A DNA stretch of 64,000 bases. It comes from an uncultured delta proteobacterium (GTDB taxonomy: Bacteria; Desulfobacterota; Desulfobacteria; Desulfobacterales; JAHEIW01). Position numbers and translations under genes: made by a program. The stretch is from assembly GCA_963706575.1 (NCBI GenBank), contig CAVPNL010000005.1, positions 331,556-395,555 of the forward strand, in the 5' to 3' direction. Of the stretch, positions 1 through 64,000 are shown piece after piece. The number at the start of each line of letters is the position of its first letter. The first letter of the stretch is position 1. The notes beneath the pieces were generated by a model. It was not told the DNA's origin. It saw only the letters and a program-made list of their open reading frames with translations, and ran no database searches.

Positions 1-1
1 C

Positions 2-1452
2 CATCGCTATTCAGCGTTTTCCGACTGGCTTTTTTTGATTCTACTTTTCTTTACGACGCTAACCGGCATTATGATGCACGCCCTGCGCATTGCCGGGTGG
101 CCGATGGGAACATATGTCATGTATGTCATCCATCTGGCAGTGGCCGTACCGATGCTGATCATCGAGGTCCCTTTTGGAAAATGGTCCCATCTTTTCTACA
201 GGCCGCTGGCCATATTTTTGGCGAACGTCAGGGAGAAGGCCTCAAAAGACTCCGGGGTCGAGGTTGAGGATGTCATTGCCGAAGCCAGCGAAATTTTCAT
301 GAGCTGCCTACAATGCGGTACCTGCACGAGCGTATGCCCGTGGAATGCGGTTATGTCCTACAGCCCGCGCCGGATTCTGCGGCAGCTCACTTTGGAAACC
401 GGAACCGAACAGTCCATTGACCAAGCTGTCTGGAGCTGTGTGACGTGCAATGCGTGCGGTGTGAACTGTCCGCGCGGTATCGAGATCATCGATGTCATCA
501 AAGCGGTGCGGGGGCTCAATGTCAGCGGCGGAAAAATACCGGCGTCCTTGGTGGCGCCGCTTGATAGCCTGAAGGCCAGCGGTAACCCCTGGGGCGGTGA
601 TCGCACAAAGCGGCTGGAATGGGCCGGAGACCGGAACCTGCCGGTGTTTACACCTGAGCACGAGTACTGCCTGTTTGCCTGTTGTACAACCGCTTATGAC
701 CCCGGCAACCGCAAAGCCGGCCAGGCGATCTTCCAACTGCTGGAATATGCGGGCATTGCTTTTGGCACCCTCGGTGCTGAAGAAAGTTGCTGCGGCGATC
801 CGGCTTACAGGCTGGGGGCGAATGAAATTTTCTCGGAGCTTGCCCTTAAAAATACCGATTTTTTCCTGCAGGCCGGCGTACAGAAGATACTGACCACCTC
901 GCCCCACTGCCTGAACACATTTAAAAATAGCTATGACCGGCTTGAAAGATTCATGTTGCCAGTGAGCATTACACGGAGGTTCTCGACCGGCTGGTCATGC
1001 AGGGCTGCTTAAAACCGACCCTGGAAGTGCCCGCCACGGTCACCTATCACGACCCCTGCTATCTGGGGCGTCACCAAGGCATCTACGAAGCGCCCCGCCG
1101 GGTTTTGATGAAAATTCCCGGGCTTACACTGGTCGAGATGGCAAGCACGAAAGAAAACAGTTTGTGCTGCGGGGGCGGCGGCGGCGGAGCCTGGGGCGAT
1201 TATCCCCGCAATCAGCGCTTGGATGTGCTGCGTGTCAAAGAAGCGCTCAGCACCGGCGCTGAGGTGATTGCCACAGCCTGTCCCTATTGCCTCCGCATGC
1301 TGAACGATGCTGTCAGGGCACTGGGTGTCGGGGATCGAATTGTCGTCCGGGACCTGGCTGAGTTGCTATTGCAGTCGGTGATGATGAAAGATGAGGCCAA
1401 GATGACGGAACACGTTGATTTGGATGTTGATCGGGAGGTCTGCCATGTCTGA
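2..1452 (+). CDS. HdrF-like membrane Fe-S oxidoreductase (QmoC/NarI-like TM end + HdrC-like 2x[4Fe-4S] + two CCG domains); 5' partial, apparent frameshift near 945
   Basis: Frame is open from base 2. PFGKWSH TM motif, CLQCGTCTSVCP and CVTCNACGVNCP, CCG motifs (ESCCG; YHDPCYLGR...LCCGGGGG; TACPYC). ORFs 35..1012 and 997..1452 join through the alternate frame HVASEHYTEVLDRLVMQG. Confidence 0.75.
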
Positions 1453-4400
1453 ACGAATCGGTTTTTATATTTGCCACTGCGGCATCAATATCGCTTATCG
1501 GGTTCGGGTGCAGGAAGTCGCTGCGTACGTGGCGGCTTTGCCGAATGTGGTCATTTCGCGGGATTACCTGTTCATGTGCTCCGATCCCGGGCAGGAACTT
1601 ATTGAAAATGATATTCAAGACTACCAACTTACGCGTGTGGTTGTGGCCTCCTGTTCCCCGCGCATGCACGAAAAAACCTTTCGGGCGGCCTGCCAGCGGG
1701 CCGGTCTCAATCCCTATCGGGCGTTTCACATGGTGTGCGTGCGAGAGCATGTTTCGTGGGTCACCGAGGATGAAGACGAGGCCACCCAAAAGGCCAAGAC
1801 CCTGGCGGTCGCAGGTATCTTACGGGTTGCCTACCAATATGATCTAACACCGGCCACGTTTCCGGTATGCACCAACACCCTGATCGTGGGCGGGGGCATC
1901 GCCGGCATGCAGGCCGCTCTTGATATTGCCAAGGCCGGGTTTAAAGCTTACCTGGTGGAAAGACAGCCCACCGTCGGCGGACACATGCTCCAATACGACA
2001 AAACCTTTCCTACCCTTGACTGCGCGGCCTGCATCGGTACGCCCAAGATGGTCTCCGTGGCCCAGGAAGCAAAGATCGAGCTGCTCTCATACAGCGAGGT
2101 GGAGGATGTCAGCGGCTTTATCGGCAACTTCAAGGTAAAAGTCCGCCGCAAATCGCGCTACATAGAGGATAGCTGTACCGGGTGCGGCGAGTGCGAAAAG
2201 GTTTGCCCGATCGAGTTTCCCAATGAATGGGACGTGGGCACAAAGACCAGAAAGGCGATCTACCGGCCCTTCCCCCAGGCCGTACCCATCACCTACTGTA
2301 TCGACAAGTACGACCGTGCCCCGTGTGTTCAGACTTGCCCGGCCGGCACCAATGTACAGGGCTACGTATCGCTGGTTAAATCGGGCAGGTACCGGGAAGC
2401 GGTCAATCTCATCATGCAGAAATTACCTCTGCCGGGAACCCTCGGACGCATCTGCCCGGCCCCCTGTGAAAAAGAATGTCGCCGCGCCGAGGTGGACTCC
2501 GCCATAGCCATCCGTGATCTGAAACGGTTTGCAGCAGACCAGGTGGACCTTTCCGAGCTACCCCTGCCGGAGATCGAAGACCGGCCGGAGAAGATAGCGG
2601 TTATCGGTTCAGGGCCCGCCGGTCTGACTGTCGCATATTATATGCGATTAAAAGGTTACGCGGTCAGCATTTTCGAGGCGCTGGATCAAGCCGGCGGGAT
2701 GCTGCGGGTAGGGATTCCAGACTACCGTCTGCCGCCGGAGATACTGGACAATGAAATCAATTTTATTCTCAAACACGGGATAGAAATCAGAACCGGCGTT
2801 CGATTCGGATCGGACCTGTCCCTGGAAGGTCTCCGCCAAGACGGCTTTGCCGCCATATTTTTGGGAATTGGCGCCCATGACGCCATCCGGATGAACATTC
2901 CGGGAGAAGAGCAGGCCGCAGGCGTCATCGATGCCCTCGCTTTTTTAAGAGAGGTAAACCTGGGCAAAGGAGAGGTTCCCGGCAAGCAGGTCATTGTCAT
3001 CGGCGGCGGCAATGTGGCCATAGACGCCGCCCGGGTGGCAAAACGTCTGGGGGCCGAAAAGGTGACGGTGGTTTACCGCCGCTCCGAGCGGGAAATGCCG
3101 GCCTATCCTGAAGAATTACACGGCGCCAGGGAGGAAGGTATTGAATTTTCATACCTGACTGCTCCGGTAAGTATCCATCGTCAGGGCGGAAAGGTGACCG
3201 GGTTTGAATGCATTCGCACCGAACTCGGCCCGCCGGATGCCAGCGGGCGAAGGCGACCGCTGCCGGTTGAGGGATCTGAATTCGTCATGGCGTGTGATGC
3301 GGTCATACCGGCCATCGGTCAGAAAATTGATGTAACCTGGAGCGCAGGGGAGCCCGATCTCAAACTGACTTCGCGAAACACTTTTACGGTAAATACCACC
3401 ACTTTGCAAACCAGCCTTCCCGATGTATTTGCCGCCGGTGATGCCGTGACCGGCCCGGCGACGGTCATCGAAGCCGTGGCGGACGGGCACAAGGCGGTGG
3501 CGGCCATGCACCGCTTTATCAGCGGTGAGGATCTGGATCAGTACGCCGCCGAACGGGTTGCCGAAGAACCTCCGGGAACCAAATGGCAGGCAATTCCCGA
3601 AAAGATCAAAAATACTGCCCGGGTGGTATCCGAACATCTGGATCCCGCCCAACGGGCTAAAAATTTCGATGAGGTTGACCGCAATTTTTCCGAGGCGGCA
3701 GCCAGGCAAGAAGCCGCCCGCTGTGTGGATTGCGGAGGATGTTGCGAATGCAAGCTCTGCGTGGACGCCTGTGAAGCCAAAGCGATCAATCACGAAATGG
3801 CGGATAGGGTCGAAGAAATCGAGGTGGGCTCAATCATTGTCGCTACCGGCTTCGATCCCCTCGACCCGACCCCGATGCAGCAATACGGATACGGCAGGTA
3901 CGCCAATGTTTTCACCAATCTGGAGTTCGAGCGGCTTTCCAACGCCACCGGACCGACGGGCGGCAAGCTCCTTAAGCGGGATCCCAACGACCGCTTGAAA
4001 TTCAGCGCGGCGCCGAAAAGCGTGGCGATCCTTCATTGCATCGGCAGCCGCGATATCAACTACCACGAGTATTGCTCGCGCACCTGCTGTATGTATGCGC
4101 TCAAGTATGCCCATCTTCTCAAAGACAAGTGTGGACACGACACGCAAGTTTACAATTTCTACATCGACATGCGTTGCTTTGGCAAAGGGTATGAGGAGTT
4201 TTACAAGCGCGTCCAGAGCGAGGGTGTGCGCATGGTTCGCGGCAAGGCTGCGCGGGTGGAAGAAAACGACGGTATCCTGACGGTAACCGCCGAAGATACA
4301 CTTTCGGACCGAATTGTGAAAGTTCCGGTAGAGATGGTGATCCTGTGCACCGCCATGGAGGCCCGTTCGGACGCCAACACCGTGTCGCGTATCTTTGGGA

Positions 4401-4825
4401 TCAGCCTTGGAAGTGACGGTTTCTTTCAAGAGGAACACCCTAAACTTGAACCTGTGTCGACTCCTACCAGCGGTGTTTTTTTGGCCGGAGCCTGTCAGGG
4501 ACCCAAGGATATTCCTGATACGGTGGCGCAGGCCAAGGGAGCCGCGGCCGAGGCGCTGGCCCTTAGCGCCTCCGGAGAGGTCGCGGTGGCCCCGATGATT
4601 TCATTCATCGACCCGGACATATGTATCGGCTGCCAGGCATGTATCGGACTGTGCGCCTACACGGCTATCGAATTCAATGAGCTCAAAGGGGTTAGCGAGG
4701 TAAACGAAGCCGTGTGTAAGGGTTGCGGTAGTTGTTCCGCCCACTGCCCCAGCGGGGCTGCCAAGGTTCGGCACTTCACCGACAAGCAGGTTTTTGCGGA
4801 AATCGATGGTTTATTAGCCGGTTAG
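1445..4825 (+). CDS. hdrA: HdrL-type protein: HdrA with an inserted NAD(P)H-binding GltD-like flavoprotein module
   Basis: HdrA motifs IGFYICHCG, CSDPGQ, ASCSP, GGGIAG, DKTFPTLDC, HCIGSR..YCSRTCC and C-terminal ferredoxins. Insert has PCVQTCPAG, GSGPAG, GGGNVA, AAGD. GGAGG RBS precedes ATG 1445. Confidence 0.9.
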   Translation: MSERIGFYICHCGINIAYRVRVQEVAAYVAALPNVVISRDYLFMCSDPGQELIENDIQDYQLTRVVVASCSPRMHEKTFRAACQRAGLNPYRAFHMVCVREHVSWVTEDEDEATQKAKTLAVAGILRVAYQYDLTPATFPVCTNTLIVGGGIAGMQAALDIAKAGFKAYLVERQPTVGGHMLQYDKTFPTLDCAACIGTPKMVSVAQEAKIELLSYSEVEDVSGFIGNFKVKVRRKSRYIEDSCTGCGECEKVCPIEFPNEWDVGTKTRKAIYRPFPQAVPITYCIDKYDRAPCVQTCPAGTNVQGYVSLVKSGRYREAVNLIMQKLPLPGTLGRICPAPCEKECRRAEVDSAIAIRDLKRFAADQVDLSELPLPEIEDRPEKIAVIGSGPAGLTVAYYMRLKGYAVSIFEALDQAGGMLRVGIPDYRLPPEILDNEINFILKHGIEIRTGVRFGSDLSLEGLRQDGFAAIFLGIGAHDAIRMNIPGEEQAAGVIDALAFLREVNLGKGEVPGKQVIVIGGGNVAIDAARVAKRLGAEKVTVVYRRSEREMPAYPEELHGAREEGIEFSYLTAPVSIHRQGGKVTGFECIRTELGPPDASGRRRPLPVEGSEFVMACDAVIPAIGQKIDVTWSAGEPDLKLTSRNTFTVNTTTLQTSLPDVFAAGDAVTGPATVIEAVADGHKAVAAMHRFISGEDLDQYAAERVAEEPPGTKWQAIPEKIKNTARVVSEHLDPAQRAKNFDEVDRNFSEAAARQEAARCVDCGGCCECKLCVDACEAKAINHEMADRVEEIEVGSIIVATGFDPLDPTPMQQYGYGRYANVFTNLEFERLSNATGPTGGKLLKRDPNDRLKFSAAPKSVAILHCIGSRDINYHEYCSRTCCMYALKYAHLLKDKCGHDTQVYNFYIDMRCFGKGYEEFYKRVQSEGVRMVRGKAARVEENDGILTVTAEDTLSDRIVKVPVEMVILCTAMEARSDANTVSRIFGISLGSDGFFQEEHPKLEPVSTPTSGVFLAGACQGPKDIPDTVAQAKGAAAEALALSASGEVAVAPMISFIDPDICIGCQACIGLCAYTAIEFNELKGVSEVNEAVCKGCGSCSAHCPSGAAKVRHFTDKQVFAEIDGLLAG

Positions 4826-4839
4826 AAAGGAGTTATCAG

Positions 4840-5262
4840 ATGAGCGAATTTGAACCGACAATTGTAGCCTTTTTTTGCAACTGGTGCACCTATACGGCGG
4901 CGGATTTAGCGGGTACGTCGCGCCTGTCATATCCTCCCAATGTAAAAAGCATTCGGGTGATGTGCACCGGTATGGTGGATCCCCAATATGTGATCAAAGC
5001 CTTTCTGGAGGGGGCTGACGGGGTGTTGATCAGCGGGTGCCATCCGGGTGATTGCCATTATATCAACGGGAATTATAAAGCCCGCCGGCGGATAAAGCTG
5101 CTCAAGGAGATTCTGCCGAAATTCGGTTTTGATCAACAACGGTTGCGCTTAACCTGGATCGGTGCCAGTGACGGCATCCAGCTTGCCGAGGTCATGCGTG
5201 ATTTGGTTGCTCAAATCAAGGCTTTGGGACCCAGCCAGGCCAAGTTGAAGATGGTGATTTGA
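4840..5262 (+). CDS. mvhD: MvhD/FlxD-family [2Fe-2S] subunit
   Basis: FFCNWCTYTAADLAG, IRVMCTG, GCHPGDCHY. RBS AAGGAG before ATG 4840. Confidence 0.9.
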   Translation: MSEFEPTIVAFFCNWCTYTAADLAGTSRLSYPPNVKSIRVMCTGMVDPQYVIKAFLEGADGVLISGCHPGDCHYINGNYKARRRIKLLKEILPKFGFDQQRLRLTWIGASDGIQLAEVMRDLVAQIKALGPSQAKLKMVI

Positions 5263-5273
5263 GCCACGGGTTT

Positions 5274-5418
5274 TTCGATTGTGGATTGCAGATTTTGGAT
5301 TTCGGATTGAAAAGACCTTGGGCAGCCGGAAACATAGGTATCTATAATTGAGCTGCCCGTAAACCGTAACCAGGGACAAGAGGCAAGCTGCCAGTGACCA
5401 GAGGCCAGTGACAGGTAA
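5274..5418. repeat. Two degenerate heptamer tandem arrays
   Basis: Five NNNGATT units at 5274-5308 (ttcgatt gtggatt gcagatt ttggatt tcggatt). About eight cc/caag-type units at 5357-5418 (ccaggga caagagg caagctg ccagtga ccagagg ccagtga). Confidence 0.6.
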
Positions 5419-5429
5419 AGGAGATAACA

Positions 5430-6572
5430 ATGGCGATTACGGCTAAAATTGATGTGAAAGATAAAGACATTTTAGGATCTCTGCAGGGTTTTTTTAAGAA
5501 TATTCTTGAAACTGATGAAATCCAATCACTGCTGGTGCCCCAGCATTTGCCGATGAAAAACATGGTTATGCCGACCCTGGTGACCGATCCGAATCATCTG
5601 AATGGGGTTGATCCGCTATCGCCGGCCTTTCCGATGAACGCCGCCAAGATTGTTTCACGGCTGACCCGCAAGCCGATGGGCGCGAAGGTCGCGGCGGTAT
5701 TGCGACCGTGCGAGATTCGGGCCTTTGTTGAGCTCGTGAAACTTAAGCAAGGGCGCACCGAGGAAGTTATTCTGATTGGAGTGGATTGCCTGGGAGCCTT
5801 CCAAAACAAAGATTATTTTCAGCTGGTGGGACAGAACGCAGCCGAGTCGACGGTCGTGTTCCATGAAAACGTGTTGCGCGGCAAAAGCACCGAGATTGAC
5901 GGTTTGGACCTGGCGCCCGCCTGCAAGGCCTGTGAATATCCGGTGGCAGACAATGCCGATATTCTCATCGGCCTATACGGTATGGATATCGACCAATTTC
6001 TGCTGGTCCAGTCGCAAACTGAGGCTGGAGATCAGATCCTAAAGCAGATGAATCTTTCGACTACAGAGGCGCCCCGCGCCCGCCAGGATGCCATCAATGC
6101 CCTAATTACCCAACGCACCAAGTACCGGGATGACATGTTTGCCAGGACGCGTGAGGCGACCGACAGTCTGGAAAAAATGTCGAGCTACTTTGCCACCTGC
6201 GTCAACTGCTATAACTGCCGGGTGGCCTGTCCGGTTTGTTACTGTAAGGAGTGCGTTTTTGTCACCGATGTATTTAACCATGATCCGTCTCAGTATTTGC
6301 AGTGGGCCAATCGCAAAGGGATTATTAAGATGCCGACCGATACACTTTTCTACCACTTAACCCGATTGGCACATATGAGCACGGCCTGTGTGGGCTGCGG
6401 CCAGTGTTCCAATGCCTGCCCGAATGATATTGCGGTCATGGAGCTGTTTCGAACTATCGCCCACGACACTCAGAAAGCTTTTGACTATGAGGCAGGCAAA
6501 AGTATTGAGCAAGAACCACCACTTTCGGTATTTCGTGAGGACGAATTTGCCGAGGTTGTGGGCATAAATTAA
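5430..6572 (+). CDS. FdhB/FrhB-family beta-subunit-like 4Fe-4S protein
   Basis: LRPCEIRA, GVDCLG, ACKACEYP, CVNCYNCRVACPVCYCKEC, CVGCGQCSNACP. RBS AAGGAG. Confidence 0.8.
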   Translation: MAITAKIDVKDKDILGSLQGFFKNILETDEIQSLLVPQHLPMKNMVMPTLVTDPNHLNGVDPLSPAFPMNAAKIVSRLTRKPMGAKVAAVLRPCEIRAFVELVKLKQGRTEEVILIGVDCLGAFQNKDYFQLVGQNAAESTVVFHENVLRGKSTEIDGLDLAPACKACEYPVADNADILIGLYGMDIDQFLLVQSQTEAGDQILKQMNLSTTEAPRARQDAINALITQRTKYRDDMFARTREATDSLEKMSSYFATCVNCYNCRVACPVCYCKECVFVTDVFNHDPSQYLQWANRKGIIKMPTDTLFYHLTRLAHMSTACVGCGQCSNACPNDIAVMELFRTIAHDTQKAFDYEAGKSIEQEPPLSVFREDEFAEVVGIN

Positions 6573-6615
6573 GGGGTCATTGCGCGAAACGAACCAACGA
6601 AAAGGTGAGGGTTAT

Positions 6616-9600
6616 ATGACCAAAAAAATTGGTAAAGCCCTGGTTGTCGGAGCCGGCATCAGCGGTATCCGCTCGGCATTGGACCTGGCTGAATATGGTT
6701 ACGGCGTTACCCTGATAGACCGGTCCTGCCATATCGGCGGCATTTTGAGTCAACTCGACTATCAGTTTCCCACAGACAGGTGCGGTATGTGCAAAATGCT
6801 TCCTTTAGTCGATCGAGATGCAAGCTCGCAATATTGCCTTCGCAAGGGGCTTTTTCATGAAAATATCGACATTCTGCTTGGCACCGAGCTGGTTTCAATC
6901 GACGGTGAGCCCGGCCGTTTCCAGGTCCAGCTGAAGGAGCATCCCAATTGGGTCAATTCCGATCTGTGCACCGGTTGTGGAGAGTGTACCCAGGTTTGCC
7001 CCGTGGAGGTCCCCGACGAATTCAATGCCGGGCTGGCAAAGCGCAAAGCAATATACCTTCCGGTCCCCCATGCCATTCCCAACACCTATATTATTGATGT
7101 TACTTCCTGTAACGACTGCAGGGCCTGTATCGAGGCTTGCCCAACAGATGCCATTCACCTGCCCGAGCAGAAACGCGAGGGATTTCGCATTCTTGTGGTC
7201 GATGATGAACTCATCGTGCGCGATTCCCTCAAGGAATGGTTGCAAGAGGAAGGCTTTGCGGTGGACATGGCCGCCTCCGGTTCGGAAGCTTTAGATCAAC
7301 TGACAAAACAGGAATATCAATTAATGCTGCTGGATATCAAGATGCCGGGCATGGACGGTGTCGAGGTCCTGCAAAAGGCCAGAGAAAGCTTCGCGGATAT
7401 CAATGTGATTATGATGACCGCTTATGCAACCGTTGAAACCGCTGTTGAAGCCATGAAAATAGGGGCTCTGGATTATCTGATAAAACCATTTGATCCCGAA
7501 ACCCTGATCCCCATGGTCCTGAGAATATACCAGGATATGACGGCGGCTGAAGGCCGACAGTTAGAAGTTGGGGCCATCGTACTTAGCGGTGGCACGGCCT
7601 TTTTCGACCCGGCCGGCGGGAAAAACACGTTTGGCTACGGGATGTATCCGAACGTTGTCACCAGCCTTGAGTTTGAACGCATATTAAGTGGTACCGGCCC
7701 CTTTGAGGGACGGCCGCTGCGGCCGCTGGACGGAAAACCGGTTCATAAAGTCGCCTGGATTCAATGCGTAGGCTCGCGCGATTTGCAAACGGATGCAGAC
7801 TTTTGTTCAAATATCTGTTGCATGGTGGCCATTAAAGAAGCTGTCCTGGCCAAAGAAAAAATCGACGCGGATTTGGAAACAACCCTTTTTTATATGGATA
7901 TGCGTACGTTTGGCAAAAGCTTTCAACGCTACCGGGAGCAGGCTGAAAGCCTTCATGGTGTGCGATTCGAAAGGGGTCGGGTCCACTCTGTCATACAGGA
8001 TGAAGAAAGCGGAGATATGATTATCCGCAGTGTGGCCATTTCCGGAAAATCCACTGAATCACATTTTGACATGGTGGTGCTCACCGTCGGCCAGCGTCCG
8101 GCCGGTGGCACCTCTGAATTGGGCGAAATGCTGGGGCTGGAGCTGAATCCATGGGGCTTTGGAAACACTATCCCTTTTTCCCTGACGCGAACCAACCGCA
8201 GCGGGATTTTGCTGGGCGGTTCATTCGCGGGTCTCAAAGACATCGGTGACTCGGTGACCCAGGCCTCGGCGGCTGCCTTATCGGCATCCCAGGTGATTCA
8301 TTCCAGTGGGGGTAGCCTATCGTTGGAGTCGCCGCCAGCCCTGCCCATAGCTGCTCTGGCGCGTGAAATCCCCAGAATTATGGCGGTCGTCTGTACCTGC
8401 GGGGGCAAACTTTCAGGATTTAATGACCCGGCAGAAATTGTTCAACACCTTAAAACCAACCCTGTGGTGAAACAGGTTGAATTTCTGGAACACATCTGCA
8501 CGGCCGACGGCTGGGCACAGCTGGCGGAAATGGTGGAAACGAACAAACCGAACCGGCTTTTGATTGGCACTTGCATGCCCTATGTCTATCAACGCAAACT
8601 CCAGGAGTTCGGCCGGCAGGTGGGTATAGATCCTGCCCTGATGGAAGTGGTTGATGTAAATACGGAATTAAAGGACAAACGGCTACTTTTGCGCAATATG
8701 CTTTCTGCTTTAGAGATGGGGATTTCCAAGCTCAAATGGGTGGACCCATCTTCAACCGTTACAATTCCAGTCGCTCAACGTGCTTTGGTCATCGGTGGCG
8801 GTATTGCCGGCATGACGGCTGCTCTGGCAATTGCCGATCATGGATTTCAGGTGGATCTTGTGGAACAGGCAGAACAGTTGGGAGGAAATCTGAACTGGCT
8901 GCAGCGCACCCTGGAGGGGTATTCGATAGAGACATTGCTGGGGGACACCCGTCTCCTGGTTGAAAGGCATCCCAAGATTGGCGTTCATATCCAGTCCCAG
9001 GTTATTAGTTCTGTTGGCCAGGTAGGGAGTTTTTTGACTACCTTGGAAGGCCCGCAAAATTCGGTCCAAGCCTTGGAGCATGGTGTGACTATTTTAGCCA
9101 CCGGCGGGGCGGAAGCCGTAACCGTTTCTTATGGATATGGTACAAATCCGTCGATTATCACCCAGAAAGAATTAGAGCAAAAGCTATCTGCCGGCAAGAT
9201 CGAACCCGAGCAGCTCGATTCGGTAGTGATGATTCAATGTGTGGACTCGCGCGAGGAACCGCGCAATTATTGCAGTCGGGTGTGTTGTGCCAATTCGCTC
9301 AAGCAAGCCCTGGATCTCAAGGAAAAAAACCCTGAACTTTCAGTATACATTCTTTATCGGGACATGATGGCCTACGGATTTGCCGAGGCTTATTACACCC
9401 GGGCCCGCAAAGCCGGTGTGATCTTCATCCAGTATCAGATTGATGAAAAACCCCGGGTCCAATGCGACCCGGCAAGCCTGGAGGTGGCCGTTTTTGAGCC
9501 CATCCTCGGTCGGCCGCTTCAAATTCAGACGGATCTTGTGGTTTTAGCCACCGGCGTTGTTCCAAATCTTCCTCAGGGCTTGGTGGAAATTTTTGGCGTA

Positions 9601-10020
9601 ACACTTGATCAGGACGGCTTTTTCCAGGAGGCCGAATCCAAGTGGCGCCCGGTTGACGCCCTGAAAGAGGGCGTTTTTGCCTGCGGTCTGGCCCACTCCC
9701 CTCGAAACATACCGGAAGCAATTACCACTGCCGAGGCCGCCGCCGCAAGAGCCTTGAGAATACTTGCCCGTGAGCGCTTGCGGTCGGGAAAAGTAGTGGC
9801 CACTGTCCGTCACAGTCTGTGCAGTCTGTGTGAACAATGCATTGATGCATGTCCATACGGTGCTCGCGTGCTGGATCTTGATCATGAAAAGGTACTGGTA
9901 AATCCGGCAATGTGCCAGGGGTGTGGGTCCTGTGCGGCAGTCTGCCCCAACAGCGCATCCGTTTTGGAGGGTTTTCAGGAACAGCAAATGTTTGAGGTAA
10001 TTGATGCCGCCATTGGATGA
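6616..10020 (+). CDS. hdrA: Tandem HdrA-like flavoprotein (two FAD modules) with an internal response-regulator receiver domain
   Basis: GAGISG, FPTDRC, two CxxCxxCxxxCP, then REC (ILVVDDE...LLDIKMPGMDG...MMTAY...IKPF, ~7186-7530), then QCVGSR..CSNICC. Second GGGIAG/QCVDSR..YCSRVCC module and C-terminal ferredoxins follow. Confidence 0.9.
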   Translation: MTKKIGKALVVGAGISGIRSALDLAEYGYGVTLIDRSCHIGGILSQLDYQFPTDRCGMCKMLPLVDRDASSQYCLRKGLFHENIDILLGTELVSIDGEPGRFQVQLKEHPNWVNSDLCTGCGECTQVCPVEVPDEFNAGLAKRKAIYLPVPHAIPNTYIIDVTSCNDCRACIEACPTDAIHLPEQKREGFRILVVDDELIVRDSLKEWLQEEGFAVDMAASGSEALDQLTKQEYQLMLLDIKMPGMDGVEVLQKARESFADINVIMMTAYATVETAVEAMKIGALDYLIKPFDPETLIPMVLRIYQDMTAAEGRQLEVGAIVLSGGTAFFDPAGGKNTFGYGMYPNVVTSLEFERILSGTGPFEGRPLRPLDGKPVHKVAWIQCVGSRDLQTDADFCSNICCMVAIKEAVLAKEKIDADLETTLFYMDMRTFGKSFQRYREQAESLHGVRFERGRVHSVIQDEESGDMIIRSVAISGKSTESHFDMVVLTVGQRPAGGTSELGEMLGLELNPWGFGNTIPFSLTRTNRSGILLGGSFAGLKDIGDSVTQASAAALSASQVIHSSGGSLSLESPPALPIAALAREIPRIMAVVCTCGGKLSGFNDPAEIVQHLKTNPVVKQVEFLEHICTADGWAQLAEMVETNKPNRLLIGTCMPYVYQRKLQEFGRQVGIDPALMEVVDVNTELKDKRLLLRNMLSALEMGISKLKWVDPSSTVTIPVAQRALVIGGGIAGMTAALAIADHGFQVDLVEQAEQLGGNLNWLQRTLEGYSIETLLGDTRLLVERHPKIGVHIQSQVISSVGQVGSFLTTLEGPQNSVQALEHGVTILATGGAEAVTVSYGYGTNPSIITQKELEQKLSAGKIEPEQLDSVVMIQCVDSREEPRNYCSRVCCANSLKQALDLKEKNPELSVYILYRDMMAYGFAEAYYTRARKAGVIFIQYQIDEKPRVQCDPASLEVAVFEPILGRPLQIQTDLVVLATGVVPNLPQGLVEIFGVTLDQDGFFQEAESKWRPVDALKEGVFACGLAHSPRNIPEAITTAEAAAARALRILARERLRSGKVVATVRHSLCSLCEQCIDACPYGARVLDLDHEKVLVNPAMCQGCGSCAAVCPNSASVLEGFQEQQMFEVIDAAIG

Positions 10021-10041
10021 ACGGCTTAAAAAAAATTAAAA

Positions 10042-12345
10042 ATGTTCAAGTTTATCAAAAATATCCGGCGTCGGTTGGCGACCAAGCTCATTTTAACAGT
10101 CGGCCTGACCCTGCTCATTACGATTTCTACCTGGGCTTACTTTAATATCAATTATCAGGAAAAAAAGCTCATGGAGAATATTGTAGAAGGAACCGATCGG
10201 TTAACCAATACCATCAAACTCGGCACGCACTATGCCATGATGCTAAACTCGCGGGATGATATCAACCAGATCATTAATAATATCGGTAGGCAGAAAGAGA
10301 TCGAAACCATTCGTATTTATAATAAGGGCGGGAAAATCAAATATTCCAACCAGCCGACGGAAATTGATACCGCCACCAATATAAAAGATGAAGCTTGTTA
10401 TATCTGTCACCGGACGGAACCACCGCTGTTTGAACTCAGCCTGGAAGAAAGAACACGTATCTTTACCTCTGCCAAAGGCTATCGTTTACTTGGAATTATT
10501 AGCCCTATTTGTAATGAGCCTGGGTGTGCGACCGATGCCTGTCATATACATCCGAAAGGCAAAAAAATTCTTGGAGCGCTAGATGTGGTGGTCTCTCTGG
10601 AAGATGCGGATAAAGAAATCTTCATGACCCAAAAAGAAGCGTTTGGTTTGGCGGGTGCTATTTTCCTGGTGACATCCACCATTATTTTTCTTTTCCAGTT
10701 GCGGTTTGTCAATCAACCGATCCGGAAATTAATCGATGGAACCCGTACCATCGCAGAGGGGATTCATCCCAGCAGAGTCGACATTGACCAGGACGATGAG
10801 ATGGGAAAACTTGCGGTTGCCATCAATCAGATGAGTAAAAAAATTGCCGAAAAACAGGCCGAACTGAATGAACAAAGAGACGAATACCAGACCCTCTTTG
10901 AAAGGGCACCCTGCCTGATTACGGTTCAGGATCGAAATTATAAGTTGCTAAGATATAATCGCGAATTCGCAAAACAGTTTGATCCTCAGCCCGGCGAACA
11001 TTGCTATCATTCATATAAAGGGCAAGATCAGAAATGTGAAAATTGCCCGGTTGAACACACATTTGAAGATGGTCAAACCCATTATGGTGAGGAGACCGGG
11101 CTTAACAAAGACGGTACCCCGGTTCATTGGATTCTGCGAGCATCTCCGATTAAAAATGCGAAGGGTGAAATTGTTGCCGCCATCGAGATGAGCCTAGACA
11201 TTACACAGCGCAAACAGCTTGAGGACAAACTGGAAAAGTCTGAGAAGAAATATCACGAAATTTTCAACAATATGCCAAACCCCGTTTTTGTATTGGACCT
11301 GGCGTCATTGAAGATACTCGACTGCAATGAGAGTGTAAAACCAGTATACGGATTTGATAAAGATGAAGTCATTAACAGATCCTTTTTGGATCTCTTCATC
11401 GGAAAAGACCGTGATGAATATGCGTCAAAGCTAAAAAACGTTTCCGTGATCAACCAGGCAAAACAGCAGAACAAAAATGGCAAGACACTTTTTGTGACCA
11501 TCAGAATTTCGCCTTCGGATTATTCGGGCAATAAGGTGCTTCTCGTGAGCACCAGCGATATCACCAAACGGCTCGAAACCGAGCAGCAGTTAATCCAGGC
11601 CAGCAAGATGGCAACCTTGGGAGAGATGGCCACCGGAGTTGCCCACGAGCTCAATCAGCCGCTTTCGGTGATAAAAACCGCCAGCAGTTTTTCCATAAAA
11701 AAAATAAATAAAAACGAGCCGATCGAAGCGGAAATCTTGTTCAAAATTCTGGCAAAGATAGACAGTAATGTGGATCGAGCGACAAAAATAATTAACCATA
11801 TGCGGCAATTTGCGCGTAAATCTGAGATGGATTTGGAGAAAGTCCAGATCAACGACATTCTCGAAAGGGCTTTTGAGATTTTCAGCCAACAGCTTAAGTT
11901 AAGAGGGATTGAAGTCATCTGGTCCATCGACAAGAAATTACCGAAGATCAATGCGGATCCCGGTCGCATGGAGCAGGTGTTTATCAACCTTTTATTGAAT
12001 GCCAGAGACGCAATTGAGGATAGATGGGGTAATCAAGAGCCGCAATCAAGTGAAAAAAAGATTATTCTAAAAACAGTCTGTGATGGGCACAACGTCATCT
12101 GCGAGGTCTGTGATACCGGCATAGGGATTTCGGAATCTATTTCAGATAAAATATTTGAACCTTTTTTCACGACGAAGGAAGTCGGCATGGGCACGGGGCT
12201 GGGGTTATCCATCAGTTATGGGATCGTGAAAGATTGCGGTGGTAGTATACAGGTCGTTCCCAACAAGCCAGAGGGCGCCTGTTTTGTTTTAAAATTTCCG
12301 CTGCAGGATATAAACGATGCAAAAGAAATTACTACTCGTCGATGA
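10042..12345 (+). CDS. Membrane sensor histidine kinase (periplasmic c-type heme motifs, HAMP, two PAS, HisKA/HATPase)
   Basis: Two TM segments flank CYICH and CATDACH. HAMP DEMGKLA, H-box GVAHELNQPL, N-box NLLLNARDA, G-boxes DTGIG and GTGLGL. Confidence 0.9.
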   Translation: MFKFIKNIRRRLATKLILTVGLTLLITISTWAYFNINYQEKKLMENIVEGTDRLTNTIKLGTHYAMMLNSRDDINQIINNIGRQKEIETIRIYNKGGKIKYSNQPTEIDTATNIKDEACYICHRTEPPLFELSLEERTRIFTSAKGYRLLGIISPICNEPGCATDACHIHPKGKKILGALDVVVSLEDADKEIFMTQKEAFGLAGAIFLVTSTIIFLFQLRFVNQPIRKLIDGTRTIAEGIHPSRVDIDQDDEMGKLAVAINQMSKKIAEKQAELNEQRDEYQTLFERAPCLITVQDRNYKLLRYNREFAKQFDPQPGEHCYHSYKGQDQKCENCPVEHTFEDGQTHYGEETGLNKDGTPVHWILRASPIKNAKGEIVAAIEMSLDITQRKQLEDKLEKSEKKYHEIFNNMPNPVFVLDLASLKILDCNESVKPVYGFDKDEVINRSFLDLFIGKDRDEYASKLKNVSVINQAKQQNKNGKTLFVTIRISPSDYSGNKVLLVSTSDITKRLETEQQLIQASKMATLGEMATGVAHELNQPLSVIKTASSFSIKKINKNEPIEAEILFKILAKIDSNVDRATKIINHMRQFARKSEMDLEKVQINDILERAFEIFSQQLKLRGIEVIWSIDKKLPKINADPGRMEQVFINLLLNARDAIEDRWGNQEPQSSEKKIILKTVCDGHNVICEVCDTGIGISESISDKIFEPFFTTKEVGMGTGLGLSISYGIVKDCGGSIQVVPNKPEGACFVLKFPLQDINDAKEITTRR

Positions 12346-13438
12346 TGAAAAGGATGTCCGCGAGGTTCTGCTCTTACCCTTGTCGGATTTCGGATACCAT
12401 ATTTTCGAAGCCGAAAATGGAGAGGAAGCTTTGCGCCTTTTTAAGGAAGTCCAGCCGCCGATCGTTATGACTGATATTAAAATGCCGGGCATTGATGGTA
12501 TCGAGCTGCTGCGAAAGATAAAACATGAAAATCCGGAGACCGAAGTCATTATGATCACCGGGCATGGGGATATGGATCTGGCAATTAAAAGTCTTAAATA
12601 TGAAGCCACAGATTTTATCACGAAACCAATTAACGTCGATGCTCTGGAAATCGCACTCCAAAGGGCTATGGATCGAATTATTACCCGACAAAAACTACGC
12701 GAGTATACCGAAAACCTCGAGCAGCTTATACGCGAGAAAACCGAGTTGCAGAGCCATTTATCTTCGCTAGGTTTGATGATTGGATCCATATCTCATGGAA
12801 TAAAAGGCCTGTTGACCGGATTAGATGGCGGTATGTATCTGCTGAACTCAGGTTTTTCGAAAAAAAACAAAGACCAGACTGAAGAGGGGTGGGAAATCGT
12901 AAAGTCGATGGTCGAACGAATCCGCAAGATGATTATGGATATCCTTTTTTATGCCAAGGAAAGAGATCTCAAATTGGAGCGCATCGATATCCGAAATTTT
13001 GTCGAAGAGGTGGTCAAAGAACTTGAACCAAAAATGAAAAGTCAAAACATTAAATTCATAAAGAATTTCGATACTGATCTAGGAGAGCTCGAAGTTGACG
13101 CAACCTATGTCCATTCTGCCCTGATTAATATCATTGAAAATGCAATAGAAGCCTGCAGCCAAGACCAAACAAAAAACTCGCCTGAAATTGTTTTCAGCGT
13201 CAAAGCGCACAAAAAAAGCGTCATCTTTGAAATTGCTGATAATGGCATTGGTATGAATCGTGAAACTCAGGAAAGAATTTTTACACCATTTTTTTCGTCC
13301 AAAGGGAGCAAAGGAACCGGACTAGGGCTTTTTGTCTCCAACACCATCATCCAGCAGCATGGTGGTGTAATCAATGTGAAATCCACCTCCGGTCAAGGTG
13401 CTGTTTTTCAGGTAAAAATTCCGAAACAGGAGGGATAA
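12317..13438 (+). CDS. Cytoplasmic hybrid REC-histidine kinase
   Basis: LLVDDE..TDIKMPG..ITGHG..TKP receiver, H-box SISHGIKG, NAIEA, DNGIG, GTGLGL. Confidence 0.9.
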   Translation: MQKKLLLVDDEKDVREVLLLPLSDFGYHIFEAENGEEALRLFKEVQPPIVMTDIKMPGIDGIELLRKIKHENPETEVIMITGHGDMDLAIKSLKYEATDFITKPINVDALEIALQRAMDRIITRQKLREYTENLEQLIREKTELQSHLSSLGLMIGSISHGIKGLLTGLDGGMYLLNSGFSKKNKDQTEEGWEIVKSMVERIRKMIMDILFYAKERDLKLERIDIRNFVEEVVKELEPKMKSQNIKFIKNFDTDLGELEVDATYVHSALINIIENAIEACSQDQTKNSPEIVFSVKAHKKSVIFEIADNGIGMNRETQERIFTPFFSSKGSKGTGLGLFVSNTIIQQHGGVINVKSTSGQGAVFQVKIPKQEG

Positions 13439-14451
13439 TGAGAACTTTCGACGATTTAATTAAAGAAGTGCAAAACCCCGGACTTTGTCATCGTTGTGGT
13501 GCTTGTGTCGCCTTTTGTGCAGCCATTAACTACGGGGCTTTAGAGTTAGATTCAGAAGGGCAACCAAGATATGCGGATAAAGATAGATGTATCAAGGGTG
13601 GGCTGTGCTATGTAATCTGCCCGGCGATCGATGAGTTAAAAGAAGAAACAAAAAGAAAGGTGGATTGGGCCGCGCCCATGGGGCGGGTATCCGATATCCG
13701 TATTGCGCGTGCGAAAGACCCGGCTATCCGCAACGCAGCTACGGATGGGGGCGTTGTCACCGCGTTACTGGTTTATTTATTTCAAAAGCGTCAGATAGAT
13801 GCCGCTGTCGTGACAAAGCCTGTCGGGCCATTCAAGCGTGAATCGTTTTTAGCCGCAACTGAGGAGGATATTCGCAGTTCAGCCGGATCTTTCTTTGATA
13901 TCTCATATGGCATGAAAAGCTTAAGCGACCATTACTCGACTTATTCCCAGATAGGCGCATTTCATTCTAATATCAAAAATGGATTTCAACGTGTTGCCTT
14001 CGTCGGGACTCCCTGCCAGATACAGGCCATTCGCAAAATGCAAGCGATCAATATCTTCCCGTCGGATGCCGTCAAGTTATGTTTGGGACTGTTATGTTCG
14101 GGAAACTTCATTTTTGGAGAAAAACAACGGCGCCAGGTTGCCCAAATTGGCAATTTTCAATGGGAGCGTGTCAAGAAAATTAATATCAAAGAAAAGCTGA
14201 TGGTGCATTTAAAAGGCGGTGAAGTGAAAACAATTAAGCTAAACGATCTTAACTTCATGAAGCGGTTTCCTTGTAATTTCTGTGATGACTTTTCGGCCGA
14301 GTATGCCGACATTTCATTTGGCGGGCTGGGTGCAGATGAAGGGTGGACCACCGTTATTATACGCTCCCCGATAGGAAGGAAATATTTTTCATGGGCTAAG
14401 TCCAAAGCAATTGAAGAAAACGAGGAGGGTCGCCATCTGCATCATACCTAG
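13438..14451 (+). CDS. Coenzyme F420 hydrogenase/dehydrogenase beta-subunit (FrhB)-like protein; C-terminus probably continues in the +1 frame to 14569
   Basis: CHRCGACVAFC, DGGVVTALL, VGTPCQ, GLLCS, CNFCDDFSAEYADISFGG. Confidence 0.8.
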   Translation: MRTFDDLIKEVQNPGLCHRCGACVAFCAAINYGALELDSEGQPRYADKDRCIKGGLCYVICPAIDELKEETKRKVDWAAPMGRVSDIRIARAKDPAIRNAATDGGVVTALLVYLFQKRQIDAAVVTKPVGPFKRESFLAATEEDIRSSAGSFFDISYGMKSLSDHYSTYSQIGAFHSNIKNGFQRVAFVGTPCQIQAIRKMQAINIFPSDAVKLCLGLLCSGNFIFGEKQRRQVAQIGNFQWERVKKINIKEKLMVHLKGGEVKTIKLNDLNFMKRFPCNFCDDFSAEYADISFGGLGADEGWTTVIIRSPIGRKYFSWAKSKAIEENEEGRHLHHT

Positions 14452-14576
14452 TAAGGCACTCAACAGGGTCAGACATTGGTCGCAGAAGAAGAAAACATTG
14501 GCCCTTGAAAGTCGAAAAACGCTGAGTAGTAAATTTCCAGACCTAAAGCTGGAAGATTGTTCTTTATAAAGGGAGA

Positions 14577-14855
14577 ATGAAAATGGCGAAGATGCAAAAA
14601 TACATGGTGGTTCACAGCGATACCACTATTCCGTGGGAAAAAGTTGAAGAAAATTGGGCAAAACTCACCAATGTCGGAAATGCAATATGGGTGCGAACCT
14701 ATTTTAATAAAGAAAAAGGCGTGCGATATTGCTTGTGGATAGCTCCAGACGAAACCGTGTTGAAAACAATCTTTTCTAATCTGGATATTTCCTGGGAGTC
14801 TCTGATAGAGGTCGAAAAAACAGATCCAGATCTCTGGGATCAGAAGAAAGGGTAG
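14577..14855 (+). CDS. DUF4242-like (SCO4226-like) small protein, paralog 1
   Basis: YMVVH...WVRTYF..KGVRYCLWIAPDE pattern. Closely similar to 15135..15449. Confidence 0.6.
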   Translation: MKMAKMQKYMVVHSDTTIPWEKVEENWAKLTNVGNAIWVRTYFNKEKGVRYCLWIAPDETVLKTIFSNLDISWESLIEVEKTDPDLWDQKKG

Positions 14856-15134
14856 GAACATTTAGAAGCAGAAGGGTCTGACAACTGTAAAGTCACGTTT
14901 TGTTCAGGACACTTTAACTTAATATTTAGGCAGAGATTCAATGAAGAAACCTCTCAAAATGTGCATATCTTGCTCCTGACAGGAGATAAATCGTTCAGTC
15001 TGGAGCCTCTATGCACGTTCAGTATTCGTTGGCCTTACTTTCCTATTTCCTCTTGTCAGGAGACACTTTGGTTGTTTCAGGCACGGTGAGATATTGAGAT
15101 TATTTATTAACATCTCACTTGAGGAGGATCTGTC

Positions 15135-15449
15135 ATGGAAAAAATGTTAACATACATGATCGTCCACAATGATCCCAACATTTCATGGGAAAAGGTGGAG
15201 GAAAACTGGGGAAAACTCGCAAATGTCGAAACGTGTACATGGGTGCGGACTTGTTTTAATAAAGATAAGGGGCTGCGCTATTGTGTATGGTTGGCTCCCG
15301 ATGAGCGTACATTAAAATCGATTTTTACTGATCTTAATATCTCTTATGAATCGATAATAGAAGTTGAAGAAACGGTTCCAGATCTGTGGGGCAAGAGATG
15401 GGAAGAGCACCTCGCTGCAGAAGAAACGGCTAGCACACGGGGATTTTAA
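15135..15449 (+). CDS. DUF4242-like (SCO4226-like) small protein, paralog 2
   Basis: YMIVH...WVRTCF..KGLRYCVWLAPDE...SIIEV. RBS GAGGAGG. Confidence 0.65.
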   Translation: MEKMLTYMIVHNDPNISWEKVEENWGKLANVETCTWVRTCFNKDKGLRYCVWLAPDERTLKSIFTDLNISYESIIEVEETVPDLWGKRWEEHLAAEETASTRGF

Positions 15450-15501
15450 TAAAAATTCCCTAATTTGAATGTTAATTTACATCCTATGTGGTGAGTACTG
15501 A

Positions 15502-15532
15502 AGGCAGGGTCAGCAATGGCCCTGCCTATTTT
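15502..15532 (+). terminator. Rho-independent terminator
   Basis: AGGCAGGGTCA-GCAA-TGGCCCTGCCT hairpin followed by ATTTT. Confidence 0.65.
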
Positions 15533-15682
15533 ATCTTTAACTTTTGAGTTGCCATTTATCTGCATAAAAGTAGTCTTTATGAATTGCGGATTATGCCAGC
15601 ATATCAAAGGTCTGCAGGTCGTCATCCCTTTCCTTCATTTACAAAAATGCTTGACAACCCATTCGTAAACGCTCAGGGTTAT

Positions 15683-15700
15683 TATGAGCATATGCTTATA
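15683..15700. promoter_or_regulatory. Palindromic operator candidate, copy 1
   Basis: TATGAGCATATGCTTATA, downstream of TTGACA at 15651 and upstream of the FmdB-like gene. Confidence 0.6.
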
Positions 15701-15798
15701 ATCTAAGAGCCACTATCTCCGCAAATATTGATAATATTAGATACTTACTCGTGCAAAATTCAGGTAACAACAAATGATCGAGTTTTTGGAGGGATCGC

Positions 15799-16056
15799 AT
15801 GCCTTTGTTTGATTATCTCTGTGAGAAATGTGGAAGCGTTAATGAACTACTGATGACAGCAACGTCTGATCGACCGCAATGTCATTTCTGTGGCAGTCAA
15901 GAACTTAAAAAACTCATTTCGGCCCATTCTTCTGCATCCGGAGGATCTCAAATTCGTTTGCCGGCAGCGGGTGACACGGGTTGCTGCGGGTCGCAACCAC
16001 ACCAGGTCGACTGCGAAGGGCCAGGAAGCTGCTGCGGAAAAGTTGCTAAGCGTTAA
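15799..16056 (+). CDS. FmdB-family zinc-ribbon protein with Cys-rich tail
   Basis: MPLFDYLCEKCG...CHFCGS..LKKLIS; tail GCCG..C.GPGSCCG. Confidence 0.85.
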   Translation: MPLFDYLCEKCGSVNELLMTATSDRPQCHFCGSQELKKLISAHSSASGGSQIRLPAAGDTGCCGSQPHQVDCEGPGSCCGKVAKR

Positions 16057-16089
16057 AAGGCGGGCTATTTTTTATTGTCAGACATATAA

Positions 16090-16515
16090 ATGGAACAGAA
16101 AAAATTTGATTTTTGGCAGGATTATTCCCTGCGTTATCTGGAAATGGCCTTTCGTACTGACCGCCGAGGAATTGTTAAACATTCGGATGGTTACGGAAAG
16201 AGAACCGGTGTCTGCGGTGATAGCGTTGCAATGTATTTGACGATTCGTGGCGGTCGCATCCAATCGGTGTCATATGAAACCAATGGATGCCTGAGTACCA
16301 ACGCCTGTGCCAACACGGTTGCTGAATTGATCGAAGGTAAGGATATGGGATCGGCCTGGGAGCTAACACCCGAAGATGTGATGAAATACCTGGAAACATT
16401 ACCCTCGGAAAATGCCCATTGTGCCGAACTTGCGACCGGGGGCCTTTATCTGGCGCTACAAAATTTTCGGGAATTCAAGCATGATCCGAGAAAGAAGCTG
16501 TATGGGGGAAGTTGA
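16090..16515 (+). CDS. NifU/IscU-like Fe-S scaffold domain protein
   Basis: GVCGD, GCLSTNAC and HCAELA supply the three conserved Cys. Confidence 0.8.
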   Translation: MEQKKFDFWQDYSLRYLEMAFRTDRRGIVKHSDGYGKRTGVCGDSVAMYLTIRGGRIQSVSYETNGCLSTNACANTVAELIEGKDMGSAWELTPEDVMKYLETLPSENAHCAELATGGLYLALQNFREFKHDPRKKLYGGS

Positions 16516-16589
16516 CCGTTTTGCATGTTTGAGTGGGGTGCAAAAATTTAGGTGATCGAGGACCATACACGCAAGGTGTCGAATTTAAC

Positions 16590-16625
16590 AAAATAAGGGG
16601 TGGTAAATTAGCCACCCCTTATTTT
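16590..16625. terminator. Bidirectional Rho-independent terminator
   Basis: AAAATAAGGGGTGG...CCACCCCTTATTTT between convergent genes. Confidence 0.8.
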
Positions 16626-16662
16626 CTGGTGTATTCAATCGCTTCTTACCCCGGCCACCCAC

Positions 16663-17028
16663 TTAAGATTCTTCAGCAGATTTATTTTCCAGGGCATCGA
16701 TGCGCGCGTTGATTGCATCGAATGACTTTTTTAAGTAATCCGCCTCGGCTTTCAACATGTCCATTTCATCGGCTGCGTTCGCCGGATACACCGGACCCGC
16801 CACGGGTGGGTACCATTCCCATCCGTAACCCCTGCCATAACCGCGCCGCAGGCCGGCACCGGTATTAAATCCGCCTCTGAAACCGCGTCTCAACCCCAAA
16901 CCGCGGCCATACCCGTAGCCTCTGGCGTAAGTGGGAATGGTTTCAGCTCTTGCCGGGTTGCAGCGCCCTTTGGTTCCGCCGGTCATGGGGCCAGCACCCA
17001 TAGGACCTGTTCGATCAAAACCTGGCAT
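16663..17028 (-). CDS. DUF5320-family Gly/Arg-rich protein
   Basis: MPGFDRTGPMGAGPMTG..GRC, GRG repeats, C-terminal coiled coil. RBS AAAGGAGG. Confidence 0.8.
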   Translation of the reverse strand: MPGFDRTGPMGAGPMTGGTKGRCNPARAETIPTYARGYGYGRGLGLRRGFRGGFNTGAGLRRGYGRGYGWEWYPPVAGPVYPANAADEMDMLKAEADYLKKSFDAINARIDALENKSAEES

Positions 17029-17184
17029 AGGATCACCTCCTTTCGCTATCATTATAGCGGTTTTCAAAAAAACGTTCCACTATTCAAACGTTTGTTTCTA
17101 CAACCACTTATGCCGCATTTCCGCAATTCGGAACATTATTATGAAAAGCGGTATAATTCGTAAAAGGTTTGATTTATAGATTAT

Positions 17185-17385
17185 TTAAGACCGCTTGCCG
17201 CGGCCCTGTCCAGCACTGCTGCCTTCGCCCTGACTTCGGCCGGCACCTCTGCCTGATCTCCGGCCGCGGCCTCTGCCGCCCTGTTCCTGCGGTTTGGAAG
17301 TTCCGCCATTTCGGCCACATTTCCCCTGGCCTTTTCCCGTTTTAGGACCCTGGCCCTGCGGACCGGTTCGATCTCCTTGTGGCAT
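17185..17385 (-). CDS. Short DUF5320-like protein
   Basis: MPQGDRTGPQGQGPKTG..GKC, GRG-rich. RBS GAGGAGG. Confidence 0.7.
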   Translation of the reverse strand: MPQGDRTGPQGQGPKTGKGQGKCGRNGGTSKPQEQGGRGRGRRSGRGAGRSQGEGSSAGQGRGKRS

Positions 17386-17492
17386 AATTCTAACCTCCTC
17401 TTTGAGTAAAGTCATGGATTAATTGTTATTCATTATTTGGTTTAGCCGATGCTGCATAAGACACAACGGGCTGCAAATTCTTGCCGGCCAGC

Positions 17493-17828
17493 TTATGCGC
17501 CGCGCCGCCGCCGTCCTCTTCCGCGGCGCCTGCGGCTTCTAACGCGGAATTCATATGTTCCGCCCTCGATTTTCAGGGCTTTGCCGGTAACCAGGGCGTC
17601 AGCCACGATACTGCGGGCACTGGCGAGAATTCGGCCGTATGTGTGGCGCGACACCTCCATCATATTGGCGGCTGTTTCCTGATCCAGGTGCTCAAAATCA
17701 CTCAGCCGGATGGCTTCCAGTTCCTCCACGGACATAAACACCTCTCCGCTGATGTTCAAGCCATGGGGGACAAAAGCAGCGATGGCGGGATATCCGGATA
17801 CGAATCTGAGCTTTTTGGGTCGGGGCAT
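17493..17828 (-). CDS. DUF134 (UPF0251) HTH protein
   Basis: MPRPKKLR...EELEAIRLSD..LDQETAANMMEVSRHTYGRIL.SAR..VADALVTGKALKIEGG. Confidence 0.9.
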   Translation of the reverse strand: MPRPKKLRFVSGYPAIAAFVPHGLNISGEVFMSVEELEAIRLSDFEHLDQETAANMMEVSRHTYGRILASARSIVADALVTGKALKIEGGTYEFRVRSRRRRGRGRRRRGA

Positions 17829-17862
17829 TGGGGCTAATCTCCTATTACGCTCATTTGAGCAT

Positions 17863-17891
17863 AATATAATACCTTAAAAAATTAAAGTCAA
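17863..17891 (-). promoter_or_regulatory. Sigma-70 promoter of the DUF134 operon
   Basis: Minus strand TTGACT-N17-TATATT. Confidence 0.65.
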
Positions 17892-17908
17892 GAGAGAATA
17901 TGCTCATA
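17892..17908. promoter_or_regulatory. Palindromic operator candidate, copy 2
   Basis: GAGAGAATATGCTCATA abutting the -35 box. A further half-site pair ACGCTCATTTGAGCAT lies at 17847-17862. Confidence 0.5.
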
Positions 17909-18128
17909 AGAGCAAAATATTTTATCCAGGACCGCTGTGTATTGATTGACCTGCTGTACGGGGCGAGGCCTTTGATTTCTAACTTGAATTGATAAACGAG
18001 TCAGGCTGTGAAAATGCCGGCATTGCCCCTTTACCGCATATTCAAAAAATCGATCAATCAAGCCGGAATTATTGAAAATTTCGATTTGACCTATCACCGA
18101 ATATCGATTATTAAGTCCTAGTGAGGAT

Positions 18129-18144
18129 ATGAGAATATGCTCAT
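18129..18144. promoter_or_regulatory. Palindromic operator candidate, copy 3 (upstream of selD)
   Basis: ATGAGAATATGCTCAT, downstream of TTGACC-N17-TATTAA (18086-18114). Confidence 0.6.
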
Positions 18145-18219
18145 TTTAAATTTTTACGGTGATGTGGAGCACCGGCCTTGGAAGAGGCTATCGAATACGT
18201 ATTGATAAAGGAGAAAATA

Positions 18220-19269
18220 ATGATCGATTTGAAAAAGCCGCGCTTGACCGAAACCGTGGCCGGTTCCGGGTGAGCTTCCAAGCTGCCGCCAGGGGACCTG
18301 GAGCAAGCATTGTGCGGGTTGGAGATTCCAACCAACGAGCGTGTGATTGTCGGCATGGACAGTCTGGACGATGCCGGCGTATATAAAATTTCCGATGATC
18401 TGGCCATTATCCAGACCGTGGATTTTTTTACACCGATTGTAGACGACCCGTACTGGTTCGGCCAAATCGCTGCCGCCAATGCGCTGAGCGATATCTACGC
18501 CATGGGCGGGACTCCCAAAACAGCCATGAATCTGGTGGGCTTTCCGCTGAAGCAAATGGATATCTCAATTTTGCGGCAGATCCTTCAGGGCGGTCTGGAT
18601 AAAATGAAGGAGGCCGGTGTCATGCTGGTGGGGGGGCACAGCGTGGAAGACAGCGAGCTGAAATACGGCCTTTCAGTGACCGGATTCGTCCATCCGGACC
18701 GCATTCTGACAAAGAAGAATTTAAACGCCGGTGATCGTCTTGTGCTAACCAAGCCACTCGGCACCGGTGTTATCAATACGGCCATTAAAGGCGGCGTGGC
18801 TTCAGTCAAAGTAATTGATAAGATAACTCGATTGATGGCAACGCTTAACCGGAATGCGGCTGAGATAATGAAACAATATTCGGTGCACGCCTGCACGGAT
18901 ATTACCGGTTTCGGCTTGCTGGGGCATCTGGCAGAGATGGTGGACGGTACCGGGCTGGGTGCCGTCCTGGATTCTAAAAGAATTCCCATCTTGTCTGAGG
19001 CTGTGGATTACGCGGCCATGGGGATGCTGCCGGCGGGTGCAAATAAAAACAAGATCTTTCGGGAGTCGATGGTTGAATTTTATTCTTCCGTGAACCCGCT
19101 GATACGGGATCTTTTATTTGATCCCCAGACATCCGGTGGTTTGCTGATCTGCATCGATAGGGATGACTCCGATGAACTGGTTGAGGAGCTTATTCAAAAA
19201 GGCAGTGACTCATCGGCCGTTATTGGAGAGGTGGTTTCAGCACCGCAAGAGAAAATTGTGGTCAATTAG
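18220..19269 (+). CDS. selD: Selenide, water dikinase SelD (selenoprotein; UGA at 18271-18273)
   Basis: RBS AAGGAG and ATG 18220 read MIDLKKPRLTETVAGSG-U-ASKL, in frame with DDAGVY, QTVDFFTP, ANALSD, GGHS, TDITGFGLLGH, DPQTSGGLL. Hairpin CCAGG-GGA-CCTGG at 18289-18301. Confidence 0.95.
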
Positions 19270-19344
19270 TAAGCGGAGTAAAATATTCCATTCATCTCGA
19301 TACACCTCCCCGCTGACGATACAGCAATAGAAAAGGAGATTGAA

Positions 19345-19941
19345 GTGAAGGAGATCGATGCCAGAGGATTATCCTGCCCTGCGCCGGTGGTGCAAACCAG
19401 AATTGCCATTGAAGAAGGATACTTGAAAGCCATCAGGGTGGTCGTGGACAACGAAGCTGCCCAGCAAAATGTCAAACGTTTCCTTGAATCTCAGGGTTTT
19501 GACGTCGCTCTGGAAAAAGTTGATGATCATTATTCCGTGACGGGCCAATGCGATAAAGTAACTGCCAAACAACCATCGGAAGCCTCTGAAGCGGAAGCCC
19601 GGCAGACGAAAATCATGATCATGATCGCTACGGATCGGATCGGATATGGGGATGACGAACTGGGATTGAAGCTGATGGTCAGCTTCATCCGCACTTTAAA
19701 AGAGATGGGTCCGGATCTGTGGCGGCTGGTTTTTGTCAACAACGGTGTAAATCTGGCCATTCAGAGCTCAGAAGTCCTTGTCGATCTCAAAGAACTGGAA
19801 GACAGTGGGCTTCAGATTCTGGTTTGCGGAACCTGCCTCACCCATTTCCATCTTCTCGAGCAAAAGCGGGTCGGTGAAACTACGAATATGTTGGATATTG
19901 TTACCGCCATGCAGCTTGCCGATAAAGTAATTAATATTTAA
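19345..19941 (+). CDS. yedF: Sulfurtransferase-like selenium metabolism protein YedF (TusA/SirA + DsrE domains)
   Basis: IDARGLSCPAPVV; G.GDDELG..LM; VCGTCL; VGETTNM. Adjacent to selD. Confidence 0.85.
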   Translation: MKEIDARGLSCPAPVVQTRIAIEEGYLKAIRVVVDNEAAQQNVKRFLESQGFDVALEKVDDHYSVTGQCDKVTAKQPSEASEAEARQTKIMIMIATDRIGYGDDELGLKLMVSFIRTLKEMGPDLWRLVFVNNGVNLAIQSSEVLVDLKELEDSGLQILVCGTCLTHFHLLEQKRVGETTNMLDIVTAMQLADKVINI

Positions 19942-20052
19942 CTATTTCAGATGGCGTGCTTTCCACAGCTAATTTAAGAATTTTGTTAACCGACCTAATT
20001 TGTGAAAGCGACTCAAATTCCATTCCGGCCAGACACATATCCGCAATATCCC

Positions 20053-20547
20053 CTAATTTTTTTCTTCTTTGTCTATTTCTTTCAGCCGGCGCAATATTTC
20101 TCTGGGGGAACCGGACAAAGAAATCTTCAGCAATTCATCCATCTTTTTTTCCTCTATTTTTTTCTTATTCATGACTTTCTTTTTGTACGCATTTTTAAGC
20201 GCTTCTAGAAGCTGGTCGAGGTCGCAGGGTTTTTGCAAATAGGAATAGGCACCGCTTCGGGTGCACTCCACCGCCGAATCGATTGTTCCGTGACCGGTAA
20301 GAATAACAACTTCCATCCATTTATGTTCGCTTTTTAGCGTCTTCAGCGTTTCTTCGCCGTTTATTCCCGGCATTTTCAAATCCACAAGAGCGACGTCAAT
20401 GGAAGCCGTTCGCGCTGCTTCTATTGCTTTTTCCCCCCGGTTTACGGCGACAACATTAAAATCCCGCACTTCCAGGCTTTTGCTGATTGACTCCAAAAAT
20501 TGGTCTTCATCATCTACGATTAAAAGATTAATTTTATCTTTTTCCAT
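20053..20547 (-). CDS. Single-domain response regulator with a short charged tail
   Basis: LLIVDDE..VDLKMPG..LTGHG..QKP. Confidence 0.85.
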   Translation of the reverse strand: MEKDKINLLIVDDEDQFLESISKSLEVRDFNVVAVNRGEKAIEAARTASIDVALVDLKMPGINGEETLKTLKSEHKWMEVVILTGHGTIDSAVECTRSGAYSYLQKPCDLDQLLEALKNAYKKKVMNKKKIEEKKMDELLKISLSGSPREILRRLKEIDKEEKN

Positions 20548-20611
20548 GACCGGTGCTCCTTTTCCTGCATTTTTCTGCGGGTCATATATGACAGACCCTG
20601 CCAAATATTGT

Positions 20612-22678
20612 TTAAACAGCTAACCATCTCCAATATCCGAAAAATACCCAGAGCCACAAAACCGCCAGACTTAAAATAAAAATTGCAAACCCGTGGATAA
20701 AAAAATCTTTCATTGTAACTAACTGCCCGCCGGTTTCAGGGTCTTGGGCCATACTGAAAACGATTGCGTTGTTTGGCGTGCCAATGATCAGCATATGCGC
20801 AAATGAAGACGCAAAAGCGGTAGCCAGCCCGACCATCAGTGGGGATGTCCCGGAGAGCGTGGCCATTGGAACCGTTATCGGTCCCACGGCAGCTACGGTA
20901 GCGCCGTCGCTCATAAAGTTGGTTAAAATGCCGGTGATAAAGCTGCTGGATATGCAAAGACCTGTTCCGCTTTTTAAAAATTCAGGAAGTATAGACACAA
21001 AACTGCTGGCGAGCCAGAGAGCGGCTCCGGTACTGGCCAGTCCATATCCCATAGCACTGGCTGCCGCATACAGGGCCACAACATCCCAGTGAATGCTGTT
21101 TATGTCCTTCCAGCGCAGGATGCCCAGAATATTCAAAAGAACCAGGCACAATAGCACCGGCCCGCCCATACCCACCCGGCTGGACAGGGTCGTCCATAAT
21201 ACAATCACAAGTATCAGAACCCCTGCGGCTTTATATTCATCTCCCGTCATTTTGCCAATTTTTTTCGATTCCCGTTTTACTTCTTCCGCAACATTGACCG
21301 ACTTGACTTCAATCCGGTTTCTAAAAACCAGTAAAAAATAGGCGGCAATAACCAATGCCATAACCGGCACAAAGGGCAATCCCATTTTGATCCACTGTCC
21401 GAATGAAATCTGGACTCCGTAGTCTGAAAAAATACCCAGCATAACCGCGTTACGCCCGCCTGCCGCGGGTGATCCTGGACCACCGACATTGGCACAGAAG
21501 GTCAACGTGAGAAGGAGCATGACCGCCATGCCTTTATCCCTTTTTATGCCTGCGGATTTAATCGCTCCCATGTAGACGAGCATCAAGATGGGCGCTATAA
21601 AAGCGACCAGCGCATGTTCCGAAAGAAACGATGCGGTCACGGCAAGAAGGGGCCCGAAGATAAGCGCAAACCGGCGAAGGGATGTGCTGGTGCCCAGCAG
21701 CACAATACCAATTCTGCGATCCAGGCCTGTTTTGCTGATGGCAGCAGCAAGGGCAAGGACACCGAAAATGAATGCAACCGAATCCTTTGCATAGGCCTTT
21801 ATGACCTCGTTCGGCGGAAGAACTCCGAAAAAATACATGAGAACGCCCACCAAAAGCGCGGTGACGCCTATTGGAATTGCTCCGGTAGCCCAGAAAAGAG
21901 CGGCCACAACCAGTACACCGACCATGACTTTTGCTCGAAAGGCGACCGGGTTGGTTTCTAAAACCGCTTTTTCTGCTTTCCCCTCAGGAGGCGCTGTTTT
22001 ATTTACCAATTTCGCCTTTCTGGCATAATAATCCGAGATGCTCTGGCCATTTTCCATCCGACGATATTCTGAATATCCGGCAATGGTTTCTCCTATTTCT
22101 CCGGTTTTTTTTGAAACCAAAAAAGTTTCAAGCTGCTGGGGGGTAGGCATGAGCGTAATGCTTACAAAAAGTATAATACCGAACAGAATTACACCCGGCC
22201 GGGCGTTATGCGCGCCAATCAACCAATCTTTCAGACCGCTTCTTTTTATTTCCGGTATCTCGTGCCGAGCAAGGGCATGAACCCGCTCTTGCAAAGCAGC
22301 ATTGATGACGTTGATCAATTCGTCCAAAGCACACGGCTTTTCAAGGTAGAAAAATACGTCATGTTTTCCGGTTATCCTGGCTGACTCCATACAGCCGTGA
22401 CCCGTATGCATGATCACCTGAACCTCGGGCCGTATCTTTTTTATCTCTTTTAAGGTCTGGATACCATCCATCCCCGGCATCCGCTGATCAAGAACCACCA
22501 CCTCAGGATTCATATGCCGGACTATTTTTATGGCGTCTTCTCCGCTACTCGTGTCTAAAACCATGAAACCTCTGACTTCGAGTTGCTGGGCCAGAGCCTG
22601 CCGGAATCTGTCCTCATCATCAATTAGCAATATCGTCGCTTTTGAATTCTTTCCGTTGACCTTTAAGCTGGCATCCAT
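20612..22678 (-). CDS. Receiver domain fused to a DASS/SLC13 anion transporter
   Basis: N-terminal ILLIDDE..LDQRMPGMDG..HTGHG..EKP. Transporter part has WATGAIP, FLSEHA, GGPGSPAAGGRNA, TNFMSDGA, IIGTPNNAIV. Confidence 0.85.
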   Translation of the reverse strand: MDASLKVNGKNSKATILLIDDEDRFRQALAQQLEVRGFMVLDTSSGEDAIKIVRHMNPEVVVLDQRMPGMDGIQTLKEIKKIRPEVQVIMHTGHGCMESARITGKHDVFFYLEKPCALDELINVINAALQERVHALARHEIPEIKRSGLKDWLIGAHNARPGVILFGIILFVSITLMPTPQQLETFLVSKKTGEIGETIAGYSEYRRMENGQSISDYYARKAKLVNKTAPPEGKAEKAVLETNPVAFRAKVMVGVLVVAALFWATGAIPIGVTALLVGVLMYFFGVLPPNEVIKAYAKDSVAFIFGVLALAAAISKTGLDRRIGIVLLGTSTSLRRFALIFGPLLAVTASFLSEHALVAFIAPILMLVYMGAIKSAGIKRDKGMAVMLLLTLTFCANVGGPGSPAAGGRNAVMLGIFSDYGVQISFGQWIKMGLPFVPVMALVIAAYFLLVFRNRIEVKSVNVAEEVKRESKKIGKMTGDEYKAAGVLILVIVLWTTLSSRVGMGGPVLLCLVLLNILGILRWKDINSIHWDVVALYAAASAMGYGLASTGAALWLASSFVSILPEFLKSGTGLCISSSFITGILTNFMSDGATVAAVGPITVPMATLSGTSPLMVGLATAFASSFAHMLIIGTPNNAIVFSMAQDPETGGQLVTMKDFFIHGFAIFILSLAVLWLWVFFGYWRWLAV

Positions 22679-24401
22679 TCTCTGCTCCTCTTGTCATTTG
22701 AATTGGTAACAAAACCGTGAAAGTACTACCGGCACCGGGCATACTTTGAACATCAATTGATCCGCCCATTGACTTGACAATGCTTAACGAAACACTCAGA
22801 CCAAGGCCGGTTCCCTTGCCCGTTTCCTTGGTGGTATGAAAGGGGTCAAAAATTTTTTGAATCTGATCATAGTTCATGCCATGACCGTTATCGGTTACGG
22901 CAATTCGAATATTTTTTGCATCCCGGGATGTGGATAGGGTGATCGTTCCGGATCCGCTAATCGCATCGCCCGCGTTATTGATCAGATTCAGGAAAACCTG
23001 TCTGATTTGATCTGGATCTACCAGAATTTCCGGAAGTTTAGGGTCATAATGACGATCGATTTTAATATTGGCGACCGCAAACTCACGTTCCTTGAAACCG
23101 TGCATGACCTCGTCGAGAATTTTGTTAATATTACAGGGGACAGGCCTCGGGATGTTTTTGCGCCCGTAATTGAGCAATTGATGCGTGATGCTGCGTGCCC
23201 GGAAGGTTGCGGATTTAATATTTTCCAGCTCTTTGATGATATTTTCGGGTCTGGCATCCAATTCAAATTCAGGGTTTAGCATATCCTTGATAACCCCGCT
23301 TGATGCCAGAATAATGGCTAACGGATTATTGATTTCATGCGCCACGCCGGTTGCAAGCTCTCCGACGGAGGCCAGTTTTGAGGCATGTAAAAGTTGAAAG
23401 TGAAGCTCTTCACGTTTTTCAGCGTTTTCTTGGGCTTTGTTTAATAAGGTGTTGGTTGTCAGCCAGATCGCCGTGGCGATGATAAGGATAATGAGCGCAG
23501 TGCCGGTTATCATCACTCGCCGTGCGCGGTACATCTGAGCATGGACAATGCTCAGGGGCTCTCTGACGATCAGGGCCCAAGGCGTTTCCTTTAACCAGGA
23601 GTAGGCAATCAGAATTGAATCGCCATTTTTCTTGATTTCCTGGACCCCGGACGACTTTGGTTCAGGAGGCATGAAATCACTTAAGCCGAACAATTCCCCT
23701 TTACCCGGATCAACAATCTGATAGGTGCCCGCATTATTTATCAGCGCGGATTCAACCCCCTTGCCGGAACTGATCGTGCGCAAAAACATATAGAATTTGT
23801 CCGGATCAAGCGTTGAACGCATTGCATACAATTGGCCGTCAAGCATCTGCCTGACGGCGATGGTGAAATGCGGTTTATTTCTGAAGCCAAGGTAAATGTC
23901 ACTGATATAATAATCGCGGTTCTGTTGCATCAGAGATATAAACCAATCTTCCTCGCCATAGACCTTGTTCTGTAAATGCGGAAAAGGACCGGCATAGCCA
24001 ATCTGCAAGCCGCTTGCATTTAAAAAGCCGACATCGATAAATGCATCGCTAACCCGCCTTAAATTTTGCAGGTAGTTGTTCATTGTTTGCTGGGTCGGTG
24101 CAATGCTAAACTCTTTGCTGTGGTATAAACTGAAAATATTAACGACCCTTTCCTGCAGAAACAGATCGATCGTATTTCTCTGGCTTTCAGATATGGTGAT
24201 CAGGTTCATTTTTGCCGTCGCTTTTAACGTGATCTGAAACTGGAAATGAAAATAGACTGATAAAGCCGCGAGCGGCACGATAAAGGCGCCCAGAAGGCCG
24301 ATCCTCAAGCGCAATCTGAGTTGCCTGAAGTATGCCTTTATGTCTGGATGATGATCTTGAGAATCATTTGTGTCCGGAGGGGAGCTTAATTTTCGTTTCA
24401 T
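22620..24401 (-). CDS. Membrane sensor histidine kinase with a Cache-like domain
   Basis: Two TM segments, YYISDIYLGFRNKPHFTIAV, GVAHEINNPL, NAGDA, DNGHG, GTGLGL. Start codon uncertain (24401 or 24422). Confidence 0.85.
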   Translation of the reverse strand: MKRKLSSPPDTNDSQDHHPDIKAYFRQLRLRLRIGLLGAFIVPLAALSVYFHFQFQITLKATAKMNLITISESQRNTIDLFLQERVVNIFSLYHSKEFSIAPTQQTMNNYLQNLRRVSDAFIDVGFLNASGLQIGYAGPFPHLQNKVYGEEDWFISLMQQNRDYYISDIYLGFRNKPHFTIAVRQMLDGQLYAMRSTLDPDKFYMFLRTISSGKGVESALINNAGTYQIVDPGKGELFGLSDFMPPEPKSSGVQEIKKNGDSILIAYSWLKETPWALIVREPLSIVHAQMYRARRVMITGTALIILIIATAIWLTTNTLLNKAQENAEKREELHFQLLHASKLASVGELATGVAHEINNPLAIILASSGVIKDMLNPEFELDARPENIIKELENIKSATFRARSITHQLLNYGRKNIPRPVPCNINKILDEVMHGFKEREFAVANIKIDRHYDPKLPEILVDPDQIRQVFLNLINNAGDAISGSGTITLSTSRDAKNIRIAVTDNGHGMNYDQIQKIFDPFHTTKETGKGTGLGLSVSLSIVKSMGGSIDVQSMPGAGSTFTVLLPIQMTRGAENGCQLKGQRKEFKSDDIAN

Positions 24402-24519
24402 GGGGTGAACGACTTTTTGCACATTATGTTTGATCTTCGAATAATGAATAAAATCTTTTTCAAAAAAAAATCTGCAGTGAAGACTGAAGATAATGCAGAT
24501 TGTTGGTCAAATATACCAA

Positions 24520-24535
24520 AGCATGGAGCATGCCA
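24520..24535 (-). promoter_or_regulatory. Sigma-54 (-24/-12) promoter
   Basis: Minus strand TGGCATGCTCCATGCT (GG-N10-GC). Confidence 0.7.
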
Positions 24536-24619
24536 GGAGCGCTCATTTAGAAAAAGTTATTTTATATTGGGAAGTTATGTTTTTTTAAATTGATGGGCAG
24601 GATTGAACTGACTTAAAAT

Positions 24620-24656
24620 TTAGGAAAATTTCGAAATTTTCATCGTAAAATTTCGA
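24620..24656 (-). promoter_or_regulatory. Conserved upstream activator site, copy 1
   Basis: Minus strand TCGAAATTTTACGATGAAAATTTCGAAATTTTCCTAA. Confidence 0.7.
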
Positions 24657-24756
24657 AATTTTATGTTATGGTAAACTCAAAATTCGGCTTAATAGACGTA
24701 TCCTGCGATTTTCCGGGGATATTTCGAAATCTGTGCATTCTCGAGACAGGGTTGAT

Positions 24757-27449
24757 ATGACCATTCGCAAAAAAATGATCCTGATTCTATTGGCAGCTAC
24801 GATTATCCCTTTATGCCTTGTCGGTTTACTGGGATATTTTAATGCCCGCAGGATATTGGAGACAGTACGAATGGAAAACTTGAAAAGTATTGCCGATCTA
24901 AAGGCCAAACGGATCGAAGACTTTTTTGCCGAAATCAAAAACACATCGCTATCGCGCAACAACGTCCGACCCTCAAAAAAAATGCCTGCGATGCTAGCCG
25001 GGTTTTCCGGCGACTGAGTCCAGCCCGATTTATGAGGCCATCAGAGACGAACTGGACCAAGCCTTAAAGATATACCAACCGGTTTATAATTTTATAAACG
25101 TCATTTTGGTCAATCCGGAAGGGAGAATCGTTTATGTTTTGAATCCGTCTTCCGCCGCCCGAACTCCTCGGCCATTCCTTACCGGAATCTCTGGGGAAGA
25201 TCATTTAATGACAGAAACGAGATGGAATTCAATTTTCAGATATATTTTGAAATAATTTGAAGCCAATACATTCTCCATGTTCGCTACGGCGCCCATCCAT
25301 TCTTTTGAGGATCGGTATGGTGGGGTTGGTCGTTTTTGAAATCGACATGGCACCGATTTACGAACTTATCCAGGATACAACCGGACTGGGTGATGACCGG
25401 TGAGACCTTAATCGCTAAAAAAGCTGGAAATCAAGCACTGTTTCTCAACCCACTTCGTCATGATCAAGATGCGGCCTTAAAAAGAAAGGTTGTTTTCGGA
25501 GAGAAGACAAGACCTTCCCGTTCAAGAAGCTCTCAAAGGCAACAATGGATCTGGTTTGTCCGATGGACTATCGCGGGCAGAAGGTTATCGCAGCCTGGCG
25601 ATACATTCCTTCACTGGACTGGGGGATGGTGGCCAAGATAGACCTCGCTGAAGCATTTGAACCTGTTACCACGTCTAAGAGATTTTGTCCTCGTGCTCGT
25701 AATTGCTGTTATTGTGCTCAGTATATTTGTCGCTTTTATCGTTGCAAAATCCATTTCTGATCCGATTCAAATTTTGCAAGCGGGGGCGGAGGAAATTGGG
25801 AAGGGCAATTTAGACTATAAAGTTGCTACCGATGCGAAAGATGAAATCGGACAGCTTGGGCGGGCATTCGATCAAATGACGGAACAGCTAAAGGCCGTGA
25901 CGGCTTCAAGGGATGAACTGGATAAAGAGATAAAAGAACGCAGAAGGGTTGAGAAAGAGTTACAAAAAAGTATGAATGAGGTGGGTGAGCGGATCAAAGA
26001 GCTTAACTGCCTTTTTGAGATATCACGTCTGATGGAAAGACGGGGGCTCACTTTAAAGGAGATACTCCAGGCAATCGTTGAACTCATTCCGCCTGCCTTG
26101 CAGTATCCAGAGATCACGTGTGCCAAGATTATTACAGAAGGTCAGGAATTCAGCACAGGAAACTTTGAAGAAACCAAATGGGCGCTTACCCAAAAAATTA
26201 TTGTCAATGATAAGGCAGTTGGCGCTTTAGCTGTTTGTTATCTCGAAGAACTACCGGAAAGCGATGAGGGGCCTTTTTTGAAAGAAGAAAGAGCTCTGAT
26301 CAATACTATCGCTGAGCGAATTGGAAGAATCATAGAGCGCAATAAAGCACAAACGGCTTTAGTCGAAAGCGAAAAACGCTTTCGGGATTTAGTGGAGCAT
26401 TCATTAACGGGTATATCCATCATTCAGCAAGGCCAGGTCGTTTATCAGAATCCGGAGCAGGAAAGGTTGCTGGGTCCATTACCTCGTCCGATTAAATTTA
26501 CAGACACCAATTCTATCCACCCGGATGATGTTGAAAAAGTAAACGCATTTTATCAAAGCATCAGGGCAGGCAAATTGCCGATTGGAGCGATAGAATTTCA
26601 GATTTTATCCGCCGGGTGAAAAAGTCAACCGGAACAATATGAAATGGGTCCACTGCCAGGCCAGCCAAATAGAATATCAGGGCAAAGATGCCGTAATGGT
26701 GAATATGATGGATATGACCAAGACCAAAGAGCTCGAGCATCTTTTGATCATCCAGGATAAGATGGCCTCTCTGGGTCGTGTGGCAGCCGGTATTGCACAT
26801 GAAATACGCAACCCCCTTTCGGGGATCAATATATATTTAAATACCCTCAAAAAGCTTCACCATCAGGCCGGGAGCGAAGAAAAGGTTGAACAGATATTGC
26901 GACATCTCCAGTCCGCATCTATCAAAATCGAATCCGTTATCCGCAGGGTCATGGATTTCGCAAAACCTAGCGAACCGAAGCTGACTTTAATCGATATTAA
27001 TGAACCCATCACAGATGCGATTAACCTTACTGCGGTGACGATGCGAAAAAGTGGTGTAAATATTGAGACATTTTTAAGCAACTGATTTGCCCCGATCATA
27101 TGCGGATAAAAATTTGATTGAAGAGATAGTTTTAAACCTGTTGAATAACGCTGCCGAAGCCATGAAAACCATGGAAGCCGGTAAAAAAATTGTCGTTGCA
27201 TCGTTTGTTGAGGACGACCAAATTGTTATCCGGGTCTCTGATTCGGGCCCGGGCGTTCCCCTGGAAATTAGAGATAATATACTCGACCCGTATTTTACCA
27301 CCAAACACGAGGGTACCGGTATCGGCTTGAGTTTATGCCACCGAATCATCACCGATCATGGTGGATCATTGACTGTATCGGACAGTGAATTCGGAGGGGC
27401 GGAATTTCAGATAAAAATTCCAATTAATGTAAAGAAATTTTCCAGGTAA
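24757..27449 (+). pseudogene. Cache-HAMP-PAS sensor histidine kinase split by multiple frameshifts (sequencing error or decay)
   Basis: At least six ORF fragments: MTIRKKMILILL, DYRGQKVIAAWRYIP, DEIGQLGRAFDQM, SEKRFRDLVE, GIAHEIRNPL, DSGPG/GTGIGL. Confidence 0.75.
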
Positions 27450-27476
27450 CCCGTATCCGGAAACCAGGAGTGAATC

Positions 27477-28868
27477 ATGATTACCTTTTCCATATACGTC
27501 ATAGATGACGAACAAACCATACGAGATGGGATCACGATGACCCTTGAGTCTGACTATCGGGTTACGGTCATTTTCAAGCGCCGAGCCGGCCATTGATGCT
27601 TTGGAAGAGGATCCTCCGGATTTAATTTTGCTTGATGTCGGTTTGCCGGGAATCAATGGAATTGAAGCCCTTCGTCAAATCAAATCCTTAAATCCGGATA
27701 TTCTGGTCATCATGATCACCGCCTATGAAGATGTCGATACGGTGATCTCTGCCATGAAACTGGGTGCCTACGATTATGTGATCAAGCCGCTTCACATGGA
27801 CGGATTGGAGGTCACCATACGCAATGCCCTGGATTCCATACGGCTGAAAAAGGAAATTCAAGCAGCTCCAGGAAACGTATCTGAAGGAGAACATTCCGTG
27901 TTTTATTAGCGAAAGCAATGCCATTCAGGATGTGATGGACTTTGTCCAGATGGTGGCCAAAAGCCCGGACACACCCAGTGCTCATCATGGGTGAAACCGG
28001 GACCGGCAAAGAACTAATCGCCAGCGCCATTCACTATAACAGCCCGAATTTCAAAGCGCCTTTCGCCACCGTGAATTGCGCTGCCATTCCCAAAGATCTT
28101 ATCGAAAGCGAGCTTTTCGGTTATGAAAAAGGCGCTTTCAGCGGTGCCGGTGCTTCCGGCAAAAAGGGCTTAATCGAAGAGTCGGCCAACGGTACCCTTT
28201 TTTTGGATGAGGTTGGCGACCTGAGCCTGGAAGCCCAGGCCAAGCTGCTGCGGTTTCTTGAGCTCGGCGAATTTTACAGAGTCGGGGGTACAAAAAAATG
28301 CATAATTAAGACCCGGGTCATTTCTGCCACCAATAAAGATCTAAATAAAATGATCGAAGACGGTTTATTTAGAAAAGACCTGTATTTTCGGCTGGGGGTG
28401 ATTAAAGTTCAGGTACCGTCTTTAAACGAGCGACCGGATGATATTGTGCCTCTGGCAAAATATTTTCTCCAAGAATTCAGCGATAAGTTTGGTAAGAAAT
28501 TCACAGCAATTTCTTCAGAAGCCGAGACTGCCTTACTGGCCCACAACTGGACCGGCAATGTGCGGGAGTTAAAAAACCTTATCGAAGGAGCGGTGCTGAT
28601 CGGCAAAGGACCGGAGCTGACCGAAAAAGAGCTGGGATTAGATGAACCCGTCTTAAGGGAGGAATCAACGAAAATCGATATCAGAGAACAGTTGCCGCCT
28701 TTTCCCGCTGAAGGGATGAATCTATCCGAACAACTCCAATCATTTGAAACGTATTATATTAAGACGGCTTTAAAGATTGCAAAGGGTAACGAAAGTCAGG
28801 CTGCCAGGCTGTTGCAAATGAATCACCACACCTTCCGCTACCGCAAAAAAAAATTGATAGGAGACTAG
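27477..28868 (+). pseudogene. NtrC-family sigma-54 activator (REC-AAA+-HTH) with about three frameshifts
   Basis: [58 protein letters not shown]-terminal Fis-type HTH. Frame changes near 27565, 27863 and 27975. Confidence 0.85.
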
Positions 28869-28989
28869 CTCCTTATCTTTGACACATCACTTACTAACCG
28901 ACCAGATCATGTGATTTATTCTCCAGTTGCTTCTTTAATCTCATCATAAATAAACCTCCGACTCAATTCTCGAGACTCAAGCCTTCATA

Positions 28990-29026
28990 TTGAAATTTTG
29001 CGAAAACAATTTCGAAATTTTTCTAA
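28990..29026 (+). promoter_or_regulatory. Conserved upstream activator site, copy 2
   Basis: TTGAAATTTTGCGAAAACAATTTCGAAATTTTTCTAA. Confidence 0.75.
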
Positions 29027-29111
29027 TTCAAGAATCAATTGAACGTGTCACCTAAAAAAACAATTCCAATAAGCATTTGGTTTTATATAATTTATCATCA
29101 ACAACACAACT

Positions 29112-29127
29112 TGGCACGCAATATGCT
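29112..29127 (+). promoter_or_regulatory. Sigma-54 promoter
   Basis: TGGCACGCAATATGCT. Confidence 0.8.
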
Positions 29128-29193
29128 CAAAGACTTGATGAACAAACATTCAGCTAGTTGGATGTCCATCAAAAATTTCCAAGGAGCCAAACC

Positions 29194-29712
29194 ATGATTC
29201 CAAAAATTCGAAGAATTCTTTATGCCACCGATCTTTCCCCCAATTCTGCTTACGCATTCCAATATGCCATCAATTCTGCGATCAAGCATGACGCCGTCAT
29301 CATCATCCTGCATGTTTTTGAACCGCTGTCCACTGCTGTTCGCGCCCAAATGGGACTCTATCTTGATGATGAGCGCAGAAAAAAAATCTTCGACGATCAG
29401 GTCAGCTACACCATCGATCGGATAAAAAAACGGTTAAGCACCTTTTCAGACAAAGAATTAAAAGATTATCCCAAAGCTGAAGATCGTATTGAATCGATTC
29501 AAGTCTTTGAGGGCTTTCCAGCTGACGCTATTCTGGAAAAGGCCAATGAATTGGAATGTGATGCGATCGTTATGGGAACCCATGGAAAAGGGATTCTTGC
29601 AAATACATTTTTGGGAAGTGTCGCCAAACGGGTTCTGCGTCGAAGCCGCCTACCCGTTTTTATTATACCCCTGCCCAGAGGCGAGACAGACCTAACAGTG
29701 CATGATGATTAA
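29194..29712 (+). CDS. Universal stress protein
   Basis: ILYATDLS; IVMGTHGKG...LGSVAKRVLR. RBS AAGGAG. Confidence 0.9.
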   Translation: MIPKIRRILYATDLSPNSAYAFQYAINSAIKHDAVIIILHVFEPLSTAVRAQMGLYLDDERRKKIFDDQVSYTIDRIKKRLSTFSDKELKDYPKAEDRIESIQVFEGFPADAILEKANELECDAIVMGTHGKGILANTFLGSVAKRVLRRSRLPVFIIPLPRGETDLTVHDD

Positions 29713-29751
29713 GTCTTTATTCAATCTCGGGGAAATTTATTGGAGGTTTAG

Positions 29752-30147
29752 ATGAAGATAGTGGTGGGATATGATGGATCCAATGCTTCCCAAAAAGCAC
29801 TGATCTTGGCCAAACAACACGCTGCTACCTGGCAAGGAAAAATAGAAGTCGTCCAGGCAATTGCCCGCAAAGCCCCCCTTTCCTATGACCAGATTGAGAA
29901 AGCCGAAAAGCAGTTAGCGCAGCAGATGAAAAGCATATTGGCCGGCAACAGGATAAGGTTTGAGACAACGCTGCTGGTCGGGGCAAAGGAGCCGGGAGAA
30001 CAGATCGTCAATTTTGCGGAAAGCATTCATGCTGACGAGATCATCATCGGTTCCAGAAAGAGATCTAAAATTGGCAAATTCGTCCTGGGTTCAACAACCC
30101 AGGTCGTTGTTCTCAATGCACCCTGCCCGGTTATCTTGGTGAAATGA
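29752..30147 (+). CDS. Universal stress protein
   Basis: IVVGYDGS; IIIGSRKRS..GKFVLGSTTQ; APCPV. Confidence 0.9.
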   Translation: MKIVVGYDGSNASQKALILAKQHAATWQGKIEVVQAIARKAPLSYDQIEKAEKQLAQQMKSILAGNRIRFETTLLVGAKEPGEQIVNFAESIHADEIIIGSRKRSKIGKFVLGSTTQVVVLNAPCPVILVK

Positions 30148-30217
30148 GTACAGACCCGGGGAAAGGTAACCTTGCGGATAGGGTCAACTAAGCTTGCATA
30201 GGAGGTAACGCTTTAAA

Positions 30218-30619
30218 ATGAATGTGTTTAGCGCACTAAAGTACAAGAAAATCCTGCTCATAGATGATGATGAGTGGATAAGAGAGGCCATGCGCATATT
30301 TTTCGAGACCGAAAACTGCAAGATAACAGCGCTTGAAACAGCCGAAGAGGCACTCAAAATGCTTCATCAACAGGATTATGACATTGTCATTTGCGATTAT
30401 AAATTGCCGGGCCTGAGCGGGTTGACTTTTCTAAAAGAAGTGCGGCAGACGCAGTCGGATGCGTTAACCATACTGATAACTGCTTACAAAACGAACGATC
30501 TGGTGTCAGAGGCCAAAAAGATCGGTATTCATGGGTTCATTGCTAAACCCTTCACCTCAGAAACAATTGAAGCCGCTTTAAGTCATCTAATTGCCAGGCA
30601 GAAATATGGCAACCAATGA
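30218..30619 (+). CDS. Single-domain response regulator
   Basis: LLIDDD..CDYKLPG..ITAY..AKPF. Confidence 0.9.
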   Translation: MNVFSALKYKKILLIDDDEWIREAMRIFFETENCKITALETAEEALKMLHQQDYDIVICDYKLPGLSGLTFLKEVRQTQSDALTILITAYKTNDLVSEAKKIGIHGFIAKPFTSETIEAALSHLIARQKYGNQ

Positions 30620-30718
30620 AATGAAGGCGCATTAATATCGCAGTTCAGATTGCCGGGAGCAAAATTTTACAAATCGAATTCGATTCATCTATCCACCGCA
30701 ACCATTAAGGGTGTAAAA

Positions 30719-30964
30719 ATGAATGAAAAACAATCGATATGGATTTGCACAAACTGCGGATATTCCTCCTCGAAACCGTTTGAGGCGCATATTTGCCCGA
30801 AGTGCCATTTCACCTTCTGGAAATGTATGTATTGTGCTTACGCGCTTATTTCGGCAAGCCCTCCTGAAACCTGCCCGGAATGTAACACACAGGTAAAATT
30901 TCAAAACATTACCTGTTACATACCGGATTGGGATGACCACGAGTACGTGAACAGCGAAAGTTAG
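30719..30964 (+). CDS. Small protein with four CxxC pairs (double rubredoxin/Zn-ribbon-like)
   Basis: WICTNCGY...CPKC..WKCMYCAY...PPETCPEC. Confidence 0.65.
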   Translation: MNEKQSIWICTNCGYSSSKPFEAHICPKCHFTFWKCMYCAYALISASPPETCPECNTQVKFQNITCYIPDWDDHEYVNSES

Positions 30965-31030
30965 ACGGTTACCAGGAATCCATTTTTTTTGTAATGCGCA
31001 TTTTTGATACTTATTAGAAGGGCTGTAATT

Positions 31031-31387
31031 ATGACAGTCAAACAAAATGACACAATGATGATGCATCATACCAAAAGAATCTGTGATCGTTTCGATTGCT
31101 GTTTTTCGGTATGTGTTGCGCGTTTCAACGACACGCAATATTTTCAAGGCAAGATGGCGAACTACAGTCAGAATGGACTGTATTTTGAATCCGAATCAGC
31201 GTTTCAGCCGGGAACAAGTATTTTAATCCGAGTCCAAAATAACCTAAAGGTGGATCGTGCGTTTAGATTCGAAGAAGGATTCAGATCGATGTCCCTCGGA
31301 GAAGTAAAATGGTGTAAAAAATTCATCTCAGAAGGTTCCACCTATTATGCTGTCGGTGTCCAATATTATGAGCCTGATTATGGGTGA
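31031..31387 (+). CDS. PilZ-domain protein
   Basis: RICDR (RxxxR), NYSQNG, GEVKWC, VGVQY. Confidence 0.7.
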   Translation: MTVKQNDTMMMHHTKRICDRFDCCFSVCVARFNDTQYFQGKMANYSQNGLYFESESAFQPGTSILIRVQNNLKVDRAFRFEEGFRSMSLGEVKWCKKFISEGSTYYAVGVQYYEPDYG

Positions 31388-31432
31388 AACTGCCCAGCGC
31401 TTATTGGTTTCACCTATCGAAAGGGGTCTGTC

Positions 31433-32383
31433 ATGTCCAGATCTTCAGCCCATCCCCGCATTCTTTTCGTAACGCCGGAAAATATTTTTTCCCCTGCTGG
31501 TTCCGAAAAGAATACGGATTATATGCCCTCACAATCAAATGGCTTTGCCGAATTCCTGGCGGATCTGATCGGCGATCTGTTTGAACGGGGTGCTGATGTG
31601 CACATAACGCAGCCCGATTATCGCAGCGTTTTTGCAGACATCTTCGACATCAACCCCATAATGGGCGCTCGAAAGATTCCGCAGACCCGGGTACATCTGA
31701 CTGAAGACCGGACGTTTTATTACACCAATTGTCCGGAATCCAATCGCCAGTGGGAAAATATCAGAATTTCTCTGGCCTTCCAGCGCGAAGTCATCAATCG
31801 CATCCTGCCCCTGGTACAGCCGAATTTAATCCACTGCCACGGTTGGATGACCGGCTTGATTCCAGCGATGGCCAGGAGGCTGGAGATTCCCTGTATTTTT
31901 ACCTTTCAGAACCTTGAAACCTGCAAAATCCCTTTATCAGAAATCGAAGACCGAGGAATTGATGCCGCCTCTTTTTGGCACCACCTGTTTTATTATCGCT
32001 TTCCGGCAAATTACGAGGAAACCCGGGAGACCAATCCGGCCGATTTTCTTTTAAGCGGAATCTTTGCGGCTGATTACACCAGCGTCGCCGGTCCTGTTCT
32101 TCTGGTAAAAATCGGCGAAAGCCTCATTCGGTTTCCCGAGGCACCGTTGGGAAGGCTGCTGTCTGAAAAATTGGCATTCGGCTGCAGTGCGGGCGCAGAT
32201 TATCATGCGGTCAGAATACAATATATTGACCTGTATGAAAGGCTGCTCAAAAAGCCGGTCATTGAAACGCGGATAAAGAAATCAAGATTAATCGATGCAT
32301 CGATGCATGCTGGTATCATGTCAAATAAAGCGGACAGCAATTATAATTCTGACACCCATCATGCGGTAAGAATGGCCGGTTAA
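31433..32383 (+). CDS. Degenerate glycogen/starch synthase-like protein (N-terminal GT5 domain only)
   Basis: RILFVTPE, GADVHITQPDYR, LIHCHGWMTGLIP, terminal YIDLYERLL. No KxGG motif and no second GT-B domain. Confidence 0.7.
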   Translation: MSRSSAHPRILFVTPENIFSPAGSEKNTDYMPSQSNGFAEFLADLIGDLFERGADVHITQPDYRSVFADIFDINPIMGARKIPQTRVHLTEDRTFYYTNCPESNRQWENIRISLAFQREVINRILPLVQPNLIHCHGWMTGLIPAMARRLEIPCIFTFQNLETCKIPLSEIEDRGIDAASFWHHLFYYRFPANYEETRETNPADFLLSGIFAADYTSVAGPVLLVKIGESLIRFPEAPLGRLLSEKLAFGCSAGADYHAVRIQYIDLYERLLKKPVIETRIKKSRLIDASMHAGIMSNKADSNYNSDTHHAVRMAG

Positions 32384-32465
32384 TCTGATTTCAATTATCG
32401 GTGGTGTTCTGCAAATTCAAAAAATGAACTCCCTCTATTCTGCTCTTATTCTACCGCTTGTTTTT

Positions 32466-32503
32466 TCTCAATTTTCCGAAATTGTTTTTTGAAATTTCTC
32501 TAA
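32466..32503 (+). promoter_or_regulatory. Conserved upstream activator site, copy 3 (degenerate, 38 bp)
   Basis: TCTCAATTTTCCGAAATTGTTTTTTGAAATTTCTCTAA. Confidence 0.55.
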
Positions 32504-32589
32504 ATCCAGCGGATCATAATAATTTTCTGTTTAAGCCCCGTTAAGGCTAAGTTACTGAATTTAAATTGATTATTATATCTACTATAAAA

Positions 32590-32605
32590 TGGCATATTTC
32601 CTGCT
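32590..32605 (+). promoter_or_regulatory. Sigma-54 promoter
   Basis: TGGCATATTTCCTGCT. Confidence 0.7.
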
Positions 32606-32715
32606 ACCTGTTTAATTAAACACGAACCATATCCGCAAAAAGGATTCTTTTTGATTTAAGTGCCCACAGTCGGTTGCGGTGCCAACAATGACTAGTGTTT
32701 GAAAGGAGGTCAACC

Positions 32716-33024
32716 ATGAAAGAAACACATTTGGATATTCTCATGCAGAAAAAAATACCCAGAGTCGGGCAAACCGTCCGTAGCAAAACGCACGCAACCC
32801 TGTGGCGGGTAATCGAGAAAAAGGAAGTCTGGCAAAATACTTCAGATGATCCGAAGACTGGAGCGCCGCGTTTAATACCTGCTATTCAACTGACGTATTG
32901 GAAGATTAGAAAAGGCGGTCAGCAAGGAATCGGTAAAATGTTGGGCTATGCCTATACCCTTCATGATAATACGTTTGAAGCCAATTGGGATATCGTTGAA
33001 GACGAAAAAGGAGGTGAGCGATGA
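32716..33024 (+). CDS. Hypothetical protein
   Basis: Strong RBS AAAGGAGG. Stop overlaps the next start (ATGA). Confidence 0.7.
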   Translation: MKETHLDILMQKKIPRVGQTVRSKTHATLWRVIEKKEVWQNTSDDPKTGAPRLIPAIQLTYWKIRKGGQQGIGKMLGYAYTLHDNTFEANWDIVEDEKGGER

Positions 33025-33803
33025 CAATCGACAGGAAAAAGATAAAATACGTACCCGGAACTTATGCGCGTCAAAGGCCGGATGTAGCCCAACTGGCCGA
33101 AGAGCATATTCGAAGCTGGGTAAAAAAGCAGCTGAAAGGTATGCCGACCCAGATTGAGGTCGCGCAAATTCGACCGGCCATTTGTTTTTCCCGCAAAATC
33201 GGAGTCGGCGCTCTGCAGATTGCCGATCTGCTGGCAGAAAAACTCGATTATCGTGTCGCAGACAGAGTACTGCTCGATTATATGGCCAAAAATAAAAAGT
33301 TAAGCAAACAGACCATTGAGTTCTTCGATGAACGTTACCCGGGTAAAATGTCGGAGCTGGCATCGATGCTTTTTGGCGAAAGGTCATTTATCTTGAGCGA
33401 TTATATTCAAAATTTTATCAGTGCCACCTACGCATTCGCCGACATGGGTTCGATCGTTTTTGTTGGAAGGGGCATCCATCTCTTTTTACCAAGAGACAGG
33501 GTGCTGGCCGTGCGCATCATTTGCTCTGATCTTAAGCGGATCAGCCGTCTGCGCAAAATTTTAGATGTTCAAGAAAAAGAAGCCAAAAGCATCATCCGCC
33601 AGGTCGATAAAGAGCAACGGGAATTTTTTAAAAAAGCATATGGTAAAAATGAGGCTTCACCTTCCGAGTTCGACATGGTGATTAATCGCGATTTTATCGA
33701 TAATCCGCCAAGCGTGGCGGAAATCGTTGCCAGGGCCTATTTCGAGAAATTTGCGACGGAGTTGGTTGAAAAAAAAAGTCGTTCATATGCCGGAGGCGGA
33801 TAA
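33021..33803 (+). CDS. Cytidylate kinase-like family protein
   Basis: ICFSRKIGVGA..IA..LAEKL; VFVGRG; VRI; D..REFF; FDMVIN. Confidence 0.8.
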   Translation: MTIDRKKIKYVPGTYARQRPDVAQLAEEHIRSWVKKQLKGMPTQIEVAQIRPAICFSRKIGVGALQIADLLAEKLDYRVADRVLLDYMAKNKKLSKQTIEFFDERYPGKMSELASMLFGERSFILSDYIQNFISATYAFADMGSIVFVGRGIHLFLPRDRVLAVRIICSDLKRISRLRKILDVQEKEAKSIIRQVDKEQREFFKKAYGKNEASPSEFDMVINRDFIDNPPSVAEIVARAYFEKFATELVEKKSRSYAGGG

Positions 33804-33910
33804 GAAAAATCAGCGAAGTCTTTGCCGAGGCATTTTTGATCGGCGAAGGAGTGATGACTAAATGGATATGACGGTGCCCGGTAAGCGCAGGGATTTATCG
33901 TAAATACCTG

Positions 33911-34720
33911 TTGGCTCTTTTATGCCTGCTGGCGGCTGTTCTTATCGGTTTGATTCGCTTTCTTACCGGGCCGGAATTTGCCCTATCGCTTTTCTATATC
34001 TTGCCGATAGCGCTGGCGACCTGGTATGCCGGCAGATGGTCCGGCATTACGGTTTCGCTGGCAAGTGCGATTTCCTGGCTGATTGCCGATTTGAACATGG
34101 TGACAACCTTTTCAAGCGCTTTGGTTCCGTATTTGAACGAAACCTTTCGGCTCACCGTATTTTTAATCATCACGTTTATCCTCGCAAAGTTAAAAACGGC
34201 CATTGATAACCATAAAGCTCTCGCCAGAACCGATCCGCTGACCGCAATACCCAACAGGCGCGCTTTTTACGATCTGGCAGAAATGGAGCTGAATAAAGCC
34301 CGTCGCTACCAAAAATCGCTATCGGTTTTATATCTGGACGTTGACGATTTCAAACAGATCAACGACCGTCTGGGGCATCATATCGGCGACGCACTTTTGT
34401 GTTCTGCAGCCAAAATGATAAAAAGAAATATCCGTGCAATTGACATCATTGCGCGATTCGGGGGCGATGAATTCGTTATTTTACTGGCAGAGACCGGCAC
34501 CGAGTCTGTCGCCCTGGTGGCCCGGAAACTAAAAGACAAACTTTTAAACCTGATGCAAAATAATAACTGGCCGGTAACTTTCAGTATCGGTGCGGTCACA
34601 TTTGAAAACCCGCCTGAAAGCGTCGAGCAGGTGATAAATGCCGCTGACCTGCAAATGTATAAAGCCAAAAAGAATGGAAAAAACAGGATTCATTATAAAG
34701 TAATCGAAACCAGGCGATAG
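33911..34720 (+). CDS. Membrane-anchored diguanylate cyclase (start uncertain)
   Basis: N-terminal TM helices; TDPLT..PNRRAF; LDVDDFKQIND; RAID I-site; RFGGDEF. Confidence 0.9.
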   Translation: MALLCLLAAVLIGLIRFLTGPEFALSLFYILPIALATWYAGRWSGITVSLASAISWLIADLNMVTTFSSALVPYLNETFRLTVFLIITFILAKLKTAIDNHKALARTDPLTAIPNRRAFYDLAEMELNKARRYQKSLSVLYLDVDDFKQINDRLGHHIGDALLCSAAKMIKRNIRAIDIIARFGGDEFVILLAETGTESVALVARKLKDKLLNLMQNNNWPVTFSIGAVTFENPPESVEQVINAADLQMYKAKKNGKNRIHYKVIETRR

Positions 34721-34943
34721 CTCTGACCCTTTTGCCCGCAGACATCAAGACTGCAGGCATATAAGCCCTTAACACTTAACACCTTGAGGGGCCGGCCCTT
34801 GCCGTGCCTGTCTCCTGAAGCAGCCATTGTTTTGTGGACCTGCCTTGTAATCTGCTGCAGTTATTTTAATCCTTACATCGCCTTGTGCCGTGCTCAAAAG
34901 CGATATACTTCTTGGCGCTGCCATATTTTTCTTCAGTTTTTTT

Positions 34944-34980
34944 TCGAATATTTGCGAAAAGAATTTCGAATTTTTTCTAA
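34944..34980 (+). promoter_or_regulatory. Conserved upstream activator site, copy 4
   Basis: TCGAATATTTGCGAAAAGAATTTCGAATTTTTTCTAA. Confidence 0.75.
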
Positions 34981-35064
34981 AACCGCGGATCGCGTCGATC
35001 GGACGGCTGATCGCGTATGTGGTAACTATCAGGATTAATATGAAAAGTCTGAGATGAGACCGTC

Positions 35065-35080
35065 TGGCATACTAACTGCT
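35065..35080 (+). promoter_or_regulatory. Sigma-54 promoter
   Basis: TGGCATACTAACTGCT. Confidence 0.75.
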
Positions 35081-35135
35081 ATAGGGATAGGGGCTAATAC
35101 GGTTCAATTTTAAAACACCAAATTGAGGTTAGCAG

Positions 35136-36071
35136 ATGCAAAAAAAAGCGAAAATTTTGTTGGCTGTAGATGGGTCTGATGCATCTCTAAATGCCGTGCG
35201 CCATGTCGGTAAGGTATTTTCTAAACAGCGGAAAATTGTACTCTTGCATGTGTTGTCTGATGTTCCGGAAGCATTTAAAGATTTAAAGGCGGAGCGATCC
35301 TTAGATGCGAAAGAATTTCCGCTCGAGACGTGGCAGGCGCATCAAGGGACAATGATAACCGACTTCATGGAAAAAGCGCGCGCGGTTCTCATCGATGCCG
35401 GCTTTGAGCCCAAGGCGGTTGAAGTCAGAGTACAAGACCTGAAATCCGGTATTGCCAGAGATATTCACACCGAATCGCTGCGCGATTACGCCGCTCTGGT
35501 GGTCGGGCGCACCGGAGTTAGCAAAATTGATGACATCATGATGGGAAGTGTGGCCGCCAAACTCGTCGAAGTCAGCGCGCGCATTCCGATGATTGTCGTG
35601 GGGGCGTATTCGGATTCAAAAAAAATCCTGGTTGCACTGGATGGCTCCAAAGGATCGATGCAGGCCGTGCGATTTGTCGCTGCGGTCGTCGAACCCGGCA
35701 CCTGTGAGCTGATGCTGTGCCACGTGGTCAGACCCCTGGATATTCAAAAATTAAGCTCAAAAGAGCGCTTTGTTGCAAAACATGAAAAACAATGGATTGC
35801 TGCCAATCAACGGAAAATCGTGCCGGTCTTTATTGAAGCCAAAAAACAATTGATGCAAACGGGGGTTTCTGCGGAGAATTTAGCGACCGAAATTCTGACC
35901 TATGAAAAGAGCAGGGCAGCGGCCATTGTAAAGGCTGCCGCCGACGGCGGTTATGATACGATTGCGATGGGCAGAAGAGGATTAACGTCAGTTGAGGCGT
36001 TTAAGATCGGACGGGTATGCAGAAAAATTTTACATTTCTCATTTCGTCCTGCTTTGTGGATTGTAAGCTAA
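35136..36071 (+). CDS. Tandem (two-domain) universal stress protein
   Basis: ILLAVDGS...VVGRTG..MGSVA; ILVALDGS...MGRRG..IGRV. Confidence 0.9.
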   Translation: MQKKAKILLAVDGSDASLNAVRHVGKVFSKQRKIVLLHVLSDVPEAFKDLKAERSLDAKEFPLETWQAHQGTMITDFMEKARAVLIDAGFEPKAVEVRVQDLKSGIARDIHTESLRDYAALVVGRTGVSKIDDIMMGSVAAKLVEVSARIPMIVVGAYSDSKKILVALDGSKGSMQAVRFVAAVVEPGTCELMLCHVVRPLDIQKLSSKERFVAKHEKQWIAANQRKIVPVFIEAKKQLMQTGVSAENLATEILTYEKSRAAAIVKAAADGGYDTIAMGRRGLTSVEAFKIGRVCRKILHFSFRPALWIVS

Positions 36072-36159
36072 GAATCCCATTTGGATCGATTCGAAAATTC
36101 CATATCTCTGTTGAACGTGAACCCTATTTGAGTAAGCTGAATTTACTATAGCCGTCCAA

Positions 36160-38088
36160 ATGATAGAAAACATTCTTTCAGCAAAAAATCTTTCCGTGCT
36201 GCTCATCGTCCTGCCTTTTTGCGGTGCCTGGATGTGTTACTGCATCCGCTTCAGCAAAATTCGCATGATTATTATTTTATTAACCGGTTGCCTGCTGATC
36301 GCCGCTGCATTTGTCCTCATGGGCCTGTCACCGTTTCATTTTTCATTGAAGCCAATTTTCGGTGTGCATTTAAACTTCATGGTCGAGGCTTTGGATTTTC
36401 TCCTGCTGGCGGTCATTTTGTATCTGGGGTTCAAGCATCGCAGCTGGATCGTAAAAGCGCTGGCGCTTTTTCAAATCATTTTTTTGGCCTATTTTGAGTT
36501 TTTTCTGGTGAAGGATCGGGTATCTTCCACTGCCTTTTTTTGCGACCATTTATCGATTCTGATGATTTTAATCATCTGCCTGGTCGGCGCATTCATCTGT
36601 TTTCAGGCGATCGCCTATATGAAAAATCACGAAAATCATTTACAGCTGACAACCTCGAAACAACACCGGTTTTTTGGTGTTATGATGCTGTTTTTAGGTG
36701 CGATGAACGGCCTGGTACTTTCCAATGATATGCGCCTTTTTTACTTTTTCTTCGAACTGACGACACTTTGCTCCTTTTTTCTTATTGCGCACGATGGAAC
36801 CGAATTGGCAAAAAACAGTGCCGTGCGGGCGTTATGGATGAACAGCCTGGGGGGTGCCGCTTTTATCATCGGGCTGATCTTCGTTTATGCGGATACGGGC
36901 ATGCTGGAGTTGCAACCCATTTTGACTTCCGGAAAACTGGGCAGCGGTTTGTATTTGTTAGGGGTTGCGCTTCTTTGTTTTGCAGCGTTCACCAAATCCG
37001 CTCAGTTTCCGTTTCAGAGCTGGCTGCTGGGTGCGATGGTTGCGCCCACCCCGGTATCCGCACTATTGCACTCAAGCACCATGGTCAAGGTCGGCGTCTA
37101 TCTGGTGTTGCGTCTGGCTCCGGCAATGAACGGCACCTTTTTGAGCCAATGCGTTGCCGTTTTCGGCGGGTTTACATTTCTTTGTGCCGCGGCCTTAGCG
37201 GTCGGCCAAAGCAACGGTAAAAAGGTTCTGGCCTATTCGACCATCAGCAATTTAGGGCTCATTTTTGCCTGCGCCGGCTTGAATACATCGCAAGCCATAA
37301 TCGCCGGAATGCTTCTAATCGGTTTCCATGCCGTCATCAAAGCGCTTCTATTTCTCTGTGTGGGTGCGATCGAGCAGCACATTGCCAGCCGCGATATCGA
37401 AGACATGCGGGGGCTTTATGCCGATATGCCCTTAACGGCGCTGATGACCGTTATGGGTGTCATTATGATGATTATGCCGCCCTTTGGCATACTGCTAAGC
37501 AAGTGGATGGCCATGGAGGCTGCCGCCAGCAATCTCTACGTCATTATTATGATCGCTCTGGGAAGTGCCCTGACGGTAATGTATTGGGCGCGATGGGCGG
37601 GCACTTTGATGAGTGATCCGTTCGCCGGCAGGTTCAAGCCGGAGCGGCAGCCGTTTTTCACATGGTTAGCCTTGGGCGCGCTGTGCGGGGGAGCAGGCTT
37701 GCTGAGCACGACGGCCCCCTGGCTTTATGAGCAGATTGTTCCTGCTTTAAGCCGGGGTTATGCGCCACCCTACACCTCACATAACGGTATTTTAGAGAAT
37801 TCCTACGGTGTATTTGCTGTCTTTCCGTTATGTCTCGTCGCCGCCTTGGGTTTTGTCGTTGCCATTCTGGCGGTAAAGAGAGCTGCCAGGGCTCGAGTGG
37901 TCAAGCCCTATCTCAGTGGCGTGCAAACGGCAGAATCCGGGCTGTTCATCGGTCCCATGAACCAGCTGGTAAAAGCGGAGGCCAAAAACTACTATCTTTC
38001 CTCCATATTCGGCGAGAAGAAACTGACGACATGGATAAACCTCGCTGCCGGAGTGCTGCTCACCCTTATGGCGGGAGGTACCTTATGA
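36160..38088 (+). CDS. echA: Ech hydrogenase subunit A (NuoL/MrpA-like)
   Basis: FFELTT, KSAQFPFQSWLLGAMVAPTPVSALLHSSTMVK, LAYSTISNLG. First gene of a six-gene ech order. Confidence 0.85.
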   Translation: MIENILSAKNLSVLLIVLPFCGAWMCYCIRFSKIRMIIILLTGCLLIAAAFVLMGLSPFHFSLKPIFGVHLNFMVEALDFLLLAVILYLGFKHRSWIVKALALFQIIFLAYFEFFLVKDRVSSTAFFCDHLSILMILIICLVGAFICFQAIAYMKNHENHLQLTTSKQHRFFGVMMLFLGAMNGLVLSNDMRLFYFFFELTTLCSFFLIAHDGTELAKNSAVRALWMNSLGGAAFIIGLIFVYADTGMLELQPILTSGKLGSGLYLLGVALLCFAAFTKSAQFPFQSWLLGAMVAPTPVSALLHSSTMVKVGVYLVLRLAPAMNGTFLSQCVAVFGGFTFLCAAALAVGQSNGKKVLAYSTISNLGLIFACAGLNTSQAIIAGMLLIGFHAVIKALLFLCVGAIEQHIASRDIEDMRGLYADMPLTALMTVMGVIMMIMPPFGILLSKWMAMEAAASNLYVIIMIALGSALTVMYWARWAGTLMSDPFAGRFKPERQPFFTWLALGALCGGAGLLSTTAPWLYEQIVPALSRGYAPPYTSHNGILENSYGVFAVFPLCLVAALGFVVAILAVKRAARARVVKPYLSGVQTAESGLFIGPMNQLVKAEAKNYYLSSIFGEKKLTTWINLAAGVLLTLMAGGTL

Positions 38089-38936
38089 TCGACACCGCTG
38101 TCCTCATCCTGATCGGTCTCGCCATCGGTCCTTTGCTGGGGGGGCTTGTTAGCGGTCTGGACCGAATATTGACCGCTCGGCTCCAGTCTAGAATCGGTCC
38201 GCCACTGTGGCAGCCGTTTTTCGATGTGGTCAAACTCTGGGGCAAAGAACAAACGGTGGTCAACGTTTGGCAGGCATTTTGCGCCTACTGTTATGTGGCG
38301 GCCACCTCCATCGCACTGGTCCTTTTTATCCTGCGGTCGGACCTTTTACTGATCTTATTCATCCAGGCCGTAGGAGCGGTCTTTCTGGTCGTTGGCGCCT
38401 TGTCATCCACATCGCCGTTTAGCCAGGTGGGTGCCCATCGCGAGCTTTTACAGATGCTATCCTACGAGCCCCTTCTGATTCTTGTGACCGTAGGCGTTTT
38501 TCTTGAAACCGGCAGCTTTAAAATCGAAAGAATCTACAGCTGGAATGAACCGCTGCTCATGAAGCTGCCGTTTCTATTCGTGGTTCTCGGATACGCACTG
38601 ACCGTCAAACTACGCAAATCACCGTTTGACCTGTCCACTTCGCATCACGCCCACCAGGAGCTGGTTAAGGGGCTGCTCACCGATTATTCCGGACCGATAC
38701 TGGCCCTTAGCGAGATCGGCCACTGGTATGAGGTGGTGCTTCTGCTGGGCCTTTGTTCCCTGTTTTGGGCAACCAGCTGGATCGGAATGCTCGTCATTGT
38801 GGTCGTGACATATTTCCTTGAAGTCTTGATCGATAATGTTTCGGCTCGCCTGAACTGGCGCTGGATGCTGGGATATGTATGGGCCATGGGTCTGACCCTG
38901 TCTTTGGTGAATCTTATCTGGTTGTATGTTGGCTAA
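38085..38936 (+). CDS. echB: Ech hydrogenase subunit B (NuoH-like)
   Basis: DRILTARLQSRIGPP..QPFFD..KL; SYEP; KSPFDLSTSHHAHQELVKG. Confidence 0.85.
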   Translation: MIDTAVLILIGLAIGPLLGGLVSGLDRILTARLQSRIGPPLWQPFFDVVKLWGKEQTVVNVWQAFCAYCYVAATSIALVLFILRSDLLLILFIQAVGAVFLVVGALSSTSPFSQVGAHRELLQMLSYEPLLILVTVGVFLETGSFKIERIYSWNEPLLMKLPFLFVVLGYALTVKLRKSPFDLSTSHHAHQELVKGLLTDYSGPILALSEIGHWYEVVLLLGLCSLFWATSWIGMLVIVVVTYFLEVLIDNVSARLNWRWMLGYVWAMGLTLSLVNLIWLYVG

Positions 38937-38947
38937 GAGGCGCGGGC

Positions 38948-39403
38948 ATGCTTAAAAATCTCATCCAAAAGGCGCGAGTCAAGTCACCCTGGCTGCTGCA
39001 TTATGACTGCAGCAGCTGCAACGGCTGCGATATCGAAGTTCTGGCGTGTCTGACACCGGTTTATGATATTGAACGCTTCGGCATCATCAATGTCGGCAAT
39101 CCCATGCATGCCGATATCCTGCTGGTAACCGGCACGGTTAATCACCGCAACCGCAAGGTGTTGCTGAATTTGTTCGACCAGATGCCGGATCCCAAGGTGG
39201 TTGTGGCCATCGGATCCTGTGCACTGTCGGGCGGCATTTTTCGCGAAGCCTATAATGTGGTCGGCGGCGTCGACAGGGTCATACCGGTAAATGTTTATGT
39301 TCCCGGTTGCCCGGCCAAACCCGAGGCCATCATCGACGGTGTGGTCATGGGTCTGGAAACGCTGGGGCAAAAAAAGAAGGAGGGAAAAACCGATGCTGCA
39401 TGA
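38948..39403 (+). CDS. echC: Ech hydrogenase small subunit C
   Basis: SCNGCDIE, ADILLVTG, IGSCA..GG, YVPGCPAKPE. Confidence 0.9.
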   Translation: MLKNLIQKARVKSPWLLHYDCSSCNGCDIEVLACLTPVYDIERFGIINVGNPMHADILLVTGTVNHRNRKVLLNLFDQMPDPKVVVAIGSCALSGGIFREAYNVVGGVDRVIPVNVYVPGCPAKPEAIIDGVVMGLETLGQKKKEGKTDAA

Positions 39404-39767
39404 TGTGGCCTGCGCCAGCCTGGAAACACTGGTGGGCGAAGTCGCCAAACTAAAAGTGCTGGGCTACCGCTTGGTGACCCTGTCCTGTGTGGAACGGGAT
39501 GAAGATACCTTTGATATTTTCTATCATTTCGACAAGAACCTCACCCTCAAGCATTTTAAACTCAACGTCTCCAAAGGTGTCCCGGTTCCGAGTATCACCC
39601 CGGTATATTTCGCTGCCTTTTTGGTCGAAAATGAAATCCAGGATCTGTTCGGCATTGCCTTCGAAGGACTGGCGCTTGATTACGAGCGTACCTTGTATTT
39701 AGACGAAGAAGTCAGGGCGACACCATTTTGCAGGTTTACCGTGGCAAAGGCCGCTCGAAATGAATAG
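39393..39767 (+). CDS. echD: Ech hydrogenase subunit D (NuoC-like)
   Basis: YRLVTLSC, YHFD, PSITPVY.AAF.VENEIQDLFG. Confidence 0.85.
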   Translation: MLHDVACASLETLVGEVAKLKVLGYRLVTLSCVERDEDTFDIFYHFDKNLTLKHFKLNVSKGVPVPSITPVYFAAFLVENEIQDLFGIAFEGLALDYERTLYLDEEVRATPFCRFTVAKAARNE

Positions 39768-39815
39768 ACGACATATCCGGTGCCGGGTGAATCATAAAGC
39801 GGCAGGAGAAGCCAA

Positions 39816-40892
39816 ATGCTGAAAACCATCATACCGTTCGGTCCGCAACATCCGGTTTTGCCCGAACCGCTGCATTTGAAACTGACGGTGGAAGACGAAA
39901 TTATTACGGAAGTATTTCCAGCCCTGGGCTTTGTCCACCGGGGGCTGGAGAATCTTGTAAACCTGCGGGATTTTCAGCAGATGATCCAGGTAATTGAACG
40001 GGTCTGCGGGATCTGTTCGATGATCCATGCGATGTGCTTCTGCCAGGGCATCGAAGAGATGATGGAAGTTGAAGGGCCGCCGCGAGCCAAGTTCCTGCGT
40101 ATCATCTGGTCTGAATTGCACCGGATGCAAAGTCATCTATTATGGCTGGGACTGTTTGCCGACAGCTTTGGCTTCGAGAGCCTATTTATGCAATTCTGGA
40201 AAATTCGCGAAAAGGTCCTGGACATCAACGAGGCCACCACGGGAAACCGGGTTATTATTTCGGTGAATGTCATCGGGGGCGTGCGCAGGGATTTGAGCAG
40301 TGAACAGCTAAGATGGATTCTTTGCGATCTTTCTTGGATTGAAAACGAGATGGGTCTTTTGGAAACCACTTTGCTGTCAGACTATACGGTTAAAAAACGA
40401 ACCGTCGGCAAGGGGGTTTTATCAACGGAAAAGGCCTTTGAGTTGGGCGCTGTCGGACCGACCGCACGTGCCAGCGGAATTGCGCAAGACATGCGCCTGC
40501 TGGGATATTCCGCGCTCGGCCAGCTTGACTTTGAGCCGGTGGTGGAAACCGCCGGCGACTGCTATGCCCGCGGCAAGGTGCGCTTTCAGGAAGTCCACCA
40601 GAGTATCAATCTCGTCCGGCAGGCGATTGGCAAGATACCCGCGGGAGAAATCCGTGTCAAGGTCAAGGGCAGACCCCAAGGCGAAACGTTCACCCGGGTC
40701 GAGCAACCCCGGGGCGAACTGTTTTATTATATCAAAGCCAACGGCTCCAAGAACCTGGAGCGACTGCGAATTAGAACGCCGACCTTTGCAAACATACCGG
40801 CCTTGCTGAATATATTGCCCGGCATGTGGCTTTCTGATGTGCCGGTGGTCGTTTTGTCCATCGATCCGTGCATCAGCTGTACAGAACGGTGA
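39816..40892 (+). CDS. echE: Ech [NiFe] hydrogenase large subunit E (group 4)
   Basis: PFGPQHP, ERVCGICS (L1), EQPRGE, DPCISCTER (L2, no C-terminal extension). Confidence 0.95.
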   Translation: MLKTIIPFGPQHPVLPEPLHLKLTVEDEIITEVFPALGFVHRGLENLVNLRDFQQMIQVIERVCGICSMIHAMCFCQGIEEMMEVEGPPRAKFLRIIWSELHRMQSHLLWLGLFADSFGFESLFMQFWKIREKVLDINEATTGNRVIISVNVIGGVRRDLSSEQLRWILCDLSWIENEMGLLETTLLSDYTVKKRTVGKGVLSTEKAFELGAVGPTARASGIAQDMRLLGYSALGQLDFEPVVETAGDCYARGKVRFQEVHQSINLVRQAIGKIPAGEIRVKVKGRPQGETFTRVEQPRGELFYYIKANGSKNLERLRIRTPTFANIPALLNILPGMWLSDVPVVVLSIDPCISCTER

Positions 40893-40906
40893 GGGGAGTT
40901 ACGCCC

Positions 40907-41302
40907 ATGTTCAAAATGACGCCGAATGTCATCCGCAACCTGTTTCACAAAAAAGCCACGCGACGGTATCCCCGCGTGATCCGGCCGGCATTTGAAAATG
41001 TCCGCGGCGCGTTGTTCAATGATGTTGCAAAATGCACTTTTTGCGGTGCCTGCGCAATCAAATGCCCCTCGCAATGCATCACGGTGGATAAAAAAGCCGG
41101 CATCTGGATCTATGATCCGTTTGCCTGTGTTTTTTGCGGGATTTGTGCAGATATCTGCCCCGCGGAATCGCTTCACCAGCAAAGCGAATATCGTCTTCCG
41201 CTTGCCGGACGCGAAACCATTACGCTGAAAGGGGAGCCGAAGCCAAAGATTGAGAAAACAACCAAGATCCCAGAGGAGAGAAACGATGATTCCAAAGATT
41301 AA
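40907..41302 (+). CDS. echF: Ech hydrogenase subunit F (2x[4Fe-4S])
   Basis: ATRRYP..RG; CTFCGACAIKCP; CVFCGICADICP. Confidence 0.9.
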   Translation: MFKMTPNVIRNLFHKKATRRYPRVIRPAFENVRGALFNDVAKCTFCGACAIKCPSQCITVDKKAGIWIYDPFACVFCGICADICPAESLHQQSEYRLPLAGRETITLKGEPKPKIEKTTKIPEERNDDSKD

Positions 41303-41810
41303 CAGAATACTTTATGCGACCGACCTTTCGCCGAATTCTGACTACGCATTTCGCTATGCCATCAATTCGGCGATCCAGCATGACGCCAGGATCATCATCC
41401 TGCATGTTATTGAATCCATGCCCTCGGCCTTCCATCTCGAAATGGGATTCATTATGGGCGACGAACAAGCCAAAGAGATTTTCGAAAAGAGCGTCAGTGT
41501 TGCACTGGACCGTGTTAAAAAGCGGCTAAAGGTCTTCAGCGAAAAGGAATTGGCGGACGATCCCAAAGGGGCAAATCGCGTGCAGCGCATTGAAATCTGC
41601 CAGGGATTTCCAGCAGAAGAAATTCTCGAGAAGGCAAACGAATTGGATTGCGACGCGATTGTTATGGGAACCCACAGCAAGGGTTTTCTGGCAAATACCT
41701 TTGTCGGCAGCGTTGCAAAAAGAGTGCTTCGTCGAACACGCAAACCGGTATTTATTGTTCCACTGCCGACAGGACAGACGGATATCACTTTTAGCGATGA
41801 TGAAACCTAA
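41286..41810 (+). CDS. Universal stress protein (close paralog of 29194..29712)
   Basis: MIPKINRILYATDLSPNS; IVMGTHSKG..GSVAKRVLR. Confidence 0.9.
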   Translation: MIPKINRILYATDLSPNSDYAFRYAINSAIQHDARIIILHVIESMPSAFHLEMGFIMGDEQAKEIFEKSVSVALDRVKKRLKVFSEKELADDPKGANRVQRIEICQGFPAEEILEKANELDCDAIVMGTHSKGFLANTFVGSVAKRVLRRTRKPVFIVPLPTGQTDITFSDDET

Positions 41811-42906
41811 ACAATCGAGGCCACAATTGAAAGACAGCCGGCATTCAATCAAAAAAAAGATTCTGAGCGTAAAAGGCGACAGCTCGGCAAATGCATCCTG
41901 GCAAAACCATGAGTGGTGGGGGCCGTCCCCTGAAGAATCGCGTCATACAGCGGTCAACAAATTTAAAGCGCTGGTGGATAAGCGGGTAAGCTTAAAACAG
42001 GCGGTAGAAAAATATATCAAAAATGGCGTCAATATCGGCATCGGGGGATTCGTCAACACCCGGATCCCGGTGGCGATTATCCATGAAATCATCCGCAAGG
42101 GGGCAAAAGAACTGACGCTTTCGTTTCAATCGACCTCAATCTGTGCTGAATTGTTAGCCGGTGCCATGCTGCTGAATCCCGACCACCTGTCCATTAAACG
42201 TGTCGAGCTGGCCTGGTGGGGTTACGAGGTGATCGGTATTGCGCCACTGTTGAGGCATCTGGCCGCAAAAGGCATGATTCAGTTTGACGATTATACCAAC
42301 TATGGCATGTCCGCCAGATTCAAAGCGGCTGCCATGGGCCTCGAGTTTCTTCCGGTAATGGATCATGGCGGGTCAGACATGGAGCGATTCAATCGCGGAA
42401 CGATGATCAGAAGCCCTTTTAGCGGTAAGAACACATACCTGGTGCCAGCCTGTTACCCGGATGTGGCCATTATCCATGCCTCGGCCGCAGATGTTTATGG
42501 TAATTGCCGCATATTCGGCCCGCTGTGTACCTGTGCTGAAATTGCGATGGCGGCGACCTATACCGTTGTCACCACCGAACAGATCATATCAAATCAAAGC
42601 ATCAGGGCCTATCCCAATTTGACCGAAATTCCATACCTGGTGGTTGATGCGTTAATTGAACAACCATTCGGTGCCTATCCCGGGCTTTGTTATGGGCACT
42701 ACTGGTTTGACATGGCGCACATCCGGCTGTTTCGAAGCGCGTCGGCTGAGTTTCAAAGATCGGGAAATTTAGATCCTTTAAAAAAATACTACACTGACTA
42801 TATCTTCGGATGTGAAAGCTTTGATGATTTTCTTAAAAAAATTCCGCCGGAAACTTTGGAAAAAGTAAAGCGCATGGACGGCGCTCAGCCGATTATCGTC
42901 GGCTGA
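41797..42906 (+). CDS. CoA-transferase alpha subunit (GctA/CatI-like)
   Basis: IGIGGF..RIPVAIIHEIIR; RFKAAAMG; PDVAIIHA..AD.YGN; PFGAYP..CYG.Y. Confidence 0.85.
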   Translation: MMKPKQSRPQLKDSRHSIKKKILSVKGDSSANASWQNHEWWGPSPEESRHTAVNKFKALVDKRVSLKQAVEKYIKNGVNIGIGGFVNTRIPVAIIHEIIRKGAKELTLSFQSTSICAELLAGAMLLNPDHLSIKRVELAWWGYEVIGIAPLLRHLAAKGMIQFDDYTNYGMSARFKAAAMGLEFLPVMDHGGSDMERFNRGTMIRSPFSGKNTYLVPACYPDVAIIHASAADVYGNCRIFGPLCTCAEIAMAATYTVVTTEQIISNQSIRAYPNLTEIPYLVVDALIEQPFGAYPGLCYGHYWFDMAHIRLFRSASAEFQRSGNLDPLKKYYTDYIFGCESFDDFLKKIPPETLEKVKRMDGAQPIIVG

Positions 42907-42940
42907 GGCGACCACGATTTAATTTAACGGGGCTTGAAAA

Positions 42941-43723
42941 ATGACGAACTATTCAGCGGTTGAAATGATTGCTTTTACAGGTTCCCGAATGCTGGAAGAC
43001 AATAAAATTGTCTTTGTCGGAACCGGTCTGCCGATGATTGCCGCCATGCACGCGCAGCTGACCCATGCTCCCGGGCTGGGCATGATTTTTGAAGCCGGAG
43101 CGCTGTCTCCGGTTCTGGATCTCGGGATCCCGCTGTCGGTCGGCGATACCCGGGCCTGCCGGCAGGCCTGCTATTTAAAAGGCTTATGTGCTGTTTTCGA
43201 ATTGACGCAAAGGGGTTATGCGGATTATGCCTTTATCGGCGGCGCTCAAATTGATCAGTACGGCAATGTCAACTCCACTTTTGAAGGCGGCTCATATGAA
43301 AAGCCCCGAACGCGGTTTCCCGGAAGCGGCGGTGCCGGCGCAATGGCGGCCAACTGCCAAAAAACGATTATTATCATGGCCCTTGAAAAAAGAAGGTTTG
43401 TTAAAAAATTGGATTTCCTTACCAGCATCGGCTTTGGTGACGGGTCAGCAGCGTTTCGTAAAAAATCCGGCGTGGCGGGATCCGGCCCCTTTCGCGTGAT
43501 CACGCATGAAGCCCTTTTTGGTTTTGACGAACAAAGCCGCAAGATGGTGCTGCTCGAGGTGGCGCCGGGTAAATCCGCTCAACACATTCAAGAGAAAGTG
43601 GGCTTTAAATTGCATCTTTCGCCGAATCTTGACGCCATGCCGGAACCGACCGAAAAGGATTTAAAGCTTCTCAGAGAAGTATGTGACCCTGAAGGCTATT
43701 TTCTGGCAAGAAAAGTTAAATAG
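42941..43723 (+). CDS. CoA-transferase beta subunit (GctB/CatJ-like)
   Basis: VFVGTGLP; IFEAG (catalytic Glu position); GGAQIDQYGNVNST; RFPGSGGA. Confidence 0.85.
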   Translation: MTNYSAVEMIAFTGSRMLEDNKIVFVGTGLPMIAAMHAQLTHAPGLGMIFEAGALSPVLDLGIPLSVGDTRACRQACYLKGLCAVFELTQRGYADYAFIGGAQIDQYGNVNSTFEGGSYEKPRTRFPGSGGAGAMAANCQKTIIIMALEKRRFVKKLDFLTSIGFGDGSAAFRKKSGVAGSGPFRVITHEALFGFDEQSRKMVLLEVAPGKSAQHIQEKVGFKLHLSPNLDAMPEPTEKDLKLLREVCDPEGYFLARKVK

Positions 43724-44289
43724 CACCGGCGGTCAGCGAAAATAATTTCTTTATCTGAAAATCTGAAAATGTCTTCGATGACCATTGGGATCACCCGGGC
43801 AGCGGCTTTCCTTACCGGTGGCGTTAGCTCAAAGCCAAAATCGAAACAAAACCCCTCTATGCCATAAAGGATAAACCGGCGTGGCAGCCGGTCCAGCGCA
43901 CGCGCTAACTTCATCGCCCTGGCAAGCCCCAATCGATGCGTGGACGGGCTCAAAAAACAATCGGGGATGCGTTGGCCGCTGTCATTGAATCGATGGATTT
44001 TTCCGGGGGATGTGCATCTGCCGGAGTTTACGGCATCTATCAAAATAACGGCGTCGGTTGCCGCCCAGGATGCAACCAATGCGGCTGCATCGCCGGTTTC
44101 CAATTCGATCCGGGCTCCCGGAAGGTTGGCCGCTTTCAGCCGGCGCGCAATCCACAGACCCACGCCGTCATCACTTCTGGTTTCGTTGCCGATGCCGATA
44201 ACCCGGATTGGCGCTTGGGACCTGAGTTGCAGCGAATCACAGCTGCCGCAATTGCCAACCATTTGCACTCCAGTGGCTGATGGGTTCAC
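43696..44289 (-). CDS. Hydrogenase maturation protease
   Basis: VIGIGN...DDGVG; ILIDA; STH..GL; YGIEG. Confidence 0.9.
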   Translation of the reverse strand: MNPSATGVQMVGNCGSCDSLQLRSQAPIRVIGIGNETRSDDGVGLWIARRLKAANLPGARIELETGDAAALVASWAATDAVILIDAVNSGRCTSPGKIHRFNDSGQRIPDCFLSPSTHRLGLARAMKLARALDRLPRRFILYGIEGFCFDFGFELTPPVRKAAARVIPMVIEDIFRFSDKEIIFADRRCYLTFLARK

Positions 44290-45578
44290 TCACGCTGGAT
44301 TTCGACCTGCAAGAAATGACACGAGCATGAAATGCAGGGGTCGTAATTGCGGACGACCTGCTCGCACATCCAGGTTAGTTTTTCATCGGGAAGATCGGCA
44401 TTTTTGCGGGCAAAATCGAGCAGATCTTTTTCGATGATTTTTTGGTTCTGGGAAGTCGGAGGGACAATCCTGGCATCCAGAATGATGCCGTTTTCATCCA
44501 CCCGATAGCGATGCCAGCAAATTCCCCGCGGCGCTTCCGTGCAGCCGTAGGCGGTGGTGGCGACCGGCTTAAGCGCGATGGACGATTGCGCAGGGGTCTC
44601 ATAATTTTCGATAAGACGCAACGCTTCGTCGCAGGCATAAACTGTTTCAATACTTCTAATGATGATGCTCTTGAAGGGGTTGGCGCACGTTGGCGCCATT
44701 TTGACTTCACGGGCCGCTTGCTGTGCAACCGGAGATAATTGATCGAAGTTTAGATTGAATCTTGCCATGGGACCGACCATATAAGCGCCCCGCCCTTTAA
44801 TTGCGGCGTGCAGTGAGGTGGAATGTTCCACCTGTTCCTCCTGGATATAGTGTTCGAAATCACTGATCGGAATTTCAAGCCCTTTATTGGAAATCAGATT
44901 TCCATCCATAATTGCATATTCCTGCGGATGGTGCAGGGCGATAAATTCATAGTCTTGCTCGAAGTCGGGAAAAGGCAGCTCGGCTGCCCAGCAGACCGTC
45001 CTGTAGGCGGCGTCGCGCGCCCATTGGATTCGATCCTTGAGCGAAAAGAGCTCATCCTTTGCCGGGGCCCGGTAAAATCCGCCGGCTTTGAGGTTTATTG
45101 GGTGAATCTCCCGACCGCCGATAAGGGCAACAATCTCGTTTCCGAGTTTCTTCAGTTGCAGACCCTGTTGGACAATATCCGGATGATCTTTGGCGAGTTC
45201 GACGGCATCCGGGTAGCCCAAAAAATCGGGCGCATGCAGCAGATAAATGTGCAAGGCATGGCTTTCGATCCACTCACCGCAGAAAATCAGTCGACGCAGC
45301 GCTCGCAATTGTCCGTCAATCTTCGCAGCGAAGCCGGTTTCCATGGCCTGGCTGGCACTCACTAAATAAGCGATCGGACATATTCCACAAATACGGGCGG
45401 TGATATCAGGAGCCTCCGAGAATTTTCGTCCGCGCAGAAATGCTTCGAAAAAGCGGGGCGGTTCAAAAATATTGAATTTGGCATCCGATACCATACCGTT
45501 TTTAAACTTGATGACTAATCCGCCTTCGCCTTCCACCCGGGCCAGGTAATCGACTTTAAGATTCTTTCTAGACTTCAT
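44286..45578 (-). CDS. Group 3b-type [NiFe] hydrogenase large (alpha) subunit
   Basis: [23 protein letters not shown] (L1), [17 protein letters not shown] followed by a C-terminal extension. Confidence 0.9.
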
Positions 45579-46350
45579 GCGCCTCACTCTCCTTGCGAAA
45601 AATTTCGGCACAGGCATTGAACCCTCTGAAGGCCAGCAGCAGATCCTTTTCCTCCATTTCGAGCCGGTCGCCCAACCAGCGGCTTAATGCGTGCGTATTC
45701 GCTGATTCTTTCGGGCCGAAGCAGGCATAGCAGCCTCGATGATAAGCCGGACAGAGGGCACCGCAGCCGGCTTGAGTTACCGGTCCAAGGCAGGGTATGC
45801 CTTGAGCGATCATCACGCAGACGTTTCCTTTCATTTTACACTCGATACATACGCTGTACGAAGGAATGAGCGGCTTGCGACCCATCAGCAGCGCACTGAG
45901 TACCTCAAGCAGCTGATACTTGTTGATCGGGCAACCACGCAGCTCGTAGTCCACTCGAATATGATCTGAAACCGGTGTGGATTTGCCGAGGGCTTCGATG
46001 TATTGGGGTTTGGCATAGACAATCCGGATAAACTCATTGATGTCCATAAAATTGCGTAGCGCCTGAATCCCACCGGCGGTTGCACAGGCGCCGATGGTGA
46101 TAATGGTGTCGGATGTGCGGCGAATTTTGTGGATTCGTTCCGCATCATGGGGCGTGGTAATGGAGCCCTCGACCAGAGAGACATCATATGGCCCTCTGAT
46201 GACGTTGCGGAAGCCCTCGGGAAAATGCGCGATCGTCACCTCACGGGCAACGGATAATAATTCATCTTCACAATCGAGCAAGCTCAGCTGGCAGCCATCA
46301 CAGGAGGCAAATTTCCACACGGCAATTTTGGGTTTTCGCTTTGATTGCAT
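45568..46350 (-). CDS. Group 3b-type hydrogenase small (delta) subunit
   Basis: [44 protein letters not shown]...RGCYACFG. Confidence 0.9.
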
Positions 46351-46351
46351 G

Positions 46352-47191
46352 TCAGATCTCCTGTTTGCGAAACAGATGTTCAACCTGGCTATATAGGAAA
46401 ACGGGCCCATCTTTGCAGACAAATTTCGGTCCCATCTGGCAATGCCCGCAAAAGCCGACCCCGCATTTCATATTGCGTTCCATTGAAATATAGATATGGT
46501 TGTCCGCCAGACCACGATTTTTAAGTTCCTTGATCGTATAGTACATCATGATTTCCGGGCCGCACAGCATGGCGAAAGTATTGGCAGGGTCACATTGCAA
46601 TCTGGATATCAGGGTGGTGACGACCCCGACGTTGCCGTGCCATCCTTCCCTGGCGCTGTCCACGGTTACATTGATTTCCAGATCAAATCGGCCGCGCCAT
46701 TTCTCTATTTGGTCGCGGTATATCAGATCGCCGGGAGTTCGTTCGCCATAAATCAAGATGACCTGGCCGTATTTTTCTCGATGCGACAGGATATAATAGA
46801 GTACCGGTCTGAGCGGCGCAACGCCGATGCCGCCGGCACAGAGCAAAATGTCATGCCCGCTGAGTGTTTCGATCGGCCACCCCCTGCCGAAAGGACCTCT
46901 AAGGCCAAGACGGGCTCCTTTTTTCAAAGTCATCATGCGGCTGGTTACCGATCCGTAGGCGCGCACCGTATGAACGATTTTAGCGGCATTTGAGGGATCG
47001 CCGCTGATGGAAATCGGCACCTCACCGATACCATACAGGTAAAGCATGTTAAACTGGCCGGGCCGGAAGTGAAATCCAGCATTTTTGTTTTGGGGCCGAA
47101 ATTCCAAAGTGAACGTGTCATGGGTCTCGGGAATAAAGCGCTCAACGGGATGAAATACAGACAGCATTGGCTCTTTGTTAACTGCTTTCAT
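46352..47191 (-). CDS. Group 3b-type hydrogenase gamma subunit (FAD/NAD(P)-binding, [2Fe-2S])
   Basis: [46 protein letters not shown]. Confidence 0.9.
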
Positions 47192-47204
47192 TAGCCCCTT
47201 CCTT

Positions 47205-47666
47205 TCAAGCGTATTTTCCGTAGACATCCAACAACTGGAGCCTTGTCGCCTGAAGGCGCTCAACCACAATTTTTGAGAACCGCTTGAGCAATTCATAGCC
47301 CAGGCGATGATTTGCTTCAGCTTCCTGCCTTAAAAAGATCCCGTCCCATGCAAAGGCGGCCGTATCCTGAATGGCCCTGGCATCGAAGCGGCGCCGGTAA
47401 GGCGGGAAAAGCCATGACCATCCTAAAATTTCCCCGGCGCCGACGGTTTGAATAACCAGGACCCCGCGCTCCGCCGAAAATAATTCAACAGCGACTTTTC
47501 CCTGCCGGATGAGAAGAAACTGGTCGGCTTCATTCCCCTCGCGATAAATCATTTGTTTAGCATTGAAACTCGCATGGGCAGCCGAAGCGCTAAAAATTTT
47601 CAGCAGGTCGGAGTCGAGATTCTCAAAAAAAGGGTGCCCGGCCAGCTCGCTTTCTGATATCTTCAT
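47205..47666 (-). CDS. Stand-alone cyclic-nucleotide-binding domain protein
   Basis: HPFF..L, IYREG, LIRQGKV, GEILGWSWLFPPY, A.A. No HTH. Confidence 0.85.
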   Translation of the reverse strand: MKISESELAGHPFFENLDSDLLKIFSASAAHASFNAKQMIYREGNEADQFLLIRQGKVAVELFSAERGVLVIQTVGAGEILGWSWLFPPYRRRFDARAIQDTAAFAWDGIFLRQEAEANHRLGYELLKRFSKIVVERLQATRLQLLDVYGKYA

Positions 47667-47681
47667 CGATATTCTCCTTTT

Positions 47682-48833
47682 TTATGCATTAAGCCCCGGC
47701 GGCATTCTCTCCTGCAGAATTGCACTTGCTTCCTGGCTGATGTCAATTCCTACCGGGCACCACGTTATGCAGCGCCCGCATCCCACACATCCGATCTTAC
47801 CGAATTGATCAGCCCATGTGGCCAGTTTATGGCCGAGCCACTGTCGATAGCGGGATGCGACCGAAGCGCGTATCGTTCCGCCATGCATGTACGAGAAATC
47901 CTGCGTGAAACAGGAATCCCATCTGCGCCAGCGCTCGGCCCTGTCGCCGCTGAGAGAATTTGAATCTTCAACGCTGTGGCAAAAGCAGGTCGGGCAAACC
48001 ATGGTGCAATTGCCGCAGGCCAGACATTTTTTGGCCGTTTGATTCCACCGGTGATGCTCAAATTTTTCGAAAAAAATGGACCTCAGATTCGATGTGTCCA
48101 AAGACTTGCCCACTTGCGATCGGGCCCGCTCGAGCACCCTTTGCTCAAGGGTTATCTCCTTTTCAGCGGCCTTGCGGCCGTCCACTTTACTGAGCATTTT
48201 TTCCCCGCCGCGACTGCCAGCTTCTGCGACAAAGAAGTGGCTGCCTTTGGCCTTTACTTCGGTTAAAACGATATCAAAGCCGGATGTCGCTGCGGGACCG
48301 GTATCCATTGAAACACAAAAGCAGGTCTGTGCGGGTCGCGAACAATTTACCGCCACCAGAAACGCCTGCTTGCGTCTGAGTGTGTACGTCGGATCAAAAA
48401 AATCACCGGTATTAAAAACGTTGTCCAGGATAGCCATGGCACTCAGTTCGCACGGTCGAACGCCGATGAATGCGTATTTCGGAGCTTTTTGCGCTTGCTC
48501 GACGCTTTCGAAACCGGTATCGCTTCGTCTGGCCTGCCACAGCCGCTCTCGCGGGGGATGAAGATACTTTTTCCAGGAGTGCGGGCCCAAAGCGTATCCA
48601 AAAAAAGTGTCATTCTTACTTCTTTCCAGGCGATAAGTCCCGGCCTCCTGAAAATCCGTCCAGCCGATCGGCAGTTCTGATATGGACCGCAACTCACTGA
48701 GAATAACGGCTTTATCTCGAACGGTAGGCCCGATGGTTTGATAGCCCTTGACTTGCAGCAGGTTCAATATTTGTTCAAGACCTTTTTTCTCGATGACGCG
48801 CTTATCTCCAACAGGTAAAATAATTTTGGACAT
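47682..48833 (-). CDS. Group 3b-type hydrogenase beta subunit (AsrA-like Fe-S)
   Basis: GVRPCEL, NC...CFC, CLACGNCTMVCPTCFC, WDSCF, CVGCGRCITWCPVGID. Confidence 0.9.
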   Translation of the reverse strand: MSKIILPVGDKRVIEKKGLEQILNLLQVKGYQTIGPTVRDKAVILSELRSISELPIGWTDFQEAGTYRLERSKNDTFFGYALGPHSWKKYLHPPRERLWQARRSDTGFESVEQAQKAPKYAFIGVRPCELSAMAILDNVFNTGDFFDPTYTLRRKQAFLVAVNCSRPAQTCFCVSMDTGPAATSGFDIVLTEVKAKGSHFFVAEAGSRGGEKMLSKVDGRKAAEKEITLEQRVLERARSQVGKSLDTSNLRSIFFEKFEHHRWNQTAKKCLACGNCTMVCPTCFCHSVEDSNSLSGDRAERWRRWDSCFTQDFSYMHGGTIRASVASRYRQWLGHKLATWADQFGKIGCVGCGRCITWCPVGIDISQEASAILQERMPPGLNA

Positions 48834-48893
48834 GCCGGTTTTCCTCCGAAAAGAGCGGTGCCGATCGTTGAGATATCTTTAATACCCGGCGAT

Positions 48894-48909
48894 TGCACCA
48901 ATTGTGCCA
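48894..48909 (-). promoter_or_regulatory. Sigma-54 promoter (hydrogenase operon)
   Basis: Minus strand TGGCACAATTGGTGCA. Confidence 0.75.
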
Positions 48910-49004
48910 ATCCCTGCAGAAGGTGTTTATTGCAAATATATCCGAAGATTAACAAAATGCTTCCCGGAATTTATTTTAGTGAGACAAAAAAATAATTAAG
49001 AAAG

Positions 49005-49041
49005 TTGAAATTTTGCGAAAAAAATTTCGAAACTTTTCGAA
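49005..49041 (+). promoter_or_regulatory. Conserved upstream activator site, copy 5 (between divergent promoters)
   Basis: TTGAAATTTTGCGAAAAAAATTTCGAAACTTTTCGAA. Confidence 0.75.
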
Positions 49042-49126
49042 AACCCGGGAGACCGGGCGATACGCTTTGCGGGTGAGCCGTGCTAATAAACCAAAATTAT
49101 TGTATTATATTAATTCTGAAATCTGC

Positions 49127-49142
49127 TGGCATGGTTTCTGCT
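49127..49142 (+). promoter_or_regulatory. Sigma-54 promoter (FNT gene)
   Basis: TGGCATGGTTTCTGCT. Confidence 0.7.
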
Positions 49143-49178
49143 TTCATACGGTCTAACAATGAGCTGATAACCCCAATA

Positions 49179-49982
49179 ATGGCCTATAAACCCCCATATG
49201 AGATCGTCAGATCAGTGAATCAAGCCGGACTGGTTAAAGCGCGCATGGGTTTAGCCAAAACGCTGATTATGGGATTTTTGGCGGGCGCTTTCATCGCCTT
49301 CGGGGGGTTGCTGGCGATTATGGTCGGCGGCGGCATACCCGCAATCAAATCCGCCAATCCCGGCTTGCAGAAGTTTATCTTTGGAGCGGTTTTCCCGGTG
49401 GGGCTCATGCTGGTGGTTATCGCCGGCGCTGAACTTTTCACCGGCAATACGGCCGTTAGCATTCCCGGTGTTCTGTCCGCAAGAATTCGCTGGTTTGGAT
49501 GGCTCAAAAACCTGATTCTTTCTTATTCGGGAAATCTGGCGGGCTCTCTTTTCGTGGCCTACTTTCTGGCCTATCAAACCCATCTGGTGGACAGCCAGCC
49601 CTGGTTGAGCTTTGCTATCAATATTTCCCAAGAAAAGGTTTCCCATCATTTTTGGGTGCTGCTGCTCAGGGGGGTCGGCTGCAACTGGCTGGTCTGTCTG
49701 GCCATCTGGCTGGCAATTGCCTCGGATGATGTTGCCGGTAAAATTCTGGGTATTTGGTTTCCCATCATGGCGTTTGTGGCCCTGGGATTTGAGCATTCCA
49801 TCGCCAACATGTTTTTTATCCCTTTGGGTATTTATTGCGGCGCGCAGGTGAGCTGGTATCAGTTTTTCATTGTCAATCTCATTCCCGTAACCCTTGGTAA
49901 CATTCTAGGAGGAAGTTTTTTTGTAGGTGTGATATACTGGTATATCTATGAGCATAAAGTTAAATCGGATCAACCCCTTTAA
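49179..49982 (+). CDS. Formate/nitrite transporter (FNT) family channel
   Basis: FPVGL..VVIAGAELFTGN; GN..G; CNWLVCLA; GFEHSIANM; GNILGG. Confidence 0.95.
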   Translation: MAYKPPYEIVRSVNQAGLVKARMGLAKTLIMGFLAGAFIAFGGLLAIMVGGGIPAIKSANPGLQKFIFGAVFPVGLMLVVIAGAELFTGNTAVSIPGVLSARIRWFGWLKNLILSYSGNLAGSLFVAYFLAYQTHLVDSQPWLSFAINISQEKVSHHFWVLLLRGVGCNWLVCLAIWLAIASDDVAGKILGIWFPIMAFVALGFEHSIANMFFIPLGIYCGAQVSWYQFFIVNLIPVTLGNILGGSFFVGVIYWYIYEHKVKSDQPL

Positions 49983-50078
49983 AGCACGCTGTAATTTTTA
50001 AAATATCGCCGGAATTGATCCACATCGATACCGTATGCCGGTATTACCGATTCGCAAGAATGAATTGGGGGTTTTAAA

Positions 50079-50408
50079 ATGGAAGATCGAACGGAAAAGA
50101 GATCCTGTGAGCGCCATTATCAGGAAGTTCCGATCACAGTGGCCTATTTTAATACCAACAGGTATCACAGTGCCAAGATGCTGAACTACAGTGAAGGGGG
50201 GATTTATTTTGAATCGGATTTCGCATTTCAGCCCGGGGCAAGCATATATTTCAGAATTGAAAAAAAAATGACGGACCTGCCTGCCAGAAAGATCCATAAT
50301 GGCTTCCGATCCGTGACACTTGGCGAAGTAAAGTGGTGCAAACAAATAAATAAAGGGGAATCCAGCCTATCTGGAATGGGTGTCAAGTATTACGAACTTG
50401 AATACTAG
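50079..50408 (+). CDS. PilZ-domain protein (paralog of 31031..31387)
   Basis: RSCER, NYSEGGIYFES, GEVKWC, GVKY. Confidence 0.75.
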   Translation: MEDRTEKRSCERHYQEVPITVAYFNTNRYHSAKMLNYSEGGIYFESDFAFQPGASIYFRIEKKMTDLPARKIHNGFRSVTLGEVKWCKQINKGESSLSGMGVKYYELEY

Positions 50409-50474
50409 TGTTGTGTCCCGCAAGTAATTTACAACTTACGGGTCAAGTTTATTAAGGTTAATTCGCTTTATTTT

Positions 50475-50600
50475 AGGTGTCAGAAATAACTAGGTGTCAG
50501 TGTTCAGGTGTCAGGATCACGAACCCGAAGACGGCTAGAATCATCAGATTCCGCAATTTGCCAGCCGTTTTCTGACTCCTGAGCACAGACACCTGACACC
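50475..50600. repeat. AGGTGTCAG repeats with a downstream inverted copy
   Basis: AGGTGTCAG at 50475, 50492 and 50506. Complementary CTGACTCCTGAGCACAGACACCTGACACC at 50572-50600. Confidence 0.55.
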
Positions 50601-50788
50601 ATAGACCCTGTGTCGTTTAAAGAATTCAACTGAACGAAAATATACCACGCGATTTTCGTAACATCCTACCGTCAATCTTTCTGAATCACCGCCAGTCCCG
50701 CTCCCGAGAGCCCGTTTAGCGTATTTTTCATTCGCCTTCACCTGCGGGGACACCGTCTCGTCTTAACGGGAAAGTGGGGAGCTTCCTT

Positions 50789-50825
50789 TTGAAATATTGC
50801 GAAAAAAATTTCGCAATATTTCAAA
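50789..50825 (+). promoter_or_regulatory. Conserved upstream activator site, copy 6 (perfect inverted repeat)
   Basis: TTGAAATATTGCGAAA-AAAA-TTTCGCAATATTTCAA. Confidence 0.8.
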
Positions 50826-50909
50826 AATTCAGCGTAACAGCCAATATGCCGGTCCGGGTTTAAATCAAAACATACTGAATTTAATAACTTTTTTAAAACA
50901 GCTGTGATT

Positions 50910-50925
50910 TGGCATACCTTGTGCT
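50910..50925 (+). promoter_or_regulatory. Sigma-54 promoter
   Basis: TGGCATACCTTGTGCT. Confidence 0.75.
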
Positions 50926-50992
50926 TTGAATTAGGACGGAAATCAATGGTCTAAAGGCATTTCAAATTTTTAGGAATAAAAGGAGGATTAAA

Positions 50993-51742
50993 ATGTTAGT
51001 CAAAAATTGGATGTGTAAAAACGTTGTCACTATAGATGTGAACGATTCGATGCAGGACGCCATGAAGCAGTTAAAAGAACATAGCATTCGCATGTTGCCG
51101 GTTATGAAAAATGGTAAACTCGTCGGCATCGTAACGGATCGAGATCTTAAAAAGGCATCTGCATCCGATGCCACCACGTTGGAGATTCATGAACTCCTGT
51201 TCCTTCTTACAAAGATTAAAGTCAAAGACATCATGACCAAAAATCCGATTACCGTGCCGCCGGACTACACCGCAGAAGAAACCGCTCAGGTGCTTCTAGA
51301 GAGCAAAATATCCGGTGCTCCTGTGGTCGATGATGGCGGACAAGTTGTCGGTACCATTACCCAAACAGATTTATTTCGGGTTCTTATTTCACTCACAGGT
51401 GTAGGAAAAGGTGGCATCCAGTTTGGCTTTCAAATTGAAGACAGACCTGGCTCGATTAAGGAAGTTGAAAATATTATCCGGCAATATGGCGGTAGAATGG
51501 TCAGTATTCTGACATCCTATGACGCTGTTCCAATGGGGTATCGCAAGGTTTACATCCGTATGCACAGCATCGAGCGATCCAAGCTAAAAAGACTCAAAGA
51601 AAAACTCAGCGAAATAGCTGCATTTCTCTACATGATCGATCAGCGGGAAAATAGTCGAGAAATTTTGCTCAGAGAAGATGAATTAGAAAGGAGAATCCGC
51701 GATGAAAAAGAAACCACAGCGCAAACTATTAGTCCCTGTTGA
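50993..51742 (+). CDS. CBS-pair + ACT domain protein (AcuB-like)
   Basis: MLVKNWM, LPVM..GKLVGIVTDRDLK, IMTKNP, GAPVV, EDRPGSIKEV ACT motif. Confidence 0.85.
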   Translation: MLVKNWMCKNVVTIDVNDSMQDAMKQLKEHSIRMLPVMKNGKLVGIVTDRDLKKASASDATTLEIHELLFLLTKIKVKDIMTKNPITVPPDYTAEETAQVLLESKISGAPVVDDGGQVVGTITQTDLFRVLISLTGVGKGGIQFGFQIEDRPGSIKEVENIIRQYGGRMVSILTSYDAVPMGYRKVYIRMHSIERSKLKRLKEKLSEIAAFLYMIDQRENSREILLREDELERRIRDEKETTAQTISPC

Positions 51743-52637
51743 CGGATCGGATCGTTCGATTAATACGGTCAAGTACATCTCAAAGTTCGAACCTTTTCGT
51801 CGCATGCGGGTTATTTTATTTCATGTGTTCAGTAAGGTACCCGAGGGATTTTGGGACCTAGAAACTGATCCCAGAAGCACCTCGACCGTCAAGGAGGTTC
51901 GCGCATGGGAGGTTCAGCAAAAAAGAAATATCAACCAATATATGGAAATAGCGCGTCAGTTCTTAATAAAAACCGGCTTTCCTTCCAATTCCATAGAGGT
52001 AAAAATTCAGAATAGAAAAGAAGGTTTTGCCAGAGATATCATTCGAGAAGCGCGAAATGGCTATTATGCAGTTGTCACGCGACGGCGCGGAATGACCGGA
52101 TTGAGAGGAATCGTGCTGGGCAGTGTGGCCACCAAGCTGGTCGAAAAACTTTCCTTTTTACCGCTTATATTGGTCGGCAGAAAGCCGCCCGGCAACAAGA
52201 TACTGCTGGGTTTTGACGGATCCGAAGGGTCGCTGCGCGCCGTTGATTTTGTCGGCAGTACCATGGGTGGATTCGGTTTCAAGGCAAAATTAATTTACGT
52301 CATCCGAGGAAAAGAAAACGACGACCCGCACACTCAGCTATTATATTCCCCTGCGAAATATACAGATACGGCCCGAAAACAGATGACCACCGACTTGGCT
52401 TTGGCAGGGGAAAAACTGGCCGATCTGGGTTTTAAGCCGCATCAGATTTCCACCGAGCTGATTAGCGGCGCTGCCAGTCGTGCGCGCGCCATCGTTGCAG
52501 AAGCCAAACAAAATGGGTACGGAACCATTGTGATGGGAAGAAGAGGGCACTCGAAGGTTCGTGACTTCTTTATCGGTCGGGTGACCAACAAAGTCATTCA
52601 TCTGGCGCGGGATAAAACGGTTTGGATCATTCGGTAG
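51702..52637 (+). CDS. Tandem universal stress protein
   Basis: LLVPVDGS...RRG..LGSVA; ILLGFDGS...MGRRG..IGRV. Confidence 0.9.
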   Translation: MKKKPQRKLLVPVDGSDRSINTVKYISKFEPFRRMRVILFHVFSKVPEGFWDLETDPRSTSTVKEVRAWEVQQKRNINQYMEIARQFLIKTGFPSNSIEVKIQNRKEGFARDIIREARNGYYAVVTRRRGMTGLRGIVLGSVATKLVEKLSFLPLILVGRKPPGNKILLGFDGSEGSLRAVDFVGSTMGGFGFKAKLIYVIRGKENDDPHTQLLYSPAKYTDTARKQMTTDLALAGEKLADLGFKPHQISTELISGAASRARAIVAEAKQNGYGTIVMGRRGHSKVRDFFIGRVTNKVIHLARDKTVWIIR

Positions 52638-52698
52638 GAAATCAAATGCGGCTGGAGCGGATTAATTCACGGAATTAAGGCCGAAGGAGCACGATTCG

Positions 52699-53376
52699 AT
52701 GCTGGTCAAAAATTGGATGAGTCAACCCGCAATCACGGTTGATGCCGATACTTTATTGCAAGAGGCGGATCGCCTGGCAAAAAGGCATGAGATCCACATG
52801 CTGCCGGTTTTGCAAGATGGACGGCTGGCCGGGATCGTCACGGATCGAGACATGAAAGGGGCATCTGCTTCGGATATCCCTGAAAAGAAAAATAAAGAAA
52901 ATCGTCATCTACTCCCAGAGCTGGAAGTCAAAAAGATAATGACCCCGAATCCCGTTACGGTTTCTTATACTTGTACTTTGGACGAAGCGGTCGAGAAGTT
53001 ATTGGTGCACAACATTTCCGGATTGCCGGTGGTGAACCAGCAGCAAAAGGTGATCGGGGTTATTACCAAATCCGATCTTTTCCAATTGATCCTCATTCTT
53101 ACGGGTTACGGGAAAAAGGGGCTTGTAATGGCCATAGAGGTGAAGGACCGGCCAGGAAGCCTCGAAGCAATCACCGATATCATCCGTGATTATGGTGGAC
53201 GTATTTCCAGTATTTTATCTACCTCTGAACGGGCCGATAAGGGAAATCGCAGAGTGTATATGCGTGTCTTTGATATCGATCAACCCAGCCGACAGCATTT
53301 CAAAGAAGCCGTCACAGAAATCGCAACTTTACTTTACATCGTCGATCAAAATGAAAAAAAAGGCAAATGGTTTTAA
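52699..53376 (+). CDS. CBS-pair + ACT domain protein (AcuB-like), paralog
   Basis: MLVKNWM, GIVTDRDMK, GLPVV, KDRPGSL. Confidence 0.85.
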   Translation: MLVKNWMSQPAITVDADTLLQEADRLAKRHEIHMLPVLQDGRLAGIVTDRDMKGASASDIPEKKNKENRHLLPELEVKKIMTPNPVTVSYTCTLDEAVEKLLVHNISGLPVVNQQQKVIGVITKSDLFQLILILTGYGKKGLVMAIEVKDRPGSLEAITDIIRDYGGRISSILSTSERADKGNRRVYMRVFDIDQPSRQHFKEAVTEIATLLYIVDQNEKKGKWF

Positions 53377-53389
53377 CGATTTCAGTGCA

Positions 53390-53986
53390 ATGGATGCACG
53401 GTTTATTTTAAGACCGTCTGGAACGCTCACCCCCCAGCATCTAAAGCTGGTGGCCAGTTCCTATCCGGATAATTACGAAGAGCATATAACCACGGCTAAA
53501 GGGGTCTCTATTTTCATCCGGCCCATTCGGCCTGAAGATGCCTCGCTTCTGCTTGAACTTTTTGAATCACTTTCTCCGCGAAGTGTATATTTAAGATTCT
53601 TCACGCTGATGAAACGTCTACCGGATAGCATGCTCGTTGGGTTTACTCAGATCAATTATGACCGCCATATTGCACTCGTTGCGATAACGGAATCGCAGCC
53701 GCAAGAGAAAATGCTTGGAGATGCCCGAGTCATTTTAGGCCCCAATCACAGTGAAGCTGAATTTTCTGTCGTTGTCAGCGAGCCGTGGCAGGGAAAAGGG
53801 ATCGGCGCGGCCCTGTTACTGCGTTGTCTTCAAATTGCCAAAGATCGCGGAGTTCAAAAAGTAGCCGGAATTGTTCTGGCTGAAAATACCCAAATGCTGG
53901 CATTGGGCCGAAAATTAGGTTTCAAAATCAGAAAAGAACAGGACGTTCCTGAGTATGAATTGAGCATCGATCTCGGGGAAAATTGA
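53390..53986 (+). CDS. Stand-alone GNAT acetyltransferase resembling the Pat/PatZ GNAT domain (start could be 53351)
   Basis: IRPIRPED, LS..S.YLRFF, TQINYDRHIALVA, AEFSVVV...WQGKGIG, VLAENTQML.L.RKLGF. Confidence 0.8.
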   Translation: MDARFILRPSGTLTPQHLKLVASSYPDNYEEHITTAKGVSIFIRPIRPEDASLLLELFESLSPRSVYLRFFTLMKRLPDSMLVGFTQINYDRHIALVAITESQPQEKMLGDARVILGPNHSEAEFSVVVSEPWQGKGIGAALLLRCLQIAKDRGVQKVAGIVLAENTQMLALGRKLGFKIRKEQDVPEYELSIDLGEN

Positions 53987-54082
53987 GTGCCCCAGCACCC
54001 TTACGTATGTAAGGGATGAAAATGAAAAATAAACCAGATTTATTTAAAGGGAAAACCTCAACAAGGGGAAAGGAGAAGGACC

Positions 54083-54529
54083 ATGTATAAAAAAATTCTG
54101 GTTCCGCTGGATGGTTCTAAACGGTCAGAAATGATTCTGCCCCATGTACAAGATTTGGCAAGCCGATACCAGGCGACGGTCATATTTTTGATGTCTCTTG
54201 AATATACGTTTGCCACGGGTGTCGAAGGTGGGTTCATTGAGTTTAGTGAAAAGGACTTTAACCGTAAACAAGACGAGGTCAAATCCTACCTTAAAAAAAT
54301 TGCCGATAAATTTGCCGGGGAAAAAATAAAAGCTGAAACCCGAATAGCTTCAGGACCGGCGGTCGCCGCCATCATTGAGACGGCCGGCAAGGATAATGTG
54401 GACCTTATCGCCATGACGAGCCACGGAGGGGGAGCGCTTAGCCGGGTGTTTTACGGCAGTGTCGCATCCGGGGTTTTAAATCGCGTGGATCGCCCGCTGT
54501 TGGTTATTCGTACCAGAAAATCGGAATAA
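54083..54529 (+). CDS. Universal stress protein
   Basis: KKILVPLDGS; DLIAMTSHG...YGSVA..VL. Confidence 0.9.
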   Translation: MYKKILVPLDGSKRSEMILPHVQDLASRYQATVIFLMSLEYTFATGVEGGFIEFSEKDFNRKQDEVKSYLKKIADKFAGEKIKAETRIASGPAVAAIIETAGKDNVDLIAMTSHGGGALSRVFYGSVASGVLNRVDRPLLVIRTRKSE

Positions 54530-54963
54530 CACGGCCAACATCGACCGGCCGGCGTGCGCCAAGCGGTTCAGCATGATATGGGAAAGGGAGATCATCCCCT
54601 TCCTTACCATCCCAAATTACTCGCTTCGGTTTAGTGGCGTTCGCAACCCTATAAATGAGACCTTCTGATAATCAAATTTATCTGGCAGCTGACGTTACCG
54701 CTATCATTCTGTCCCATCATTGGGGCAAGAGCGGCCAGCTGATCCAAATTGCAAACAATACAAATTAAGGAGAGATCCACACATCCGTTGTTGTCTCCGG
54801 CACCAACCGTCCATCCAATAATAAATGCAGCCCATCAGGCTCTGGCAAAATTACGTATGAAATAATTCAGCATGAACCATTTAAAAAGGTGGCGTGAACT
54901 TAGGATTGCAACGATTTTTTTTGAATTTAAGGTTTCAATTTTTATTACATCCCAAAACCGATT

Positions 54964-55770
54964 TTATTCGGGATCCGTCCGTTTCCATTTGTAAGGCAGC
55001 TCTTGAATGGACCCCGGTTCGGTCATGGTCTGCAAGGCCTGCAGCGCATCTAAAATAATGCGCCGCTGGCGTTTGACGTTGCCCGGTTCACCGAACATAC
55101 TGCCACGTGCAAACTTGACGAGCATGGCCCGGGGCGGCTTGATGTGCGCCATTCGATCGGCGGCATTGCCCATAGAGATTGTGGGAATCCCTGCTTCCTC
55201 GACCAGGCGTTGAATCAGACCCACGGTCTGATGACATTTCGGTCAGACCGGCACCAGAAAAAGAACGTCGACCCCGGCGGCTTTGATGCGGGAAATAAAT
55301 TCCGGAACCGTTTTTTTGACCAGAGAAACAGCGTCGTTGACATAGCTGAAGCTATAGTGCGTATCGGTCAATTTGCCGATGATGCCTTCACTTTCCAGTT
55401 CCACGAAGCGCTGGATGGGAAAGACGATGTTGAAGTCTTGCTCCGTCAGGCTGTGATCGTAATGCTTATGGGCAATGCCGATGTCTTGCTGGCGGACGGT
55501 TTTAGGAATTTCACGATAGGATACATCGCCGTGGATGGACTCGGTGTCAAACGGCGGCTGGCTCTCTTTGAGATAAATACCGCCGGTGGTCGCTATAGCG
55601 AAGGTTTGATTTGACGGCTGACCGGTGTAATTCGTCCAGGGAACATCATCGGGCGCAACAAAAGGGTACTTCTTGATAATCTCCTTCATATTACCTGCCC
55701 GGTAATCCGGCAGGCTTTCCTCTACCCATTTTTTGTAGGCGGGTTCAAACGCATCAAGATCAAACGGCAT
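54964..55770 (-). CDS. PrdB/GrdB-family selenoprotein (UGA at 55245-55243, UxxC motif)
   Basis: ORFs 55243..55770 and 54964..55224 are in frame: ..TTGG..QPPFD..GD.SYR..H.HYD..D.N.VFP..DVLFLVPV-U-PKCHQTVGLIQR.VEEAGIPT. Perfect hairpin ATCAGACC-GTG-GGTCTGAT begins 10 nt after the UGA. Confidence 0.9.
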
Positions 55771-55789
55771 TAGTTCTCCTTTCTATGGA

Positions 55790-56953
55790 TTATGTTTTTT
55801 GTTTTCCACTACTTGCGGTTCGGATAAATACGGCCAGCAAAGCCCCCACAACAGGGGCAAGTGCCAAAACCCACATCACTGAATATAGCCCAACCTTATC
55901 GGCCAGAAATCCCGAGAAGGCGGTCCCCAGTCCGCCGGTACCGAATCCAAGTCCCAGAATCAGACCGGAGGCCAACCCCACATATTGCGGCATGAGCTCC
56001 TGGGCGACCACGATCGTAACCGCAAAAGATGCCAGAAGGGCCGCGCCGGAAGCTGCGGCCAGCAACCAGATCCACCCACCTTTGCACAATATCATCAAGG
56101 AAGCAAGTACGGGGTATATCAACATGCTGACAACGATGACGCGCCTTCGGCCGAAACGGTCCGAAATGTACCCGCCGTAAAGCCCGGCGACAGCGCCGCC
56201 GACCAAAAACACCGTAAGCATCAGGCTGCCTGTTTTCAATTGGATGCCCTGAGTCTGAAAAAACATGGGCAGGTAAGTCAGAAAGCTGACATACACCCAT
56301 GATCGCAAGGTCACGATGAGGCACACTGCGATCAAGGAACCCCATGGAATGTTCCGCAATGCCCTGTTGAAATCCTTTGAAGATTTCTCTTGAACCGCGG
56401 GCTCCGGTCTTAAAAAATCTCTACGGTAAAAAAAAATGAGCATGCAAAGCAGCACTGCCGGTGCCAGCAACCCAAGGGTCGCATGCAGCCCGAAACCGAG
56501 CACCAAAAAACTTCCCACCACAGGGCCGAGGGCAAATCCCAGGTTGCCCCCGGTGGTGAAGACGGCTGCGCCGAAACCAAGCCGGGACCCGCTGACAAAA
56601 TAAACATCCATCATCGCCCGCGGGTGAAAAGCTGCCGTTCCCAGGCCTGCCAGCCCGACCAAAAGGACAGCCATGGGATAATTGGCAGACCAGCCCAGCA
56701 GACCCATGGCGAGAGCCGTCCAGAGAATCCCGACCGGAACGAACCACGCTGTGGAAAAACGGTCGGAAATGTATCCAGATGCGGGTTGAATAACCGATGA
56801 GGTCAGGTTAAGAACGGCCATGATAAAGCCGACCTGAAAATAACTTAGTGAAAACAGCTCTTTGAGTTTAACCAGAGCCACCGGCAGGATCGCCTGGGAG
56901 GCATCGACCCAGACATGTCCCAAAAACAACAGTAAAAGAGGAATCTTTTTCAT
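55790..56953 (-). CDS. MFS transporter (Fsr-like)
   Basis: GH..VD, QP.SGYISDRF, AAFHP, GGNLGFALGP, GYISDRFGRR. Confidence 0.85.
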   Translation of the reverse strand: MKKIPLLLLFLGHVWVDASQAILPVALVKLKELFSLSYFQVGFIMAVLNLTSSVIQPASGYISDRFSTAWFVPVGILWTALAMGLLGWSANYPMAVLLVGLAGLGTAAFHPRAMMDVYFVSGSRLGFGAAVFTTGGNLGFALGPVVGSFLVLGFGLHATLGLLAPAVLLCMLIFFYRRDFLRPEPAVQEKSSKDFNRALRNIPWGSLIAVCLIVTLRSWVYVSFLTYLPMFFQTQGIQLKTGSLMLTVFLVGGAVAGLYGGYISDRFGRRRVIVVSMLIYPVLASLMILCKGGWIWLLAAASGAALLASFAVTIVVAQELMPQYVGLASGLILGLGFGTGGLGTAFSGFLADKVGLYSVMWVLALAPVVGALLAVFIRTASSGKQKT

Positions 56954-56972
56954 AAATCAGATTTAATCCGCT

Positions 56973-59195
56973 CTAATCCTCTTCCAATATTCTGACTTCG
57001 TTTGTTCGGATGCGCAGGCGATCGCTTATTTCCAGGGCGATATTGCGAACCAGTTTGATCGCTATTTGCGGGCTTTCGCTTTTCAAGACACTAAATTCAG
57101 CGGGAGACAGCACGTATGTTTCGGAGTCCTCGTCTGACCAGACATCGGCTGAGCGCGGGCTGGCGTCTAAAAACGCCATCTCCCCAAAGGTTACCCCCGG
57201 GCTATAGGTGATGAGCCGTTTGTAACGATCACTTTCCGAGAGGTGAATCCTGACACTTACCAATCCTTTTGCCAGCAAGAACAAATTTCGATCGGTATCG
57301 CCTTCTTTTACAATAATTTCGCCTTTGCTGAATGTTTTACGCGTCAACTTCTGTTTTAAATCATCAATTTCCTGCGGGGTGAAATCTCTGAGAATATCCA
57401 TCTGTTCGAGCTGAATTCGGTCGGATGCGCCTGCAAGTTCAAGTGACTGGGTCAGCACGTTATCCTCGGCCCATTCAAGGGCGGCATCGGTATCCGGGAA
57501 AAAACAGTCTTCCCCCAGGGTTTTATATACTCCCATCGCTTTGAGGAAATCCGATAATGAAGGGTTGTCCATCAGGTAACTGATCAGCAGATATTTGCCG
57601 GACGCTGATATTTTTTTACTGATCTGCCCCAGAATCTTAGCGCCGGTGCTGTCGATCTCATTGACGCGCTTCATGTCAAGAATGCAATAGGTGTGATGGC
57701 TTATCGCGCGCTCGATTTCCCCGGCAAGATTGTCGGCCGAGCCGAAAAACAACGGCCCGCGGAGTTCATAAACGATGATTCCTTTGGCGCGATCCTCCAG
57801 CAGCAGATTGTTTTTAATGCTGCGAACTTTTTTAGAACGTATCTGCTCACCGGAATATTTTCTTTTAACGATTGATTTGCCCATTCTAACAACGAATAAC
57901 CCGGACGCAATTGCGATCCCGATCAAAACGGCAACAATCAGATTGACGCACACCGTGATAACCGCCACCACAATGGTCACGGCCAGGTTCGCCATGATCC
58001 TTTTCTGCTGTTCTTGAGCTTGGGGCAGGTTTCGAATCAGATCTAAGATCCATCTGTCAAACAATCCAATACCAACCGATACGATGATTCCGGCAATGAC
58101 GGTCAATGGAATTTTTCCGATGACCGATCCCAGCGTCATTACAATTAAAAGGATTAAAAGCCCGCAAATCAGACTGGACAGGCGCGTCCTTCCGCCGGCC
58201 CGGTAATTTGCCATGTTATGCAGTTCTGATCCCGCGGAGGGCAGGGCGGAAAAGACGGCATTCATCATATTGCCGATGCCCTGGCCGATGAGTTCTTTGT
58301 TACTTTTGTGGCGCGTGCCGGCGATATTATCTGCGGCCACAGAGCTGAGCAAAGATTCAAGCGCACCGATCGAGCCCAGCACAAATCCGGTAAGCAAGAT
58401 GCGTGCAAAAAGATCGGCCAGATCGATATGGCCGAGTAATCTGAAAGCGTCGGGAAAAATATCGGGTTTGGGCCATTGAAAAGAAAAATTCCCGATGACC
58501 GGACCTAAAGCAGATGCGCCCGGGATATTCTTCAGGGCGTAAAATAATGCGGTTCCGATCACAAGCCCGATGAGCGAGGCCGGCACCGCTTTGATAAAGC
58601 GCCTGGCGAAGAAAATCACGATGATGGTTGTCAACCCCACGACCAGCGTTAAAGGTTGAACAACGGTGGGGGTGTGAAAAATTTCAAGCAGACCGACGTG
58701 ACCCCGGGCGCCGGTCAGCGGCCCGATTTGTTCCAAAATAAGGATAACCCCGATCCCGTTCATGAACCCCGAAACAACCGGATAGGGGACATATTTGATC
58801 AGATTCCCCAACCTTAGCGTTCCGAACAGAAACTGGACGATGCCGGCGATTAAAACACACAAAGATGCCAGACCGACAATCAGGATATTGCGGGAAGCAA
58901 CATCGGGGATTTGCAGACTCAAAGCCAGAGGGGCGACAAAAGCGGCCAGCAGGAGCGACAACGGCGCCTTGGGGGCCGTAATCTGTATCTCCGTCCCGCC
59001 AAGCAAGGCGGCGCAAATACCTCCCAGAAGACAGGCGTAAATTCCCAAAAGGGCCGCAAACGGGAGAAATTCGGCACCCAGGGGGCCATAAACGATAATG
59101 CCGTATCCGATGGAAAGCGGTATGGAAATGATGGCAGCAGATATGGCGCCGGAGAGATCCCCTTTGATATTGACCAGCCGCTTTCTCAGATTCAT
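56973..59195 (-). CDS. SulP/SLC26 anion transporter with STAS and C-terminal cNMP-binding domain
   Basis: GDLSGA, P.PVVSGFMNG, ESLLS, ELIGQGIGN, GPLFFGSA, EIDSTG, FGEMAFLD..PRSA. Confidence 0.9.
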   Translation of the reverse strand: MNLRKRLVNIKGDLSGAISAAIISIPLSIGYGIIVYGPLGAEFLPFAALLGIYACLLGGICAALLGGTEIQITAPKAPLSLLLAAFVAPLALSLQIPDVASRNILIVGLASLCVLIAGIVQFLFGTLRLGNLIKYVPYPVVSGFMNGIGVILILEQIGPLTGARGHVGLLEIFHTPTVVQPLTLVVGLTTIIVIFFARRFIKAVPASLIGLVIGTALFYALKNIPGASALGPVIGNFSFQWPKPDIFPDAFRLLGHIDLADLFARILLTGFVLGSIGALESLLSSVAADNIAGTRHKSNKELIGQGIGNMMNAVFSALPSAGSELHNMANYRAGGRTRLSSLICGLLILLIVMTLGSVIGKIPLTVIAGIIVSVGIGLFDRWILDLIRNLPQAQEQQKRIMANLAVTIVVAVITVCVNLIVAVLIGIAIASGLFVVRMGKSIVKRKYSGEQIRSKKVRSIKNNLLLEDRAKGIIVYELRGPLFFGSADNLAGEIERAISHHTYCILDMKRVNEIDSTGAKILGQISKKISASGKYLLISYLMDNPSLSDFLKAMGVYKTLGEDCFFPDTDAALEWAEDNVLTQSLELAGASDRIQLEQMDILRDFTPQEIDDLKQKLTRKTFSKGEIIVKEGDTDRNLFLLAKGLVSVRIHLSESDRYKRLITYSPGVTFGEMAFLDASPRSADVWSDEDSETYVLSPAEFSVLKSESPQIAIKLVRNIALEISDRLRIRTNEVRILEED

Positions 59196-59263
59196 TGATT
59201 ACCCCGTGTCTTGTTCAAAACGCACCTGCGGTACTATTTTAAAAGGAAGTTTTGAAGCCGGTT

Positions 59264-60202
59264 CTAGTCCTTCTGTTGCCGCTTTATACAGTCATTGATC
59301 ACTTTTTGGACTTTTTCGGGTGAAAGACGGCTGCCGGTTTTGCGCGGCGAGCCGCCAATGATTGCGCTTCCACCCCAGCAATTTTCCTGTGAGGACAGGC
59401 CCTCAGCTTTATTCAAGGCGCCATAGATACGTTCCAGAGGAAACATGACAAAAGGTGACATTTTGCCGATTGTGTAAGCGTAGGTATCGTCTTTGTTTTC
59501 AACCAGAGCGACATATGCTTTTATTTTTTCGGAGAACAGTTTTGTGCGCGCGTAGGGCCCTTTTTCGTCGATCAGCTGCCATCCGGGGCCACCGCCAATC
59601 TTCTCAAAGCGTGTGTCCAATTCGATTTCACCGCAGCGCCCGTCAATGGCCGCATCAATTCTGGCGCACACCGACCATAGGATATCTTTCATTTCTTTTT
59701 GCGACATGCTGTAAAGGCTTCCATCCGTTCGCGCCCGGGTATACGGTTCATAGATCCAGGCCTGCCGGTGAATTTGCGGATTGGCCGGATTCATCGGATA
59801 GGCCCCTGCGGAGGCATCAAGGATATCTTCAAATAATATCAATTGAACCAAAACGTTATCAAACCTTAATCCCTCCAGTTTTGCGGAATTTTTCAGCAGC
59901 CAGCAGGCCAGACAAACATCCTGATCCACATCGTTTATGTAGACGCGGGCATTCGGCTCTCCGTTTTTTTGGAAGGTGTCCAGCAGTCCCAGGCGAATAT
60001 AATAATAGACCTGTGCGCAGGTGCTGCGGGTGGCAATGCGGGCCACGCCCTCATGATGATTGAAGTTGGCATAAGGTCCCTGAATTAAAAAATGCGGAGG
60101 ACCTTTCACATAGCCGTCAAGGGCAATTGAAAATCGTGGCTTGGAATCGATGAAATCCTGCCACGTCATTACCACTCTCGGTTCTAAATAAACGCGAATC
60201 AT
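59264..60202 (-). CDS. Hypothetical protein, possible DHH-like phosphoesterase fold
   Basis: Long clean ORF directly after asnA. Motifs ALDG, NFNHH, NDVDQD, WGGS..IGGSPR. Confidence 0.6.
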   Translation of the reverse strand: MIRVYLEPRVVMTWQDFIDSKPRFSIALDGYVKGPPHFLIQGPYANFNHHEGVARIATRSTCAQVYYYIRLGLLDTFQKNGEPNARVYINDVDQDVCLACWLLKNSAKLEGLRFDNVLVQLILFEDILDASAGAYPMNPANPQIHRQAWIYEPYTRARTDGSLYSMSQKEMKDILWSVCARIDAAIDGRCGEIELDTRFEKIGGGPGWQLIDEKGPYARTKLFSEKIKAYVALVENKDDTYAYTIGKMSPFVMFPLERIYGALNKAEGLSSQENCWGGSAIIGGSPRKTGSRLSPEKVQKVINDCIKRQQKD

Positions 60203-60215
60203 AGCAATACCCGCC

Positions 60216-61346
60216 CTACTCCAGGACATGAATGTTTTTCCGGGCGCAGATATCCTTGAGGATTTTTGGCCACACCGTTACACTCACCTCGCCCAGATGG
60301 GCTGTGCGCAGCAGGTACATGTAGGTCCTGGATTGTCCGATGCCGCCCCCGATGCTCAATGGGATCTCATCGTTGAGAAGGGCCTGATGGTAGGGCAGGC
60401 TGAGAAAATCCTCCTGGCCCGACATCTTGAGCTGGATCTTGAGCGTTTCCTTTGTGACCCGGATGCCCATCGAGGTCAGCTCGTGGCGTCGTTTGGTTAC
60501 CGGGTTCCACACCAGGATATCGCCGTTTAGCCCATGGTACTGCTCGCCATTTTTGACAATTGCCTCGGTAACCCAATCGTCGTAATCGGCAGCGCGCATC
60601 TCGTGCGGGTAGCCGTCTTTCAGCGGCCAGCCAATGCCGATGATAAAAAGCGCCGGGGCGTGTTCCATAAGGGTCCGGGTTTCCCTTTGTTTGCGCGGCA
60701 GGTCCGGATACATATCCAGCATTTCTTCGGCATGCAGAAATGTGAGCTCCTCGGGGATGTCGGGATATCTGGAAGTTTTGAGCTGCGGGAACATCTCCTG
60801 TGCGGCCCGGCCGGCGCCCCAGATGACCTTCCAGATCTTTGTAACAACGTCCTTGAGAAATTCAAGGTTGCGGTCTTCTTTGGTGATCACACGCTCCCAA
60901 TCCCACTGGTCCACATAGGCGCTGTGATCATGGTCCAAAAAGTAATCTTTGCGCACGGCCTTCATGTCGGTGCACAAGCCTTCACCCACTTTGCAGTCAA
61001 ACTGCTTGAGCGCCATGCGTTTCCACTTCGTGGCCGCCTGAACCACCTGAGCGGTGATGGGGTTGTCGAGCCCTAATCCGCACGGGAACTCCACCGGGGT
61101 GCGCGAGCCATCGCGGTCCAGGTAATCATTGACGCCACTGTCTCTGTCAACGATCAGCGGGACCTGCACCATTTGCAGGTTGAGTTCCTTGCACAGGTTT
61201 TCCTCGATGTAGTTTTTGATGGCAAAGACGGCCTGCATTGTTTCCATCGGAGACAGCAGGGGTTCATAGTCGTCGGGCAGCTCCTGCTTTACATCGTCAT
61301 AGTTGCCGATCCCGGGTCCTGCCAGGTCTGCTTTTTTGTCTGCCAT
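60216..61346 (-). CDS. asnA: Aspartate-ammonia ligase (asparagine synthetase A)
   Basis: GVND.L, VVQAATKWKR, GLCTDM.A.R.D, HSAYVDQWDWE, RAADYDDW, LNGDILVWN, SIGGGIGQSR. Confidence 0.95.
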   Translation of the reverse strand: MADKKADLAGPGIGNYDDVKQELPDDYEPLLSPMETMQAVFAIKNYIEENLCKELNLQMVQVPLIVDRDSGVNDYLDRDGSRTPVEFPCGLGLDNPITAQVVQAATKWKRMALKQFDCKVGEGLCTDMKAVRKDYFLDHDHSAYVDQWDWERVITKEDRNLEFLKDVVTKIWKVIWGAGRAAQEMFPQLKTSRYPDIPEELTFLHAEEMLDMYPDLPRKQRETRTLMEHAPALFIIGIGWPLKDGYPHEMRAADYDDWVTEAIVKNGEQYHGLNGDILVWNPVTKRRHELTSMGIRVTKETLKIQLKMSGQEDFLSLPYHQALLNDEIPLSIGGGIGQSRTYMYLLRTAHLGEVSVTVWPKILKDICARKNIHVLE

Positions 61347-61405
61347 TGACCTCCTCCTTGTGTAAGGTGATTTTTATTGTGGATAATTCTTCTGAACGGA
61401 TGTCT

Positions 61406-62572
61406 CTATGATTTTAGCAGATTCATATGTCCTGTTCGAACTGAGTCGATAATCAGTTTGCCCGTTAACCTTAATTTTCCCAGGCGGCCTTTCCTGCCGG
61501 CCATTAGGATTTCGTGAAGGTTCTCCCGTGTTAGTGGTGGTCTTACCTCGGCCGGCTTTTTCATAAGGGTTATGGATTGGGTTGGGCAACTCGGAACACA
61601 AACGCCACATCCAAGACAGCGATCAAAATTCACCACCGCCAACTGTTTTTTTTCGGAAATGCTCACTGCACCGACCTGGCAACGTTTCTCACAGGCACTG
61701 CATCCTTCGCATGTGTCCCTGTCCACTTTCGCATAAAAGTTTGAAGCCCAAAAATCCAATGGTTTGGGGAGATTTTGGTGGGTCCTTAACATCCCGCAGC
61801 AGCAGCCGCAACATGAACAGATGAACTCGGCCTTTTCCGTATTGGACGGCTGAAGCACCAATCCCTGTTTCTGATTCTTTTCGATGATCGACATGGCCTC
61901 ATCTCTGGTAATTTCTCGGCCGGCACCGCTTGGCAGGACCATGCGGGCCATATTTCCGATGGCAAGACAGGTTTCTTTTCGGTCTGTTTTCTTACAGGAT
62001 TTACCCTCGATTGATTTTTTGGTGCGGCAAATGCACTCCAGAATGACAAAGGGTTCTTCAGCCTGTTGCATCAGCGTCGATATCTCATCAAATGTGCTGA
62101 CAGTATGATGCGGGTGAATGCTTTTAGCGACTGGAATGGTGCGCATTTGCGGAAGTTTCGTGCTTAAAAATTCGATACCAAAGTTTTTATGCGAGGTGTA
62201 TTTGTTGAAATCCTCGATAAACTCGGGGGTTAAGCGTTTAAGTTGAAATTCGTACATCCCCACGACAAGCGGTGCGTTGCAATAAACCATTTTGCCATTA
62301 TTGATTATAGATTCAATTCCCCCCTTTTTCTGCATACGATCAAGACACGTTCCCAGCTCTTCTTGTGAATCGACGAGGTGGTCGGCTCTGCTGAAAATCG
62401 ATTTAAGCGGCTCAAATTTGTAACTCAAACAACAGGCAATCTCAGCCTCTTCCGGCGTAAAAATGTGTTTTAGAATCTTTATCTCAACGCCAGACCGGGT
62501 AGCCGGAAACCCGACGGCCTGTTTGTCCAAATGTTTTTGCAATTTGATATAAACCTGATCATTTTGTTCCAC
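61406..62572 (-). CDS. Multi-domain Fe-S protein (N-terminal HTH-like, CICR/CSCCGCCC, two ferredoxin motifs)
   Basis: FTPEEA, PLVVGMYE, ECICR, ICSCCGCCCG, CEGCSACEKRC, CLGCGVCVPSCP. Confidence 0.8.
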   Translation of the reverse strand: MEQNDQVYIKLQKHLDKQAVGFPATRSGVEIKILKHIFTPEEAEIACCLSYKFEPLKSIFSRADHLVDSQEELGTCLDRMQKKGGIESIINNGKMVYCNAPLVVGMYEFQLKRLTPEFIEDFNKYTSHKNFGIEFLSTKLPQMRTIPVAKSIHPHHTVSTFDEISTLMQQAEEPFVILECICRTKKSIEGKSCKKTDRKETCLAIGNMARMVLPSGAGREITRDEAMSIIEKNQKQGLVLQPSNTEKAEFICSCCGCCCGMLRTHQNLPKPLDFWASNFYAKVDRDTCEGCSACEKRCQVGAVSISEKKQLAVVNFDRCLGCGVCVPSCPTQSITLMKKPAEVRPPLTRENLHEILMAGRKGRLGKLRLTGKLIIDSVRTGHMNLLKS

Positions 62573-62590
62573 GCAATACCTCCGTTTTTA

Positions 62591-63556
62591 TTAAGCTTCT
62601 TCGGCGACGATTTGTTTTAACAATTGGTAATCCAGATTGCCGCCGCTTAAAACGACACCCACTTTGCCTCCCGGATCCGACCAGCGGTTGTGTAAAAGCG
62701 CTGCGACCCCCACCGCCCCGGACCCTTCCACCACCAGCCGGTGATTTTCCAGCAAGAACCGGATGGCGGAACGGATTTCATCTTCCTCGACCAGCACCAT
62801 GCGGTCTATCAGGTGCTGCCCGAGTTTAAACGTGATTTCACTGATGCCGCCTTCAAGCCCCTCTGCGATGGTCTCTTTTGAAGGAAAGGTTGTGTAAACC
62901 CGGTTTTCCTCGAGTGAACGCGCCATGGCGCAGGAGGCAATCGACTGGCATCCGATGACCTGGATGGCCGGATTGATCGTTTTTGCAGCGGTGGCGACTC
63001 CGGCGATCAAACCGCCGCCTCCGACCGGTACGATCACCGCATCAAGGTCGGCAATCTCATCCAGCATTTCCAACCCCAATGTCCCATGGCCGGCCATAAT
63101 CAGCGAATCGTCATAAGACGGAATATAAACCCGGCCGGATTTTTTTGCATCCGCCAGGGCGGCGGCATGGGCCTCGTCGTAAAGCTTTCCTTCGATAACC
63201 ACTTCCACTTGGTATCTTTGAATCGCTTCCAGTTTGTTGCGGGGGATGATTTCGGGAACATAGATGCGGCCAGGGATGTTGAAGCGCGTTGCTGCAAACC
63301 CCACCCCCTGGGCGTGGTTGCCGGCTGAGCTGGTGACGATCCCTTTTGCTTTTTCCTGAGATCCGAGGGAGGCAATCTTGTGATATGCGCCCCGCAGTTT
63401 AAACGAACCGGTGTGCTGCAGGCACTCCGCCTTCAGATAAACTGCCATTTCTGTCCGGTCACTGAGAGCGTCTGATTTATCAAATGGGGTTTTCCGAATA
63501 ATCCCCTGCAGGTTTTGGCGGGCCTGGCGGATATCGCTAAAATCTAGAATGGACAT
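62591..63556 (-). CDS. PLP-dependent threonine/serine ammonia-lyase family protein
   Basis: LKAECLQHTGSFKLRGA, SAGNHAQG, VPVGGGGLIAG, VEGSGA, LSGGN. No ACT domain. Confidence 0.85.
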   Translation of the reverse strand: MSILDFSDIRQARQNLQGIIRKTPFDKSDALSDRTEMAVYLKAECLQHTGSFKLRGAYHKIASLGSQEKAKGIVTSSAGNHAQGVGFAATRFNIPGRIYVPEIIPRNKLEAIQRYQVEVVIEGKLYDEAHAAALADAKKSGRVYIPSYDDSLIMAGHGTLGLEMLDEIADLDAVIVPVGGGGLIAGVATAAKTINPAIQVIGCQSIASCAMARSLEENRVYTTFPSKETIAEGLEGGISEITFKLGQHLIDRMVLVEEDEIRSAIRFLLENHRLVVEGSGAVGVAALLHNRWSDPGGKVGVVLSGGNLDYQLLKQIVAEEA

Positions 63557-63598
63557 AAGTTTACTTTTCTCAAAAAAGATAAAAGAGTCAAGACTTAT

Positions 63599-64000
63599 CT
63601 GGAGTTTTTCAGCACTTTCGGCGGGAACACAATTTCCTGCGCGGTCGGACTGACCGTGCTTGAAGTGGTTTTGGAAGAAAATCTTCAGGCCAACGCCTTG
63701 AAAGTCGGAAAACGGTTGCTGGAAGGAATGGCCCCGTTCATTGAACGTTATCCGATTGTAGGCGACGTCCGCGGATCGGGGCTTTTCCTCGGCGTTGAAC
63801 TGGTGCGCAGCCGTGAAACGCTCGAACCGGCAAAAGAAGAAGCGGATTTTATCGTCAACCGCATGCGCGCTGCCGGCATTCTTTTAGGGACAAATGGCCC
63901 TTTTGACAACGTGATTAAGATCCGCCCGCCCATGCCGTTTGACGAAAGCAATGCCGAGCATCTGGTGGCCAACATGGACCGGATTCTGAAGGAAGATTTT
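63599..64000 (+). pseudogene. C-terminal fragment of a class-III aminotransferase (5'-truncated; runs off the window)
   Basis: EFFSTFGGNTISCAVG...GDVRGSGLFLGVELV...NVIKIRPPMPF. In-frame TAG at 63545 and no start codon or PLP-lysine region upstream. Confidence 0.75.

Follow-up and report, generated by a model that had tools for sequence, protein, structure and literature searches.

A receiver domain nested within a fused HdrA-type flavoprotein: a candidate two-component switch on a bifurcating-type enzyme of Desulfobacterales

The closest described relatives of the protein considered here are the HdrA subunits of the methanogen complexes HdrABC-MvhAGD, Fdh-Hdr-Fmd and Hdr-Vhu-Fwd (5ODC, 7BKB, 8RVU/8RVY), in which a thioredoxin-reductase-like FAD domain with a CxGSR...CxxxCC motif is combined with an inserted 2x[4Fe-4S] ferredoxin domain, an N-terminal cluster domain plus a ferredoxin domain at the C terminus, and the N-terminal cluster is completed by Cys197 of the partner. 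Chadwick et al. (2022; PMC9012536) describe fused HdrAs of ANME (HdrA 3/4, 5/6 and 12/13) that carry Cys197 and the N-terminal domain in opposite halves and, through this complementarity, serve as their own heterodimer. In addition, fusions of HdrA with an NfnB-like module are reported as HdrL of Desulfobacterium autotrophicum (PMC2702500) and HdrA 9-11 of ANME-1 (PMC9012536).

Two-component signaling provides the other relevant precedents. CheB, PleD/WspR and RpfG are response regulators with enzymatic output domains. Fusions of receiver (REC) domains to metabolic enzymes, thioredoxin-reductase-type enzymes included, are also a recognised class in censuses, and REC-thioredoxin-reductase fusions are listed from archaeal metagenomic samples (Galperin et al., 2018; PMC5847659). 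In the literature searched, we found neither a characterised REC fusion with a bifurcating-type flavoprotein output nor any description or characterisation of the protein that we call REC-HdrA, in keeping with the first-pass annotation of this DNA, which knew of no characterised example.

REC-HdrA is encoded in a window of 64,000 nucleotides from an uncultured, sulfate-reducer-type delta proteobacterium of the order Desulfobacterales (contig CAVPNL010000005.1, positions 331,556 to 395,555), the relevant features of which are collected in Table 1. Translation of window positions 6616-10020 gives a single stop-free frame of 1134 aa; a longer version of the ORF begins at TTG 6580, and M1 (ATG 6616) is nearly invariant in the homologue alignment. 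Alignment to solved HdrA in four stretches reveals a tandem pair of HdrA-like modules, and the AF2 model (pLDDT 88.4, pTM 0.87) has the HdrA chains 8RVY_A, 5ODC_A and 7BKB_A as its top Foldseek matches, with target TM scores of 0.5-0.93. The claim that a REC lies in an uninterrupted HdrA frame, inside the first FAD module, is borne out by this open frame and alignment, well beyond what chance would give. Pfam matches the FAD domains to Pyr_redox_2/NAD_binding_8. Because the NCBIfam scores fall below the curated equivalog cut-offs (HdrA2, 692.2 bits against 1100; HdrA, 541.9 bits against 1400), REC-HdrA is a homologue within the family and no equivalog of the methanogen enzyme.

Table 1. Features of the REC-HdrA gene and its neighbourhood, in window coordinates.
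Feature	Position	Strand	Description
HdrD-like (Fer4 + CCG) gene, 3' part	1..1012	+	Pfam; begins upstream of window (L081:11162)
HdrB-like CCG-domain protein	997..1452	+	Pfam CCG E 3.1e-20
HdrL	1415..4825	+	HdrA with ~470-aa NfnB/GltD-like NAD(P)H module in its inserted ferredoxin domain; Pfam, NCBIfam
MvhD (FlpD) homologue	4732..5262	+	Pfam FlpD E 2.2e-53
FrhB-like C-terminal domain + Fer4 protein	5430..6572	+	Pfam; directly upstream of REC-HdrA
REC-HdrA gene	6616..10020	+	fused asymmetric double HdrA, 1134 aa, nested receiver domain
Module 1, FAD domain (thioredoxin-reductase-like), first part	6616..6930	+	aa 1-105; GxGxxG, Cys56/Cys59
Inserted ferredoxin domain, module 1	6931..7170	+	aa 106-185; Pfam Fer4 families
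Nested receiver (REC) domain	7171..7548	+	aa 186-311; β1 187-195 to α5 294-310
Predicted phospho-acceptor Asp240 codon GAT	7333..7335	+	read directly
Module 1, FAD domain remainder + linker	7549..8364	+	aa 312-565, CxGSR...CxxxCC [4Fe-4S] motif; linker aa 566-583
Module 2, HdrA N-terminal domain	8365..8760	+	aa 584-715; query 584-758 = 5ODC 2-181
Module 2, FAD domain	8761..9789	+	aa 716-1058; Pfam Pyr_redox_2 723-836
C-terminal ferredoxin domain + stop codon	9790..10020	+	aa 1059-1134, 2x[4Fe-4S]; Pfam Fer4_7/Fer4_10 1067-1113
Sensor histidine kinase	10042..12345	+	TM-extracytoplasmic Cys-motif domain-TM-HAMP-PAS-PAS-HisKA-HATPase; Pfam
REC-H-box-HATPase hybrid kinase	12317..13438	+	Pfam; 29-nt overlap with preceding kinase gene
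FrhB/FdhB-like iron-sulfur flavoprotein gene	13438..14451	+	Pfam FrhB_FdhB_N/C; start overlaps hybrid-kinase stop

The HdrA motifs had been read as intact, and indeed the columns of GxGxxG (G12/G14/G17), E354/R355 and CxGSR..CxxxCC..K (C384/G386/R388/C397/C401/C402/K407) are invariant in 144 aligned sequences, the set to which the following statements on invariance also refer. Module 1 begins with its FAD domain, without a preceding N-terminal domain, and alignment of query 15-184 with 5ODC_A 153-312 equates Cys56/Cys59 with HdrA Cys194/Cys197; C59 is invariant and C56 nearly so. The inserted ferredoxin domain has eight cysteines for 2x[4Fe-4S] (118, 121, 124, 128; 165, 168, 171, 175), of which C118, C128, C165, C168, C171 and C175 are invariant. 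After a poorly conserved inter-module linker (47% pairwise identity; pLDDT 56-78 in the model), the N-terminal domain of module 2 brings the nearly invariant Cys593, Cys595, Cys628 and Cys653. The FAD domain of module 2 keeps GGGxxG, with G727-G729/G732 invariant or nearly so, and the invariant cluster ligands C875, C886, C890 and C891; it contains neither an inserted ferredoxin domain nor a Cys197 equivalent, there being no cysteine between 653 and 875. In the C-terminal ferredoxin domain (query 962-1130 = 5ODC 476-647), all eight cysteines are invariant. Each type of ferredoxin domain thus occurs once per chain, the inserted one in module 1 and the C-terminal one in module 2, and the halves complement one another, with C56/C59 in module 1 and the N-terminal cluster domain in module 2. 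Because Cys197 and the N-terminal domain lie on opposite modules, as in the fused HdrAs of ANME, a self-contained heterodimer with one electron path is implied.

REC-HdrA nevertheless departs from both the methanogen and the ANME proteins. Unlike methanogen HdrA, it fuses two modules with each accessory domain single, and it carries a 126-aa REC after the inserted ferredoxin domain; the locus resembles methanogen Hdr systems in its MvhD and CCG-domain (HdrB/C-like) partners, and since the protein is bacterial, CoM-S-S-CoB is an unlikely substrate. Compared with the ANME fusions, the module order is reversed, with Cys197 in the N-terminal module of REC-HdrA, and the protein is bacterial and REC-bearing, whereas the available part of PMC9012536 makes no mention of a REC.

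The first-pass annotation had placed the REC between the 2x[4Fe-4S] insert and the return of the FAD domain, and alignment to 5ODC_A agrees, with query 15-184 on one side and query 315-512 (5ODC_A 318-514), where the FAD domain resumes, on the other. The REC replaces a linker of ~5 residues directly after the inserted ferredoxin domain; 11 residues bridge the site in the nearest REC-less relative (P0152). Residues 192-300 (nt 7189-7515) score 111.8 bits (E 2.4e-32; gathering cut-off 30.2 bits) with the Pfam profile Response_reg (PF00072) and cover its positions 1-109 of 111, phmmer returns Spo0F, NtrC1 and CheY, and by NCBIfam the nearest receivers are those of AtoC/ZraR/NtrC. The motifs VVDDE (aa 194), LLDIKMP (aa 238), MMTAY (aa 266) and IKPF (aa 289) are all where they had been reported, and they provide the D-D-D-T-K pocket of D196, D197, D240, T268 and K290. 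In the AF2 model, the block folds as a full (βα)5 receiver, five strands and five helices in order (pLDDT 73-90), with very short linkers, α5 (294-310) running into FAD strand 312-318. The domain is therefore nested, with HdrA sequence on both sides, unlike the N-terminal REC plus linker of enzymatic-output regulators of the CheB/PleD type.

Loss of the acceptor Asp in homologues had been named as a finding that would speak against a working receiver; D240 is kept in 140/140 junction-spanning homologues and in all 63 genome loci. The phosphorylation residues, reported as intact, form the complete pocket in 137 of the 140 homologues and 63/63 loci, the exceptions being P0141 (DPDAK), P0144 (DPDGH) and P0162 (TDDTK). 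Among 121 REC-bearing rows, 53 of 127 REC positions are at least 95% conserved, as are Tyr287, Pro291 and nearly all of M266-G283; the most conserved surface is β4-α4, and α5 is poorly conserved. At 77%, the mean pairwise identity of the REC exceeds those of the inserted ferredoxin domain (70%) and the FAD cores (66-68%), and the REC is thus under purifying selection.

Could a response-regulator gene simply have been misjoined into hdrA, by assembly or gene calling? The source draft genome, in 25 contigs with 6.39% estimated contamination, might invite such doubt, and the first-pass annotation had raised a chimeric assembly at the junctions. Both junctions, however, are spanned in one alignment by 140 of 270 fetched proteins, identically in independent JGI, ENA, NCBI and Logan assemblies, and contigs from other runs bridge them as well (X2 record 18, 7001-7241; X16 record 13, 7431-7800). 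By row count, both junctions are covered in ~131 of the 301 genomes sampled from the order (at E<=1e-45, 139/301 matched, 4 of these partial and 4 REC-only), and the HdrA alignment continues exactly on both flanks of the REC. We therefore reject an artefact, the chance of which is negligible. The suggested search for HdrA plus Response_reg architectures was likewise productive: PF00072 is present in 120/120 homologues among the matches listed, and in a 401-genome sample of the phylum, six genomes outside the order carry REC-HdrA. The architecture is thus common rather than rare, at ~131/301 sampled genomes of the order, and public databases already annotate such proteins automatically as 'response regulator' or 'heterodisulfide reductase subunit A'. 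On the tree, REC-bearing proteins form largely one clade, with three state changes.

The genes around REC-HdrA belong to a redox operon. The FrhB-like/Fer4 gene is a conserved partner, directly upstream across the compared loci. The MvhD homologue probably starts ~30 codons into its ORF, as most orthologues align only from query residue 31-37 onward, and the HdrD-like ORF is open both at the window start and at the end of L081. The FrhB/FdhB-like gene behind the kinases is not conserved elsewhere, matching only in L001 of 18 loci and in 0/20 of another set, and its product scores under the NCBIfam cut-offs. HdrL, three genes upstream of REC-HdrA, is itself a close parallel. Its phmmer matches run from 8RVU_a (13-298 = 12-298) through NfnB-type chains (301-778) back to 8RVU_a (771-1133 = 296-652), so that a ~470-aa redox module (NAD(P)H/FAD) sits between two cluster motifs, whereas the insert of REC-HdrA is a signaling module lying ~25 residues later, past the second cluster motif. 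Because HdrL carries an insertion in the same HdrA domain, insert position alone is no proof of gating, and the site may simply tolerate insertions. By Pfam, no REC-bearing DNA-binding regulator is present in the cluster, the σ54 activator having a PAS rather than a REC input.

The two kinase genes lie inside the operon, following REC-HdrA across a 21-nt gap, overlapping each other by 29 nt and the next gene by 1 nt, and both kinase cores are nearest the AtoS/ZraS type in NCBIfam matches, a family-level fit to the AtoC/ZraR/NtrC-like inserted REC. The sensor kinase has extracytoplasmic CxxCH (aa 119) and Cx4CH (aa 162) motifs, and this haem-c-like CxxCH + Cx3-4CH domain is conserved among its orthologues. 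Such orthologues stand near REC-HdrA in 11/13 loci and 17/20 of a second set, being absent from the remaining 2 and 3; the hybrid kinase has a full-length orthologue in 11/20 loci and a C-terminal part in four more. When co-occurrence was checked, as had been suggested, a kinase core of any type was found in the fetched flanks of 19/20 REC-bearing loci; for REC-less loci from this order the figure was 3/20, and several of these loci share the operon. Since the REC-bearing proteins are mostly one clade, this association reflects few independent events, not 19. The partner kinase also varies between loci. In one REC-bearing subclade, seen in metagenome contigs, a REC-PAS-kinase takes its place or no kinase is in view (none in 7 kb downstream in L212, none in 3.7 kb in L203), and in the L118 genome, REC-HdrA has neither operon partners nor a kinase in 20 kb. 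Kinases also occur with some REC-less operons, such as L191, L194 and L196 with a distant PAS-kinase and stand-alone REC downstream, so a kinase can be present where the insert is absent.

The complete REC and the nearby dedicated sensor kinases suggest a phosphorylation switch on the enzyme itself. We consider it probable that REC-HdrA serves a two-component system directly as its output, likely by an action on the low-potential ferredoxin arm. The gene would then encode a response regulator with its own host enzyme as output, namely a single-chain asymmetric HdrA 'pseudo-dimer' in which module 1 supplies the FAD domain and the Cys197 equivalent along with the inserted 2x[4Fe-4S] ferredoxin domain. 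It would work with HdrL and its NAD(P)H module, MvhD, the FrhB-like protein and the HdrB/C/D-like CCG proteins, presumably as a flavin-based bifurcating or confurcating complex joining NAD(P)H, ferredoxin and a thiol/disulfide acceptor. Kinases of the same cluster (candidates are the membrane kinase with its haem-c-like domain, the REC-kinase hybrid and, in some lineages, the REC-PAS-kinase) would phosphorylate Asp240, and the usual Thr268/Tyr287 switch would reshape the β4-α4 surface, which is highly conserved. Given how short the linkers are that hold the REC in place, we propose that this step moves the ferredoxin arm or alters its accessibility, or else alters how a partner subunit docks, such that electron flow through the complex may be started, stopped or rerouted with no need for transcription. 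The view of the inserted ferredoxin domain as the low-potential electron exit agrees with the literature (PMC13518236; PMC9012536), in which low-potential electrons are reported to pass through this domain in solved HdrA complexes; for Hdr complexes, gating by conformational change has also been proposed (PMC13518236). As in enzymatic-output response regulators, a canonical, phosphorylatable REC is fused to an enzyme, a cognate-type kinase is encoded close by, and post-translational control of catalysis is expected; the output, unlike theirs, is a multi-cluster flavoprotein of electron-bifurcating type.

Other readings of the REC must be weighed. It is rather unlikely that the domain is a signaling node instead of an enzyme switch, that is, a phosphate sink, competitor or docking platform tuning a branched network of three kinases, a stand-alone REC and, in some genomes, Usp-REC-Usp, or a reporter of redox state to the kinases, with the real output elsewhere, for instance in expression via the neighbouring σ54 activator. 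The cluster is unusually rich in signaling parts, with REC-PAS, HisKA-HATPase, PAS-σ54 activator and stand-alone REC genes upstream (Pfam) and two kinases downstream, and its other receivers (stand-alone REC, REC-kinase, REC-PAS) may be the kinases' targets instead of REC-HdrA. Three cluster RECs are mutually only 31-35% identical, consistent with several separate phosphorylation routes; the Usp-REC-Usp protein of L120/L123 has a REC 63-66% identical to the inserted one; and REC-less operons with kinase and stand-alone REC exist. A sink or scaffold, however, needs neither a near-zero-linker splice at a specific internal enzyme site nor output-side switch residues and a β4-α4 surface conserved to at least 95%, and Pfam finds no Hpt domain in the cluster to pass phosphate on from the REC.

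Phosphorylation might instead govern assembly rather than intramolecular electron transfer, which we judge unlikely as a separate reading, as it is a sub-variant of the two-component-output explanation and overlaps it. Phosphorylated REC would dimerise via α4-β5-α5 or bind HdrL, MvhD or the FrhB-like subunit, bringing sub-complexes together or moving them apart, with the inserted ferredoxin domain connected to a partner in one state only. The most conserved REC surface, β4-α4, is the usual interaction face of receivers, and the alignment places the REC at the exit of the inserted ferredoxin domain, a domain reported to be wired straight to a polyferredoxin partner in a solved super-assembly (PMC13518236). 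It is far less probable that the REC is a structural pseudo-receiver, never phosphorylated and merely stabilising or spacing the ferredoxin domain. In favour of this reading, pocket residues are lost in the three proteins named above, the site tolerates insertions in HdrL, and both the enzyme and its operon also occur in REC-less form, which makes the REC dispensable for the fold. The near-universal D-D-D-T-K pocket, the conservation of Tyr287 and Pro291 and the strong enrichment of kinases beside the REC-bearing form all argue against an inert domain.

Within the preferred reading, of REC-HdrA as a two-component output, it is tempting to speculate that the extracytoplasmic haem-c-type kinase phosphorylates the receiver in the low-potential exit arm and thereby switches the ferredoxin branch between open and closed in a matter of seconds, a specific version which we hold to be doubtful. 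If true, flavin-based electron bifurcation would for the first time be seen under the direct control of a two-component switch of post-translational type, which would link periplasmic redox state to the cytoplasmic ferredoxin/NAD(P)H balance. Within a major order of marine sulfate reducers, its reach would extend to about four in ten of the genomes sampled.

REC-HdrA, the 1134-aa protein in which the first-pass annotation placed a receiver domain (REC) inside an HdrA-type frame, is encoded by one open frame of 1134 codons, and its ATG start (Met1, 6616) is nearly invariant in homologues; an alternative, longer ORF starts at TTG 6580. Pfam finds a complete Response_reg domain (PF00072) at aa 192-300 (E 2.4e-32, 111.8 bits versus a cut-off of 30.2), with Fer4 and FAD/NAD(P)-binding families as its neighbours on both sides. 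The phosphorylation residues described as intact are all present, in the motifs VVDDE (aa 194), LLDIKMP (aa 238), MMTAY (aa 266) and IKPF (aa 289), and the predicted acceptor, Asp240, is encoded by GAT at 7333-7335. Comparison with solved structures by phmmer aligns the chain to HdrA in four pieces, and REC-HdrA is therefore two HdrA modules fused in a single chain (see the table). Module 1 is without the N-terminal and C-terminal domains and has the inserted ferredoxin domain, with Cys56/Cys59 as the counterparts of HdrA Cys194/Cys197; module 2 is without the inserted ferredoxin domain and has no cysteine between residues 653 and 875. The REC (aa 186-311) stands in for about five HdrA residues (312 to 318) at the very point of departure from the inserted ferredoxin domain, which bears out its proposed place between the 2x[4Fe-4S] insert and the rest of the first FAD module.

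Coordinates of genes in the window and of the HdrA-like segments of REC-HdrA
Feature	Window position	Strand	REC-HdrA residues	5ODC_A residues	Method
HdrL	1415-4825	+			
MvhD	4732-5262	+			
FrhB-like	5430-6572	+			
REC-HdrA	6616-10020	+			
FAD-domain start and inserted ferredoxin domain			15-184	153-312	phmmer
Remainder of FAD domain			315-512	318-514	phmmer
N-terminal cluster domain and second FAD-domain start			584-758	2-181	phmmer
FAD-domain end and C-terminal ferredoxin domain			962-1130	476-647	phmmer
Sensor kinase	10042-12345	+			
Hybrid REC-kinase	12317-13438	+			
SCO4226-like nickel-responsive protein	15135-15449				
NifU-like	16090-16515				
DUF5320	16663-17067	-			
AIR-synthase-related protein, SelD/HypE/ThiL-type fold	18310-19269				
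TusA-DsrE fusion	19345-19941				
Stand-alone REC	20053-20604	-			
REC-transporter	20612-22678	-			
dCache histidine kinase	22620-24422	-			

All cofactor ligands are invariant or nearly invariant in an alignment of 144 sequences, and the AlphaFold2 model built from that alignment is confident (mean pLDDT 88.4, pTM 0.87), with the HdrA chains 8RVY_A, 5ODC_A and 7BKB_A as its top Foldseek matches. The modelled REC is a complete (βα)5 fold, in which β1 (187-195) begins a few residues past the ferredoxin domain and α5 (294-310) continues directly into the FAD-domain strand 312-318.

An assembly artefact is ruled out, as the same junctions recur in independent assemblies and in contigs of other runs. 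PF00072 was found in all 120 listed near-length homologues, most of about 1140 aa and drawn from JGI, ENA, NCBI and Logan assemblies, and both junctions were covered in one alignment in 140 of 270 fetched proteins. The fusion of HdrA and Response_reg is also common: residues 151-350 of the homologue P0001 found a match at E<=1e-45 in 139 of 301 sampled genomes of the window's order, and both junctions were spanned in 131 of these, counted from listed rows and mostly in frames of about 1150 aa, the rest being four partial matches with the first junction and four to the REC only. Named records are MAGs of Desulfobacterales, Desulfobacteraceae, Desulfococcaceae, Desulfosalsimonas, Desulfotignum and Desulfobacula, and only 6 genomes outside the order carried REC-HdrA in a 401-genome sample of the phylum. 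Some of the genomes with REC-HdrA are finished or close to it, in 1-7 contigs. The read-level comparison used short Logan contigs, no one of which spans the gene, and stretches of the gene that they leave uncovered are uninformative. Record 13 of public run X16, an RNA library, bridges the REC-to-FAD junction (7431-7800, 25 differences), which is not proof of transcription, and record 18 of run X2 bridges the first junction (7001-7241, 4 differences); no insertion, deletion or joint at either junction was reported in the bridging contigs of other runs. The raised depth at 7300-7413 is due to unrelated response regulators that share the conserved DIKMPGMDG motif.

The receiver is conserved and, judged by its residues, apparently functional. 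The acceptor Asp is retained in all 140 junction-spanning homologues and the full D-D-D-T-K pocket in 137, the altered pockets being those of P0141 (DPDAK), P0144 (DPDGH) and P0162 (TDDTK); the pocket is likewise intact at 63 of 63 genome loci, at least seven of which are the same genome twice or the window's own genome. Across 121 REC-bearing rows, 53 of the 127 REC positions are at least 95% conserved, including Pro291, nearly all of the β4-α4 stretch M266-G283, and Tyr287, the aromatic switch position three residues ahead of Lys290; α5 is variable. By mean pairwise identity, the REC (77%) ranks below the first FAD segment (85%) and above the inserted ferredoxin domain (70%), the FAD cores (66-68%) and the N-terminal domain (53%), and constraint on the REC is therefore at least equal to that on the catalytic parts.

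Many tandem HdrAs of about 1000 aa are without a REC, and the domain is, by this comparison of sequences, an accessory to the tandem HdrA. The closest REC-less relative, P0152, shows 63% identity on one side of the site and 51% on the other, and has an 11-residue bridge in place of the REC. On a FastTree phylogeny with the REC columns left out, REC state changes 3 times, versus a mean of 21.7 with shuffled labels (0 of 500 shuffles as low). P0152 pairs with a REC-bearing row in this tree and P0144, with its degenerate pocket, falls among REC-less rows, details that are unsafe because the branches are long. A metagenome scan for close relatives of P0152, in which joint loss of REC and kinases could be traced, gave nothing above 51% over full length; at L152, the nearest REC-less locus, the sequence extends only 3.4 kb downstream. 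Outside the window, the same genome (G000) holds three REC-less tandem-HdrA paralogues of 38-39% identity (C4:340612-343621, C4:4089-8498 and C15:254213-257194), and every one of these has a single TGA in frame within its first FAD segment. A single TGA is also present in many REC-less relatives of the order, and it probably encodes selenocysteine in the Cys194/197 region; the D. autotrophicum genome paper reports selenocysteine for HdrA/HdrL (PMC2702500).

The gene order around REC-HdrA is conserved, running HdrD-like, HdrB-like (CCG), HdrL, MvhD, FrhB-like, REC-HdrA, sensor kinase and REC-kinase, with HdrL-MvhD-FrhB-like directly upstream in 18 of 20 loci from 19 families. Both kinase genes lie within the operon, separated from REC-HdrA by a 21-nt gap and overlapping each other by 29 nt; a further FrhB-like gene overlaps the hybrid kinase by 1 nt and is not conserved at other loci. 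Of 13 loci for which 2.8 kb or more lies downstream, 11 have a sensor-kinase orthologue (at least 49% identity); so do 17 of another 20 loci, whose genomes are possibly shared with the first set. In a comparison with 20 REC-less tandem-HdrA loci from the same order and with similar flanks, a kinase core of any type is present at 19 of 20 REC-bearing versus 3 of 20 REC-less loci, and a separate REC at 18 of 20 versus 4 of 20. The HdrL-MvhD-FrhB-like-HdrA operon itself is shared by several of these REC-less loci (L134, L135, L137-L139 and L141). Because REC-bearing forms fall mostly in one clade, this link represents a few widely retained events, not 19 independent ones.

The association has exceptions on both sides. 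The orthologue is absent from L114, L118 and L119 of the 20-locus set and from L007 and L018 of the 13-locus set. L118 (G146:C1:8007009-8027008) encodes a full-length REC-HdrA with an intact pocket and, within 20 kb, no HdrL, MvhD, FrhB-like or kinase gene of any type; this locus lies near the end of an 8.03-Mb single-contig genome. In a REC-bearing metagenome subclade of about 60% identity, HdrC/B-like genes follow REC-HdrA, a REC-PAS-kinase lies on the opposite strand at L219, L226 and L230, and no kinase was found in the downstream view at L203 (3.7 kb), L211 (1.2 kb) or L212 (7 kb). Conversely, at REC-less L191, L194 and L196 a distant PAS-kinase and a stand-alone REC come straight after the enzyme gene. 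Thus, the link between enzyme and two-component system is broader than the insert, and no one kinase can be named as cognate.

Further signalling genes lie upstream of the window (L081), namely a REC-PAS ORF, a HisKA-HATPase ORF, a REC-free PAS-σ54 activator-HTH protein, and a stand-alone REC whose pocket is intact; the last two recur at other loci, and the cluster showed no DNA-binding regulator with a REC. Its three RECs share 31-35% identity with one another. The REC-PAS (L081:6986-7891) and HisKA-HATPase (L081:7674-8552) ORFs overlap in different frames, and their counterpart at L120 is one 525-aa REC-PAS-HisKA-HATPase gene, so that the split in the window's genome is a frameshift, either a sequencing error or a pseudogene. 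At two other loci (L120:12045-13358 and L123 around 12509-12871), a gene between the HdrC/B-like genes and the kinases encodes a 437-aa Usp-REC-Usp protein, whose REC is 63-66% identical to that nested in the window's HdrA and may be its sister or its donor lineage. The cluster opens with the stand-alone REC gene, 26 nt in front of which, at L081:10618-10632, is a TGGCAT-N5-ATGC element with σ54 spacing (GG-N10-GC), and the gene for the PAS-σ54 activator directly precedes it. The lead is weak, as the pattern gave 11 matches upstream of the operon versus 12.4 expected by chance. Scans for terminators and σ70 promoters gave no excess over shuffled sequence.

The sensor kinase has an outside domain of about 165 aa between two hydrophobic segments (window 10042-10700, aa 1-220). 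It carries C-x-x-C-H in 25 of 27 rows with residues there, the window's row included, and the other two rows are frameshifted (L001) or truncated (L123); G-C-x(3,4)-C-H is found in 26 of 26 covering rows and the H-box AHELNQP in 29 of 29. Cytochromes of the c type, cytochrome c3 among them, bind haem through CxxCH and CxxxxCH motifs, and these residues suggest a two-haem, c-type, extracytoplasmic redox or ligand sensor. The only Pfam similarity of this domain, to the chemoreceptor sensor family PF21563, is sub-threshold (23.8 bits versus 27). As for pairing, both kinase cores are nearest to AtoS/ZraS and the inserted REC to AtoC/ZraR/NtrC in NCBIfam, all below cut-offs, a family-level match that hints weakly at partnership. 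Kinase H-box and REC α1 are almost invariant over the roughly 30 available kinase/REC pairs, and a docking prediction of the sensor kinase's DHp-CA core, as two copies, with REC 186-312 (score 0.02 versus a mark of 0.32), run without controls, counts neither way.

Taken as a protein, REC-HdrA is an HdrA homologue and not an equivalog, since it scores below the curated NCBIfam cut-offs. It is of the same kind as the fused self-heterodimeric HdrA of ANME, with module complementarity as in Chadwick et al. (PMC9012536), and it belongs to the recognised class of response regulators with enzymatic output, for which a census lists REC-thioredoxin-reductase fusions in archaeal metagenomic samples (PMC5847659). 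REC-HdrAs are already annotated publicly as 'response regulator' or 'heterodisulfide reductase subunit A'. The first-pass annotation knew of no characterised example, and a literature search covering sources other than subscription journals agreed, in that it found no paper describing or testing a REC in HdrA. The accessible parts of PMC2702500, PMC5109826, PMC4046663 and PMC6491731 hold no description or test of the fusion; a figure legend in the first of these, the D. autotrophicum genome paper, places response regulators and kinases beside hdr loci, and the word 'receiver' is absent. The available text of a bioRxiv survey lists 11 HdrA architectures and leaves the fusion unmentioned, as it does the terms 'response regulator', 'receiver' and 'CheY' (10.1101/2024.09.26.615249). 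REC-HdrA is thus real, widespread and uncharacterised, within an output class and under annotations that were already known.

An asymmetric HdrA, then, has a receiver rigidly built in directly behind its inserted ferredoxin domain, with kinases enriched alongside. In asymmetric HdrA forms, the electron path goes via the cluster completed by Cys197 (PMC9012536). The proposed mechanism is that phosphorylation of Asp240 would flip the Thr268/Tyr287 switch and alter the conserved β4-α4 surface, and that the short linkers would transmit this change, either to partner docking or to where the ferredoxin arm lies and how accessible it is, such that electron flow could be switched without transcription. 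The insertion site may, alternatively, simply tolerate added domains: HdrL, encoded three genes upstream, bears an NfnB-like module of about 470 aa in the same domain, some 25 residues earlier (query 13-298 matches 8RVU_a 12-298, and 771-1133 matches 296-652), which makes the site a hot spot permissive of insertions; where the REC sits does not by itself prove gating. We somewhat favour some form of direct control of the enzyme by phosphorylation, and regard the specific version, in which phosphorylation gates the low-potential branch, as possible but rather doubtful.

Elsewhere in the window, a 688-aa protein joins an N-terminal REC to a Na+/sulfate-symporter or CitMHS-type transporter, adjoins a stand-alone REC and a dCache histidine kinase, and is the window's second receiver fused to a non-DNA-binding effector. 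The genes downstream of the Hdr cluster (15135-19941) have a sulfur/selenium-trafficking flavour.

In anaerobes living near the thermodynamic limit, the balance of ferredoxin and NAD(P)H is set by flavin-based electron bifurcation, and conformational gating has been proposed from structural work with its physiological trigger unnamed; to our knowledge, control of bifurcating complexes beyond expression is largely unknown. Here, a standard, tractable switch is attached to the domain credited with low-potential electron exit, with phospho-Asp, the BeF3- mimic and D-to-A/E variants as its handles, and it is kept under strong selection, along with kinases, across many families of Desulfobacterales-type bacteria. 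With such a tractable and conserved switch on the ferredoxin exit domain, gating can be put to a direct test. If the hypothesis were true, two-component signalling would gain a new output class, namely multi-cluster redox enzymes that house a receiver, and periplasmic redox sensing may reach directly into cytoplasmic electron routing in organisms that are central to the marine cycles of carbon and sulfur. It is a hypothesis worth testing, as it offers a handle on the regulation of electron bifurcation.

Follow-up and report, generated by a model that had tools for sequence, protein, structure and literature searches.

What places about 35 genes, among them those for six USPs, CBS proteins, an Ech hydrogenase, a group 3b hydrogenase and an FNT channel, under common control within a single island? 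The window, by which we mean the whole stretch of 64,000 nucleotides analysed here, comes from the 5.67-Mb genome of an uncultured Desulfobacterales sulfate reducer of sediment, in which dsrA, rpoN and IHF/HU genes are found. With a probability of about 0.72, we read the island as a sigma-54 regulon of a Desulfobacterota NtrC-type two-component system, of which the mechanistic steps, the working state in this genome and the signal are the parts that we infer.

Six tandem sites are present in the window, each composed of two 14-bp TCGAAA-WW-TTKCGA units spaced 22 bp with a 16-N4-16 layout (N5 in copy 3), and a -24/-12 promoter (GG-N10-GC) precedes all seven target operons. The six sites and seven promoters were found again where the original prediction had placed them, and its gaps from site to TGGCAY-N6-TGC box (85, 86, 87, 85, 86 and 85 bp) are the same on re-measurement; the divergent promoter that it had set 96 bp from copy 5 exists, but we count 95 bp. 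Operon 1 (20053-24422, minus strand), encoding a histidine kinase (600 aa), a receiver-DASS transporter fusion (688 aa) and a receiver protein (183 aa), has enhancer copy 1 (24621-24656, minus) 85 bp upstream of promoter 1 (TGGCAT-N6-TGC; 24520-24535, minus), which is kept in 8/8 aligned regions; in genome G003, too, a site is followed by this kinase and REC-DASS pair. Copy 2 (28990-29025, plus) stands 86 bp upstream of promoter 2 (29112-29127, plus) and serves operon 2 (29158-32383, plus), which encodes two USPs, a receiver protein, a rubredoxin-like protein, a 127-aa protein without a Pfam match that is similar to the PilZ protein at 50079, and a GT5-like domain protein. Copy 3, with its 5-bp spacer (32466-32502, plus), is 87 bp upstream of promoter 3 (32590-32605, plus), followed by operon 3 (32695-34720, plus) with a 109-aa hypothetical protein, a cytidylate-kinase-like protein and a membrane GGDEF protein; a similar gene run follows a site in G283.

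The hydrogenases belong to the next two operons. Copy 4 (34944-34979, plus), 85 bp upstream of promoter 4 (35065-35080, plus), precedes operon 4 (35136-43723, plus), in which a tandem USP, a six-subunit Ech-type group 4 [NiFe]-hydrogenase, a USP and CoA-transferase alpha and beta subunits are encoded. The Ech genes keep the EchA-F order, and the large subunit has both CxxC nickel motifs (RVCGIC and DPCISC), lacks a C-terminal extension and has the MBH alpha subunit as its best solved relative; a site before ech is also seen in G283 and G018. Operon 5 (43696-48833, minus) encodes the beta subunit of a 3b-type [NiFe]-hydrogenase, a cNMP-domain protein, the gamma, delta and alpha subunits and a maturation protease. 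Its subunits are sulfhydrogenase-like, with sulfhydrogenase models as top NCBIfam matches, under the archaeal cut-offs of these models, and the best PDB matches are cytosolic Hyh/SHI alpha subunits. The divergent promoter of this operon (48894-48909, minus) lies 85 bp plus one helical turn from copy 5 (49005-49040, plus), which is itself 86 bp upstream of promoter 5 (49127-49142, plus). Operon 6 (49080-50408, plus) encodes a formate/nitrite (FNT) channel, above the cut-off of TIGR00790, and the PilZ protein; the channel ORF opens at 49080, and its true start is likely the ATG at 49179, 3' of the promoter. No formate dehydrogenase gene is present in the island. Copy 6 (50789-50824, plus), a perfect 16-N4-16 inverted repeat, is 85 bp upstream of promoter 6 (50910-50925, plus) and operon 7 (50993-54529, plus), with genes for a CBS protein, a tandem USP, a CBS-ACT protein, a lone GNAT domain, left over from the C-terminus of an acyl-CoA ligase-GNAT protein that has 886-891 aa in relatives, and a USP.

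How specific is the site? A matrix made from the six sites, the scan that the original prediction had proposed, ranks them 1-6 in the 5.67-Mb genome (44.5-29.9 bits), with the next match at 22.5 bits and without a promoter. A matrix derived from relatives only (90 promoter regions) again places them 1-6 (48.0-30.4 bits), and the next independent genomic place scores 17.2. The six window sites are the only strong matches in the genome with either matrix. Among its 182 sigma-54-like promoters, six carry the site 80-90 bp upstream and the next score is 1.4; none of 200 locally shuffled windows reaches 30 bits (maximum 18.0), and a chance origin of the six-site pattern is rejected. Of 107 distinct sites collected, 97 have a promoter; 90 site-promoter distances measure 82-88 bp, and a few others are near 75 bp or 95-98 bp. 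The tandem dyads fall inside the 80-150 bp upstream range expected for an NtrC-type regulon, the two units share their orientation, toward the promoter, and the site has A/T flanks and CG pairs 8 bp apart. The comparison shows that each promoter has two predicted 14-bp dimer sites 22 bp apart that stop some 85 bp short of the -24 box. As an activator-binding site this sequence apparently lacks an earlier description. Islands of like build occur in another family (G283, with six sites, G409 and G106).

Most promoters are shown by the alignments to carry a putative IHF box at -42. Scored against WATCAA-N4-TTR, a box at -44 to -40 is found in 70/91 regions, compared with 1-15 in 22 control windows. 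Three of the seven window promoters have it at two mismatches or fewer, namely promoter 2 (29070-29082, minus; one mismatch), promoter 3 (32548-32560, minus; two) and the divergent promoter (48939-48951; two), and copies 1, 4, 5 and 6 have only weak matches (3-4 mismatches).

The original prediction put some 30 kb of genes under an NtrC-type activator (27477-28868) by way of this site, and comparative evidence is strongly in favour, for a span of about 28-30 kb. The gene (plus strand) does encode an NtrC-type bEBP (REC, AAA+ with GAFSGA, Fis HTH with the helix NHHTFRYR), but as assembled it is no intact ORF: one-base insertions near 27564, 27862 and 27974, on which the prediction was silent, spread over four frames the domains that the intact ortholog P0001 contains whole (REC, AAA+ with a GAFTGA-type loop, Fis HTH). 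In 10 relatives, one of them cut by a contig end, orthologs of 462-468 aa are open across the three break points. Upstream lies the sensor kinase gene (24757-27449, plus), likewise frameshifted, with 14 indels; its intact ortholog has 897 aa and a dCache-HAMP-GAF-like-PAS-HisKA-HATPase architecture. A putative extended -10 box of this kinase-regulator operon (TG-T-TATGGT; 24664-24672, plus), read by eye, is conserved as TGTTAT(G/A)GT in 5/8 aligned regions, and copy 1 overlaps the corresponding -35 position of the putative sigma-70 promoter. This arrangement suggests negative autoregulation, in which copy 1 would probably also serve as a repressor site.

Sites are seen to travel with regulators bearing the predicted recognition helix NHHT(F/Y)RYR. 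With the window-only matrix and the fetched flanks, a tandem site was found at 30/37 loci whose regulator is at least 64% identical and at 0/21 at 60% or less. Within the family, the pattern is present in 11/11 genomes with an ortholog of 79% or more, against 4/14 without one, and in two of these four the cognate kinase is cut at a contig end. A cross-count of an HTH search and a pattern scan over the order gives the strict N4 pattern in 22/87 genomes with an HTH match (E<=1e-12) against 7/314 without (reversed-pattern control: 0); as the genomes compared are kin, such counts are not independent. At other HTH loci, a site of at least 24 bits within 1.5 kb occurs at 19/29, by a matrix partly trained on these loci, and in a phylum sample one of at least 20 bits within 1.5 kb occurs at just 5/29. 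Fourteen Desulfobacula-type loci (54-58% identity; helix NHHTFRY(K)) have no above-threshold site; only three of them show weak variants, which score 12-25 bits and lie at 76-106 bp. The local NtrC-type regulator is, on this comparative basis, the likely binder of the tandem site.

In relatives, Orp-like genes (Nitro_FeMo-Co, MinD-4Fe4S, NUBPL, DUF134 and others) follow 26/93 sites, Hdr, CODH and PFOR-type genes 26/93, and USP/CBS genes 20/93; PPDK, PFK, AAA_33 kinases and CstA also occur in their islands, and ADP-forming acyl-CoA ligase and Fe-S assembly genes are further targets. EchA was found in 4/57 and the 3b beta subunit in 3/57 chosen genomes, no site was seen at the 3b operon in either G126 or G007, and that of G018 is not faced by a sigma-54 promoter; the hydrogenases are variable, non-core members of the regulon.

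It is very unlikely that the site belongs to another protein, be it some other bEBP or a factor from outside that class (Rex or a CRP/FNR-type protein, for example), with the local gene a mere neighbour or target. Such a binder would account for genomes with sites in which a close ortholog was searched for and not found (G022, 97% complete, G014, G283 and G397), and the site centre TTGCGAAA-N4-TTTCGCAA superficially resembles the Rex-type box, TTGTGAA-N4-TTCACAA. However, the helix is found in one of 36 bEBP AAA+ loci of the genome, that of the window regulator; the sister paralog C6, the only other subfamily member there, differs in its helix (TRDKFRYR) and in its tandem site, with the promoter distance unchanged; in many families the site immediately precedes or follows the regulator operon; and a rigid 85-bp spacing to sigma-54 boxes is activator-like and unlike Rex. 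Rather more room, though still little, is left for the same regulon with kinase and regulator as true pseudogenes in this strain and, because of that, an orphaned and silent 28-kb island. The 17 indels in 4.1 kb are confined to these two genes, a density about 100-fold above the background of seven frameshift junctions in 181 genes (204 kb); adjoining genes are intact, the GNAT remnant shows some decay within the island, and the G022 case fits as well. Against decay, which in bacteria is deletion-biased, 15 of the 17 indels are insertions, and the three background frameshifts checked by coordinates are likewise +1. Private substitutions (38 S/25 N, of which 16 S/4 N in the regulator; 33-124 S/24-89 N in six relatives) show no non-synonymous excess, no clear nonsense codon occurs outside a misaligned patch, and the sites are near-consensus. 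In contigs 97-98% alike, the gaps (5, 1 and 3) equal the number of indels in their span. On the other side, the end branch of the window regulator in the tree is somewhat long (0.24 vs 0.08-0.19), in part owing to a few misframed residues at the row start. A search for sequencing runs of the source sample found none (best share 0.30). From the assembly statistics, sequencing error is most likely the source of the indels. The system would then be alive here, and control of the island by the regulator in this genome holds only if the breaks are such errors.

As to the signal, the targets hint, tentatively and at somewhat less than even odds, that the kinase senses an internal state by its conserved cytoplasmic PAS domain, usually with a GAF-like domain; fold searches gave generic PAS/GAF matches and no ligand. 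The state would most likely be over-reduction or energy shortage as the electron acceptor runs short. An overlapping account, which keeps the regulator and differs in signal only, is possible but the less probable: as in OrpR of D. vulgaris (DVU2106), the system would be on at low ambient redox in normal anoxic growth, shutting off O2-sensitive Fe-S/Ni enzymes under oxidative shifts instead of switching on at starvation. The frequency of Orp-like and of Hdr, CODH and PFOR-type targets speaks for it. So does OrpR itself, which turns on the orp operons at low redox potential and is off at about -260 to -290 mV (PMC8359166), and whose ortholog in strain G20 has a pair of sites spaced 22 bp (PMC4641369). 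The USP/CBS, PPDK, PFK, AAA_33 kinase and CstA targets, however, better match energy stress, and a conserved Cys cluster is absent from the kinase sensor alignment.

The domain order and the upstream cognate kinase are those of NtrC-type (group I) bEBPs, among which GAFSGA is a functional variant (PMC4641369), and tandem dyads some 100 bp ahead of the -24 box, separated from it by an IHF-like box, recall IHF-dependent sigma-54 promoters; a site sequence of its own, the unusually rigid spacing and the common direction of both units set the system apart from the NtrC-type systems compared. OrpR, which activates the orp genes with sigma-54 and IHF (PMC3897727, PMC8359166), has a site with a similar inner core (CG, A/T tract, CG). 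Membership of its family was rejected, as OrpR is a one-component protein with an N-terminal PAS domain (three Cys, [4Fe-4S]) and no receiver domain, whereas the window system is two-component with one; its 17-bp site GGGCGYRTTTTGCGCCC has 7 bp between CG pairs where the A/T-flanked window site has 8, and serves a two-operon regulon where ours is broad. NmpRSTU of Myxococcus xanthus is described as NtrC-like with tandem sites, sigma-54 promoters and autoregulation, a CBS protein and a USP among its targets and a proposed low-oxygen/energy response (PMC11841059). Its host is aerobic, the system is a multi-component phosphorelay, and its site (GCGCA-N5-TGCGC, 14-15 bp between sites) is unlike ours. 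DVU3305 of D. vulgaris, a GAFSGA response regulator annotated with general stress response and transport, was also discarded, since its site (TGTTGC-N5-GCAACA, in most promoters with 45-81 bp from copy to copy) does not match. FhlA and HyfR of Escherichia coli, one-component GAF-type formate sensors, are sigma-54 bEBPs over group 4 hydrogenases, and the hyf operon includes an FNT gene. DosR is a LuxR/NarL-type regulator. The target sets of its mycobacterial regulon and of the lxa locus of Burkholderia cenocepacia resemble ours in multiple USPs, PFK and PEPS/PPDK-type enzymes, to which M. smegmatis adds a fermentative group 3b hydrogenase (bioRxiv 10.1101/2023.09.11.557286, PMC3721108), and lxa is a cluster with six USPs like the island. 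Membership of either was rejected: neither is sigma-54-dependent, the lxa box is Fnr/Anr-like (TGA-N6-TCA), both hosts are aerobes, and the analogy is one of output only. By analogy, the switch would be of a textbook type, working like NtrC, OrpR or NmpR, with a dormancy-like target set resembling DosR and lxa.

By what is established for bEBPs, the regulator, once phosphorylated, would bind the two sites along a single face of the helix and oligomerise, IHF would bend the DNA, and the GAFSGA loop of the AAA+ domain would open the sigma-54 complex. The output may combine USP/CBS nucleotide sensors with the shedding of reductant as H2, formate or acetate, by Ech, group 3b hydrogenase and the FNT channel here and by CODH, PFOR, Hdr, ADP-forming acyl-CoA ligase and Fe-S assembly in relatives. 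A wider proposal, which we consider speculative and rather unlikely as a whole, is that one NHHTFRYR subfamily constitutes a phylum-wide sigma-54 counterpart of DosR in strict anaerobes, an energy-saving switch to H2, formate and acetate shedding. Its trigger would be sulfate or energy shortage, and its hosts would be the uncultured sulfate reducers that abound in sediments, among them symbiotic lineages and partners in alkane oxidation. If true, the 36-bp site would be a sequence-readable marker of their programme for dormancy or fermentation, and a natural helix-to-site recognition code would lie in the sister regulators.

The six enhancer sites that the original prediction placed at 24620 (minus strand), 28990, 32466, 34944, 49005 and 50789 of the window, together with their seven sigma-54 promoters, were all recovered. 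Each site has the form 16-N4-16 (N5 in copy 3) and each half contains a 14-bp quasi-palindrome, TCGAAA-WW-TTKCGA, so that the element consists of two dimer sites at a distance of 22 bp. In 91 promoter regions, the distal unit has the sequence TCGAAATTTTGCGAAA and the unit nearer the promoter TTTCGAAATTTTTCTA, and thus the element is oriented toward the promoter. The predicted gaps between site and TGGCAY-N6-TGC promoter, i.e., 85, 86, 87, 85, 86 and 85 bp for copies 1-6, stand as they were, but the divergent promoter lies 95 bp, rather than 96 bp, from copy 5, one extra helical turn away. A matrix scan of the 5.67-Mb genome, which had been proposed as a check, placed the six copies at ranks 1-6 when the matrix was built from the copies themselves; with a matrix from 90 regions of relatives only, the window copies score 48.0-30.4 bits and the next independent place 17.2 bits. 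None of 200 local shuffles reached 30 bits, and a chance origin of the sites is rejected on this result and the genome-wide ranking under both matrices. Six of the 182 sigma-54-like promoters of the genome have a site 80-90 bp away. Among all loci collected, a promoter accompanies 97 of the 107 distinct sites, at 82-88 bp in 90 cases and at 71-75 and 98 bp in a few. An IHF-like box (WATCAA-N4-TTR on the bottom strand, at most two mismatches, at -44 to -40) is present in 70 of 91 regions versus 1-15 in 22 control windows, and is clear at three of the window's seven promoters. At copy 1, an abutting TG-T-TATGGT box is kept in five of eight aligned regions; copy 1 would then overlap the -35 of the kinase-regulator promoter, and this operon may thus be subject to negative autoregulation.

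The host genome encodes dsrA, rpoN and IHF/HU genes. The seven promoters face ~28 kb and ~35 genes, which agrees with the ~30 kb predicted to be under the regulator, although the regulator gene itself is frameshifted in the assembly. Two hydrogenases are encoded, one of the Ech type with six subunits and one of group 3b type with a protease, alongside a CoA-transferase and an FNT channel; the other products are six USPs, two CBS proteins, a GGDEF protein and a kinase accompanied by REC-DASS and REC. Terminator and sigma-70 scans of the window were near shuffle level and operon ends therefore rest on gene spacing; the window contains no tRNA and no clear GC break, so a classical mobile island is unsupported. 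A genome scan with the relatives-trained matrix found no further targets elsewhere in the host, and the site is absent in the host genome from the hdrCB/orp, CODH and hdr-upstream promoters, all of them targets in relatives (score of -32.7 for the promoter at window -1382).

Several neighboring genes are also of note. The region 35-14451 encodes an HdrD/HdrA/MvhD/FrhB-like cluster with two kinases, including a 1146-aa HdrA-like protein with an inserted receiver domain (6580-10020); in another genome (G004) the homologous cluster is preceded by a site, while the promoter upstream of the cluster here (window -1382) is without one. Homologs of the genes at 14577-19941 (two SCO4226-like, NifU_N, DUF5320, DUF134, SelD and YedF) follow the site in relatives, and neither site nor sigma-54 promoter was found for them in the window. 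At 53186-53986, a GNAT domain alone is left of an acyl-CoA ligase-ATP-grasp-GNAT protein, which has 886-891 aa in G283, G106 and G409. A 175-aa PrdB/GrdB-like reductase fragment at 55243-55770 ends in FLVPV and is possibly a selenoprotein cut at TGA.

In relatives, we assigned target classes, which overlap, from the first three genes after each of 93 sites that are followed by ORFs; annotation covered 77 of 104 clusters. USP/CBS genes follow 20 of the 93 sites, Orp-like or Fe-S/metal assembly genes 26, genes for Hdr, CODH, PFOR, acyl-CoA ligase or Ech likewise 26, and REC/GAF/kinase genes 27. Look-alike islands with 4-7 sites occur in G283, G409 and G106, with additional PPDK, AAA_33 kinases, PFK and CstA (52 of 97 ORFs scanned). 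EchA is encoded in 4 of 57 chosen genomes, and both of those with assembled upstream DNA have the site. The 3b beta subunit occurs in 3 of the 57, where no site-promoter pair faces 3b, so that the link to the 3b hydrogenase comes from the window alone. AAA_33 proteins of 538-546 aa adjoin USPs behind the site at two loci (L248:6974-8587 and L254:8812-10449), and may resemble Rv2004c of the DosR regulon.

The NtrC-type activator at 27477-28868, predicted to act on the site, can convincingly be assigned to it on comparative sequence grounds, namely the linkage of site and ortholog, its unique helix and the co-variation of helix and site in a paralog. All 11 family genomes with an ortholog of at least 79% identity match the site pattern versus 4 of 14 without. 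Of these four, G018 and G020 have the cognate kinase cut at a contig end, and G014 has its best site 88 bp away from the start of a contig; G022 (97% complete), in which no ortholog was found, stands as an exception. In the order, the strict pattern occurs in 29 of 401 genomes (control, none), 22 of which belong to the 87 with an HTH match. By regulator identity, the site accompanies 30 of 37 loci at 64% or more and none of 21 at 60% or less. The 30 best HTH loci of the order all carry NHHT(F/Y)RY, and a site lies within 1.5 kb at 19 of the 29 that remain when the window is set aside, by a matrix partly trained on these loci. Among the 36 bEBP AAA+ loci of the genome (four being fragments without a readable HTH), the window regulator alone has the helix NHHTFRYR, and it nests among site-bearing orthologs with a support of 98 in a quick tree of 80 rows. 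Against the assignment count 14 Desulfobacula-type loci that share NHHTFRY(K) and carry weak site variants at most (3 of 14), and a phylum sample with an HTH match in 45 of 401 genomes, where a site of at least 20 bits is nearby at 5 of 29 loci. In G283 (560 contigs), six sites were found and a regulator ortholog was not. As the genomes are kin, these counts are not independent tests.

Relatives of the regulator occur in Desulfobacterales MAGs, including the Olavius Delta 1 symbiont, Eth-SRB2 and uncultured Desulfosarcina; no cultured, named ortholog is among the best 120 of 364 HTH matches or in 7 clusters. One site of G022 (G022:C20:20922; L080, ~9920-13560), with a promoter at 85 bp, precedes a Ugp-like sugar/glycerol-phosphate ABC operon, and a similar operon follows the site in G011. 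In other Desulfobacterota (L211, L212, L218, L222 and L227), the same HTH type forms part of open frames 590-798 aa long, which may be one-component versions that use different sensors. The host genome also has near-identical bEBP genes on different contigs (C1:369636 and C18:103885), reflecting duplication or bin redundancy.

The sole sister paralog in the genome, on contig C6 (~194000-195300; L024), has the helix TRDKFRYR. A promoter lies within 1.6 kb at 11 of 19 loci of this type, and by eye these promoters carry another tandem, TG(T/G)G..TTTCCACAA-N4-TTTGGGTCAAA..CCACA, at the same distance. bEBPs with (T/S)RD(K/R)FRYR have their own tandem 80-88 bp before sigma-54 promoters at L012-L028 and L160-L163 as well, and two promoters of the paralog type lie downstream of the C6 gene. 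This bEBP type is predicted to head a second undescribed regulon. In a single example (L157, ~11480-11630), a NYYNFRYR regulator precedes a third site variant, TGGTGATTTTACCA..TTCGGAAATGTTCCCA, with the distance unchanged.

Contrary to the original prediction, no ORF spans 27477-28868 in the assembled sequence. Comparison with 10 relatives shows the regulator gene split over four frames, and alignment with six relatives reveals 17 indels (15 insertions and 2 deletions) in the kinase (24757-27449) and regulator, 14 in the former and 3 in the latter, with 12 of the 17 within 24932-25674. That the breaks are confined to these two genes would favor their being pseudogenes in the window strain; across 181 genes (204 kb), the background amounts to 7 junctions. 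Assembly or sequencing error is nevertheless very probable. The bias toward insertions counts toward error, as do three background breaks that, read from alignment coordinates, are also +1, and private amino-acid changes that are not in excess (38 synonymous and 25 non-synonymous in the window versus 33-124 and 24-89 in relatives); the regulator part alone has 16 and 4. Also on the side of error, contigs of relatives, 97-98% alike, show 5, 1 and 3 gaps, equal in number to the indels in the respective spans, the gap positions being only partly listed. A search of sequencing runs found none of the source sample and none with more than 0.30 of the words, and listed no RNA holder.

The geometry, the IHF-like box and the helix-site co-variation are established at the level of sequence. 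By general bEBP biology, the regulator would be phosphorylated, two dimers would bind on one helix face and then form an oligomer, and an IHF loop would be followed by sigma-54 opening, a scheme with which the available parts of PMC11841059 and PMC3897727 agree. The periplasmic dCache part is missing in many orthologous kinases, while the PAS-kinase is kept and the GAF-like domain often so, which points to a kinase that reads an internal cue. A GAF-PAS model (pLDDT 85) confirmed both folds; its fold matches are generic PAS/GAF/LOV, and the fold search yielded no ligand. From the targets, the signal may be over-reduction or energy shortage under acceptor limitation, which we tentatively place at about 0.4; its main rival, low-redox sensing like that of OrpR, appears somewhat less likely.

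The regulon is real and well delimited, and its mechanism is ordinary, textbook biology, working like NtrC, OrpR and NmpR. Judged from the available parts of the sources, it nevertheless does not belong to the OrpR regulon, which differs in site and domains (PMC4641369, PMC8359166), nor, by its site, to those of NmpR (PMC11841059) or DVU3305 (PMC4641369). For known Desulfovibrio sites, the comparison covered rows DVU2106, 2359, 2394 and 0679 and part 5/6 of the site table in PMC4641369; TTTCGAAA is absent from its five supplement files by text search with 8-mers, partial matches lying inside other motifs. The output resembles that of DosR and lxa, whose regulator type is absent here, as far as the available parts of PMC3721108 and bioRxiv 10.1101/2023.09.11.557286 describe them. 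Searches by motif string and topic found no description of the site in the literature, though supplements, subscription papers or RegPrecise could hold one, and it is probably undescribed.

Much sulfate reduction in marine sediments is due to Desulfobacterales, and the regulon literature that we found concerns Desulfovibrio instead. What emerges here is a precise site (107 examples) with its likely regulator and a list of targets, all recognizable in any MAG or open to testing in metatranscriptomes. The sister regulator differs in helix and site but keeps the geometry, and lends itself to a specificity swap. Should the regulon respond to a shortage of acceptor or energy, it would provide a direct handle on persistence or fermentation under scarce sulfate.
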